Below are positions 1 through 39,993 of a DNA stretch of 39,993 nucleotides, one piece after another. Under the pieces are notes generated by a model that worked only from the letters and a program-made list of their open reading frames with translations, was not told where the DNA came from and did not search any database. Source of the stretch: an uncultured Atribacterota bacterium. GTDB lineage: Bacteria > Atribacterota > Phoenicimicrobiia > Phoenicimicrobiales > Phoenicimicrobiaceae. The stretch's first letter is position 1. Each line of letters starts with the position of its first letter. The DNA lies in assembly GCA_964567215.1 (NCBI GenBank), contig CAZMLS010000005.1:1-39993 (forward strand). The letters are read 5' to 3'. The position numbers and the translations under genes were made by a program.

Positions 1-127
1 AAGAGAGGAATAAAGAATAGGAGTCAGGAGTCAATCGGGCAATCGGTCAATTGGTCAATCGGTCAATTGGTAAATTGTATTATCTTAACTCGATACTATG
101 TACTCAATACTCGATACTAATTTAATT
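1..127. repeat. Composite short-period repeat block. It has a polypurine stretch, about six tandem 8-mers TCAATYGG (23-77), then a GATAC-rich segment (80-127) that is an inverted copy of part of the 113-bp unit at the window's 3' end.
   Basis: Read directly: tcaatcgg gcaatcgg tcaattgg tcaatcgg tcaattgg. The reverse complement of 80-127 (aattaaattagtatcgagtattgagtacatagtatcgagttaagataa) matches gattaaattagtatcaagtattgagtatatagtatcgagttaagataa at 39844-39891 in 45 of 48 positions by manual alignment. Confidence 0.8.
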
Positions 128-142
128 GTAAAATTAATTTAT

Positions 143-171
143 TTGAGAATTTTTTAAAATAATGGTATAGT
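143..171 (+). promoter_or_regulatory. Putative sigma-70-type promoter for hflKC (TTGAGA-17 nt-TATAGT, with TG at the extended -10 position)
   Basis: TTGAGA at 143-148, TGgTATAGT at 163-171, 17-nt spacer, about 35 nt upstream of the hflK ATG. AT-rich DNA gives chance matches. Confidence 0.35.
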
Positions 172-207
172 TTTACCACAAAATACTATCAAAGGAGGAA
201 ATTTTAA

Positions 208-1227
208 ATGTCGGATAATTTTAATGAAGAAAAAGAAAAAATTATTAACTTTACTGAAAATATACCAAAATTCCTATTTGGCAAAGGCATTTTTGGCGGG
301 TTTTTAATTATTATTTTAATTCTTTATCTTGCTACTGGAATTTTTATTGTTGCTCCGGATGAGCAAGGTGTCGTTAAAAGATTTGGGAAATTTTCACGTC
401 TTGAAAGCCCTGGTCTTAATTATCATTTTCCTTACCCTATTGAAACAGTAATTACCCCGGCCGTTACTCAGGTAAAAAGAATAGAAATTGGTTTTCGTAC
501 TGTTGGTTCCGGCTCATCCACACGTTACCAGGAAGTTTCTAATGAAGCTTTAATGCTAACCGGTGATGAAAATATTGTGAGCGCAGATGCAATTGTGCAA
601 TATAAGATAAAGGACCCGGTAAGTTATCTGTTTAATATCATTCTGCCGGAACAAACGGTAAAAAGCGCCGCGGAAGCTGCTTTAAGACAGGTTGTCGGTG
701 AAAGAAAAATAGATGAAGCACTTACCGTTGGGAAGTATGAAATCCAAGAGGAGACAATGAAATTACTTCAATCACTTTTGGATTCTTATGAAGCCGGTAT
801 CCTGATTGTTGCGGTTCAACTACAGGATGTCAATCCTCCCAAAGAAGTGCAGGCAGCTTTTAAAGATGTGGCAAGTGCAAAAGAGGATAAAAGCAGATAT
901 ATTAATCAAGCGCAAGGCTATAAAAATGATATTATCCCTAAAGCTCGCGGAGAAGCAGTGAAGATGACCAAAGAGGCGGAAGCTTACAAAATTGAAAGAA
1001 TAAAAAAATCCGAAGGCGAAATAGCAAGGTTTAATAAAATTTTAGAAGAATATAAAAATGGAGAATATGTTACCAAAGCTCGTATCTACCTGGAAACCAT
1101 GGAAGAGATACTGCCCAACATGAATAAAGTCATTGTTGACTTAGACAGTAACCAATCCTTAGTTAACCTTCTACCTCTGGGCGATATTCCGCTTCTCAAT
1201 GCTTCTTCTAAGGAGGTAACTAAATAA
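208..1227 (+). CDS. hflK: HflK-like SPFH/band-7 membrane protease modulator
   Basis: N-terminal TM helix (FGGFLIIILILYLATGIFIV) followed by an SPFH domain (VSADAIVQYKIKDP, ILIVAVQLQDVNPPKEV) and a coiled-coil tail. GGAGG lies 9 nt upstream of the ATG. The stop overlaps the hflC start (TAATG). Confidence 0.85.
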   Translation: MSDNFNEEKEKIINFTENIPKFLFGKGIFGGFLIIILILYLATGIFIVAPDEQGVVKRFGKFSRLESPGLNYHFPYPIETVITPAVTQVKRIEIGFRTVGSGSSTRYQEVSNEALMLTGDENIVSADAIVQYKIKDPVSYLFNIILPEQTVKSAAEAALRQVVGERKIDEALTVGKYEIQEETMKLLQSLLDSYEAGILIVAVQLQDVNPPKEVQAAFKDVASAKEDKSRYINQAQGYKNDIIPKARGEAVKMTKEAEAYKIERIKKSEGEIARFNKILEEYKNGEYVTKARIYLETMEEILPNMNKVIVDLDSNQSLVNLLPLGDIPLLNASSKEVTK

Positions 1228-2090
1228 TGAAAAAAGGAACAATAACCATAATCATTATCGTTTTAATCTTAATAGTGGCTAACCTTAGTTTATTTATCGT
1301 CGATGAAACCAGACAAGCCATCGTATTGCAATTAGGAAAACCTATAAAAGCTATTCAACAACCGGGTTTAAATTGGAAACTTCCCTTCATTCAGAATGTA
1401 GTGTACTTCGAAGATAGACTTTTGGTTTATGATGCCGCACCTACTGAAATTATCACCAAAGATAAAAAAACCTTGATTGTCGATAATTATGCCAGATGGA
1501 AAATAACTAATCCGTTAAGGTTTTTACAAACTGTTCGGGATTTAAATGGAGCACAGGCAAGATTGGACGATATTATTTATTCAGAGCTAAGGGTGGATCT
1601 TGGATTATTTAATATGACTGAAATCGTCTCTGAAATTAGAGAAGAAATTATGGAACGGGTTACCAAGATCAGCAATGAAAAATCAGCTACTTATGGCATA
1701 GAAATTGTAGATGTAAGAATAAAAAGAGTTGACCTTCCACCTGAAAATGAAAAATTTATTTTCGATAGAATGAAAGCGGAAAGAGAGCGGATTGCTAAAC
1801 AATACCGGGCGGAAGGCCAGGAGGAATCTGCCAAAATAATAGCTGAAACAGAAAAGGAAAAAACCATCATATTGGCAGAAGCCTACAAAACCGCTGAGAC
1901 AACAAGAGGTGAAGGAGATGCTGAAGCGGTTAAAATTTATGCTCAAAGCTTTAATAAAGATCCGGAATTCTACAAATTTCTACGGACTTTAGATGCATAC
2001 AAAATTACTTTTAAAGATAAGACAACAGCTTTGCTCTCGGCAGATTCTGAATTTTTAAAATACTTAAGCAATCCTTCAGTTAGCGAATAA
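1227..2090 (+). CDS. hflC: HflC-like SPFH/band-7 protein
   Basis: N-terminal TM helix and SPFH domain (IVDVRIKRVDLPPEN, AERERIAKQYRAEGQEE). AAGGAGG at 1211-1217. Coupled to hflK by a 1-nt overlap. Confidence 0.85.
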   Translation: MKKGTITIIIIVLILIVANLSLFIVDETRQAIVLQLGKPIKAIQQPGLNWKLPFIQNVVYFEDRLLVYDAAPTEIITKDKKTLIVDNYARWKITNPLRFLQTVRDLNGAQARLDDIIYSELRVDLGLFNMTEIVSEIREEIMERVTKISNEKSATYGIEIVDVRIKRVDLPPENEKFIFDRMKAERERIAKQYRAEGQEESAKIIAETEKEKTIILAEAYKTAETTRGEGDAEAVKIYAQSFNKDPEFYKFLRTLDAYKITFKDKTTALLSADSEFLKYLSNPSVSE

Positions 2091-2120
2091 TCTTTTCGTA
2101 TCAATAAAAAGAAAAGATTC

Positions 2121-2159
2121 AACCACAAAAGGGCGTATTTGATACGCCCTTTTGTGGTT
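2121..2159. terminator. Perfect 18-bp-arm hairpin between convergent hflC and the RNase H-fusion gene; likely a bidirectional intrinsic terminator
   Basis: aaccacaaaagggcgtat / ttg / atacgcccttttgtggtt. The T-rich run is on the minus-strand side (revcomp of 2101-2120 = gaatcttttctttttattga). ttattt follows on the plus side. Confidence 0.75.
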
Positions 2160-2375
2160 ATTATTTGCTAATATGCTAATCATCAATTTCCTAAAGTATT
2201 TATCTGCTAATTCCAATCATAATTTCTATAATTTTATGATTCCACAATTAATTTTGTAATTCTGCAATTTGAATAATGTTAAGATTATTAAACTGGACGT
2301 TGTTTCCTTTAAATTCTTCCTAACTATTTCTTCGCACCATGTGTGATAATCAATACTTTCCTCACCTTTTATTAA

Positions 2376-4028
2376 TTAATATCCTAACTCGGTATTTACT
2401 TGATTTTCCGGTTCCTCTCCGCAATACACTTTCACGATATTATTAAAAACCTCTTTAATACTTTCTTCAAATGCTTTATCGCTATAACCTGCGGTATGCG
2501 GACTCATTATGATGTTCTTTAATTTTTGAAAATCGTATTTACCCGGCAATATTTTACTTTTTTCTTTGCTTGGATATTGATACCAGGCATCAATTGCTGC
2601 TCCTGCCAAATCATTGTTTTTTAAAGCTTCGTACAGATCATTTTCGTTAATTACACTACCCCGGGAAATATTTATAAGATATTTTCCATTCATTAACTGC
2701 AGTTCTTTTTTTGTAATCATTCCTTTTGTTTCTTCCGTTAAAGGGACAGAAACAACGAGAAAATCTGATTTTTTTATTACCTTTCTCAAATCTTTATTTT
2801 CTCCAAGAAACTCCAATATTTTCTTCTTTTTCAAATCTGTTTTATTTACTTTTCTTTTTATGGCAAATATTTTTATACCTAAAGCATACCCTATTTTTGC
2901 AATCTCCCACCCAATGGAACCTAATCCTATAATTCCCATATTTTTCCCGTGAAGTTGAATGCTAGGTTCCCGTGTAGAAAAACCATGCCATACTCCTTTT
3001 CTTAAATCATTGTCATTGCTTACAATATTTTTAGCCAAAGCAAGCATAAGCGCTATAGCGTGTTCTGCAACCGCATGTTTATTGGCATGAACATTACATA
3101 AACAAACATTCCGTCGATTTCTTAATAAATTAAAATCAATTTTATCAACACCGGTAAAAGGAACCTGGATCAATTTCAATATTTTTGCTTTTTCAAAGGT
3201 ATCTTCATTTTTTAAGTTTCCGATAATAACTTCCACTTCCGGAATGTATTTTTTAATATCCATCTCGTCATTTTTGTTCAGACTGATGAATTCAAGATTT
3301 AAATTGGTTTTTTTATTTAGTTCTGAAAACATTTTTATCCAAACTTGAGGCTTTACCATTTTACTTAAAATCAATATTTTCATTTTACGATTGTTCTTTG
3401 ATTTAATTTTTTTATTTTCAACCTTTTTTAAAAATTCTTTTATTGCGATTATATGTTTACAATCAATTTTTAATTTCTTTGCCTTATTTTTAAAATCAAG
3501 ACAATCGCATTTTAAAAGGTTTAAATCTACTCTATGTACATTTTCTGTTTCAAGATTTTTCACCGAGTAACAATTTTTTTCTTTTTTAACAATAAGTTCT
3601 TTTACCTTTGCTTTTCTTTTTCTAACTTCTTCCTTTAGTACCGCTTCCTTTGCTAAACCATCTGCAATTGAATTATTATCCCTGCTTTCCCAAATAAAAA
3701 ATATCTTCCCTTTAATCTTTTCACGTAATTTTTGAACTTTTATAAAAAGGGGTAGTATCTTTTTGTCTTTTACTTTATATTGTCCGTTTAACTGTTTTAC
3801 TACTAATTGGCTATCACAATATGCTGCTATTCTATCTACTCTTACATCCTTTATCTCCTCCAATCCTCGAATCAAAGCCCTATATTCAGCAATGTTATTT
3901 GTTCCGTGTCCAATATATTCGCTGATTTTTTTTACCAATACTTTATCTTTGTATATAACAATACCAATTCCCATACTTCCCGGATTCGGATAGCATGATC
4001 CATCCACTCTCATTAAAATATCAGACAT
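2376..4028 (-). CDS. Three-domain fusion protein: RNase HI-like (aa ~1-135), SWIM zinc finger (aa ~150-200) and a full-length D-isomer-specific 2-hydroxyacid dehydrogenase (aa ~216-550)
   Basis: RNase H DEDD set: D9 (RVDGS), E48 (IAEYRAL), D72 (YCDSQ), D123 (IADGLAKEA). SWIM CxCx13CxH: C174-D-C176...C190-K-H192. Dehydrogenase: GxGxxG at G368-G373 (GIIGLGSIG), R456 (NISRG), H511 (SPHTAG). Lys-rich linkers separate the domains. The ATG overlaps the stop of the upstream LOG-like gene (ATGTCTGA). Confidence 0.8.
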   Translation of the reverse strand: MSDILMRVDGSCYPNPGSMGIGIVIYKDKVLVKKISEYIGHGTNNIAEYRALIRGLEEIKDVRVDRIAAYCDSQLVVKQLNGQYKVKDKKILPLFIKVQKLREKIKGKIFFIWESRDNNSIADGLAKEAVLKEEVRKRKAKVKELIVKKEKNCYSVKNLETENVHRVDLNLLKCDCLDFKNKAKKLKIDCKHIIAIKEFLKKVENKKIKSKNNRKMKILILSKMVKPQVWIKMFSELNKKTNLNLEFISLNKNDEMDIKKYIPEVEVIIGNLKNEDTFEKAKILKLIQVPFTGVDKIDFNLLRNRRNVCLCNVHANKHAVAEHAIALMLALAKNIVSNDNDLRKGVWHGFSTREPSIQLHGKNMGIIGLGSIGWEIAKIGYALGIKIFAIKRKVNKTDLKKKKILEFLGENKDLRKVIKKSDFLVVSVPLTEETKGMITKKELQLMNGKYLINISRGSVINENDLYEALKNNDLAGAAIDAWYQYPSKEKSKILPGKYDFQKLKNIIMSPHTAGYSDKAFEESIKEVFNNIVKVYCGEEPENQVNTELGY

Positions 4029-4563
4029 AGTCTTTCATTTCCTTATTATTTTTTTTATTTAAAAGATTTTTTATCAATACGATTACTTCTTCCGGCTTTT
4101 TTACATAAATTAATTGTCCATCTTCTGTATATTTTTTAAACAATGTCCCTAAGTCAAAATTTAATGAAATAACTTTTTTTCCAATATTTAAAGCCAGGGC
4201 GATTTCCGAAATAGTCCCGGTTTTGCCGGGAAGAGCTACGACCACTTCACTGGTTTGAACATTGATATAATTTCGAGCAAAACCAATTCCTGTTAGTATT
4301 GGAATATCAATATATTCTGAAGCCCATGATGAATTATCTCCCGGTAAAATACCTATGGTTAGCCCGTCACCTTCTTTCGCCCCTCGAGCTGAAGCCTCCA
4401 TCATTCCTGAAGCCCTTCCTCCATTAAGCAAAATCCAACCTTCTTTTGCGATTAAATAGCCCAGTTTACGCGCAATCTCATAATCAATGAGGTCATCTAT
4501 TTCTCCTCCGCCCATAACGCCTATAATAATTTTTCTAATTTTAATCCCCTTCTTTCTTCTCAA
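4021..4563 (-). CDS. LOG / TIGR00725-family (SLOG-fold, lysine-decarboxylase-like) protein
   Basis: Rossmann-like N-terminus IIIGVMGGG, GGRASGMMEA, and PGKTGTISE (a variant of the LOG PGGxGTxxE motif). The start is uncertain: the ORF-track start is TTG at 4563 with no clear SD. The first ATG would delete the first beta-strand. Confidence 0.7.
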   Translation of the reverse strand: MRRKKGIKIRKIIIGVMGGGEIDDLIDYEIARKLGYLIAKEGWILLNGGRASGMMEASARGAKEGDGLTIGILPGDNSSWASEYIDIPILTGIGFARNYINVQTSEVVVALPGKTGTISEIALALNIGKKVISLNFDLGTLFKKYTEDGQLIYVKKPEEVIVLIKNLLNKKNNKEMKDYV

Positions 4564-4634
4564 ACTATTACGATATCCTAAAATGCAATTTAAAATTCTT
4601 CAAAAACAAAATATTTCTTTTGTTTACACTATTG

Positions 4635-4643
4635 TGTTATAAT
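4635..4643 (+). promoter_or_regulatory. Candidate extended -10 promoter element (TGtTATAAT) for the 242-aa ORF
   Basis: tgttataat read at 4635-4643, with tttaca 9 nt upstream. It would give a ~110-nt leader containing the small hairpin ctcaag-aaaaaa-cttgag. Confidence 0.3.
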
Positions 4644-4763
4644 TATAAATCAAAATATAGCTTTTGTCATATTAAAGAAAGAAAGTATCGAGTATTACCT
4701 CAAGAAAAAACTTGAGAAAAAATCTTAAAAATGTTTTTTTAAGAAACATGAGAGAAGAATAAT

Positions 4764-5492
4764 ATGGATGAACGAATAAAATACGCTTTTGAATATACTA
4801 AAATATTAAGAAGACCAAAACAGTTAATATCTACTTTCGGCTCTTCTAACATTCATTTTTATGTATTAACTGAACCGGTTTATTCTGAATTTACAAAAGA
4901 CAAAAAAGAAACCGTTGTAAGGGAAGGAAAAGTAAGTTGGTATCAACCGAAACTATTTATGCCGAATTATATGTTCCGAATTGAAGGATTTAGCAAAGAA
5001 GCAATGAAAACTTTTCAAAAATTGTCAAATGAATATCCTGACCTGGCAGGAATTTTATATAAATTTAAAATAAACAAAGAACTGGATGAAATGAATTTTG
5101 TTTCCGATACTTTATTAAATGTAGCGGAAAACATAAATCAGCAGATAGAGAAAAAAGGTGATTCTCTGAGTGCAATCATTAGAGGTGCTGCGGGTCTATG
5201 GGATGTATCTTTAACAAAATTTATTTTAGACATGATGACAAGAAGCGCTTATCTCGCTCAAATTCCTGATTTTGCTCAAAAAGGTTTTTTGGGATTGAAC
5301 CAAGCCGGTCAAACCGTCATTGCAAAAGATAAAAATGGTATCCCTTTGATAGCAAAAGAAGAAATTGAAAAACTATTCAATCTGGTAAAAAAGGGCGAAT
5401 TAGAACCTGTTAGATTAAAGGAAGAATTGGATAAATGGGGATTATTTCCACAATACCAGGATAGATTTTTCCACCTTTTTAAGAAAAAATAA
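4764..5492 (+). CDS. Hypothetical protein (242 aa); no motif recognised
   Basis: Long uninterrupted ORF in AT-rich DNA with coding-like composition. It is divergent from the LOG/RNase H pair. I could identify no catalytic, TM or signal motif. Confidence 0.6.
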   Translation: MDERIKYAFEYTKILRRPKQLISTFGSSNIHFYVLTEPVYSEFTKDKKETVVREGKVSWYQPKLFMPNYMFRIEGFSKEAMKTFQKLSNEYPDLAGILYKFKINKELDEMNFVSDTLLNVAENINQQIEKKGDSLSAIIRGAAGLWDVSLTKFILDMMTRSAYLAQIPDFAQKGFLGLNQAGQTVIAKDKNGIPLIAKEEIEKLFNLVKKGELEPVRLKEELDKWGLFPQYQDRFFHLFKKK

Positions 5493-5578
5493 TTTAAAGA
5501 ATTTCTTTTCTATTCAAGGAAAAACTATTTAATAAAAGCAGGTTATAATTTTTTGTTATGATAAGTATTTTTTAAAAT

Positions 5579-6811
5579 CTATTTTATAATCCTTTTTTCA
5601 ACGATATAAAGCATGTACATTAATAAAGATGCTAACATACTCACAAAGAATATTAGAAGCCAAAGATGATTAATGCCAAAATTATGAATAAATTTTCCGC
5701 TTACCAACGGGCCTATAGCAAAACCTACACCCATAACCACAGGAATTACTGAATTAAATCTTCCTCGATGAGTTATGGGAGTATGGTTGGCAATATATAC
5801 ATTTGTATTAGTGGTTACCAATATTTCTCCTATACTCCAAACAAGGGTTGAAAACAATATCCAGTTTATTTTTGTGACAAAGTATAGCATGCCAAATCCG
5901 ATACCATACAAAATTCCCGCTAAAGCTACATTTAGCACCGGTTTTATTTTTTGAGTAAAACTGACAATAATCATGGTAAAAAAAGTCACTGTAAGTGCAT
6001 TGGCAGTCATGGCAAATCCAAAATATTTTGGTCCACTCTCGCCAAATAATTTAACAATTTGTATAGGAAGGCTAAAGGTGTATTGAGCATAAACAAAAGT
6101 ATAAATGAGAGAAATCAGGGTAAACGCAATCAATTTAGGTCTTTTACAAATAACTTGCCACAGACTTCCTTTTTCTGCTCTTTCGTATTTATTTTCTGAT
6201 TGAAAACTATCTTCCATCTTTTCTTTCGAAGGCAAAGTTTCTTTTACATAGAAAAATACCAACAGTAGTGAAGCAAATGTTGTTGCAGCATCACCTAAAA
6301 ATATCCATTTTAGATAATTATTATAGAGAAAACCGGCAATTAAAGGTCCCACTGCAAATCCAATATTATTTCCTAAATATAATAGAGAAAAAGCAGCTTT
6401 TCGATTTTTGGGATTACTTAAATCTGTCACCATAGTCATGCTGGCAGGTTGAGCAGCTCCCTGAAAAAACGAAGATAATATCAATAAACGGGGAATTAAT
6501 AGTGATGACTCCAAATAGGCACATGGTATTAAGCATATTGCAGCCAGGCTTTGAAATAATATGAGTATTTTCTTTCTACCGAATGAATCTGACAATCTCC
6601 CTCCGAGTAACATGCCCGGAGCCCGGGCTGTTATGGCAAGCATGACAAAAAATCCGGCGGTGCTCTCTTCAAGAGATAATGTTTTTGTAAAATAAATCGT
6701 TAAAAAAGGATAAACAAATGCTCCCATGGAATTTACCATTTTAGCAAAGAACAATATATAAATAGCACCGGGCAATTTTTTATAATGCCTAAATATTTTA
6801 GTTAATTCCAT
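5579..6811 (-). CDS. MFS transporter (about 12 TM)
   Basis: MFS motif A between TM2 and TM3 (GGRLSDSFGRKK). Hydrophobic helices throughout, with a central hydrophilic loop (KEKMEDSFQSENKYERAEKG). Confidence 0.8.
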   Translation of the reverse strand: MELTKIFRHYKKLPGAIYILFFAKMVNSMGAFVYPFLTIYFTKTLSLEESTAGFFVMLAITARAPGMLLGGRLSDSFGRKKILILFQSLAAICLIPCAYLESSLLIPRLLILSSFFQGAAQPASMTMVTDLSNPKNRKAAFSLLYLGNNIGFAVGPLIAGFLYNNYLKWIFLGDAATTFASLLLVFFYVKETLPSKEKMEDSFQSENKYERAEKGSLWQVICKRPKLIAFTLISLIYTFVYAQYTFSLPIQIVKLFGESGPKYFGFAMTANALTVTFFTMIIVSFTQKIKPVLNVALAGILYGIGFGMLYFVTKINWILFSTLVWSIGEILVTTNTNVYIANHTPITHRGRFNSVIPVVMGVGFAIGPLVSGKFIHNFGINHLWLLIFFVSMLASLLMYMLYIVEKRIIK

Positions 6812-6871
6812 GATATTTTCCGATCGATTTTATTTATTCAATTCATTAAATGTTTAATTCAATTCATTAAA

Positions 6872-6899
6872 AACACCACAGCTTTATAGCTGTGGTGTT
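6872..6899 (-). terminator. Intrinsic terminator downstream of gatB
   Basis: aacaccacagct / ttat / agctgtggtgtt is a perfect 12-bp stem. On the minus strand it is followed by TTTTAATGAATT. It lies 57 nt past the gatB stop. Confidence 0.8.
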
Positions 6900-6955
6900 G
6901 GACTATTGTCGAAAAAGAGAGTATCTATTGCAATATAATTTTTCAATAATTCATA

Positions 6956-8413
6956 CTAAAAATCTTTAGATAATCTCTTCTTTAACGCATCAAATACAAA
7001 ATCCGGTTTGGCTCTTCCTCTGGTATAACGCATAACCTGTCCGATTAGGAAATTCAAAGCTTTTTCTTTTCCTTCATTAAAATCCTTTACAGATTTAGGA
7101 TTCTCTTTAATTACTTTATCAATTATTTCAATCAATTCGCTTTCATTGGTAATCTGAGTAATCCCGTTTTCTTTTACGATTTGAGATGCGTGACTCCCGG
7201 TCTTATACATCTTTTCAAAGACTTCTTTAGCCATTTTGCCGCTAATTACACCCTTATCTATCAATTTTAGCAATTCTACTAAATTTTCAGGTGAAATAGG
7301 AGATTTTTCTATATCAATTTTTTCTTCATTTAGAAATCGCATTAGCTCACCCATTATCCAATTACTTAATATTTTGCTATTTTTATAAATTAATGCAGCA
7401 TTTTCGTAATAATCACCTACGGCTTTGCTGGAAGTCAAAATATCAGCATCATATTCAGGAATTTTATAAACATCTATAAAACGCTTTTTTCTTGCTTCCG
7501 GAAGTTCCGGAAGATTATTTCTTATTTTTTCAATCATCTTACCATCAATCTTTAGAGGGGGAAGGTCAGGTTCGGGAAAATAACGATAATCATGTGCCTC
7601 TTCTTTGCTTCTCATGGAAATTGTAACATTTCTTTCTTCATCCCAACGCCTTGTTTCCTGTATTACTTTTTCACCGTCTTCCAATATTTTCATCTGTCTC
7701 TTTACTTCGTATTCCAGAGCCTTTTTTACCGATCTGAACGAATTCATATTTTTAACTTCCGTTTTGGTACCTAATTTTCCAGTTTTCGAATCACAAATAG
7801 AAATATTGGCATCACAGCGCATGGAACCTTCTTCCATATTTCCGTCACATACCCCGAGATGTTGAACCATATTTCTTAACATCGTTAAAAATACCCTGGC
7901 TTCTTCCGGAGAACGAAAATCCGGTTCAGTTACTATTTCCGCCAATGGTATACCGCAACGATTATAATCCACCAAAGAATAAGTTGATACAGAATCGTCT
8001 TTTTCTTCATGAATTAACTTACCCGCATCTTCTTCAATATGTATCCTGGTAATACCGATTCTGCGTTTTTCTTTACTGCTCTCCCCGGGTATATCAATAT
8101 AACCGTTTATATTTAAAGGAATATCAAATTGCGAGATCTGATAAGCTTTAGGTGAATCAGGATAAAAGTAGTTTTTTCGATGAAATTTACTTATTTCATT
8201 CACTTTACAATTTAAAGCTAAACCTGTTTTTACTGCATATTCTATCACTTCTCGATTCAAAACAGGAAGTGCCCCCGGCAATCCGAGACATACTGGACAT
8301 GTATTGGTATTAGGTTCTTTTCCAATATAATCAGTACTGCAATTACAAAACATTTTTGTGTCTGTCATTAATTGAATATGCACTTCCAAACCTATTACTA
8401 CTTTTTTTTTCAT
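6956..8413 (-). CDS. gatB: Asp-tRNA(Asn)/Glu-tRNA(Gln) amidotransferase subunit B
   Basis: [35 protein letters not shown] and a C-terminal YqeY-like tail. 4-nt overlap with gatA (ATGA). Confidence 0.95.
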
Positions 8414-9900
8414 TCTACTTCCTCCTTAACTTCGGGCAAGTTTATCTCCGGTTTTCTCTTTTTAAGTTGGCTGTTTTGTTCAAAGTTATATGCTGCTTTA
8501 ATAATTGTTTTTTCGTTAAAAGGTTTGCCGATAATTTGTAAGCCAATGGGTAAATTATTTTTACTATATCCACAATTTATCGAAATTGCCGGTATTCCTG
8601 CCAGGTTAACAGGAAGAGTATATATATCAGATAAGTACATGGTTAAAGGATCATTGATTTTCTCGTTTAATTTAAAAGCAGGTGTTGGCGCAGTTGGTGT
8701 AATCAGCACATCATATTTTTTAAACGCTCTATCAAAATCCTGTTTAATTAAAGTACGAACCTTCTGTGCCTTTAAATAATAATCATCATAATACCCCGAG
8801 CTCAAGGCATAAGTACCCAACATAATTCTCCTTTTTACTTCCTCACCAAAACCTTCGCTCCGTGTTTTTCTGTAAAGAGAAGATAGATCTCTGTAATTTT
8901 TAGCTCTATAGCCATATTGTACACCATCATAACGCGCCAAATTAGAACTTGCTTCAGCTGTAGCAATTAGATAGTAAGTCGGCAAAGAATACTTTGTATG
9001 AGAAAGGGAAATTTCTTCAATTTCCGCACCCATTTTTTCATAAAGTTTTAATGCCTTATCGATTGCTAATTTTACTTCCTTATCAAGTCCTTCAATAAAA
9101 TACTCACGAGGGATTCCTATTTTTAACCCTCTAATTCCTTCTCTACACGATTCTAAATAATCAGGTACTTCCAGGTTTGCAGAAGTAGAATCTTTTTTAT
9201 CTTGTCCACAGATAACATTCATCATCATAGCGCTGTCTTCAACGTTTTTAGTCAGCGGTCCTATTTGATCCAAAGAGGATGCATAAGCAACTAAGCCATA
9301 TCTCGATACTCTTCCATAAGTTGGTTTTAATCCAACGATTCCACAAAATGACGCCGGCTGTCTAACAGAACCCCCTGTGTCAGTTCCCAGGGCAACATGT
9401 GTTTCATCAGCGGCGACAGCAGCTGCAGAACCGCCGCTCGAGCCTCCCGGAACTCTTTCCAAATCCCAGGGATTATGTGTTGTAAAAAAGGCAGAGTTCT
9501 CTGTTGAAGAACCCATTGCAAATTCATCCATATTCGCTTTTCCAATTATTATGGCTCCTGCTTTTTTTAATGCATTAATAATTGTCGCATTATAGGGAGG
9601 AATGAATCCTTTAAGAATCTTTGAACCACAAGTTGTTTCCATACCCTTGACTGCCAATATATCCTTCACTGTTAGTGATACACCCGCTAAAAAAGGAATC
9701 TTTTCTCCTTTTTTTATTTTTTCGTCAATATTTTTTGCTTGTTTTAATGCATTTTCTCGATCTATGTATAAAAAAGCTTTAATTTTATTTTCTATTCGAT
9801 CTATCTGTGTAAAAATATCCTTAGTTACTTCAGAAACAGATACTTTTTTTTCTTTTACTAAATTAGTAATTTCGCGAGCAGTTAATAGATTTAAGTTCAA
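8410..9900 (-). CDS. gatA: Glu-tRNA(Gln) amidotransferase subunit A
   Basis: Amidase signature [13 protein letters not shown] and [19 protein letters not shown] start at 9900-9898, with GGAGG (9913-9909) 8 nt upstream. Confidence 0.93.
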
Positions 9901-9919
9901 TTATATTTCCTCCTCTAAT

Positions 9920-9954
9920 TAGTCGTTAGTGAATAGTCAATAGTCGTTAGTATT
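9920..9954. repeat. Five tandem 7-mers TAGTSRW (tagtcgt tagtgaa tagtcaa tagtcgt tagtatt)
   Basis: Read directly. A near-identical array in the same orientation is at 32008-32042. Confidence 0.85.
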
Positions 9955-10242
9955 AAATACAAATTGCAAAATTATTCGCTTCCTTAGTTACCCAGTTACC
10001 TTGTTTAACAGTTGACTAATCAATTTTAGTCGTAAATTTCAAATACGAGTTCTTAAGTTGTAAGAGGGAATTAGTTGATACAGTAAAACAAAATAATCTT
10101 AATTCTTCAAGCGGTTAACCGTTAAACTGGCTAACCGCTTTCACGAGATACAAGATGGGAATTTGGTTCCTGATTTCTGATTCCTTCTTCCTCTTCACAC
10201 AAATCATACGTAATATTAATTAAGTTTCTAGCATCCTTTTTA

Positions 10243-10297
10243 TTCTAATTTTGAGCTTTGAATTATGGTTTTTCACTTTTCGTTTTTTTCGATTCCC
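10243..10297 (-). repeat. Copy of a dispersed ~40-55 bp A-rich element (CGAAAAAC...ATAATTYAAA..TCAAAAT), inverted relative to the other two copies
   Basis: The revcomp reads gggaatcgaaaaaaacgaaaagtgaaaaaccataattcaaagctcaaaattagaat. Compare 25011-25049 and 38296-38335. Confidence 0.65.
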
Positions 10298-10310
10298 TAT
10301 CATTTTTCTA

Positions 10311-10619
10311 TTACATTATTTTTGGAACTTTAAAATAACCCTTTTTATTATTATTAGACATAGAAATTACTGTTTTTTGAGATAAAGAAGGCTCGACTTT
10401 ATCTTCATTGAGTAAATTCGGCATATCTATAATATATGCAGTCGGTTGAACATTTTTTGTATCCAATTCATTAAGTTTTTTAAAATAATCCAAAATGGTA
10501 TTTAACTGGTTGGTATATTGTTTTTTATCTTCTTTGTTGAGCTCTAAATTTGCCAATTGAGCTACATGTTCTACTTCTTTTGGTGTAATTATTTTATCAA
10601 TCATATTATTTTCCTCCAT
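10311..10619 (-). CDS. gatC: Glu-tRNA(Gln) amidotransferase subunit C
   Basis: ITPKEVEHVAQLANLELNKED is typical of the GatC N-terminus. About 100 aa. The start lies 1 nt after the ligA stop. Confidence 0.85.
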   Translation of the reverse strand: MEENNMIDKIITPKEVEHVAQLANLELNKEDKKQYTNQLNTILDYFKKLNELDTKNVQPTAYIIDMPNLLNEDKVEPSLSQKTVISMSNNNKKGYFKVPKIM

Positions 10620-10620
10620 A

Positions 10621-12678
<2,058 letters not shown>

Positions 12679-13083
12679 TTATGTATTAAGTATATAGAAA
12701 TTTATTTATAAATTCAACTTCAATATAAAAACAGTATGAAGTATATGGTATCAAGCATCAAGTAAAAAAAAAGAAAAACTAACTCTCTTCTTTTTATCCA
12801 AGTACCCATTAATATTTATACTAACCTTGAGACAATTTAATTAAGTGCTCGATATGATTTTACAAAAAACTTCTATTGCTTAAAAAAGAGCAGGCAAAAA
12901 ATCTGCTTTTTTTCTTCTTTGTTTCCTTAATCTCATTCTTTTCTCATTTACTTTTTAAATTTTCTCTGGACTATATTCTCGATACTTTCTTTAATTTTCA
13001 CTTTACAATATTTTAAAATAATGATAAACTTTCAATTGTATGTTTTATTATTATTTTAACAAAAATCTAGAAAGGAGTTTTAA

Positions 13084-13974
13084 ATGACTAACACGAAACA
13101 CAAAAAATTATTTCTTGCTTTACTCATTACAATATTTGTCTTTTTTCTGATTGCAATTTCCGGAATTGCCGCACAGGACACACCTTCGAATGAAACGGAG
13201 GCTACCACTGAAGCAGTAGTCCTCCCACCTGAAACAATCGTTGCTTCTTTTGGAAGTTTTACCATCACACTGGAAGACTTAAATGCAACACGGGATACTG
13301 TTCCTGCAGAATACAAAGCTCAACTAACTAAAAGCAGTATTCTTGATCAGATGATTTCAGAAAAATTATTGATTCAGGATGCAAAATCCAAAAATCTTGA
13401 AAATGATGAAAAAGTTGCCAAACAGATTAGTGATATGATCAATCAAATATTAGTTCAGGCATTAATTGAAAAAGAAGTGTTGAATACAGCTAAAGTCACC
13501 GACGAAGAAGCCACAGAATATTATAAAGATAACCAGGAAGAATTTACAGAAAAAGAGCAGGTCCATCTATTTAATATATTAGTAGAAACTGAAGAAGAAG
13601 CAAACTCTGTTTTGGAAGAATTAAATTCCGGTAAGGATTTTAGCGAAGTTGCCAAAGAAAAATCAACAGGTCCCAGCGCAGCTAATGGCGGAGATCTGGA
13701 TTACATTGCCAAAGGTTCAATTATTCCGGAAATCGAAGAAGTTGTTTTTACTTTGGAGATTGATAGTATAACCGATGTAATAAAAAGCGATTACGGTTTT
13801 CATATCTTAAAAATATCTGAAAAAAAACCGGAAGAGTTAAAATCCTTTGATGATGTTAGAGAAAGTATCATTCAAAATCTTTTACCCGAAAAACAAAAAT
13901 CAGCATTTGATAATCTCATAGAAGAATTAAAAAGTAAAACGGAAATCGAAATAAATGAAGAAGCATTAAGATAG
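13084..13974 (+). CDS. Secreted or membrane-anchored parvulin-type peptidyl-prolyl isomerase (PrsA/SurA-like)
   Basis: Signal/anchor KKLFLALLITIFVFFLIAISGIAA. PpiC rotamase domain (HLFNILV...GGDLDYIAKGSIIPEIEEVVF...DYGFHILKI). AAGGAG 7 nt upstream. Confidence 0.85.
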   Translation: MTNTKHKKLFLALLITIFVFFLIAISGIAAQDTPSNETEATTEAVVLPPETIVASFGSFTITLEDLNATRDTVPAEYKAQLTKSSILDQMISEKLLIQDAKSKNLENDEKVAKQISDMINQILVQALIEKEVLNTAKVTDEEATEYYKDNQEEFTEKEQVHLFNILVETEEEANSVLEELNSGKDFSEVAKEKSTGPSAANGGDLDYIAKGSIIPEIEEVVFTLEIDSITDVIKSDYGFHILKISEKKPEELKSFDDVRESIIQNLLPEKQKSAFDNLIEELKSKTEIEINEEALR

Positions 13975-14132
13975 TGCATAGTATTGAATAGTTGGTATTG
14001 AGTCAAGAAAGAGAAGGAACTGGCTTGAATTGCTAGAAAAAGCAGTATCGAGAAAAACAGTATCCAGGTATATGCTATCGAATCCAAGAAGGAAAAAATA
14101 AAAGGGAAAAAATAGGCTATAGCATCTGAAAT

Positions 14133-14168
14133 AAAAAAAGAGTACGAATTAATCGTACTCTTTTTTTA
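14133..14168. terminator. Bidirectional intrinsic terminator between convergent prsA-like gene and pcrA
   Basis: A7-agagtacga / attaa / tcgtactct-T7: a perfect 9-bp stem flanked by A and T runs. Confidence 0.85.
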
Positions 14169-14235
14169 TTAAGGTAAATATGTTTTGATTGTACCCCGAA
14201 AAAGGAAACGGAAGTGATACGCTATACGCTATCTA

Positions 14236-16389
14236 TTACACTTTCTCCAATGGAGCATAGTTCATTGATAATTTTTTTAAACCTGCTTTTTCAAAATCTA
14301 CTGTTAAAAAAACATCGTTTTCCGTTTCTTTTTTCTCCAGGATAATCCCGATTCCCCAATCTGCATGCCTGACTTGATCTCCTTTCGATACTTCTATAAT
14401 CTTCTCTCTCTTGTTAAATACCGGAATTTCCTCTATTTTATTAACATTGACTTTTTCCATGAGACATGCAGGAATTTCTTTATAGAACCGTGATATGCTA
14501 TTAAACAAGGTATTCCCGTTCAAACTTCTTCTCCAGGCATAAGTCAAATATAATCTTTCCATTGCACGGGTCATTCCAACATAACATAATCTCCTTTCTT
14601 CTTCTAATTCTTCATTACTGTGCACTGAACGTGCATGAGGGAAAATTCCCTCTTCGAACCCGGTAATAAATACAATGGGAAATTCTAAACCTTTGGCACT
14701 ATGTAAGGTCATTACAGTAACCACGTCTTCCTGTTTTTTATATAAATCAATATCACTTATTAACGCAACATATTCTAAAAACGCTCTCAGAGATTTATCT
14801 TCTCTGTTTTCTTCAAAATCTTGAATTGCAAAAACTAATTCTTTTATATTTTCAATTTTAGCTTCCGCTTTAAAATCATCTTCTTTTTTTAATTCCTTCT
14901 TATAGTCTATTTTTTTCAACAATATTATTAATAGTTCACTACCGGTCATTTTATCTCTTTCTTGATTTAATTCATCAATTAAAGAAGTAAATCTTTTTAT
15001 TTTCAATTGTCTATCGCTCGACAGTTTAGAGTCCTGTTTTGTTAAAAAATAGATTAAAGCCTGGTGATAATTCAAGTTATTTTCTTTTGCCAGGTACTCA
15101 ATTTTGGATAAAGTTACTTTACCTATTCCTAATTTTTCATTACTGAGAATTCTTAAAAAACTTACGCCATCTTTTTGGTCATAGATAAACCGCAAGTAGG
15201 CCAAGATATCCTTTATCTCTTTTCTCTCATAAAATCTTAAGCCTCCGACTACTTTAAATGGAATTCCCTGTTTATTAAATATTTCTTCAAAAGCTCTGGA
15301 TTGAGCATTGGTACGATATAAAATTGAAAAATCTTTAAAAGTCTTACCTTTTTCTTTCATTAATTTTAATATTTCCTGACCAACAAATTCTGCTTCATCA
15401 AGAGCGCTTGCTGACTCATAACATTTTATTTTTTCGCCTTCTTTTTTATCAGTCCATAAATCTTTGTCTTTGCGGTTTCTATTATGCCTAATTAATTTTG
15501 TTGCTCCCTCTAAAATAACTTTTGTTGAACGATAATTCTGTTCCAGTTTTATCAAATTGCTATCGGGGTAATCTTCTTCAAATTTCATAATATTACTTAA
15601 ATCTGCACCCCTGAACTTGTATATACTTTGATCGGGATCACCGACAACAAATAAATTATGATATTTACTTGAAAGCAGTCTTATAAAAGAATATTGAGCC
15701 CTATTGATATCCTGGTATTCGTCTACTAATACATGCATAAACTTGTTTTGGTATTTTTCTAGAATAGCGGGTTTCTCTTTAAATATTTTAACGGTTAACA
15801 ATATCAAGTCTCCAAAATCAAGAGCATTGTTTCTTTTCAACTCCTGCTGATATAATCTATAAATTTTTTCCACAATTTTTTTAAAAAAACCAAGTGCATT
15901 GTATTCAAAAGCTTCTACATCTTCCAAATTATTTTTTGCTTTATCAATAATTGAAGAAAATAAATTTGGACTATATCTTTTTGTTCCCAGATCCAGTTGT
16001 TTAATACACTTTCTAATCAAACTTAACTGGTCTCCTTTATCATATATAATAAAATTGTTATCATATCCTAAAGCTTCTATCTCATATCTTAATATCCGGG
16101 CACAAATTGAATGAAATGTTCCCATCCATAATCCTTTTATTTTTATATCACTATTTATGTCTTGATATAAATTATCAATTCTTGTCTTCATTTCATTGGC
16201 TGCTTTATTTGTAAAGGTTACTGCCAGAATATTGCCTGGATTTATCTTTTCTTCATGAATAAGATAGGCAACACGGTGAGTCAACACCTTTGTCTTTCCG
16301 CTTCCCGCTCCGGCAATGACCAATGTTGGATTATTTTTAGATTTTACTGCTTCCAACTGCCTGTTGTTAAGGTTATCCAGTATTTTCAT
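14236..16389 (-). CDS. pcrA: ATP-dependent DNA helicase PcrA/UvrD family
   Basis: Walker A AGAGSGKT, motif II VDEYQD, TLHSAKGLEFPIVFI, RRLCYVGMTRA. Confidence 0.95.
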   Translation of the reverse strand: MKILDNLNNRQLEAVKSKNNPTLVIAGAGSGKTKVLTHRVAYLIHEEKINPGNILAVTFTNKAANEMKTRIDNLYQDINSDIKIKGLWMGTFHSICARILRYEIEALGYDNNFIIYDKGDQLSLIRKCIKQLDLGTKRYSPNLFSSIIDKAKNNLEDVEAFEYNALGFFKKIVEKIYRLYQQELKRNNALDFGDLILLTVKIFKEKPAILEKYQNKFMHVLVDEYQDINRAQYSFIRLLSSKYHNLFVVGDPDQSIYKFRGADLSNIMKFEEDYPDSNLIKLEQNYRSTKVILEGATKLIRHNRNRKDKDLWTDKKEGEKIKCYESASALDEAEFVGQEILKLMKEKGKTFKDFSILYRTNAQSRAFEEIFNKQGIPFKVVGGLRFYERKEIKDILAYLRFIYDQKDGVSFLRILSNEKLGIGKVTLSKIEYLAKENNLNYHQALIYFLTKQDSKLSSDRQLKIKRFTSLIDELNQERDKMTGSELLIILLKKIDYKKELKKEDDFKAEAKIENIKELVFAIQDFEENREDKSLRAFLEYVALISDIDLYKKQEDVVTVMTLHSAKGLEFPIVFITGFEEGIFPHARSVHSNEELEEERRLCYVGMTRAMERLYLTYAWRRSLNGNTLFNSISRFYKEIPACLMEKVNVNKIEEIPVFNKREKIIEVSKGDQVRHADWGIGIILEKKETENDVFLTVDFEKAGLKKLSMNYAPLEKV

Positions 16390-16569
16390 ATTTAACTCTT
16401 ATACTCCTGTTTAATATTTTATATGTTGGTTAAACTAATTTATATAAAGATTATCAAAATATTATAAAAAACCTGTAATTTTATATGACCCTTTTTGCTT
16501 TTACCTTCCGCCCCTTCCGGGTACATAATACACAATGATTTATACCTAAAACAGTATGCACTAAACGGC

Positions 16570-16593
16570 AAGGGCACGATTCAACGTGCCCTT
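16570..16593 (+). terminator. GC-rich hairpin with a U-tract only on the plus strand (terminator-like, opposite in orientation to the flanking genes)
   Basis: aagggcacg / attcaa / cgtgccctt followed by ttattactatttt on the plus strand. On the minus strand the stem is followed by gccgtttag, with no U-tract. Confidence 0.5.
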
Positions 16594-16647
16594 TTATTAC
16601 TATTTTGCTTACTTTTCAGGTTGTAACCGTTAATAACAAAAATAATA

Positions 16648-17838
16648 TTATTTTAAAAGTTTCTCTATCCGGTTTAAACCTTCTTCAATATCTTCCAGGG
16701 AAGTTGCGTAAGATAAGCGCAGATAACCTTCTGCCTCAAAAGCAATACCGGGAACCACTGCAACCTCAGCCTCCTTAAGTATAAAATCAGAAAGATCAAA
16801 TGAGGTCTTAATTGCATGACCCCGATATTTCCTACCCCTTGCTAATATATTGCTTATATCGGGAAAGGCATAAAAAGCTCCGGATGGAACAAGACAGGAA
16901 AACCCCTTTATCCCGTTTAATCTTGAAACCATATATTTTCTTCGTTTATCAAAAGCTTTTCTCATTTCTTCAATCGTATCCTGTTTTCCAATCAATGCCT
17001 CCACACTTGCTTTTTGTGCTATTGAATTAGGATTAGAGGTACTGTGACCTTGAATTTTAGACATGCCTTTAATAATATCTTCCGGTCCTGCTGCATATCC
17101 AATTCTCCAACCGGTCATAGCATATGATTTAGAAACCCCATTAATAGTAATCATTTTCCCCTTTATTTCATCACCTAAAGATGCCATGCTAAAATGTTTT
17201 GCATTATCATAAATTAATTTTTCATATATTTCATCACAAATGCAATAGATGTCATGTTCCACACAAATTTGAGCAATTTTTTTCAATTCATTTTCATCGT
17301 AAACTGCTCCAGTCGGGTTATTGGGGCTATTCAAAATAATTAATTTTGTTTTAGGGGAGATTTTCTCTTTAATTTGAACAGCATCTAATTTAAATTCGTC
17401 TTTATAATAAGTAGGTACAAAAACGGGAACAGCCCTTGCCATCTTTATCTGCTCAGTATAACTTACCCAGCAGGGAATCGGTAACAATACCTCATCGCCG
17501 GGGTTACAAATAGTTAAAATGGTATTAAAGAGGCATTGTTTCGCACCGGTCGACACAATAATTTCTGATGTTTTGTAATCTATTTTATTATCTTTTTTAA
17601 GTTTTTCTACAATTGCTCTTTTAAGTTCAATAATTCCTGAACTTGTAGTATAATGACTGAAACCTTCTTTAATCGCGGAAATTGCCTCTTCTCTAATATT
17701 TTCGGGGGTATCAAAATCCGGTTCACCTGCTCCAAAACTAATAACTTTTTTCCCTTCCTGTTTCATTTTTAAGGCTTGTGCTGTAATCGCTAAAGTTTGT
17801 GAGGGGTTAATATTTTTTACTAAATTTGATACTGCCAT
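16648..17838 (-). CDS. PLP-dependent aminotransferase, class I (aspartate/aromatic type)
   Basis: NSPNNPTG and the PLP-lysine motif GVSKSYAMTGWRIGY. About 396 aa. Confidence 0.9.
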   Translation of the reverse strand: MAVSNLVKNINPSQTLAITAQALKMKQEGKKVISFGAGEPDFDTPENIREEAISAIKEGFSHYTTSSGIIELKRAIVEKLKKDNKIDYKTSEIIVSTGAKQCLFNTILTICNPGDEVLLPIPCWVSYTEQIKMARAVPVFVPTYYKDEFKLDAVQIKEKISPKTKLIILNSPNNPTGAVYDENELKKIAQICVEHDIYCICDEIYEKLIYDNAKHFSMASLGDEIKGKMITINGVSKSYAMTGWRIGYAAGPEDIIKGMSKIQGHSTSNPNSIAQKASVEALIGKQDTIEEMRKAFDKRRKYMVSRLNGIKGFSCLVPSGAFYAFPDISNILARGRKYRGHAIKTSFDLSDFILKEAEVAVVPGIAFEAEGYLRLSYATSLEDIEEGLNRIEKLLK

Positions 17839-17898
17839 ATTTTACCTTCTTTCTTAAAATTATTTTAATTTATATAGGGTCAAATCTTTCTTCTTCCT

Positions 17899-18786
17899 TT
17901 AGATGTATTCGAGCCATTCTAAGTATTTCTTTTCTTTTCCTTTGGTAATTTCGAAAAATACTTTTTGAATATTTTCAGTAACAGGTCCACGTTTTCCCTC
18001 ACCGATCTGGTATTTATCGATTTCTCTAATGGGAGTTACTTCAGCCGCCGTACCCGCAAAAAATACTTCATCCGAAATGTAGAGTTCATCTCTTCCGATA
18101 CGTTTTTCTTTAACTTGGTAGCCCATATCTTGAGCAATTTTTATTACAGAATCTCGAGTAATTCCTTCTAATACTATATTGGTAGGGGTAGTATGGATGA
18201 TACCATTTCTTACCCAAAATAAATTTTCACCGGAACCTTCAGCAACATAACCATTCGTATCCAGTAATATTGCTTCATCAACTCCTGTTTCAATTGCTTC
18301 CATTTTAGCAAATATGGAATTAACATAATTTGCACAAATTTTTGCTTTTTGAGATGTTGAGTTTATATAACTTCGAGCATAACTTGAAATCCTGGTTTTA
18401 ATCCCATTAACCAGGCCTTCTTCTCCCAAATATGCTCCCCATTCCCAAACAGCTATTGCACAGTTAACCGGGCAATCGAATGGATTTAGAGATAAATTAT
18501 CAAATCCCCGGTATACCAGGGGTCGAATATAACAGCTTTTCAGGTTGTTTATTTTTATAATATCCTTAATGGCTTTAATTATCTGATCTTTATTGTAAGG
18601 AATTTCCATTTTAAATATTTTTGCCGAATTAAACAAACGGTCAACATGTTCTTTTAATCTAAAGACTGCTGTTCCGCTATCGGTTTTATAAGCCCTTATT
18701 CCTTCAAATACACCACTTCCGTAATGCAATGCATGTGTACATACATGGACATTAGCTTTATCCCAATCAATAATTTTTCCATCCAT
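17899..18786 (-). CDS. ilvE: Branched-chain amino acid aminotransferase. The coordinates use the first ATG. The true start is probably 21 nt upstream, at 18807.
   Basis: HALHYGSGVFEGIRAY, EGSGENLF, GITRDSV. The in-frame upstream codons read ATA AAA GCT GAA AAA ATA TGG before the ATG, with GGAGG 9 nt upstream of the ATA. Confidence 0.9.
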   Translation of the reverse strand: MDGKIIDWDKANVHVCTHALHYGSGVFEGIRAYKTDSGTAVFRLKEHVDRLFNSAKIFKMEIPYNKDQIIKAIKDIIKINNLKSCYIRPLVYRGFDNLSLNPFDCPVNCAIAVWEWGAYLGEEGLVNGIKTRISSYARSYINSTSQKAKICANYVNSIFAKMEAIETGVDEAILLDTNGYVAEGSGENLFWVRNGIIHTTPTNIVLEGITRDSVIKIAQDMGYQVKEKRIGRDELYISDEVFFAGTAAEVTPIREIDKYQIGEGKRGPVTENIQKVFFEITKGKEKKYLEWLEYI

Positions 18787-19102
18787 CCATATTTTTTCAG
18801 CTTTTATTTTTGTCTACCTCCTTTTTAAATTATGTTTAAAGTAATTTTAGCACATTTTTTCAACAATTATCTACTATTGCTTTTAAAATACAGAAAAAAT
18901 ATTATTTTAATCTGTCAATTTCTTTCTTTTTTAACAATATTTAGCCATATAGAACGATATAACCTGTTTTTAAACATACTAATATAATTTAGGGAAAAAT
19001 AATATTTATAAAAATTATTTTAGAGAGTAGGGACCTCGGTTTGCATATCAATAAAAATTCAGATATTTAAAAATAATTATGTATCGTAATATTTATAAAC
19101 AT

Positions 19103-19918
19103 TTAATAGAGTCTCTCTAATCGTATTTTTTTTATCTTGGAAAGATCATTATTAAGAATAATTTTAACTGTTTTTTCCACTTTTTCAGGTAAGCCGGTAG
19201 TATAATAATTTTCCTCGTATTTACCTTCTTTTTGTAAAATTCCCTTTTTGGTGAGAATTTCCTTTAAATTTAATGAGGTACTGACAGATGGATCAACTAA
19301 TAATACTCTTGGCCCCATAATATCTGATATTACCTTTTTTAAAAAAGAATAGTGCGTACAGCCTAATATTAAAGTGTCAATTTTCTCATCTTTTAGGGGT
19401 TTAAGGTACTTTTGGGCAACTTCATAGGTTTCAGGTGCGGTAAATTTTCCGGCTTCAACTATAGAGACAAATTCGGGACAAAAATTAGAAAAAACTTTTA
19501 TTTCGGGAGCAATTCTTTTAATCTCTTCAGGATAAGCTCCATTTTTGGTGGTAAATTCGGTGGCGATAACTCCGATTCTTTTCTTAGAAGTCTTCTTTAT
19601 GGCATCCTTAACTGCTGGTCGGATAACACCAATTATAGGAATAGGAAAATATTCTCTTGCTCTTTTGAGGCTGGCAGCGGTAGCTGTATTACATGCTATA
19701 ACACAAATTTTTATTTTTTTCTTCATAAGAAAATTAATTATTTGAAGGGTGTAATATATAAGTTCATCTTGGCTTTTTTCACCATAAGGTTGACGCTGAT
19801 TATCAGCAAAGTATTCAATGCTCTCCCGGGGCAACAGTTTTTTTACCTCACTTACAACCGATAACCCGCCCAATCCTGAATCAAAAAATCCTATGGGTTG
19901 TTCCTCTATTGCATTCAT
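19103..19918 (-). CDS. murI: Glutamate racemase
   Basis: IGFFDSGLGGLSV, catalytic Cys motifs IACNTA and LGCTHY. Confidence 0.93.
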   Translation of the reverse strand: MNAIEEQPIGFFDSGLGGLSVVSEVKKLLPRESIEYFADNQRQPYGEKSQDELIYYTLQIINFLMKKKIKICVIACNTATAASLKRAREYFPIPIIGVIRPAVKDAIKKTSKKRIGVIATEFTTKNGAYPEEIKRIAPEIKVFSNFCPEFVSIVEAGKFTAPETYEVAQKYLKPLKDEKIDTLILGCTHYSFLKKVISDIMGPRVLLVDPSVSTSLNLKEILTKKGILQKEGKYEENYYTTGLPEKVEKTVKIILNNDLSKIKKIRLERLY

Positions 19919-20166
19919 TCCTATCTCTTTCTTTTACTTTAAATTATACTTTTTAAATTGAATGACTTTCAACAATTTTTCATAAGCTCTATACCATTCT
20001 TCGGATCCTGCTCGTAATAAATAATTATAAGTATAATGTTTTTTCTAAGTATTGTCTTTTATTGCATTGAACCTTACGTATAATCTTATTAATATTTTTT
20101 ATTGACATTTTTAAGATTTTATCCATATCGCTTAAATAAAATATTTATCCGCTTGCTTTTAGGTTT

Positions 20167-21906
20167 TTATTCCATGCTATCGGGAATAAAACCTCTAAAT
20201 TGTGCTTTGTAAAGTTTAGCGTATATTCCATTTTGGGCAATAAGCTTTTCATGAGTGCCTTTTTCAACAATACCCTGCTCATTTAAAACTAAGATTTTAT
20301 CTGCATTTTTAATGGTAGAAAGCCTATGTGCAATAACTAATACTGTTCTGCCAACAGATAATTTTTTCAAAGCTTTTTGTACCAGTAATTCAGTTTCACT
20401 GTCCAATGCGGATGTGGCTTCATCAAGAATTAGAATAGAAGGATTTTTTAAAAAAGCTCTCGCCAAAGATATTCTCTGTCTTTGGCCTCCCGAAAGTTTT
20501 ATTCCATTTTCTCCAATATAAGTATCATATCCCTCGCTTAAACTGACAATAAAATTGTGAATATTTGCATCTTTAGCTGCTTGTATCAGTTCCTCATCTG
20601 TTGCTTCCGGTTTACCGTATAATATATTTTCTCTGATGGTTCCGGTAAAAAGAAAAATATTCTGTTGAACCAATCCAATATTATCTCTTAATGATTTCAA
20701 TGTTATCATTTTTATATTTATATCATCAATTAATATTTCACCGCTGTTAACTTCGTAAAAACGGGGAATTAGATTACAAAAAGTAGTTTTACCTCCACCG
20801 GACGGTCCAACCAGAGCAATCATTTCTCCGGGGTGAATTTTAAGGTTTATGTTGTGCAAGATATTCCTATCCGTATTATAGCTAAAAGTAACATTTTTGA
20901 ATTCTATCTCTCCAGATATCTTTCCTTCTATTGTAATTGCTTCTGATGTATCCTCTATGGATGGTTTTATTTTCATGATTTCTACAAATCTTTCAAAACC
21001 GGTCATACCATTTTGAAATTGTTGTGTAAAGTTGGTTAATTTTCTAATTGGTTGTAGAAAAAAATTAATGTATAGAATATAAGCTATTAAATCTCCAATA
21101 TTTATATTTCCTTTATAAACAAAAAATCCGCCCACAGTTAAAGCCGTGATATTTAACAAATTAGATAAGAAAAATACTCCGGTAAAAAATTCCGCCATTG
21201 CTTTATATGCATATTCTCTTGAATCATTAAATTTTCTATTTCCTTCGTCAAATTTTTCAATTTCAAATTCTTCATTAGTGTATGATTTTGCTACTCTGAT
21301 ACCGGAAATGCTATTTTCAACCTGGGAGTTAACTGCTGCAATTTTTTTTCTAACCAACCTGAATGCTTTGGTCATTTTTTGTCTTTTTAAAGTTGCGTAA
21401 TAAATTAACAGTGGTAAAAAGGAATATATAATTAAGGTAAGTTTCCAATCTATTGTCATAAGAATTATAAAAGAACCGATTAACATAACTAAAGATAAAA
21501 AAATATCTTCCGGTCCGTGATGGGCTAATTCACTTATTTCCCTTAAATCATTAACTATTCTCGACATAATATGACCTGTTTTTACATTATCAAAAAAATC
21601 AAATGATAAAGTTTGCAAATGCCCGAATAAGTCTTTTCTCATGTCTCTTTCCATTCTTGTTCCAACGATATGCCCCCAGTAATCTACGATGTAGTTCAAG
21701 ATGGCTCTCATCACTGCCAGTATAAGGAGCAATACAGCCAGGAGATAAAAGATTCTGATTTTTCCGTTTGGAATAATATCGTTAATAAATTGTCTGGTAA
21801 TCATGGGAAAAACCAAATCTATAGCTGCTATCATAAACGCACAAAACATATCTAACGCAAATAGCTTTCTGTATGGTTTATAATAGGATAAAAATATTTT
21901 TAACAA
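20167..21906 (-). CDS. ABC transporter, fused permease/ATPase (MsbA / multidrug-exporter type)
   Basis: Six N-terminal TM helices. Walker A GPSGGGKTT, signature LSGGQRQRISLARA, Walker B ILILDEATSALD. TTG start per the ORF track. Confidence 0.9.
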   Translation of the reverse strand: MLKIFLSYYKPYRKLFALDMFCAFMIAAIDLVFPMITRQFINDIIPNGKIRIFYLLAVLLLILAVMRAILNYIVDYWGHIVGTRMERDMRKDLFGHLQTLSFDFFDNVKTGHIMSRIVNDLREISELAHHGPEDIFLSLVMLIGSFIILMTIDWKLTLIIYSFLPLLIYYATLKRQKMTKAFRLVRKKIAAVNSQVENSISGIRVAKSYTNEEFEIEKFDEGNRKFNDSREYAYKAMAEFFTGVFFLSNLLNITALTVGGFFVYKGNINIGDLIAYILYINFFLQPIRKLTNFTQQFQNGMTGFERFVEIMKIKPSIEDTSEAITIEGKISGEIEFKNVTFSYNTDRNILHNINLKIHPGEMIALVGPSGGGKTTFCNLIPRFYEVNSGEILIDDINIKMITLKSLRDNIGLVQQNIFLFTGTIRENILYGKPEATDEELIQAAKDANIHNFIVSLSEGYDTYIGENGIKLSGGQRQRISLARAFLKNPSILILDEATSALDSETELLVQKALKKLSVGRTVLVIAHRLSTIKNADKILVLNEQGIVEKGTHEKLIAQNGIYAKLYKAQFRGFIPDSME

Positions 21907-22036
21907 TGTTTTTCCTTTGATAATTTTGTACTTATAGATCTTAAAAGAATAAAGAGATTATATAGCGGTATAATTAACTAATTATGCCAAATTATTTTAT
22001 GTTAAAATTATATCTTCAGGATGATTTATTCGATAA

Positions 22037-23332
22037 TTAATCAAATACTCTTTTAAAGATAAAATCAATATGCTGTAGATAATTCCTGTAATCAAAACAA
22101 TCGTCTATCTCTTTGTTGCTTAAATATTTGCTCACTTCCGTATCTTTTAAGAGAAGTTCTTTAAAATCAGATTCACCCTGCCAGACCTGCATGGAAATTC
22201 CCTGTACTATCCGATAAGACTCTTCCCGGGAGAGACCTTTTGAAGCAAGCTTTAACATCACTTTCTGTGAAAAGATCAGACCTCTCGTCGTCATCAGGTT
22301 TTTTTTCATATTTTCAGGATAAACATTTAAATTTTCAATAAGTGCGGTAAATTTTTGCAATATGTAATCCATTAAAATATTACTATCCGGAATAATGATT
22401 CGCTCTGCTGAAGAATGAGAAATATCTCTCTCCTGCCATAAATTTACATTTTCCATAGCTGCCATTGAATTAGCTCTTATTACACGTGAAAGACCGCATA
22501 TCCTTTCACAGATGATTGGATTCCTTTTGTGAGGCATTGCAGACGAACCCTTCTGCCCGACAGCAAATTGTTCTTCTGTTTCATATATTTCTGTTCTCTG
22601 CATGCCTCTAATTTCAGTAGAAAATTTTTCCAGAGAACTGGCAATGATTGCAAGTATAGTTAAATAAAAAGCGTGTCTGTCTCTTTGGATAATTTGATTA
22701 GATACTTTTGCCGGCTTTAAATTTAATTTTGAACAGATATATTCTTCAACGGAAGGTTCGATGTGGGCAAAAGTTCCCACTGCTCCGGAAATTTTACCAT
22801 AGCAAATTTCTTCTCTGGCTCTTTTCATTCTTTCCAGATTTCTCTCCATTTCGGTAAACCATATAGCCATTTTGAACCCGAAAGTAATGGGTTCAGCGTG
22901 GACACCATGCGTTCTACCCATCATAACCGTGTATTTATGTTCTAATGCCTTTTTTTTAATTACTTTAATAACATTTTCAAGATCTTCTATAATGATTTCT
23001 GCAGATTCTTTTAATCTGACGGCCAATGAAGTATCTAATACATCTGAAGAAGTTAATCCTTGATGAAAAGATCTTGAATATTTTCCCAAATTTTCTCCTA
23101 CCGCCGTAGTAAATGCCAATACATCGTGTCGAGTAACCTTTTCAATCTCTTGAATACGTCTGATAGAATATTTTGCATTTTTTCTGATGTGCCTAATGCC
23201 TTCTTCATCAATTTTACCTGATTTATGTAATGCTTCACATGCTAATAATTCAACCTGAAGCCAGGTCCTATACTTATTTTCTTCTTCCCATATTTTTTTC
23301 ATTTTTGGAAAAGAATATCGTTTTATCATCAT
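22037..23332 (-). CDS. purB: Adenylosuccinate lyase
   Basis: Fumarate-lyase signature GSSAMPHKRNP. The GTG at 23338 lies inside the AGGAG SD (23342-23338), so the ATG at 23332 (or 23329) is preferred. Confidence 0.93.
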   Translation of the reverse strand: MMIKRYSFPKMKKIWEEENKYRTWLQVELLACEALHKSGKIDEEGIRHIRKNAKYSIRRIQEIEKVTRHDVLAFTTAVGENLGKYSRSFHQGLTSSDVLDTSLAVRLKESAEIIIEDLENVIKVIKKKALEHKYTVMMGRTHGVHAEPITFGFKMAIWFTEMERNLERMKRAREEICYGKISGAVGTFAHIEPSVEEYICSKLNLKPAKVSNQIIQRDRHAFYLTILAIIASSLEKFSTEIRGMQRTEIYETEEQFAVGQKGSSAMPHKRNPIICERICGLSRVIRANSMAAMENVNLWQERDISHSSAERIIIPDSNILMDYILQKFTALIENLNVYPENMKKNLMTTRGLIFSQKVMLKLASKGLSREESYRIVQGISMQVWQGESDFKELLLKDTEVSKYLSNKEIDDCFDYRNYLQHIDFIFKRVFD

Positions 23333-23355
23333 GTTCACTCCTAATAACTAATTAT

Positions 23356-23435
23356 CCAATTTACCAATTATCCAATTAACCAATTATCCAATTAACCAAT
23401 TTACCAATTAACCAATTTACCAATTATCCAATTTA
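23356..23435. repeat. Ten perfectly phased tandem 8-mers CCAATTWW
   Basis: ccaattta ccaattat ccaattaa ccaattat ccaattaa ccaattta ccaattaa ccaattta ccaattat ccaattta. Each CC start was verified at 23356 + 8n. Confidence 0.95.
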
Positions 23436-23580
23436 AGATAAAGATTAAGATTAATTAACCCATTGGTTAATTAAATTAGTTAGCTAATTAGCCGGTTAGA
23501 TGATTAAGATTAAAACCAGATAATTTAGTTAATGGTTAGCTGACCAAACAGTCTATCAATCTCTTTATATTTTTCTTTCC

Positions 23581-23625
23581 TAATTGGTCAATTGGCGAAT
23601 CGGTTAATTGGTCAATTGACCAATT
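23581..23625. repeat. About five tandem 8-mers in the opposite orientation (NNAATTGG type), ending in a 20-bp perfect palindrome
   Basis: taattggt caattggc gaatcggt taattggt caattgac. aattggtcaattgaccaatt (23606-23625) is its own reverse complement. Confidence 0.9.
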
Positions 23626-23628
23626 TTT

Positions 23629-24924
23629 TTATTTAAATACTTTTTCTCTTATAATGGTTTGGCTTCTCCTTGGACCAACAGATACAATTGCTACTCTTGT
23701 ATTCGTTAACTCCTCTATTCTTTTTATATATTTCTTTAATTGCATGGGTAGATTATCATAATCAGTAATTTGAGATATATCTTCTTCCCATCCCTCCAAC
23801 TCTTCATACATCGGTGTACATTTTTTTAAAATCTCTAAATCACTTGGAAATTCCTTTATTGATTCTCCTTCGTATTGATATGATGTACATATCTTTAATT
23901 TTTTTAAACCGCTTAAAACATCAATTTTCGTTACTGCCATGCTATCCATTCCATTTATCCTGACAGCATATTTAACCACTACAACATCAAACCATCCACA
24001 TCTTCGAGGTCTTCCTGTAGTAGCTCCAAATTCTCCACCTTTTTTTCGAATATGCTCACCCATTTCGCCGAGCATCTCTGTTGGAAAAGGTCCTTCACCC
24101 ACTCTTGTAGTATATGCTTTGGTTATTCCTAAAACTTTGTCTATTTTGGTAGGCCCTACACCAATTCCCGTACAAGCACCGCCGGCAATCGGAGATGATG
24201 AAGTGACATAAGGGTAAGTCCCGTGGTCAATATCCAATAGAGTGCCCTGGGCTCCCTCAAATAATATATTTTTATTTTCATTGATTGCCTGATTTACCAA
24301 TAAAGATACATCTCGAATATACTTTTTTAATGATTGCCCATACTTTACATATTCTTTTAAAATAGATGATTGCTCTTTAATCGTAATTTCAGTATTATAT
24401 AATTTTTTTAAACTTTCATTTTTTTCTTTGAAGTTTGTCTTTAATTTCCCTTCTAAAATATTTTTATCAATTAAATCTGACATTCTTATCCCGCAACGGG
24501 CATTCTTATCTATATAAGCAGGCCCGATTCCCCTTTTGGTTGTACCTATTTTGTTTTTTTCCCGCTTTTCTTCCTTTTTCTCATCTAATATTTTATGGTA
24601 TGGTAAAACAACGTGTGTTTTCGAATCTACAAATAACTTTCCTTCGACTTCAATTCCCTGGTGTTTTAAATCTTCTATTTCCTGTAATAAAGATGCAGGA
24701 TCTATTACTACTCCGCTTCCGATATAGCATTTCTTCCCTTCATGTAAAATACCGGAAGGAACCAGGTGAAATATATACTGTTTTTCCCCTTTGACTACAG
24801 TATGTCCTGCATTACATCCGCCTTGATATCTCACTATTATACTGCTTTCTTCGGAAAGCAAATCAGTTATTTTTCCTTTACCCTCGTCTCCCCATTGAGA
24901 CCCGACAACTATTATAGTAGACAT
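23629..24924 (-). CDS. purA: Adenylosuccinate synthetase
   Basis: P-loop QWGDEGKGK, GGCNAGHT, GTTKRGIGPAY, TGRPRRCGW. Confidence 0.96.
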   Translation of the reverse strand: MSTIIVVGSQWGDEGKGKITDLLSEESSIIVRYQGGCNAGHTVVKGEKQYIFHLVPSGILHEGKKCYIGSGVVIDPASLLQEIEDLKHQGIEVEGKLFVDSKTHVVLPYHKILDEKKEEKREKNKIGTTKRGIGPAYIDKNARCGIRMSDLIDKNILEGKLKTNFKEKNESLKKLYNTEITIKEQSSILKEYVKYGQSLKKYIRDVSLLVNQAINENKNILFEGAQGTLLDIDHGTYPYVTSSSPIAGGACTGIGVGPTKIDKVLGITKAYTTRVGEGPFPTEMLGEMGEHIRKKGGEFGATTGRPRRCGWFDVVVVKYAVRINGMDSMAVTKIDVLSGLKKLKICTSYQYEGESIKEFPSDLEILKKCTPMYEELEGWEEDISQITDYDNLPMQLKKYIKRIEELTNTRVAIVSVGPRRSQTIIREKVFK

Positions 24925-25010
24925 AAAAAATTACCTGCCTTTTCTTTGATATTTTAATCACTTCAATTAATTTATTATACATGCTTCTTATCGTATTAAA
25001 CTTAAAGTTT

Positions 25011-25049
25011 AAAGCGAAAAACGAAAAACTATAATTTAAAATTCAAAAT
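25011..25049 (+). repeat. Copy of the dispersed A-rich element (aaagcgaaaaacgaaaaactataatttaaaattcaaaat)
   Basis: Shares aaagcgaaaaac and ataatttaaaatt[c/t]aaaat with 38296-38335. Related in inverse orientation to 10243-10297. Confidence 0.7.
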
Positions 25050-25140
25050 ATTTAAAACCAACCATGGTTTTTAGTGTATAAGCCAAATTTATCTTTCACC
25101 CCTGGATTCCCCCATTCGTGGGAATGACAGTTGAGAGTTT

Positions 25141-25459
25141 AATTTTTCATTTTTCTCGATACTCGATACTATTTTTTCTTCTGTCTTCTTCCTTCTCTTT
25201 CCTTAACTAGCTAACCAACTAACCAGCTAACTAATTCTATATAAACGATACTATATACTGTTTTTCTCTCCCACATTTATTCCCGCATCCTCACTAAATA
25301 CCATATACTAAATACTATATACTGTCTTCTTTTTCCCCACGATTCAAACCTGCATCTTCTCTCTTGTAATTACATACCCGATACTGATTTTCTTTCCTAC
25401 AATTCTTCCCACATCCCATCTTGGACTATATACTCAATACTGTATACTATATACTGATT
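25141..25459. repeat. Composite spacer: (TCGATAC)n, a polypyrimidine run, (CTAACNR)n, then three degenerate ~61-66-bp units, each a GATAC/ATACT heptamer run plus a C-rich core
   Basis: ctcgatactcgatact (25155-25170). taactagctaaccaactaaccagctaactaa (25205-25233). Cores cccacatttattcccgcatcc (25269-), cccacgattcaaacctgcatc (25335-), cctacaattcttcccacatcc (25396-). Confidence 0.75.
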
Positions 25460-27007
25460 TCACTCCCATTCAATGGTTGCAGGCGGTTTTGAACTTATAT
25501 CATAAACTACTCTATTAATCCCTTTTACTTCATTTATAATCCGATTAGATATTTCTCCCAATATTTCATAAGGTATTTTCACCCAATCAGCGGTCATTCC
25601 ATCATTGCTGATTACAATTCGTAAAGCTATGGTGAAGTCATAGGTACGAACATCTCCCATAACACCAACTGTTTTAATTGGAAGAAGAACGCCAAAAGAC
25701 TGCCATACTTTTTTATACCAACCATTTTTTACTATTTCCTGCTTAATTATTTCGTCTGCTTCTTTTAAAATATCCAATTTTTCTCTATCAACCGGACCGA
25801 TAATTCTTATCGAAAGTCCGGGTCCGGGAAAAGGTTGTCTCCATATAACCTGCTCGGGGAATTTTAATTTTTCTGCAATTTTTCTTACCTCATCCTTAAA
25901 TAAATATCTAAGTGGTTCCAGGACTTTTAACTTCATCTCTTCAGGTAAACCACCGACATTATGATGAGATTTGATAGTAGAAGAAGGCCCTTTCAAAGAA
26001 ATACTTTCAATGACATCCGGATAAAGTGTACCTTGCAATAAATATTTTACTTCACCGATACTATGCGCTTTTTCCTCAAATACTTTAATAAATTGCTTTC
26101 CGATAATTTTTCTTTTTTTCTCCGGATCAATGATGCCTTTTAAACGAGATAAGAATTGTTCAGATGCATCAATATAATTAAGTTTCATCTTAAAATTCTT
26201 TTCAAATACCCTCTGTACTTCTTCCTCTTCACCCTTTCTTAGCAAACCATTATTAATAAAAATACAGTGCAATTGATTTCCAATGGCTTTTTTTGTCAAG
26301 AAAGCGGCAACCAAAGAATCTATTCCTCCGCTTACACCGGCAACCACATTGTTTCTTCCTACTTCATTCTTTATCTCTTTAATTGATTGTTCGATAAAAG
26401 ATTCAAGATTCCAATCAGCCTTACACCGGCATATTCTATACAAAAAATTTTCGAACAATTTTTCACCTAATGGAGTATGGGTTACTTCAGGGTGAAATTG
26501 TACGCCATAAATTTTCTTGTATTTATTTTTCATCGCTGCTACTGTGGTATTTTTACTATAGGCAATTATATTAAAATCTTCAGGGACATTTTTTATCAAG
26601 TCCTGATGACTCATCCAACAAATCGTTTTATCTGGAAAATCATAAAAAATATCTTCACGGTTATCTACATTAATTTCTATTCTCCCGTATTCTGCTTGAG
26701 AAGCTGCGGTTACTTTCCCTCCTAAAACTTGCGCTATACACTGGGCTCCGTAACAAATCCCCAAAATAGGGATCCCCATGTCGAATATTCTTTTATCACA
26801 TATCGGTGCCTCATTTTCATACACACTTGATGGACCACCGGACAATATAATACCTTTAGGAAGATTTTCTCCTATTTTTTCCAATGAATCATTGTAAGGA
26901 AATATTTTTGAATAAACTTTTGCTTCCCTTATTCTTCGAGCAATTAATTGAGTATATTGGGAACCAAAATCTAAAATAGCAATCCACTCTTTATTTTTTC
27001 TCTCCAT
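25460..27007 (-). CDS. guaA: GMP synthase (glutamine-hydrolysing)
   Basis: GATase Cys (GICYGAQ), HPEV, PP-loop SGGIDS, C-terminal PPATIEWE. The ATG at 27007 is preferred over the GTG at 27019, which lies within the SD-like GGGGTGA. Confidence 0.95.
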   Translation of the reverse strand: MERKNKEWIAILDFGSQYTQLIARRIREAKVYSKIFPYNDSLEKIGENLPKGIILSGGPSSVYENEAPICDKRIFDMGIPILGICYGAQCIAQVLGGKVTAASQAEYGRIEINVDNREDIFYDFPDKTICWMSHQDLIKNVPEDFNIIAYSKNTTVAAMKNKYKKIYGVQFHPEVTHTPLGEKLFENFLYRICRCKADWNLESFIEQSIKEIKNEVGRNNVVAGVSGGIDSLVAAFLTKKAIGNQLHCIFINNGLLRKGEEEEVQRVFEKNFKMKLNYIDASEQFLSRLKGIIDPEKKRKIIGKQFIKVFEEKAHSIGEVKYLLQGTLYPDVIESISLKGPSSTIKSHHNVGGLPEEMKLKVLEPLRYLFKDEVRKIAEKLKFPEQVIWRQPFPGPGLSIRIIGPVDREKLDILKEADEIIKQEIVKNGWYKKVWQSFGVLLPIKTVGVMGDVRTYDFTIALRIVISNDGMTADWVKIPYEILGEISNRIINEVKGINRVVYDISSKPPATIEWE

Positions 27008-27288
27008 AAATAAAATCACCCCGGTTTTTTAATAGCTTTTTTAAATTTTACTCTTTTTGACATGTTGCAAGAAAAAAATTACAGTTCATATTATATCATA
27101 TCTTCATATATTAGCTATATTTATTTAAATTTTATATTTTTTTTAAAAAAAAGAAGGATTTTTGTGTTCATATATAGTATATTATTATTATAATATAGTT
27201 TAGTTTGAAAAATTATGTTTAAAATAAGAAATTGATGTCTAATAACATAGAAATATTCTCCCAATTTAATATAGAAACCTGTATGAAG

Positions 27289-27470
27289 ACAGGAGGAGAA
27301 ATCTTTTCTTTATTGAAAAGGGGCCGAAGGTGTACGATGTATAATACATTTAAACTCTCAGGCAAAAGGACTCCTGTTGGACAGAACTCTGGAAAGTTTT
27401 TTAATAAACACCGAAGGGGTAATTTCTATCATCAACTGAAAGAAAAATCTCTCAGGTATAAAGACAGAGT
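27289..27470 (+). promoter_or_regulatory. Tandem glycine riboswitch (two aptamers)
   Basis: Aptamer 1: P1 acaggag...ctcctgt (27289-27377) with ggagaa, gccgaaggtg and ctctcaggcaaaaggac. Aptamer 2: P1 actctg...cagagt (27386-27470) with ctggaaag, caccgaaggggtaa and ctctcaggtataaagac. The layout matches the Bacillus subtilis gcvT leader. Confidence 0.93.
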
Positions 27471-27511
27471 AGGAATACTAAATCCATTCCTTCTTTGTCT
27501 TTTTTATTTTT
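27461..27511 (+). terminator. Riboswitch expression-platform terminator (glycine ON switch)
   Basis: aagacagagtaggaat / actaaatcc / attccttctttgtctt: 16 positions with 1 mismatch and 1 G-U, followed by tttttatttttt. The left arm overlaps the 3' strand of aptamer-2 P1. Confidence 0.85.
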
Positions 27512-27618
27512 AATATAAAAAAGATTTAATGGAATAAGAAAGGAGTTGACTGCAATATATCATAAAATATTCTTTTTTTATTAATAATATTTAAATTAAT
27601 CTATTGGAGGAAATATTA

Positions 27619-28005
27619 ATGAGTAACAAAATTATTGAAGGCTTATTTTACGCTAAAAGTGATGAATGGCTAAAAATAGAAGATGGCATTGGAACCATTG
27701 GAATCAGTGATTACGCCCAGGACCAATTGGGTGATATTGTTTATGTGGAAAGCATTGAAAAAGGGAAAAAATTAAAACAGGGCGAATCATTTACGACCAT
27801 TGAATCTGTAAAGGCCGTATCTGATATGAACGCACCGGTTTCAGGAGAAATCATAGAAGTTAATGAAAAAATAGTGGGTGATACTTCTCTATTAAATCAA
27901 GATCCTTATGGTGAAGGATGGGTTGCTAAAATTGAAATTGATAATGAAGACGAAGTAAAAAACCTTATGAATTCTAAAGAATATTCAGAATATCGAAAAG
28001 AATAG
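27619..28005 (+). CDS. gcvH: Glycine cleavage system H protein
   Basis: Lipoyl-lysine motif ESVKAVSD and GEGW near the C-terminus. ATG at 27619 with GGAGG (27606-27610) 8 nt upstream. The track's TTG at 27604 overlaps this SD. Confidence 0.93.
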   Translation: MSNKIIEGLFYAKSDEWLKIEDGIGTIGISDYAQDQLGDIVYVESIEKGKKLKQGESFTTIESVKAVSDMNAPVSGEIIEVNEKIVGDTSLLNQDPYGEGWVAKIEIDNEDEVKNLMNSKEYSEYRKE

Positions 28006-28018
28006 AGGTGTAATAGAT

Positions 28019-29362
28019 ATGAGATATATTCCAAATACTAATGAACAAAAAGAAGAGATGTTGAAAAATATCGGTGTTTCTTCTTTTGAGCAATTAATTG
28101 AAAATGTCCCGGATACTGTTCGGTTGAAGGGAAAATTAAACATCCCTGACGCAATGTCTGAAAGCGAATTAGAAGATCATGTTGTTAATATCTCTCAAAA
28201 GAATAGTGATTTCTATTCAATGAAACCTCTAATAGGAGCTGGATCCTATCGTCACTTTATACCGGAAGCGGTAAAATCGCTTCTCCAAAGAGAGGAATTT
28301 TGGACTTGTTATACCCCCTACCAGCCTGAATTAAGTCAAGGCACGCTTCAAACCATCTTTGAATATCAAAGTTATATTTCGAGATTGACCAAAATGGAAG
28401 TGGTGGTCCCTTCCATATATGACGGTGCTTCTGCCACAGCTGAAGCTGCTTTGATGGCTTTAAGGTTAACCCACAAAAACAAAATCATTATATCTTCATT
28501 GCTTCATCCTCATTATCTGGAAACGGTCAAAACCTACCTGGCCCCACATGAAAGTGAATTGATTAATTTACCTTTTATCAATGGTTTAACTGATATGGAA
28601 AAACTAAAATCGTTGCTTGATGAGGACACTGCAGCAATCATTATACAAAGTCCAAATTTTTTCGGTGGAATAGAGAAATTAGCAGAAATTTCCGAATTGG
28701 CACATGCTAAAAAAATATTACTAATCAGCGTAAACGTGGAGAGCATGTCTTTAGGAATATTAACTGCTCCCGGCGATAATAACGTTGATATCGCCGTAGA
28801 AAACGCTCAGTCATTCGGTATGGATTTGAACTTTGGAGGCCCGTATAATGCTTCCCTGGCAACTAAAAAGCAATACATCAGGCAACTTCCGGGAAGAATT
28901 ATAGGTGAAACAGTAGATATTGATGGAAAACGTGCTTTCGTAATGACCATGCGTGCTCGAGAGCAAGATATCCGGAGAGAAAAAGCCACTTCCAATATTT
29001 GTACCAACCATAACTTAAATATTGTTGCTGCAAATATTTTCCTTTCTTTATTGGGAACTGAAGGTGTATATAAAACTTCTCTTCTTAATATGAAATTGGC
29101 TCATTATCTGGAAGACCTGTTATTAAAATCAGGAAAATTTGAAAAAGTCTTTGATTATCCTTTCTATAATGAATTTCTATTAAAAAGCAAAACAGACCTA
29201 TCCCTTTTAAAAACTAAATTATTGGAAAATAATTTTATTCCACCTCTTTCGATCTCGAGATTCTATAACCATAATAATCTGGAAAATGTTTTGCTCTTTG
29301 CGGTCACAGAGATATTCAACCGGGATAGTCTAAACAAAGTAGCCAAAGTGCTGTCGGAATAA
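28019..29362 (+). CDS. gcvPA: Glycine dehydrogenase (decarboxylating) subunit 1
   Basis: YIPNT N-terminus, TPYQPELSQGTLQ, REQDIRREKATSNICT. Confidence 0.93.
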   Translation: MRYIPNTNEQKEEMLKNIGVSSFEQLIENVPDTVRLKGKLNIPDAMSESELEDHVVNISQKNSDFYSMKPLIGAGSYRHFIPEAVKSLLQREEFWTCYTPYQPELSQGTLQTIFEYQSYISRLTKMEVVVPSIYDGASATAEAALMALRLTHKNKIIISSLLHPHYLETVKTYLAPHESELINLPFINGLTDMEKLKSLLDEDTAAIIIQSPNFFGGIEKLAEISELAHAKKILLISVNVESMSLGILTAPGDNNVDIAVENAQSFGMDLNFGGPYNASLATKKQYIRQLPGRIIGETVDIDGKRAFVMTMRAREQDIRREKATSNICTNHNLNIVAANIFLSLLGTEGVYKTSLLNMKLAHYLEDLLLKSGKFEKVFDYPFYNEFLLKSKTDLSLLKTKLLENNFIPPLSISRFYNHNNLENVLLFAVTEIFNRDSLNKVAKVLSE

Positions 29363-29371
29363 GGAGGTAAA

Positions 29372-30850
29372 ATGATGAAATTGATATTTGAAAAAAGCGT
29401 GAAAGGGAAAGAAGGTTATTCTTTGCCTAAAGATTTATTTGATGATATTAAACTGGAAGAATGTTTACCTGAATATACTATCGGAAAAGATAAAAAAGAC
29501 CTGGTAGAGGTGTCTGAAGTAGAGGTTATACGTCATTTTACCAAGCTTTCCAAGCTGAATTATGGGCTTGATGACGGTTTTTACCCTTTGGGTTCCTGCA
29601 CCATGAAATATAATCCAAGAATTAACGAAAAATTAGCATCTCTAGGCAATTTTATTTACGCACACCCCCTGGCACCCGTAGAAACAGTACAAGGTTGCCT
29701 GGAAATTATGTACAATCTGAACAAATTGCTTTGCGAGATCAATGCAATGGATATGTTTACCATGTCCCCTGCCGCCGGAGCCCACGGAGAACTCACCGGA
29801 AATCTTATCATGCGTCAATATTTTCTAAAACGGCATGAAAAACGTTTCAAGATGTTAATACCGGATTCTGCTCATGGGACCAATCCAGCTTCTGCCGCTA
29901 TGGCAAACTTCAAGGTTATAGAATTCAAGTCCAATGAAAATGGCACAGTAGACCTGAAAGAACTGGACAGACTCATGGATGAAGAAACAGTGGGACTTAT
30001 GTTAACCAACCCGAATACTGTCGGATTGTATGATGAAGGAATTGAAGAAATCGAAAAGATTATTCACGGAAAAGGTGGATTACTCTATTATGATGGAGCT
30101 AATTTAAATGCCTCTTTAGGAATTATCAGACCGGGAGATACTGGTTTTGATATTGTCCACCTGAATTTGCATAAAACTTTTTCTACTCCTCACGGAGGTG
30201 GCGGACCGGGAGCCGGAGTTATCGGTGTTAAGAAAGATCTTATTCCCTACCTTCCCACTCCAATTGTCTGTTATGATAATGATAAAAATAAATATTACTT
30301 AAAAGATAACGGAAAAGATAGTATCGGAATGGTCAGATCATTCTGGTCTAACTTTGCAGTCATTCTTAAAACATATGCCTGGATTTTATCTATGGGACCT
30401 GACGGACTCTATGAAGCCTCTAAAACCAGCATTATCAATGCTAATTATCTTTTGACCCATCTAAAAAAATATTACAAACCGGCTTATGATCGTTATTGTG
30501 GCCATGAATGTACCTTGACCGGCAGAGAATATAAAAAATATGGGATAAAAACCTTGGACATCTCTAAAAGAATCATGGATTATGGTATGCATCCACCTAC
30601 CATCTACTTCCCGCATTTTGAACCCTATGCTGAAGAAACCATTATGATAGAACCAACAGAATCCGAAAGCAAAGAAACGCTGGATGATTTTATAGAAATT
30701 ATGATCAAAATTTCCGGGGAAGCAAAAAATAATCCTGAATTATTAACCAATGCCCCGCATAATACCCCGATTCGTAGAACCAACGATATGCTGGCGGTAA
30801 AAAGACCAATTTTAACCTACGATGATGAATTAAAATTAAAGAACCCATAA
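29372..30850 (+). CDS. gcvPB: Glycine dehydrogenase (decarboxylating) subunit 2
   Basis: PLP-lysine motif NLHKTFSTPHGGGGPG. GGAGG at 29363-29367. Either ATG (29372 or 29375) could be used. Confidence 0.93.
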   Translation: MMKLIFEKSVKGKEGYSLPKDLFDDIKLEECLPEYTIGKDKKDLVEVSEVEVIRHFTKLSKLNYGLDDGFYPLGSCTMKYNPRINEKLASLGNFIYAHPLAPVETVQGCLEIMYNLNKLLCEINAMDMFTMSPAAGAHGELTGNLIMRQYFLKRHEKRFKMLIPDSAHGTNPASAAMANFKVIEFKSNENGTVDLKELDRLMDEETVGLMLTNPNTVGLYDEGIEEIEKIIHGKGGLLYYDGANLNASLGIIRPGDTGFDIVHLNLHKTFSTPHGGGGPGAGVIGVKKDLIPYLPTPIVCYDNDKNKYYLKDNGKDSIGMVRSFWSNFAVILKTYAWILSMGPDGLYEASKTSIINANYLLTHLKKYYKPAYDRYCGHECTLTGREYKKYGIKTLDISKRIMDYGMHPPTIYFPHFEPYAEETIMIEPTESESKETLDDFIEIMIKISGEAKNNPELLTNAPHNTPIRRTNDMLAVKRPILTYDDELKLKNP

Positions 30851-30880
30851 AAAATATTTTATAAAATAGGAGTAATAACC

Positions 30881-32005
30881 ATGCAAGAAAATAATTTATT
30901 ATTAACTCCTCTACATGAGGAGCATTTAAAGCTAAATGCCAGAATGATCCCTTTTGACGGTTTTGATATGCCGGTCCAATATAGTGGAATTATTGATGAG
31001 CATAATGCAGTGAGAGAAAAAGTCGGCATTTTTGACGTTTCTCATATGGGTGAAATTGAAATAAAAGGAGAAGATGCTCTAGCCTTTGCCAGTTACCTGG
31101 TTACTAATTCCCTTTCCAAAATGAAGAACGGCGATATTAAATATTCACCCTTATGTTACCCTCACGGCGGTCAAGTTGATGATCTCTTTGTATATAAGGT
31201 AAAAGATGATTTTATCTTATTGGTCGTCAATGCTTCACCGGAATTTTCCATTAAAGATTATGAATGGATTTTAAAAAATAAAGGACAATTTAAAGTGGAA
31301 GCTTCCAATAAAAGCCGGGAATACGGTGAAGTAGCCCTACAAGGTCCGGATGCCATAAAAATTTTAGACCCTCTTATAAAAGGAGAAATCCCTCTTAGCG
31401 AATTAAAAAGATTTAAATTTATCTTTGCAGAATTATTCGGGAAAAAGATTCTGATTTCCCGCACCGGTTATACAGGAGAAGACGGGTATGAAATTTATAC
31501 TTTAAAAGCTGAAGATGTTAAAGATATATGGAATGGATTACTAAAAGAGGGAGAGAAATGGGGAATTAAACCTTGCGGATTAGGGGCAAGGGATACCACC
31601 CGCTTCGAGGTCTGTTACTGGCTCTACGGTAATGACATCGATGAAACCGTTAACCCCCTGGAAAGCGGTCAAGGATGGGCGGTAAAATTCAGCAAGGATG
31701 ATTTTATCGGAAAAGATGCACTTCTCAAAATAAAAGAAAAAGGCATTACCCGAAAAATGATTGGACTTTCTATTTCTCATGGTGGAATTCCCAGAAGCAA
31801 AATGGAAATATGGAAAGATGATAAAAAGATTGGATATATTACTTCCGGCAATTATTGTCCTTCATTAAAAAGCGTAAATGCCCTGGCCATTCTCGATATC
31901 CCTTTTACCGAAAAAGGCACAAAGGTGGAAGTGATGATAAGAGACAGAAAAGTCATGGCAGAAGTGACAGATATTCCTTTTCTTCAACCGTTCAATAAGA
32001 GATAA
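30881..32005 (+). CDS. gcvT: Aminomethyltransferase (glycine cleavage T protein)
   Basis: FDVSHMGE, SRTGYTGEDGYEI, GLGARDTTRFE. Confidence 0.94.
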   Translation: MQENNLLLTPLHEEHLKLNARMIPFDGFDMPVQYSGIIDEHNAVREKVGIFDVSHMGEIEIKGEDALAFASYLVTNSLSKMKNGDIKYSPLCYPHGGQVDDLFVYKVKDDFILLVVNASPEFSIKDYEWILKNKGQFKVEASNKSREYGEVALQGPDAIKILDPLIKGEIPLSELKRFKFIFAELFGKKILISRTGYTGEDGYEIYTLKAEDVKDIWNGLLKEGEKWGIKPCGLGARDTTRFEVCYWLYGNDIDETVNPLESGQGWAVKFSKDDFIGKDALLKIKEKGITRKMIGLSISHGGIPRSKMEIWKDDKKIGYITSGNYCPSLKSVNALAILDIPFTEKGTKVEVMIRDRKVMAEVTDIPFLQPFNKR

Positions 32006-32007
32006 AT

Positions 32008-32042
32008 TAGTCGTTAGTGATTAGTGAATAGTCGTTAGTAAA
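32008..32042. repeat. Five tandem 7-mers TAGTSRW (tagtcgt tagtgat tagtgaa tagtcgt tagtaaa)
   Basis: Read directly. Same family and orientation as 9920-9954. Confidence 0.85.
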
Positions 32043-32074
32043 GAAAATACCAAGAATTAATAACAATATAATTT

Positions 32075-32110
32075 AATTGGCTAATTTACTAATTTACCAA
32101 TTAGCCAATT
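32075..32110. repeat. 12-bp perfect inverted repeat of CCAATT-family words (aattggctaatt ... aattagccaatt)
   Basis: Arms at 32075-32086 and 32099-32110, with the 12-nt loop tactaatttacc. Confidence 0.85.
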
Positions 32111-32307
32111 AAATAGTAAAAAAATGCAAATAAATTCATTAATTATTAGCTAATTATAAAAAAGGAGGTGGTCAATCATCAAATAGAATATTATTGATAA
32201 CGGGAGGTGAAGAAATACAAATAAAAATTATTTTTATTATCTTTTTATCTAACTTATTAAACGTATTTTAATTTGAAAAATATTTATAAATTGAAAGGAG
32301 ATTTATA

Positions 32308-33669
32308 ATGACCGCTATAATGGATTTCTTAACTATACTTGATAATTTTGTCTGGGGACCGCCTATGATGATAGTATTAGTAGGAACTGGAATATTCTTG
32401 ACTATCAGATTGGGTTTCCCGCAATTTAAACATACCAGTTACGCCTTGAAACTTATCTTTAAAGGTGCATTTAAAAAAGATAATTCCGCAAAAGAAGAAG
32501 GAGAAATTACTCCTTTCCAGGCACTTACCTCAACCCTGGCTGCTACAGTAGGAAATGGTAATATTGCCGGAGTAGCCACCGCGGTAGCTGCCGGTGGACC
32601 GGGAGCATTGGTATGGATGTGGTTAACTGCCCTATTTGGAATGGCTACTAAAATGGCTGAAGCAACTATGGGTGTTAAATACAGAATAAAAGATAAAGAC
32701 GGGGCTTTTGCCGGTGGTTCAATGTATTTTATTTCCAAAGGTCTTGGTCAAGGATGGTTGGGTTGGCTCTTTGCCTTTTTCGGTGCAATCGCTGCTTTTG
32801 GTATCGGAGATGCGGTTCAGACCAATTCTATGGCTCTTGTAGGGAATAGCGTATTTAACATACCATTGTGGTTAACTGGTGCTGTTTTAACTTTTTTAGT
32901 TTGGATAGTCGTAGTCGGTGGAATTAAGCGAATTGGTGAAGTTACTGAAAAATTAGTTCCCACCATGGCAATTTTCTATATTGTTGGCGCTCTGGTTATC
33001 ATCATTTCTAAAATTAATATGCTTCCCTGGGCACTTGGAGAAATATTTAAATCTGCTTTTTCCGGAAGAGCTGCCATTGGTGGATTTGCCGGAGCAACTG
33101 TAGCTCAAGCTATGAGATTTGGTGTAGCAAGAGGAATATTTTCTAACGAAGCCGGTTTAGGTAGTGCCAGCATGGCTCATGCCGTTGCCAAGACTCCTCA
33201 TCCGGCACGTCAGGGCACTATTGCAATGGTCGGAGTTATGATTGATACTTTAATTATCTGCTCTATGACCGGTATTGTCATTGTTATGACCGGATCTTTG
33301 GAAACCGGCTTTACCAGCACTCAACTTACCGCTCATGCCTTTGCTTCTGTGTTAGGGGGAGTAGGAGGACCGATTGTCGCTATTGGTTCTCTCTTATTTG
33401 GTTATTCTACCATTATTACCTGGTGTTACTATGGACAGCAATGTGCTCGTTACATTGCCGGGCCATCTGTAGTTAAACCTTATGCCTGGCTTTTTGTTAT
33501 AGTTGCCTTTCTTGGTTCTATAGCAAAAGTTCCTCTTATCTGGCTGCTTACTGATATGCTTAATGGTGCAATGGCTATTCCTAACTTAATAGGATTACTC
33601 TTCTTAAGTGGAGTCATGGCACAGGAACTTAAAGATTATTTCTCTAACCCGGAACTTTTAAACAAATAA
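32308..33669 (+). CDS. Alanine or glycine:cation symporter (AGCS family)
   Basis: About 11 TM helices. FQALTSTLAATVGNGNIAGVATAVAAGGPGALVWMW is characteristic of AGCS proteins. AAGGAG 7 nt upstream. Confidence 0.88.
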   Translation: MTAIMDFLTILDNFVWGPPMMIVLVGTGIFLTIRLGFPQFKHTSYALKLIFKGAFKKDNSAKEEGEITPFQALTSTLAATVGNGNIAGVATAVAAGGPGALVWMWLTALFGMATKMAEATMGVKYRIKDKDGAFAGGSMYFISKGLGQGWLGWLFAFFGAIAAFGIGDAVQTNSMALVGNSVFNIPLWLTGAVLTFLVWIVVVGGIKRIGEVTEKLVPTMAIFYIVGALVIIISKINMLPWALGEIFKSAFSGRAAIGGFAGATVAQAMRFGVARGIFSNEAGLGSASMAHAVAKTPHPARQGTIAMVGVMIDTLIICSMTGIVIVMTGSLETGFTSTQLTAHAFASVLGGVGGPIVAIGSLLFGYSTIITWCYYGQQCARYIAGPSVVKPYAWLFVIVAFLGSIAKVPLIWLLTDMLNGAMAIPNLIGLLFLSGVMAQELKDYFSNPELLNK

Positions 33670-33676
33670 ATTAAAC

Positions 33677-33714
33677 GAATGACACTTTGGTTTTTTTAAA
33701 CCAGAGTGTCATTC
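33677..33714 (+). other. 17-bp-arm hairpin between the symporter gene and ald (possible attenuator, processing site or weak terminator)
   Basis: gaatgacactttggttt / tttt / aaaccagagtgtcattc with one G-U. No immediate U-tract on the plus strand. Confidence 0.6.
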
Positions 33715-33757
33715 CCTATGTATGTAGTTTTTTAAAATTTAAGGAGGAAAATATTCC

Positions 33758-34876
33758 ATGATCATTGGAGTACCAAAAGAAATTAAAAATAATGAAAACA
33801 GGGTTGCAATGACCCCCGCTGGAGCCTATGCATTTTGTCAATCCGGCCATGAAGTAATCATTGAAAAGTCTGCCGGTATAGGAAGCGGATTTGAAGATAG
33901 AGAGTATGTTGAAGCAGGTGCTTCAATTATTGATACGCCCGAAGATGTTTTTGATAAAGCAGATATGATTATGAAAGTAAAAGAACCTATGCCGGTTGAA
34001 TACGGCCGAATAAAACCTCATCAGATTCTTTTCACCTATTTTCATTTTGCCTCTGGCCTGGAATTAACCAAGGCCATGATGAAGAACAATGCTATCTGTA
34101 TTACCTACGAAACCGTTCAGACTGCAGAGGGCGCTCTTCCCCTGCTAGCTCCCATGAGCGAAGTTGCCGGGAAAATGTCTGCTCACGTTGCTGCTTATTA
34201 CCTGGCATTACCTTATGGTGGAACAGGTGTTTTAATGGGTGGAGTTACTGGTGTAAAACCTGCTAAGGTTGTGGTTCTTGGTGGTGGAACCGTTGGTACA
34301 TGTGCTGCAAAAGTGGCAGCAGGTATTGGTGCAAGAGTCACCTTATTTGATATTAATATTAACAGGTTAAGATATCTGGATGATGTATTACCTAAAAATG
34401 TTACACTTCTTTATTCCAGTCAACATAGCATAGAAGAAGAAATAAAAGATGCTGATGCAGTCATTGGTGCTGTATTGATTCCGGGTGCTGCGGCTCCTAA
34501 ATTAGTAACTGAAGAGATGGTAAAGAAAATGAAACCAAATTCAGTCATGGTGGATGTTGCCATAGACCAGGGTGGTTGTTTTGAAACCAGTAAGGGAACT
34601 TCCCATAGTGATCCGGTATATAAACTACATGGCGTTCTCCATTATTGCGTCACTAATATGCCGGGTGCCTTTGCCAGAACATCTACTTTTGCCTTAACCA
34701 ATGCTACTCTCCCCTACGCTTTAAAACTTGCCAATCTTGGTTATAAAGAAGCTTTAAAGAAGGATAATGCCCTCGCAAAAGGTTTAAATATCATAAATGG
34801 AAAAATTACCTATGCACCCGTAGCAAAAGCATTTGGTTTGGAATGCTATTCAATGGAAGAAGCTATGGAAGAATAA
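33758..34876 (+). CDS. ald: Alanine dehydrogenase
   Basis: MIIGVPKEIKNNENRVA N-terminus, NAD-binding VLGGGTVG, HYCVTNMPG. Confidence 0.94.
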   Translation: MIIGVPKEIKNNENRVAMTPAGAYAFCQSGHEVIIEKSAGIGSGFEDREYVEAGASIIDTPEDVFDKADMIMKVKEPMPVEYGRIKPHQILFTYFHFASGLELTKAMMKNNAICITYETVQTAEGALPLLAPMSEVAGKMSAHVAAYYLALPYGGTGVLMGGVTGVKPAKVVVLGGGTVGTCAAKVAAGIGARVTLFDININRLRYLDDVLPKNVTLLYSSQHSIEEEIKDADAVIGAVLIPGAAAPKLVTEEMVKKMKPNSVMVDVAIDQGGCFETSKGTSHSDPVYKLHGVLHYCVTNMPGAFARTSTFALTNATLPYALKLANLGYKEALKKDNALAKGLNIINGKITYAPVAKAFGLECYSMEEAMEE

Positions 34877-34902
34877 ATCATCTATTTTTAGATGTGCTTG
34901 TG

Positions 34903-34948
34903 AAAAAAAAAGCCTCAATGTTTCTAAATTACATTGAGGCTTTTTTTA
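34903..34948. terminator. Bidirectional intrinsic terminator between convergent ald and groEL
   Basis: A8-agcctcaatgt / ttctaaatt / acattgaggct-T7: a perfect 11-bp stem. Confidence 0.88.
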
Positions 34949-34977
34949 TTTTAAATGATCTTATTGTAAACTATTTT

Positions 34978-36624
<1,647 letters not shown>

Positions 36625-36693
36625 CTATTATCGTTCGATTTATTTTAATAAATTTATTTTTATGTTTTTTTTAGGGTTAAACAACTATTGATA

Positions 36694-36999
36694 TTAACCT
36701 TCAATAATTGCTAAAATATCTTTTTCGCTGATTAAGAGATAATCTTCATCAGCATCGTCTTTAATATCTGTTCCTGAATATTTTGCATAAACAACTTTAT
36801 CGCCCTTTTTTAAAGTCATAGTAACAAATTTTCCTTCTTTGTCATTACCGCCCGGGCCTACTGCCAATACCTCTCCAACCTGCGGTTTTTCTTTCGAAAT
36901 AGTATCCGGTAAAAGAATTCCTCCCTTACTTTTTTCTTCTTCATGTACAGGTTTTACCAGTACGCGATCTCCTAATGGTTTTAATCCTGCAATTTTCAT
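36694..36999 (-). CDS. groS: Co-chaperonin GroES
   Basis: LKPLGDRVLVK and the mobile loop EEKSKGGILLPD. About 100 aa, directly upstream of groEL. Confidence 0.96.
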   Translation of the reverse strand: MKIAGLKPLGDRVLVKPVHEEEKSKGGILLPDTISKEKPQVGEVLAVGPGGNDKEGKFVTMTLKKGDKVVYAKYSGTDIKDDADEDYLLISEKDILAIIEG

Positions 37000-37041
37000 G
37001 TTTAACAGCCTCCTTGAATATTTTAATATTTTTTAAACTAA

Positions 37042-37068
37042 TTAGCACTCTTAGCATGAGAGTGCTAA
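37042..37068. promoter_or_regulatory. CIRCE operator (HrcA binding site)
   Basis: TTAGCACTC-ttagcatga-GAGTGCTAA is an exact match to the TTAGCACTC-N9-GAGTGCTAA consensus. It lies 43 nt upstream of the groES ATG. Confidence 0.95.
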
Positions 37069-37081
37069 AATTACCTTATAT

Positions 37082-37110
37082 ATCTTATATAAACTTCTTT
37101 AGAAAAGCAA
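37082..37110 (-). promoter_or_regulatory. Putative sigma-A promoter of groES-groEL (TTGCTT-17 nt-TAAGAT)
   Basis: On the minus strand, -35 is at 37110-37105 and -10 at 37087-37082. CIRCE begins about 13 nt downstream of the -10, the usual arrangement. Confidence 0.55.
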
Positions 37111-37194
37111 ACCTTATCATACTCGTTTTTAGGCGATTATTTAACTCTATCCTTTATTATTAATGATAATACTTCATTTCTCTACCAATTACTA

Positions 37195-38211
37195 CTATTT
37201 CATCGTTAATGGTAGGCGTGATACGGCATCTAAATTTAATGATGATATTTTATTATTTCTTAGTTTATAATAACCGGCAGATGCTACCATCACCGCGTTG
37301 TCAGTGCAAAGTTGAGGTGAAGGGTAAAAAACTTCAATATCATACATTTTTGCTCTTTTCTTTATATTTTTTCTTAAATAAAGATTTGCTGCTACTCCCC
37401 CAGCCAATGCAATCTTATTAACCTTTAATTTTAAAGCTGCTTTTAAAGTTTTTTCAGTCAATACGTCAACAACAGCTTGCTGAAAAGAAGCTAATATATC
37501 ATATTTCGGAATTTCTTTGTTTTCCTCTTTTAATTTATTTACATAATATATAACCGCAGTTTTAAGACCACTAAAACTAAAGTCAAAATTTTTTTTATTT
37601 AAAAGGGGTCGGGGAAAATTTATAGCTGAAGGATTCCCGTTACCAGATAATTTTTCAATAACAGGTCCTCCGGGATAACCCAAATTTAAATATTTTGAAA
37701 TTTTATCAAATACCTCTCCCGCTGCATCGTCTTTGGTTTGACCCAAAATATTATAATCCCAATAATCATTTATGTGCACCAAAGAAGTATGCCCTCCGGA
37801 AACAATAAGACAAATAATTGGAGGTTTAAGCTCTCTATGTTCTAAAAAATTAGAATATATATGGGCTTCCAAATGATTTATTCCTATAAGAGGAATTTTC
37901 CTGACAAAGGCAATTGACTTTGCTACAGTTAGCCCAACCAGCAATGAACCGATTAACCCTGGTCCATAGGTAACGGCTATGCCGGAAAGTTGATCTAGCT
38001 TTACTCCTGATTCATTTAAAGCTTGATCAATCACCGGAATAATATATTCCATATGCTTTCTCGAAGCAATTTCCGGAACAACTCCTCCATATTTATTATG
38101 TATTTTAATTTGAGATGAAACAATATTTGATATAATTTTTCTACCTTTTTCTACAATAGCTGCAGCTGTTTCATCGCAGGAAGTTTCAATTCCCATTATT
38201 AATTCAGACAT
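37195..38211 (-). CDS. tsaD: tRNA N6-adenosine threonylcarbamoyltransferase
   Basis: GIETSCDETAAAI, NHLEAHI, LIVSGGHT, GVAAN. Confidence 0.95.
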   Translation of the reverse strand: MSELIMGIETSCDETAAAIVEKGRKIISNIVSSQIKIHNKYGGVVPEIASRKHMEYIIPVIDQALNESGVKLDQLSGIAVTYGPGLIGSLLVGLTVAKSIAFVRKIPLIGINHLEAHIYSNFLEHRELKPPIICLIVSGGHTSLVHINDYWDYNILGQTKDDAAGEVFDKISKYLNLGYPGGPVIEKLSGNGNPSAINFPRPLLNKKNFDFSFSGLKTAVIYYVNKLKEENKEIPKYDILASFQQAVVDVLTEKTLKAALKLKVNKIALAGGVAANLYLRKNIKKRAKMYDIEVFYPSPQLCTDNAVMVASAGYYKLRNNKISSLNLDAVSRLPLTMK

Positions 38212-38295
38212 ACATTTTTTCCTTTCAATAAAATTAAATATAGCATATATTGCTTTGTATATATTAATAGTATAAATTATAAAAGCTAAAAACGT

Positions 38296-38335
38296 AAAGC
38301 GAAAAACTCAAAATCATAATTTAAAATTTAAAATT
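38296..38335 (+). repeat. Copy of the dispersed A-rich element (aaagcgaaaaactcaaaatcataatttaaaatttaaaat)
   Basis: See 25011-25049. The blocks aaagcgaaaaac and ataatttaaaattNaaaat are shared. Confidence 0.7.
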
Positions 38336-38509
38336 AAGTAGAAAATATTATTCTCGTTTTATTATATCTTATTAGTTGTTTGCCCCATGTATCCCATGCT
38401 TTGCATCTTATAAATTATTTTCTTTTTCTCTATCTTTTTTTTAACTTATATATTACATACCAATAGACAGGCGAGACGCCTTTCCTGCGGGGTTGGTGAT
38501 TTCTATACG

Positions 38510-39217
38510 TTAAACGCTTTTATTCTTTTTTTCCCATATAATTTCTGCTTCAGATTTTCTCATGTAAAATGGAGATATGGAATAAATATTTTCTACTTTT
38601 CCTTTTTTAATTTTTTCCAAGCCTATGAGAGCCACATTGGATGCTTTTAAAATTGAAAGTGTCGGATGTATAAATATTGCCCGAGAACCCATTGTGTCTT
38701 TTATCCTGCTTTGGTACTTTAACGTTCCTTCCCCCAGGAAAATAATATTTTCTTGAACATTCTCTATCCTGCTTAATAATTTTTCTATGGATTCACATTG
38801 ATAATCAATCATTTTAGATAATTGATCTCCTCCCCGATATAGCGCGAAATACACCTCTCCTTTCCTTGCATCCAAAACGGGACATATAATAGCAGGTATT
38901 TTCGCTACATTACAAACCAGGACATCTAGTGTGATAACACCCGCTACAGGAATAGATGCGGCATAAGATAATCCTTTGGCAACACCTAAACCAACGCGAA
39001 GCCCGGTAAAAGAGCCTGGTCCAATAGTAATTGCAATTCCATTAATATCCTGTATTCCCATATTAATATTCGTTAACATTTCTTCAATTGCAGGAAGCAA
39101 AATAGAAGAATGTTTTTTTATTAAACCATTAATAATGTATTCAATCATGATATCTTCATCTTCTATTATACTTAAGTTACAATATCTGGAAGATGTATCA
39201 ATTCCCAATATTTTCAT
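38510..39217 (-). CDS. tsaB: tRNA threonylcarbamoyladenosine biosynthesis protein TsaB
   Basis: MKILGIDTSS, GPGSFTGLRVG. 4-nt overlap with tsaE. Confidence 0.9.
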   Translation of the reverse strand: MKILGIDTSSRYCNLSIIEDEDIMIEYIINGLIKKHSSILLPAIEEMLTNINMGIQDINGIAITIGPGSFTGLRVGLGVAKGLSYAASIPVAGVITLDVLVCNVAKIPAIICPVLDARKGEVYFALYRGGDQLSKMIDYQCESIEKLLSRIENVQENIIFLGEGTLKYQSRIKDTMGSRAIFIHPTLSILKASNVALIGLEKIKKGKVENIYSISPFYMRKSEAEIIWEKKNKSV

Positions 39218-39675
39218 CTTTTTTTTAACTCCTTTATTAGCTCAACAAATCGAGAACCTTTTGAAATAAAACGAATTTTTCTTTCCTTGAAATCAATGAA
39301 AGTAATGACAATTTTTAAATAATCTCCTGGAATAAATTCCTCTATTTTTTCTGCCCATTCAACAATGGTAAGGCCTTTTCCATAAAAATATTCCTCATAC
39401 CCTAAATTAATTATTTCATCATAATTTTTCAAACGAAAAAGGTCAAAATGATAAATGGGCATTTCGCCCTGATATTCATTAATTATAGTAAAAGAAGGAC
39501 TGTTTACGTAACCTTTTACTTTCAATTCTTCAGCTATTCCCTGGGTAAGACAAGTTTTTCCGGCTCCTAATTCACCAAAAAATAATATAATATCTCCAGG
39601 TTTAATTAATTTTGCAACTTTCTTCCCTATTTTTTTTGTCTCTTCAGGATTTTTAGTAATGATAGTTAAATTCAT
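39214..39675 (-). CDS. tsaE: tRNA threonylcarbamoyladenosine biosynthesis ATPase TsaE
   Basis: P-loop GELGAGKT, SPSFTIINEY, HFDLFRL. Confidence 0.9.
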   Translation of the reverse strand: MNLTIITKNPEETKKIGKKVAKLIKPGDIILFFGELGAGKTCLTQGIAEELKVKGYVNSPSFTIINEYQGEMPIYHFDLFRLKNYDEIINLGYEEYFYGKGLTIVEWAEKIEEFIPGDYLKIVITFIDFKERKIRFISKGSRFVELIKELKKR

Positions 39676-39697
39676 TTTAAATTATTCACCGATTTTT

Positions 39698-39993
39698 CAA
39701 TTAGCCAATTTACCAATTTACCGATTGACCCATTAAATTAGTATCAAGTATTGAGTATATAGTATCGAGTTAAGATAATTCAAAGAAAGAAATAAGATAA
39801 TTCAATTTACCAATTTACCAATTTACCAATTCGCCGATTGACCGATTAAATTAGTATCAAGTATTGAGTATATAGTATCGAGTTAAGATAATTCAAAGAA
39901 AGAAATAAGATAATTCAATTTACCAATTTACCAATTTACCAATTCGCCGATTGACCGATTAAATTAGTATCAAGTATTGAGTATATAGTATCG
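39698..39993. repeat. Tandem array of a 113-bp unit: a partial leading copy, two identical full copies (39732-39844 and 39845-39957) and a partial copy cut by the window edge
   Basis: attaaattagtatcaag recurs at 39732, 39845 and 39958, a period of 113. The two full copies read identically base for base. The unit holds a GATAC-heptamer segment, a taagataattcaa x2 segment and (CAATTNRC)5. Confidence 0.92.

Follow-up and report, generated by a model that had tools for sequence, protein, structure and literature searches.

Tandem arrays in the intergenic spacers

The window, the whole stretch of 39,993 nucleotides analyzed here, contains hflK, gatC, gatA, ligA, a PPIase gene, pcrA, purB, purA, guaA, gcvT, agcS, tsaD and tsaE. 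The relatives of its PurA are named Candidatus Atribacteria, which places the organism in Atribacterota. Many spacers between these genes are built from short tandem repeats of the STRR type (Table 1). The unit (7 nt or 8 nt) consists of a conserved core of 3-5 nt and a variable remainder, and the word families are TAGTNNN, AGTATNN, TAGCGTN, TCGTATC, CAGRAGN, CGAAAAA, CCAATTNN and GTTAGYTG. A first-pass annotation had described shared degenerate modules of 7-8 bp in at least nine spacers, with the same word families in both orientations. The modules are real, the spacer coordinates agree exactly with the gaps between ORFs, and the gatA leader (9918-9955) and the gcvT trailer (32006-32042) are indeed one family in opposite orientations. 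It was also correct that the arrays are not CRISPR and that several lie inside probable operons (gatC-gatA, purA-purB, guaA-purA, gcvT-agcS).

Table 1. Repeat arrays and modules of the window, with the corresponding TRF calls (period 7 or 8 unless stated)
Array or module	Position	Strand	TRF	Context
AGGAGTC x2, then 8-mer GTCAATYG x5.8	19-77	+	30-77	Upstream of hflK; strain-variable 16-bp (two-unit) indel
Linker TATTATCTTA, heptamers ACTCGAT ACTATGT ACTCAAT ACTCGAT ACT, then AATTTAAT	78-126	+		G-poor in hflK sense
gatA leader, sense ACTAACG ACTATTG ACTATTC ACTAACG ACTAAT	9918-9955	-	9918-9955	Preceded by TTGCAATTTGTATTTAAT; ends 3 nt before SD GAGGAGG
8-mers GGTTAACC GTTAAACT GGCTAACC (CTAAC/GTTAG family)	10109-10140	.
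A-rich heptamer module CGAAAAA...AAAATTC	10245-10300	-		Sense, after gatC stop
Heptamers AGTATGA AGTATAT GGTATCA AGCATCA	12731-12764	+		Divergent spacer ligA/PPIase gene; borderline periodicity
PPIase-gene trailer TAGTGCA TAGTATT GAATAGT TGGTATT GAGTC	13972-14007	+		First unit begins with the stop codon TAG itself
pcrA trailer, sense TAGCGTA TAGCGTA TCAC	14215-14234	-		Begins 2 nt after stop
8-mer array x11.1, CCAATTWW (+ strand)/AATTGGWW (purB sense)	23345-23433	-	23345-23433 (11 copies)	Abuts purB SD
Inverted 8-mer array x4.6	23582-23625	-	23582-23618	Begins 4-11 nt after purA stop
CGAAAAA/AAAATTC heptamer module	25011-25060	+		~90 nt upstream of purA; T-rich in purA sense
guaA-purA spacer arrays: CTCGATA x2.3 (25155-25170), CTAACCAA x2.6 (25211-25231), heptamers (25293-25323, 25425-25455)	25155-25455	-	25155-25170, 25211-25231, 25293-25323
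Last of these arrays, guaA sense AGTATAT AGTATAC AGTATTG AGTATAT AGT	25425-25455	-	25425-25455	Begins 5 nt after guaA stop
gcvT trailer ATTAGTCG TTAGTGA TTAGTGA ATAGTCG TTAGT	32006-32042	+	32006-32039	Begins 1 nt after stop
8-mers TAATTGGC TAATTTAC TAATTTAC CAATTAGC CAATT	32074-32110	+	32074-32102
CGAAAAA/AAATTTA module	38283-38335	+		Upstream of tsaD; spacer without G/C-containing 7/8 periodicity
Composite unit of 113 bp (8-mer array, linker, heptamer array, AATTTAAT), 2.6 copies	39692-39993	-	39698-39993 (unit 113 bp, 2.6 copies)	Upstream of tsaE; runs off window end

The intergenic sequence of the window is self-similar at lags of 7 and 8 (z = 10 to 16 versus shuffles), whereas coding DNA gives no signal. 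Relative to dinucleotide shuffles, the excess of intergenic 5-mer self-matches was restricted to lags 7, 8, 14, 16, 21 and 24 (z = 9.6, 15.9, 8.7, 15.7, 10.7 and 6.3, respectively); no excess was found at the remaining intergenic lags or in the coding DNA of the window. The word ACCAATT was ~10-fold enriched in intergenic over coding DNA. In 767 kb of related contigs, 365 intergenic arrays had period 7 and 79 had period 8; none of the remaining periods between 4 and 12 had more than 9.

Periodicity was significant (p <= 0.01) in seven of the nine named spacers (1-207, 9901-10310, 13975-14235, 23339-23628, 24925-25459, 32006-32307 and 39676-39993) and borderline in 12655-13083 (p = 0.056). It was not significant in 38212-38509, which holds only the A/T-rich CGAAAAA/AAATTTA module. 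Seven further spacers of at least 190 bp lack arrays (2091-2375, 4564-4763, 16390-16647, 18787-19102, 19919-20166, 27020-27603 and 37000-37194). Thus, the claim that modules fill nearly every long spacer applies to only about half of them, and the description of the other junctions as tight or overlapping was overstated.

The arrays of the fba-hflK spacer were reproduced identically in eight independent ENA and JGI assemblies, and the arrays are therefore not an assembly artefact. Over ~600 bp of the fba-hflK region, nine assemblies showed zero substitutions and differed by two indels, one of 16 bp (two units) in the 8-mer array upstream of hflK and one of 24 bp, AT-rich, near fba. Arrays thus gain and lose whole units. 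The G+C content of 32% and the position of the window ends inside repeats might suggest chance low complexity or an artefact, but this reading is already refuted by the dinucleotide shuffles (where the excess was confined to lags 7 and 8), by the agreement of independent assemblies and by the absence of such periodicity from AT-rich Gemella controls. The array observation is confirmed.

Several modules recur. Positions 19-77 and 78-126 together form one copy of the composite unit, with an inverted copy at the right end of the window; the left-end blocks are 87-94% complementary to 39793-39896, so that the window ends are matching composite units. In other assemblies of the same species, the region upstream of tsaE carries one composite copy plus other modules, and in this species the composite module also lies upstream of fxsA, a yjeF-family gene and tsaE. 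The A-rich module of 10245-10300 recurs at 25011-25060 and 38283-38335, and in L040 and L058. The gatA leader is a canonical member of a family present on at least 120 metagenome contigs, and other Atribacterota have word families in common with the window. The TTAGTCR/TAGTGAA family was also found after stop codons outside this phylum: a (TTAGTCR) x9.9 array begins at the ctaD (cox subunit I) stop on a plasmid of Gloeothece PCC 7822, and another begins at the clpP stop on a Kaiserbacteria contig of 60% G+C.

Orientation of heptamer arrays at gene ends

Heptamer arrays abut translation signals in an orientation that is not arbitrary but fixed relative to the adjacent ORF end, a point missed in the first-pass annotation. 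Arrays that begin 0-5 nt after a stop codon have their C-poor strand (TAGTNNN) in sense, whereas those that end a few nt ahead of a Shine-Dalgarno (SD) site have the G-poor complement (ACTANNN) in sense; alignments show this stop-array and array-SD-start architecture. Genes were called by a simple longest-ORF rule. Among 129 classified occurrences of TTAGTGAATAGTCNNTAGT, 54 were ACTA-sense before starts (median 35 nt) and 34 TAGT-sense after stops (median 12 nt), with 29 exceptions at a median distance of ~150 nt. Phased trinucleotides around ~750 genes gave ACT:AGT = 62:9 upstream and AGT:ACT = 72:8 downstream. Arrays without the searched pattern behaved likewise, with G>C versus C>G at 53:8 after stops and 5:30 before starts (Fisher p = 1.2e-12). 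The rule holds in divergent, convergent and co-directional spacers and is obeyed by the TAGCGTN, TCGTATC, AGTATNN and CAGTTTT families. Note that the 8-mer families did not follow it (p = 0.27 and 0.39).

Trailers have a C content of 0.11, and 57 of 103 contain stops in all three frames in sense versus 10 in antisense. Leaders have a G content of 0.10 and 1.1 start codons per 100 nt in sense versus 2.9 in antisense. In 200 kb of cyanobacterial plasmids, only five arrays lay near ORF ends, with mixed orientations. To our knowledge, an ORF-anchored mirror orientation has not been described for STRRs; it offers a testable clue to the role of these long-unexplained repeats, here found in STRR-like form in Atribacterota and fixed against gene ends.

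Folding and relation to described repeats

The first-pass annotation had suggested REP-like RNA stem-loops. This holds for a minority of spacers: folding of whole spacers gave strong structure in 23339-23628 (z = -7) and in 32006-32307 (z = -4.4), but not in 1-207, 9901-10310, 24925-25459, 38212-38509 or 39676-end. At purA-purB, 23582-23625 pairs with 23345-23433 in a long hairpin (arms of 44 nt, 80% complementary; end pairing z = -7.2). Array hairpins made of different words occur at the same or an adjacent junction in L059 (purA-purB, z = -7.4), L057 (guaA-purA, z = -7.5) and L058 (purA-purB, z = -2.9). However, end-to-end pairing reached significance in no more than 3 of 50 Atribacterota spacers, the control rate, and such long hairpins are exceptions.

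The modules had been assigned to no named family and have no match in Rfam. A named precedent nevertheless exists in the STRR heptamers of cyanobacteria, reportedly described by Mazel et al. in 1990. In both systems, degenerate units of 7 nt are repeated in tandem, fall into a few word families and occur at many scattered non-coding sites. STRRs also lie between genes of operons and sometimes form hairpins, as at hupS-hupL, and roles in transcript stability or translational coupling have been proposed (PMC2670836); the arrays described here share this placement and occasional hairpin formation. One word family is literally in common, the (TTAGTCR)n of Gloeothece. In contrast to STRRs, the present arrays occur in Atribacterota rather than cyanobacteria, include an equally prominent 8-nt class (CCAATTNN, GTTAGYTG) and are joined into ordered 113-bp composite units; their mirror orientation is not known to have been described for STRRs.

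Enterobacterial REP/BIME elements are likewise mosaic, intergenic, often in operons and after stops, dispersed in many copies and proposed to stabilize mRNA. However, REPs are imperfect palindromes of 20-40 nt, whereas the units here, of 7-8 nt, are repeated directly in tandem and the majority of arrays lack a pairing partner; NCBIfam scans of the predicted proteins revealed no RAYT-type gene in the window. BOX elements of Streptococcus pneumoniae and Correia elements of Neisseria are modular small intergenic repeats with variable internal subunit number, co-transcribed with their neighbours and able to create hairpins, promoters or processing sites. They resemble the arrays in modularity and variable unit number, but their subunits are tens of bases long with defined ends or terminal inverted repeats, and no sequence similarity to the arrays was found. 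Unit number also differs between strains at simple-sequence contingency loci; the arrays here, in contrast, are degenerate rather than perfect and flank housekeeping genes, outside ORFs and outside the -35/-10 spacer.

Candidate explanations for the orientation rule

In the best explanation, to which we give roughly even probability, STRR-type arrays pass an orientation filter acting on RNA and translation, and their function is most likely at the RNA level. Arrays would originate through slippage during replication and reach other loci through recombination or gene conversion. To judge from their position beside stops and SD sites, they would be part of transcripts, whether in 3' trailers, in 5' leaders or in intercistronic RNA, and selection on RNA and translation may filter their orientation. 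The leader form, nearly free of G, poor in start codons and devoid of SD mimics, would provide an unstructured landing zone, and the trailer form would present C-poor RNA rich in UAG/UGA in all three frames. Trailer-type and leader-type arrays of one family in one spacer could fold into a long hairpin, with the stop codon and the next SD drawn close together. The purA-purB spacer would be such a case, and an exception. The best promoter-like site for hflK lies at 143-171, downstream of the hflK arrays, which may therefore be outside the hflK mRNA. A general role as a "stop pad" was rejected, because only ~55% of trailer arrays have stops in all frames and the TCGTATC and CAGTTTT families have none.

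An orientation filter by itself leaves the recurrence of the TAGTC core in three phyla, 60% G+C genomes among them, unaccounted for; this recurrence argues for either a reader specific for the sequence or horizontal spread. The arrays could be positive cis-acting RNA signals for a factor binding periodic motifs, either a ring-shaped HutP/TRAP-type protein or a processing or terminating RNase, with the orientation rule marking where the factor must act on transcripts leaving the ORF. The very strong strand rule and the period-7 TAGTC/TAGTG core in Atribacterota, a cyanobacterium and Kaiserbacteria agree with this proposal. HutP binds three UAG-N4 repeats and TRAP eleven (G/U)AG-N2-3 repeats, and TAGTNNN trailers present UAG with the 7-nt geometry of the HutP site. 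However, TAGCGTN, TCGTATC, AGTATNN and CAGTTTT obey the same rule; with so many families, a single reader protein is unlikely. Many of the families also lack UAG. The complementary leader form would escape the same RNA-binding protein, HutP and TRAP sites are single leaders of one operon rather than hundreds at 3' ends of unrelated genes, and NCBIfam scans of 30 predicted window proteins identified no HutP, TRAP or other candidate. We consider this proposal rather unlikely. The protein-binding array suggested in the first-pass annotation is retained as a candidate.

It is quite unlikely that the arrays act as DNA, bound by a nucleoid-associated protein or transcription factor or serving as UP-element- or insulator-like sequences around promoters, with unit-number changes tuning expression. 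Such polymorphism exists, the rule is symmetric about the ORF, like a mirror image, in spacers of every polarity and does not simply follow the direction of transcription, the predicted promoter at hflK is preceded by the arrays, and three heptamers (21 bp) or four octamers (32 bp) approach whole helical turns. But a double-stranded site has no reason to begin at a stop codon or end at an SD, trailer arrays also occur inside operons and, in L115, after the stop and ahead of a GC-rich terminator-like hairpin, and promoter-like sites are not enriched overall.

Very unlikely is the decaying MITE-like insertion also proposed at first, with arrays as terminal inverted repeats. Landing in formerly tight stop-SD junctions would account for tight abutment and mirror orientation. 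Long array-filled spacers do alternate with tight junctions, some spacers are nested palindromes (purA-purB in the window and in L040), and near-identical composite units occur at several loci, with contigs breaking in them. Against this, trailer and leader arrays show no significant tendency to share a spacer (odds ratio 1.4), the 3 of 50 spacers noted above are the only ones with paired ends, neither terminal inverted repeats nor target-site duplications were seen, and the eight strains showed unit indels without presence or absence of a whole element. Comparison of orthologous spacers showed unit-number change between strains, and at syntenic loci of relatives the same junctions keep arrays with different words, as turnover in place predicts.

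Tandem 7- and 8-nt arrays in intergenic DNA

The window (32% G+C) is a stretch of bacterial chromosome with ordinary housekeeping genes: hflKC; gatC, separated by a 410-bp spacer from gatAB; ligA, pcrA and ilvE; purB, purA and guaA; gcvH-PA-PB-T; agcS and ald; groESL; and tsaEBD. The first-pass annotation had described nearly every long intergenic spacer as filled with short tandem modules. The modules are real: the spacers it listed coincide with gaps between ORFs, and TRF detected arrays of period 7 and 8 at the same places. Intergenic 5-mer self-matches were in excess solely at lags 7 and 8 (z = 9.6 and 15.9) and their multiples, and the coding DNA of the window showed no lag-7/8 excess. 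Tested singly, seven of the nine named spacers were significant, whereas 12655-13083 was borderline and 38212-38509 contained only an A/T-rich module. "Nearly every" was too broad, however: arrays occupy 7 or 8 separate spacers, about half of the long ones, but 7 further spacers of at least 190 bp are array-free. The units are 7-8 nt, head to tail and spacerless, unlike CRISPR (24-48-nt repeats with unique spacers alike in length), as the annotation had held.

The arrays do not stem from an assembly artefact. The 600-bp fba-hflK spacer was base-identical in eight independent ENA/JGI assemblies and the window, the sole differences being a 16-bp indel within the array (exactly two 8-mer units) and a 24-bp AT-rich indel. 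The comparison shows directly that the arrays gain or lose whole units at a faster pace than their flanks mutate.

PurA had hundreds of relatives at 72-81% identity, all named ones, at 72-75% identity, being "Candidatus Atribacteria", and gene order was conserved between their contigs and the window. A PurA scan of species-representative genomes returned nothing above 55% identity; these loci (Gemella and others) served as negative controls. Look-ups of the exact PurA and GatC sequences of the window found no record. Distribution was gauged by how often, per kb, intergenic DNA matches itself at lags 7 and 8. Array load differs sharply between related lineages, since loci L036 and L037, from the closest other species sampled (PurA 81% identical), are almost without 7/8-nt arrays, with lag-7/8 values at background, despite equally long spacers (about 220-280 bp). 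Orthologous junctions of the relatives compared retain arrays made of differing words, as after guaA. Word families are nonetheless common to several lineages and loci: the TTAGTCG/TTAGTGA/ATAGTCG array occurs in the window as gatA leader and as gcvT trailer, and also in the related loci L038, L040, L058 and L059.

Self-matches per kb of intergenic DNA, and array words found 3-5 nt after the guaA stop, in the window, related loci (L-numbers) and controls
Locus	Lag 7	Lag 8	Word after guaA
Window	15.5	21.3	AGTATNN
L057	22.6	9.7	TCGTATC
L058	10.5	16.2	TAGTGTT
L059 (NCBI Atribacteria MAG)	29.5	35.9	ATAGCGT
L040	13.3	8.1	TCGTATC
L038	8.4	2.7	TAGCGAA / TAGTGAA
L036	4.9	1.8	
AT-rich Gemella controls	about 2.5	about 2.5	

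Heptamer arrays abut stop codons and SD sites on a fixed strand

The word TTAGTGAATAGTCNNTAGT, present at both the gatA leader and the gcvT trailer, was used to scan metagenomes and matched at least 120 contigs (767 kb, median G+C 0.35). Among the matches listed, intergenic arrays numbered 365 at period 7 and 79 at period 8, against no more than 9 at each remaining period between 4 and 12. The 129 distinct occurrences of the word in these matches were placed non-randomly: 54 lay just 5' of a start and read ACTA... in sense (median distance 35 nt), 34 lay just 3' of a stop and read TAGT... in sense (median 12 nt), and for the 29 exceptions the median distance to the "nearest" gene was about 150 nt. 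Alignments revealed two architectures. Trailers consist of the stop codon, 0-5 nt and (TTAGTCG)1-2 TTAGTGA ATAGTCG TTAGT; leaders run (CTTGYAT)n TTGTATTTAAW ACTAACG... ACTATTC ACTAACG ACTAAT, followed by 3-10 nt, AGGAGG and the start codon.

Over about 750 genes, phased ACT exceeded AGT by 62 to 9 within 70 nt 5' of starts, and AGT exceeded ACT by 72 to 8 3' of stops. The bias extended to heptamer arrays that lack the searched pattern and lie no more than 45 nt from an ORF end: the ratio of arrays with G>C to those with C>G was 53:8 3' of stops and 5:30 5' of starts (Fisher p = 1.2e-12). It was also present, by the same test, in 11 independently gathered loci (p = 0.0024). Geometrically, the C-poor strand reads 5' to 3' away from the adjoining ORF, whether the spacer is co-directional, convergent (13975-14235) or divergent (fba-hflK). 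The 8-mer families did not obey this rule, and 200 kb of Gloeothece and Nostoc plasmids offered a mere 5 arrays near ORF ends for checking it. Heptamer arrays abut stop codons and SD sites, with the strand set by which ORF end is touched, a rule that is directly testable and narrows the possible mechanisms.

Judging from their position, arrays adjoining stops and SD sites would form part of transcripts as trailers, leaders or intercistronic RNA, where selection at the RNA level may filter their orientation. A weak point of this reading is that the hflK arrays sit 5' of the best promoter-like site. Composition fits such a filter: leader arrays are poor in G (0.10), with 1.1 start codons per 100 nt in sense versus 2.9 in antisense, and trailer arrays are poor in C (0.11), with stops in all three frames in 57 of 103 in sense and 10 in antisense. 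A three-frame stop pad was rejected as the sole explanation, because just these 57 trailers qualify; several array families contain no stop codon.

The arrays extend beyond Atribacterota. In 16 of the 120 matched contigs listed, G+C exceeds 45% (up to 64%), and there AT-rich TAGTNNN arrays begin at the stop codon itself; one of these (60% G+C) encodes a ClpP with a sequence identical to that of a Candidatus Kaiserbacteria protein. BLAST against plasmids identified, in Gloeothece verrucosa PCC 7822, a (TTAGTCR) x9.9 array running from the stop of cytochrome oxidase subunit I to 38 nt before subunit III. It looks like one of the classical STRRs (short tandemly repeated repetitive heptamers) of cyanobacteria, with word and placement as in Atribacterota, a comparison that concerns this single array (82% match over 50 nt, likewise after a stop). 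A phage collection searched for the arrays gave no match. Flavobacterial control loci (Kaistella/Weeksellaceae) also contained clean intergenic heptamer arrays, namely (TCAACCA)x5, 2-6 nt 5' of start codons, and (GGTATCG/GGTATAG)x4, 4 nt past a stop, in orientations that agree with the strand rule. Heptamer arrays may be more widespread than Atribacterota and cyanobacteria.

Composite units, hairpins and relation to STRRs

Modules are reused between loci as ordered composites. One 113-bp unit occurs at both ends of the window, in inverted copies (87-94% complementary), and consists of an 8-mer array, the linker ATTATCTTA, four ACTNNNT heptamers and AATTTAAT. At the right end the unit is present as 2.6 tandem copies; at both ends it has like orientation relative to the following gene (hflK, tsaE), and within the species it recurs 5' of fxsA and a yjeF-family gene. 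Assemblies with identical TsaE differ in the gene 5' of tsaE (alr, a TP_methylase gene or an rve integrase (IS) fragment), and the switch point falls within the heptamer/octamer composite. These differing neighbours, which stem either from genuine recombination among the dispersed copies or from chimeras made in assembly, indicate that the repeats break or recombine contigs. In practice, Atribacterota metagenome assemblies are broken and scrambled by them, and contigs terminate within them.

Where both forms of one family occupy one spacer, a long hairpin would form, as the annotation had proposed for the inverted arrays of spacers inside probable operons. This applies to the purA-purB spacer of the window (44-nt arms, 80% complementary, z = -7). 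Hairpins of other words occur at purA-purB in L059 (z = -7.4) and L058 (z = -2.9) and at guaA-purA in L057 (z = -7.5), and their recurrence at this or the adjoining junction suggests selection for pairing there. It does not apply generally: pairing of the first with the last 90 nt was significant in 3/50 spacers, equal to controls, and fold z-scores were mixed. With the median z over 50 spacers (0.08) at the control level, whole-spacer hairpins are not a general role. The strong fold z-score of the array-free spacer 2091-2375 is due to a terminator-like hairpin.

The annotation had recognised no named repeat family. This stands for REP/BIME: a REP unit is a self-folding imperfect palindrome, whereas the units here repeat directly in tandem, and the majority of spacers with arrays are no better folded than their shuffled versions. 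The 30 predicted window proteins include no RAYT (IS200/IS605-like) transposase, a REP/BIME associate. Nor did the arrays match Rfam covariance models, at the gathering threshold or at E <= 1. It does not stand for STRR heptamers, which have been known in cyanobacteria since 1990 and for which we know of no accepted function. In the description of PMC2670836, STRRs are 7-bp repeats whose function is unknown and which are able to pair into hairpins between hupS and hupL, with proposed roles in transcript stability or translational coupling. The arrays of the window share their degenerate tandem heptanucleotide unit (TRF period 7; lag-7 z = 9.6), confinement to non-coding DNA at many dispersed loci (one word pattern on at least 120 metagenome contigs), reuse of few word families at different loci, and hairpins between operon genes, at purA-purB although in 3/50 spacers overall. 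They differ in the additional 8-nt class, in the ordered composite units and in the host, which is a cyanobacterium (originally heterocystous strains) for STRRs and an Atribacterota bacterium here, by PurA relatives and gene order. By every structural feature tested, save these three, the arrays are STRRs. Arrays of this kind, even with the TTAGTCR/TAGTGAA words, are abundant in Atribacterota, a poorly studied subsurface phylum, and present in a CPR (Kaiserbacteria) contig. To our knowledge, such arrays are undescribed in Atribacterota, and both their ORF-anchored mirror orientation and the sharing of words across phyla are new.

What acts on the arrays beyond an orientation filter is more speculative. 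The filter leaves the recurrence of a TAGTC core in three phyla unexplained, which keeps alive both a sequence-specific reader and a role at the DNA level. That a sequence-specific factor reads the arrays as cis-acting RNA signals is possible but unlikely. TAGTNNN arrays, such as that at 32006-32042, fit HutP-type sites, in which three or more UAG triplets lie 4 nt apart; several other array families lack UAG. No HutP-like protein is named among the window proteins. With similarly low confidence, we consider that the mirror-oriented, ORF-anchored heptamers might constitute a cis-acting code across Atribacterota, Cyanobacteriota and Patescibacteria. Conserved machinery would, again tentatively, read the UAGU-type form while transcripts and ribosomes are leaving an ORF, the G-poor complement being the leader form; candidates for this reader are the ribosome or a release factor, an RNase or a termination factor. 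If this cross-phylum reading were true, cyanobacterial STRRs would at last have a function. Action of the arrays at the DNA level is quite improbable. As sigma-70 promoters the arrays were rejected: promoter-like sites are unenriched, and TTGAAT-18-TATACT in the composite unit is a 9/12 match only. Bracketing of one gene through 5'-3' UTR pairing was likewise rejected, the association being weak (odds ratio 2.5, p = 0.02) and probably lineage-confounded. Decayed MITEs, another suggestion of the annotation, here taken to have arrays as terminal inverted repeats, are very improbable and found no support: arrays at the two ends of a spacer were unassociated (odds ratio 1.4, not significant), paired ends occurred in 3/50 spacers, eight strains differed by the 16-bp unit and 24-bp AT-rich indels only and not by filled/empty polymorphism, and no target-site duplications were seen by eye.

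Other elements of the window and related loci

The only Rfam match in the window is a tandem glycine riboswitch (two aptamers) 5' of gcvH-gcvPA-gcvPB-gcvT, as expected for a gcv operon; its presence explains why spacer 27020-27603 (584 bp) is long yet array-free. No tRNAs were found in the window. A sub-threshold match to n00280 ("C. difficile sRNA included into helicase gene"; E = 0.0004) lies inside pcrA and most likely reflects conserved helicase coding sequence, not an sRNA. For purB, ATG at 23332 is the more likely start than the GTG at 23338 called by the ORF tool, because that GTG and the SD (AGGAG) overlap; with the ATG as start, a gap of 1-2 nt is left between the SD and the end of the 8-mer array. 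In a single 550-aa ORF, an RNase H domain at the N-terminus is fused to a D-2-hydroxyacid dehydrogenase domain at the C-terminus, and the fusion is also called in other assemblies of the species (L049, both Pfam domains). A perfect 18-19-bp bidirectional terminator-like hairpin separates it from the convergent hflC.

Coordinates of further features in the window, related loci and flavobacterial controls (L014, L019, L021)
Feature	Locus	Position
Heptamer array	L019	1824-1859
Heptamer array	L021	3601-3630
Heptamer array	L014	8133-8159
Region 5' of tsaE	Window	39676-39993
Region 5' of tsaE	L041	6235-6672
Region 5' of tsaE	L042	9456-10000
Region 5' of tsaE	L045	3639-4546
Region 5' of tsaE	L048	604-1217
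Glycine riboswitch	Window	27279-27471 (+)
n00280 match	Window	14530-14631 (-)
purB start region	Window	23326-23345
RNase H fusion ORF	Window	2376-4028 (-)
Terminator-like hairpin	Window	2120-2160
GC-rich hairpin module	Window	38462-38500
GC-rich hairpin module	L049, fba-hflK spacer	alignment A1, columns about 295-335
GC-rich hairpin module	L038	2295-2335
GC-rich hairpin module	L119	
GC-rich hairpin module	L128	
A-rich composite module	Window	25000-25060, 38270-38335, 10245-10300 (rc)
A-rich composite module	L040	11400-11460, 11560-11610
A-rich composite module	L058	5976-6029

Two further modules recur. A small GC-rich hairpin of the type GTAGGACAGGCG-TCYC-GCCTGTCTA is found in AT-rich surroundings across several spacers and lineages, and looks like a REP-like palindrome separate from the tandem arrays. 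An A-rich composite module (AAAGCGAAAAACGAAAAAC...AAAATTCAAAAT) is kept between lineages, its sense strand being A-rich after stops and T-rich about 90-110 nt before starts (purA, tsaD). Two inverted copies of it in L040 form the inner layer of a nested palindrome.

Follow-up and report, generated by a model that had tools for sequence, protein, structure and literature searches.

RNase HI clears R-loops and primers. In mycobacteria, where an RNase H1-type activity is essential (PMC5224475), the proteins Rv2228c and MSMEG_4305 (RnhC) join an RNase HI domain to a metabolic enzyme, the acid phosphatase CobC (PMC7466739, PMC5224475). The domains of MSMEG_4305/Rv2228c were concluded to be functionally dissociated in vivo, and their fusion to have been fixed by drift (PMC7466739). 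The 2-hydroxyacid dehydrogenases (2HADHs) are a family in which an Arg-Glu-His triad is conserved in almost all members; formate dehydrogenases (FDHs) lack the catalytic Glu and are active, and CtBP is a 2HADH-family corepressor whose oligomerisation is driven by NAD(H) binding (PMC6303947). For proteins of the SLOG fold, a sensor role towards nucleotides or ligands has been described (PMC6459960).

Here, we analysed a locus within a 39,993-nucleotide stretch of DNA from an uncultured Atribacterota bacterium (the window), in which RNase HI and 2HADH modules are joined in one gene and preceded by a LOG-like gene. The first-pass annotation of this DNA had not recognised the pairing as a described pathway, and an RNase H-2HADH fusion was likewise not described in any paper that our literature search found. 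The closest analogue is Rv2228c/MSMEG_4305. The N-terminal domain of Rv2228c (3hst) is of the same RNase HI subtype as that of the fusion (Foldseek TM 0.91, 32-35% identity), both proteins carry a small-molecule metabolic enzyme at the C-terminus, and each is limited to one bacterial lineage (PMC7466739). In the Atribacterota protein, however, the C-terminal enzyme is a 2HADH rather than a histidine phosphatase (CobC), a SWIM finger is intercalated, and a LOG-like gene lies in the same operon; its length and linker are rigid, whereas the linker of MSMEG_4305 is highly variable (PMC7466739). The two fusions arose independently. Judged by its sequence, the Atribacterota protein would work like the RnhC-type family without being a member of it: the family model (NCBIfam PRK07238) gives a partial match that covers residues 4-144 only.

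Results

The fusion is a genuine gene

The gene encodes three modules in one 550-aa frame, as established by ORF calling and Pfam searches:

2376..4028, (-) strand: fusion gene, RNase HI - SWIM - 2HADH-family module, 550 aa, ATG start
3630..4028, (-) strand: RNase HI domain of the Sto-RNase HI/LC11 type, aa 1-133, as predicted from Pfam, conservation, AF2 and Foldseek
3384..3629, (-) strand: linker helix and putative SWIM zinc finger, aa 134-215 (SWIM core aa 165-198, nt 3435-3536)
2379..3383, (-) strand: 2HADH-family module, aa 216-550 (NAD(P)-binding domain aa 325-513, nt 2490-3056)

Full-length homologues of 549-550 aa were found in more than 120 protein clusters (47-99% identity) drawn from JGI, ENA, NCBI and Logan assemblies, with the ORF unbroken in each. 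About 38 GTDB species carry the fusion, at 47-68% identity to the protein of the window, and both the length and the linker register are kept across ~50% sequence divergence. Logan contigs from two independent runs cover positions 2300 to 4606 or 4650 and differ from the window by substitutions only, with zero indels. Given the clusters, the species range, these independent indel-free assemblies and the invariant residues described below (invariance was scored over 23 fusion homologues of 60-85% identity), the fusion is under selection and, as the first-pass annotation had proposed, a genuine gene. An origin by frameshift or chimera, in which an assembly or sequencing error would have joined separate genes, is ruled out by the more than 120 clusters, the 38 species-level genomes and the independent contigs from several runs, and we regard such an artefact as vanishingly unlikely. 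Profile searches (Pfam, and TIGR00725 for the partner) also upheld all four domain assignments that had been made from the sequence alone.

The dehydrogenase module starts with MKILIL, which can be aligned to the first residues of dehydrogenases that stand alone, in keeping with the earlier suggestion that it is the ancestral start of a separate enzyme. The corresponding Met216 is replaced by Ile in two fusion homologues; therefore, an internal start is not required.

The N-terminal part resembles free-standing RNase HI-SWIM proteins

Residues 4-129 match both Pfam RVT_3 (57.4 bits, E 1.8e-15) and RNase_H (41.6 bits, E 1.8e-10) above the cut-offs. The four DEDD carboxylates noticed previously (D9, E48, D72 and D123) proved to be invariant in the 23 fusions, and equally across a set of 27 sequences, archaeal RNases HI among them. 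R116 is invariant as well; it occupies the position at which the Sto-RNase HI subtype carries an Arg, its role being presumed from Sto-RNase HI. An AF2 model of the N-terminal part, built on a more diverse alignment than that of the full-length protein, reached a pLDDT of 94.7 and a pTM of 0.85, and its Foldseek matches were 4h8k, 3hst, 4e19 and 3aly (TM (target) 0.83-0.92). By its modelled fold and DEDD residues, the domain can be assigned as a predicted type 1 RNase H of the Sto-RNase HI/LC11 subtype. It shares the fold, the carboxylates and a size of ~135 aa with Sto-RNase HI (3aly), LC11-RNase H1 (4h8k) and the Halobacterium RNase HI (4e19). These enzymes are single-domain proteins, whereas the domain of the fusion is extended by a SWIM finger and a 335-aa oxidoreductase. 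The nearest standalone RNase HI sequences found were from Micrarchaeota, at 42-52% identity.

The SWIM finger had been recognised from its spacing (C174xC176x13C190xH192), and all four ligands turned out to be invariant in the 23 homologues, with a Pfam SWIM (PF04434) match at residues 165-198 whose 17.6 bits lie below the gathering score of 19.6; precomputed SWIM matches on standalone homologues are likewise graded "weak". On the strength of the CxCx(n)CxH signature, we assign the segment as a putative SWIM finger, and zinc binding is predicted. In the N-terminal AF2 model, the SWIM region (pLDDT >90) forms three strands and helices packed against the RNase H domain; Foldseek matches of this model were to the RNase H part only, with none for the SWIM fold.

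The same two-domain order is found in four standalone proteins of 213-225 aa that have a Pfam SWIM match. They are 28-35% identical to the N-terminus of the fusion, share with it the aligned motif VDL..C.C.D[FY]...CKHI.A, and differ from it in having no dehydrogenase. Their genes lie beside a PDDEXK nuclease or on short contigs made up of small ORFs without annotation, and this context may be viral or mobile.

The dehydrogenase module has an atypical active site

Residues 227-545 match Pfam 2-Hacid_dh (PF00389; 57.9 bits, E 1.1e-15) and 2-Hacid_dh_C (PF02826; 152.4 bits, E 1.1e-44), and the glycine-rich loop (G368xG370xxG373), R456 and H511 are invariant in the 23 homologues. Thus, the first-pass reading of this part as a full-length NAD-dependent enzyme stands as regards the domains, the GxGxxG loop, R456 and H511. 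The module departs from solved enzymes of the family at two sites: in every HMMER alignment to them, Tyr485 is found where the Arg-Glu-His triad has its Glu (ldvfeeep versus idawyqyp, within the motif D480-A-W-Y-Q-Y485-P), and K391-R392 take the place of the NAD-specifying Asp. There is also an insert of 7-8 residues after the D-x-W-Y-x-Y-P motif.

The module is not unique in this respect. Standalone relatives of ~330 aa (35-49% identity) have D-x-W-[YW]-x-Y-P, the Arg, the His and a C-terminal GY in common with the fusion, and Tyr stands at the catalytic-Glu position throughout. Alignments thus place the module in the 2HADH superfamily, with an unusual predicted active site, and within it in a standalone subfamily with Tyr for the catalytic Glu. 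The best scores against NCBIfam equivalog models were ~151 bits, and none of the cut-offs of 261-455 (SerA, GhrB, FDH, LdhD and others) was reached. The annotation as formate dehydrogenase given by one source was rejected (NF005750, 116 versus a cut-off of 329; the motif differs). The nearest solved structures are the archaeal glyoxylate reductases 5aov, 2dbq and 6bii and the Pyrococcus horikoshii PGDH 1wwk, which are like the module in both Pfam domains, the GxGxxG loop, the catalytic Arg and His and the overall length, but unlike it at Tyr485, at K391-R392 and in the insert. None of the PDB matches belongs to the Tyr-for-Glu subfamily. On eight long contigs that carry standalone dehydrogenases, the neighbours were unrelated housekeeping genes that gave no hint of function.

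An AF2 model of the full-length fusion, based on a shallow alignment, was of mediocre quality (pLDDT 74, pTM 0.53, SWIM region <50); the dehydrogenase part was not packed with confidence against the SWIM part, and the model was left out of claims about domain contacts.

The upstream partner and its start codon

The fusion gene overlaps the end of a gene that had been described as LOG/TIGR00725-like. The features at and around it are as follows:

4021..4563, (-) strand: LOG-like gene, SLOG cluster 4/TIGR00725, 180 aa if read from TTG 4563; stop TGA 4023-4021
4546..4553, (-) strand: SD-like element AGAAGGGG, 6 nt before ATT 4539-4537
4021..4028, (-) strand: 8-nt overlap ATGTCTGA of the LOG-like stop and the fusion ATG
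4642..4670, (-) strand: promoter-like site, ATGACA-17 nt-TATAAT, 11/12 consensus matches, upstream of the LOG-like gene
2120..2160, bidirectional, no strand assigned: strong terminator-like hairpin, 18-19 bp stem with 8 G-C pairs

The protein scores 168.8 bits with PF18306 (SLOG cluster4; cut-off 26.3, E 7.8e-50) and 120 with TIGR00725 (cut-off 106.9). The true-LOG models were missed (TIGR00730, 47.6 versus 96.35; PF03641, 17.2 versus 27), and LOG structures in the PDB gave E values of only ~1e-7, compared with 4.4e-38 for the cyanobacterial protein 6y01 and 3.4e-31 for the Chlamydomonas molybdenum cofactor (Moco) carrier 2iz5. Thus, the TIGR00725-like half of the earlier assignment was retained; identity as a true LOG phosphoribohydrolase was rejected on the TIGR00730 score. 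The segment PGKTGTISE resembles the LOG motif, PGGxGTxxE. By sequence, the nearest kin of the partner are Moco-carrier/TIGR00725 proteins, true LOG enzymes being much more distant. The Moco carrier 2iz5 and its homologue 6y01 align with it end to end; Moco binding by the partner would be a prediction, and nothing in its Atribacterota context, an RNase H and a dehydrogenase, connects it with Moco enzymes.

The first-pass annotation had placed the start of this gene at TTG 4563. The alignments with 6y01 and 2iz5 begin at residues 9-10 of that reading, and each of the 39 distinct Atribacterota 5' regions of the LOG-like gene that were compared has an SD-like purine run ahead of the codon equivalent to ATT 4539-4537. 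Comparison of these regions favours another start: the gene most likely begins at a conserved non-canonical ATT/ATC/ATA codon, here ATT 4539-4537, giving a predicted protein of 172 aa. Such a start matters for annotation, because gene callers cut the LOG-like protein by ~8 residues.

ORF coordinates confirm the 8-nt overlap and the tight coupling of the two genes that had been read from it. The same overlap is present in 16 related loci; it is 7 nt long in two, and in 15 others the genes are separated by gaps of 2-38 nt, with a GAGG-type SD before the fusion. The 8-nt form is confined to a clade of ~60% identity. The promoter-like site sits in the divergent intergenic region common to the LOG-like gene and a 242-aa gene, for which no Pfam, PADLOC or PDB match was found. 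Its consensus match is suggestive of a promoter of the LOG-like gene; sites of this type are fewer in the intergenic region than in its shuffles. At the other end, the terminator-like hairpin separates the fusion gene from hflC, its convergent neighbour, at their 3' ends.

Distribution and gene neighbourhood

All named hosts of the fusion are Atribacterota of the class Phoenicimicrobiia (JS1). Of the 37 Atribacterota species loci surveyed for gene neighbourhood, 33 have kept the LOG-like partner directly upstream of the fusion and four have lost it. In six of the loci inspected, it has been deleted or replaced while the fusion is intact; therefore, the LOG-like gene is not obligatory for the fusion. 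The locus is single, and the synteny around it (ligA-gatCAB-...-hflKC-fba-pfk-dnaE) extends across the whole class. Inheritance looks vertical, because the divergence of the LOG-fusion pair tracks that of neighbouring housekeeping genes. No PADLOC match was obtained for the three proteins. The locus is a core, syntenic one and not a defence island.

The three families also occur together outside Atribacterota. In two loci of a Thermofilaceae subclade, TIGR00725, RNase HI and a WWSYP-type dehydrogenase are encoded by separate genes in the same order and direction, and in two further Thermofilaceae loci the RNase HI-dehydrogenase pair is found alone; these copies are 34-44% identical to the Atribacterota ones. 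This Rosetta-stone pattern, with the modules fused in JS1 and separate neighbours in Thermofilaceae, argues for a functional link. In another Thermofilaceae genome, neither the dehydrogenase nor the LOG-like gene lies beside the RNase H gene, and neither was nearby at the RNase HI loci of Micrarchaeota, Ignicoccus, Hadesarchaea and other Thermoprotei. Of the 80 loci with a standalone dehydrogenase, 58 have neither an RNase H gene nor a LOG-like gene in the vicinity; the functional link therefore rests on two lineages.

Discussion

The explanation towards which we lean, with a confidence slightly above even, is that the locus is a two-gene housekeeping operon of JS1 Atribacterota that encodes a multidomain type 1 RNase H. 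The N-terminal 215 residues would form an RNase HI-SWIM unit like the free-standing ~215-aa proteins found elsewhere. Its RNase HI part would use a DEDD two-metal site to cleave the RNA of RNA/DNA hybrids (primers, R-loops), and the SWIM finger may serve as an extra nucleic-acid-holding element that offsets the basic protrusion missing in this RNase H subtype. The C-terminal 335 residues would be a complete 2HADH-family oxidoreductase, probably preferring NADP(H), which came from a widespread free-standing subfamily and presumably stays an active enzyme. Because 2HADHs are normally dimeric, the module would also dimerise the nuclease. The fusion may thereby tie the amount of RNase H, and perhaps its activity, to the dehydrogenase. 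The SLOG/TIGR00725 protein would be made from the same mRNA, from a weak AUU/AUC/AUA start, with the fusion following in an overlapping frame or after a very short gap; the ligand of the SLOG protein is most likely of the nucleotide or pterin type, and this protein may be a helpful but dispensable accessory.

It is also possible, if on balance doubtful, that the fusion is neutral: a neighbouring RNase HI-SWIM gene and an orphan NADP-dependent 2-oxoacid reductase gene would have been joined by stop loss in the JS1 ancestor, with the products working independently and the LOG-like gene being just the next gene of the operon. The drift-fixed, functionally dissociated domains of MSMEG_4305/Rv2228c set a precedent (PMC7466739), and the alignment of MKILIL with standalone N-termini is the signature of an end-to-end join. 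The pTM of 0.53 and the missing confident SWIM-dehydrogenase packing in the full-length model, the lack of a conserved gene context for standalone dehydrogenases and the dispensability of the LOG-like gene agree with such an origin. On a rough estimate, however, the separate clustering of the same three families in Thermofilaceae, at 34-44% identity, is improbable by chance, and a length of 549-550 aa with a constant linker register over ~50% divergence differs from the highly variable linker of MSMEG_4305 (PMC7466739). In a bolder proposal, the LOG-like protein, the Sto-type RNase HI and the Tyr-for-Glu 2HADH would form an unrecognised functional module, in which hybrid removal is gated by, or coupled to, NAD(P)H/2-oxoacid status and a nucleotide-derived ligand. 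We put it forward tentatively, as rather unlikely. In another reading, the 2HADH would be catalytically dead and act as a CtBP-like, NAD(P)H-sensing dimerisation switch of the nuclease, and the SLOG protein would sense a nucleotide-derived ligand. The triad is nearly universal in 2HADHs and its Glu is replaced in every member here; this speaks against an active enzyme, since the module could serve for binding or sensing instead. The NAD(H)-driven oligomerisation of CtBP (PMC6303947), the sensor function described for SLOG proteins (PMC6459960) and the co-occurrence of the three families in two lineages fit this picture. CtBP likewise puts a 2HADH fold to a nucleic acid-related function. The likeness is an analogy only; CtBP is eukaryotic and keeps the Arg-Glu-His triad, and its profile score is below those of the glyoxylate reductases. 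Moreover, neither the fusions nor their standalone relatives, which number in the hundreds, vary at Arg456, His511 or the glycine-rich loop, as expected of an enzyme, and FDHs without the Glu are still active (PMC6303947), which makes a dead switch quite improbable.

A role in conflict, raised earlier as speculation, would have the SLOG protein as a sensor that activates a nuclease effector against phage. SLOG domains do occur in nucleotide-signal conflict systems, e.g., Thoeris ThsA, and standalone RNase HI-SWIM proteins are encoded on viral- or mobile-looking contigs. The locus itself behaves differently: it is a single core locus held class-wide between gatCAB/ligA and hflKC/fba/pfk/dnaE, its inheritance looks vertical, and none of the three proteins has a PADLOC match. 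In addition, the SLOG partner has been lost where the putative effector stays, and it belongs to the MCP/TIGR00725 clade, not to the clade of effector-fused sensors. We therefore consider an anti-phage system very improbable, and return to the housekeeping operon as the preferred reading.

Across a whole class of uncultured, globally abundant subsurface bacteria, RNase HI appears to be produced solely as one part of a three-module protein that includes an oxidoreductase. Should the modules be functionally linked, the protein would offer a simple example, in bacteria, of metabolism or redox state controlling how RNA/DNA hybrids are processed; it would also open a first functional route into two orphan families, the TIGR00725/MCP-like SLOG proteins and the Tyr-for-Glu 2HADHs. 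If the fusion is neutral, it would be a second, independent example of the Rv2228c type, useful for studying how gene fusions become fixed.

Results

Gene fusion and its distribution

The first-pass annotation had read one ORF as an RNase HI-type domain, a SWIM zinc finger and a D-2-hydroxyacid dehydrogenase (2HADH), coupled to a LOG-like gene. The features of the locus are as follows.

4028..2376, minus strand: fusion gene, 550-aa ORF
Fusion residues 4-129: RVT_3/RNase_H (Pfam)
Fusion residues 165-198: SWIM (Pfam, below threshold, 17.6 bits versus a cut-off of 19.6)
Fusion residues 227-545: D-2-hydroxyacid dehydrogenase, both domains (Pfam)
4563 to 4021, minus strand: LOG-like ORF, up to 180 aa
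4764-5492, plus strand: 242-aa gene, divergent from the LOG-like gene
4670-4642: promoter-like site flanking the LOG-like/fusion operon
2120-2160: candidate bidirectional terminator (strong, perfect 18-19-bp hairpin, T-runs on both strands) between convergent hflC and the fusion, flanking the operon on that side

The Pfam search bore out the RNase H and dehydrogenase assignments, and the overlap noted at first pass was recovered: the stop of the LOG-like gene and the start of the fusion share 8 nt, ATGTCTGA. The entire stretch is covered by independent public salt-lake metagenome assemblies, which differ by substitutions only. Thus, the fusion contains no hidden frameshift, and is genuine rather than a product of split genes.

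Searching across 5.8 billion clustered proteins, we obtained over 120 full-length homologues (544-558 aa, 60-99% identity), whose named source organisms are almost all Atribacterota or Caldatribacteriota. When one genome per GTDB species was scanned, the full-length gene was found in ~38 Atribacterota species (47-68% identity); named hosts, e.g., Ca. Sediminicultor and Ca. Stramentimicrobium, all belong to class Ca. Phoenicimicrobiia (JS1), throughout which fusion length is near-constant. When 1.84 billion representatives were searched exhaustively with HMMER, the architecture appeared in two protein clusters only, P0027 and the contig-truncated P0123, the remaining top matches all being free-standing dehydrogenases of ~330 aa. 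The fusion is a genuine gene, conserved and specific to its lineage. Databases label it "reverse transcriptase-like", "NAD(P)-dependent oxidoreductase", or "phosphoglycerate dehydrogenase-like enzyme/ribonuclease HI", and a literature search found no paper on the protein.

In 23 aligned homologues, the DEDD carboxylates (D9, E48, D72, D123), R116, the four SWIM ligands, GxGxxG, R456 and H511 are invariant. Every residue singled out at first pass is therefore conserved; for SWIM, the ligands stand while the Pfam score stays under its cut-off.

The organism recurs in at least 24 metagenome runs. Population variants at 3654-3657, 2874, 4201-4207 and 4510, all substitutions and with a cluster of three bases in the linker region between RNase H and SWIM, occur among salt-lake runs X2, X4 and X17 and are absent from run X1.

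RNase HI-SWIM unit

The N-terminal 215 residues, modelled from a diverse alignment, gave a pLDDT of 94.7 and a pTM of 0.85. The modelled RNase H part reached TM 0.83-0.92 and rmsd 1.4-2.5 Å when superposed on solved enzymes (hybrid-bound LC11-RNase H1, 4h8k; Rv2228c N-domain, 3hst; Halobacterium RNase H1, 4e19; Sulfolobus tokodaii RNase HI, 3aly and 2ehg). A long helix (residues 116-142) is predicted to join this domain to the SWIM part, where residues 143-215, modelled with high confidence as three strands plus helices, would carry the CxC...CxH ligands.

On its own, this pair of domains has precedents. Proteins of 213-225 aa (P0326, P0358, P0370, P0384) combine RNase HI with a Pfam SWIM match, and their zinc motif aligns with that of the fusion. 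On their contigs lie stretches of small ORFs lacking annotation or a PDDEXK nuclease, suggesting a mobile or viral setting. Two standalone proteins of this kind (L156:3742-4398, 218 aa; L158:402-1079, 225 aa) are surrounded by short co-directional ORFs without Pfam matches, or are directly followed by a PDDEXK_1 nuclease gene; these loci may belong to an archaeal virus or mobile element. The nearest plain RNases HI found are from Micrarchaeota (42-52% identity), a ranking that is indicative only, because the scan pattern came from the N-terminus.

Dehydrogenase module

MKILIL, proposed earlier as an ancestral N-terminus, indeed aligns with the N-termini of free-standing dehydrogenase relatives (35-49% identity). 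The module has in common with them a diagnostic motif (D-x-W-[YW]-x-Y-P) followed by a 7-8-residue insert, as well as GY at the C-terminus. Wherever HMMER aligned the module to solved enzymes, Tyr485 stood opposite their catalytic Glu (DVFEEEP). The Arg-Glu-His triad is conserved in almost all 2HADH members, the listed exceptions being FDHs (Glu to Gln), SERA type IIIK (His to Lys, Glu lost), and part of subfamily X4 (His and Glu lost) (PMC6303947). Measured against this near-universal triad, the active site is therefore atypical, with Arg and His kept. Since K391-R392 align where an Asp would specify NADH (PMC6303947), the module probably prefers NADP(H). It approached no NCBIfam equivalog threshold, no solved structure falls within the Tyr-for-Glu subfamily, and standalone members have no gene neighbourhood in common.

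LOG-like partner

The upstream protein belongs to SLOG cluster 4 (PF18306, E 7.8e-50) and scores above the TIGR00725 cut-off. A true LOG enzyme was rejected: LOG models failed (TIGR00730, 47.6 versus 96.35). The nearest solved relatives are Moco carriers (6y01, E 4.4e-38; Chlamydomonas MCP 2iz5, E 3.4e-31), followed by Thermotoga TM1055 (1rcu), while true LOG structures match only at ~1e-7.

We compared 39 distinct 5' regions of this gene (equivalents at loci L001-L041, L070, L076-L088; window 4537-4563, minus strand). In every one, a purine-rich SD lies a few nt ahead of a codon that is ATT in 20, ATC in 13, ATA in five and ATG in one, and that is followed by the conserved peptide R-K-I-I-I-G-V-M-G-G. 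MCP structures align from exactly that codon onward, and 29 of the 38 non-ATG cases have no ATG, GTG or TTG between it and the upstream in-frame stop. Gene callers pick an internal ATG (164 aa), which is without an SD and would cost the fold its first β-strand. Given these features, the start codon of the gene appears to be conserved and non-canonical (ATT 4539-4537 in the window, 172 aa).

In 37 Atribacterota species loci the sequence extends far enough upstream; in 33 of these the LOG-like gene is immediately upstream of the fusion, with an 8-nt overlap (16 loci), a 7-nt overlap (two) or a gap of 2-38 nt (15, where the fusion has a separate GAGG-type SD). Co-occurrence is thus frequent but not universal. 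The gene is completely lost in L014 and L018 (upstream of 4001); in L015 (3880-4000) an internal deletion joined 5' codons (IRKIIIGVMGGG) to the 3' tail, leaving a remnant of ~30 codons; and in L016 (3350-3935) a small two-gene cassette takes its place. These loci, all with an intact fusion, are captured stages of LOG-like gene loss, and metagenome loci L083 and L143 have likewise lost it. The LOG-like gene is not obligatory for the fusion. By eye, gene 1 of the L016 cassette resembles the DUF6364 protein beside LOG in L003, and gene 2 appears RelE-like.

Genomic context

The class-wide order is ligA, gatC, gatA, gatB, (MFS), the divergent 242-aa gene, LOG-like plus fusion, convergent hflC, hflK, fba, pfk, dnaE, and the divergence of the pair runs parallel to that of its neighbours. 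PADLOC gave no match at the locus, which is core, vertically inherited, and not a defence island; the conflict role floated at first pass is not upheld. Almost all Atribacterota loci that include the flank in question have the 242-aa gene at an equivalent position (55-88% identity); it has no match in Pfam, PADLOC or PDB, and is a lineage-specific orphan family. A replication/repair-rich block surrounds the fusion (6956-12654 and 14236-16389: gatB/gatA/gatC, NAD-dependent DNA ligase, PcrA/UvrD helicase), and in related contigs dnaE lies ~5 kb away on its other side; this proximity is suggestive, though none of these genes is adjacent.

Scanning metagenome contigs with the dehydrogenase subfamily motif yielded 80 loci: 19 Atribacterota fusions, 58 lone dehydrogenases, and three high-G+C contigs (L124, L125, L151) placed by homologue names in Thermofilaceae, Thermoproteota. 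There, RNase HI (163 aa) and a WWSYP-type dehydrogenase are encoded by two separate genes, in that order; L125 and L151 also have a TIGR00725 gene ~0.4 kb upstream, matching the Atribacterota gene order and orientation. Identities to the window proteins are 43% (LOG-like), 37% (RNase H) and 34-35% (dehydrogenase), values that are too low for recent transfer. The RNase HI-dehydrogenase adjacency is repeated in Thermofilaceae genome L152. In L160, a more distant genome of this family, both the dehydrogenase and the LOG-like gene are absent from that site, so both, in archaea, look like accessory insertions beside rnhA in one subclade. As a rough estimate, the probability that the same three families cluster by chance in two unrelated lineages is at most on the order of 1e-3. 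The case for a functional link draws on no more than two lineages (Atribacterota and Thermofilaceae).

A 116-aa predicted coiled-coil protein without a Pfam match (L125:1871-2221, L124:3553-4167, L152:3663-4013) is a possible additional partner of the archaeal RNase HI; its gene overlaps the RNase HI start by ~10-13 nt and is preceded by an HTH_5/S_layer_C-type regulator.

Discussion

The closest known system, mycobacterial Rv2228c/RnhC, is built along the same lines, with CobC fused to RNase HI (PMC7466739, PMC5224475; bioRxiv 10.1101/2022.11.09.515703). Unlike the fusion described here, it has a CobC partner, no SWIM finger and no LOG-like neighbour, and the origins are independent.

We lean, by a modest degree, towards a functionally meaningful bifunctional enzyme, the main argument being the archaeal neighbourhood. 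The N-terminal unit would be an active RNase HI, with the SWIM finger as an additional nucleic-acid grip; the C-terminal unit would probably be an active oxidoreductase preferring NADP(H), and would also dimerise the protein. Co-expression of the LOG-like protein would begin at a weak start codon; this protein may bind a nucleotide- or pterin-type ligand.

That the two activities were joined neutrally, the conclusion reached for MSMEG_4305 (PMC7466739), is a less probable but serious alternative, set against the recurrence of the same gene families in Thermofilaceae. A CtBP-like sensor version of the fusion seems improbable. A defence role or an artefact, even taken together, would be very surprising, given the core, vertically inherited locus and the agreement of independent assemblies.

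The fusion is solidly real and unusual, and the archaeal neighbourhood provides a testable Rosetta-stone hint.
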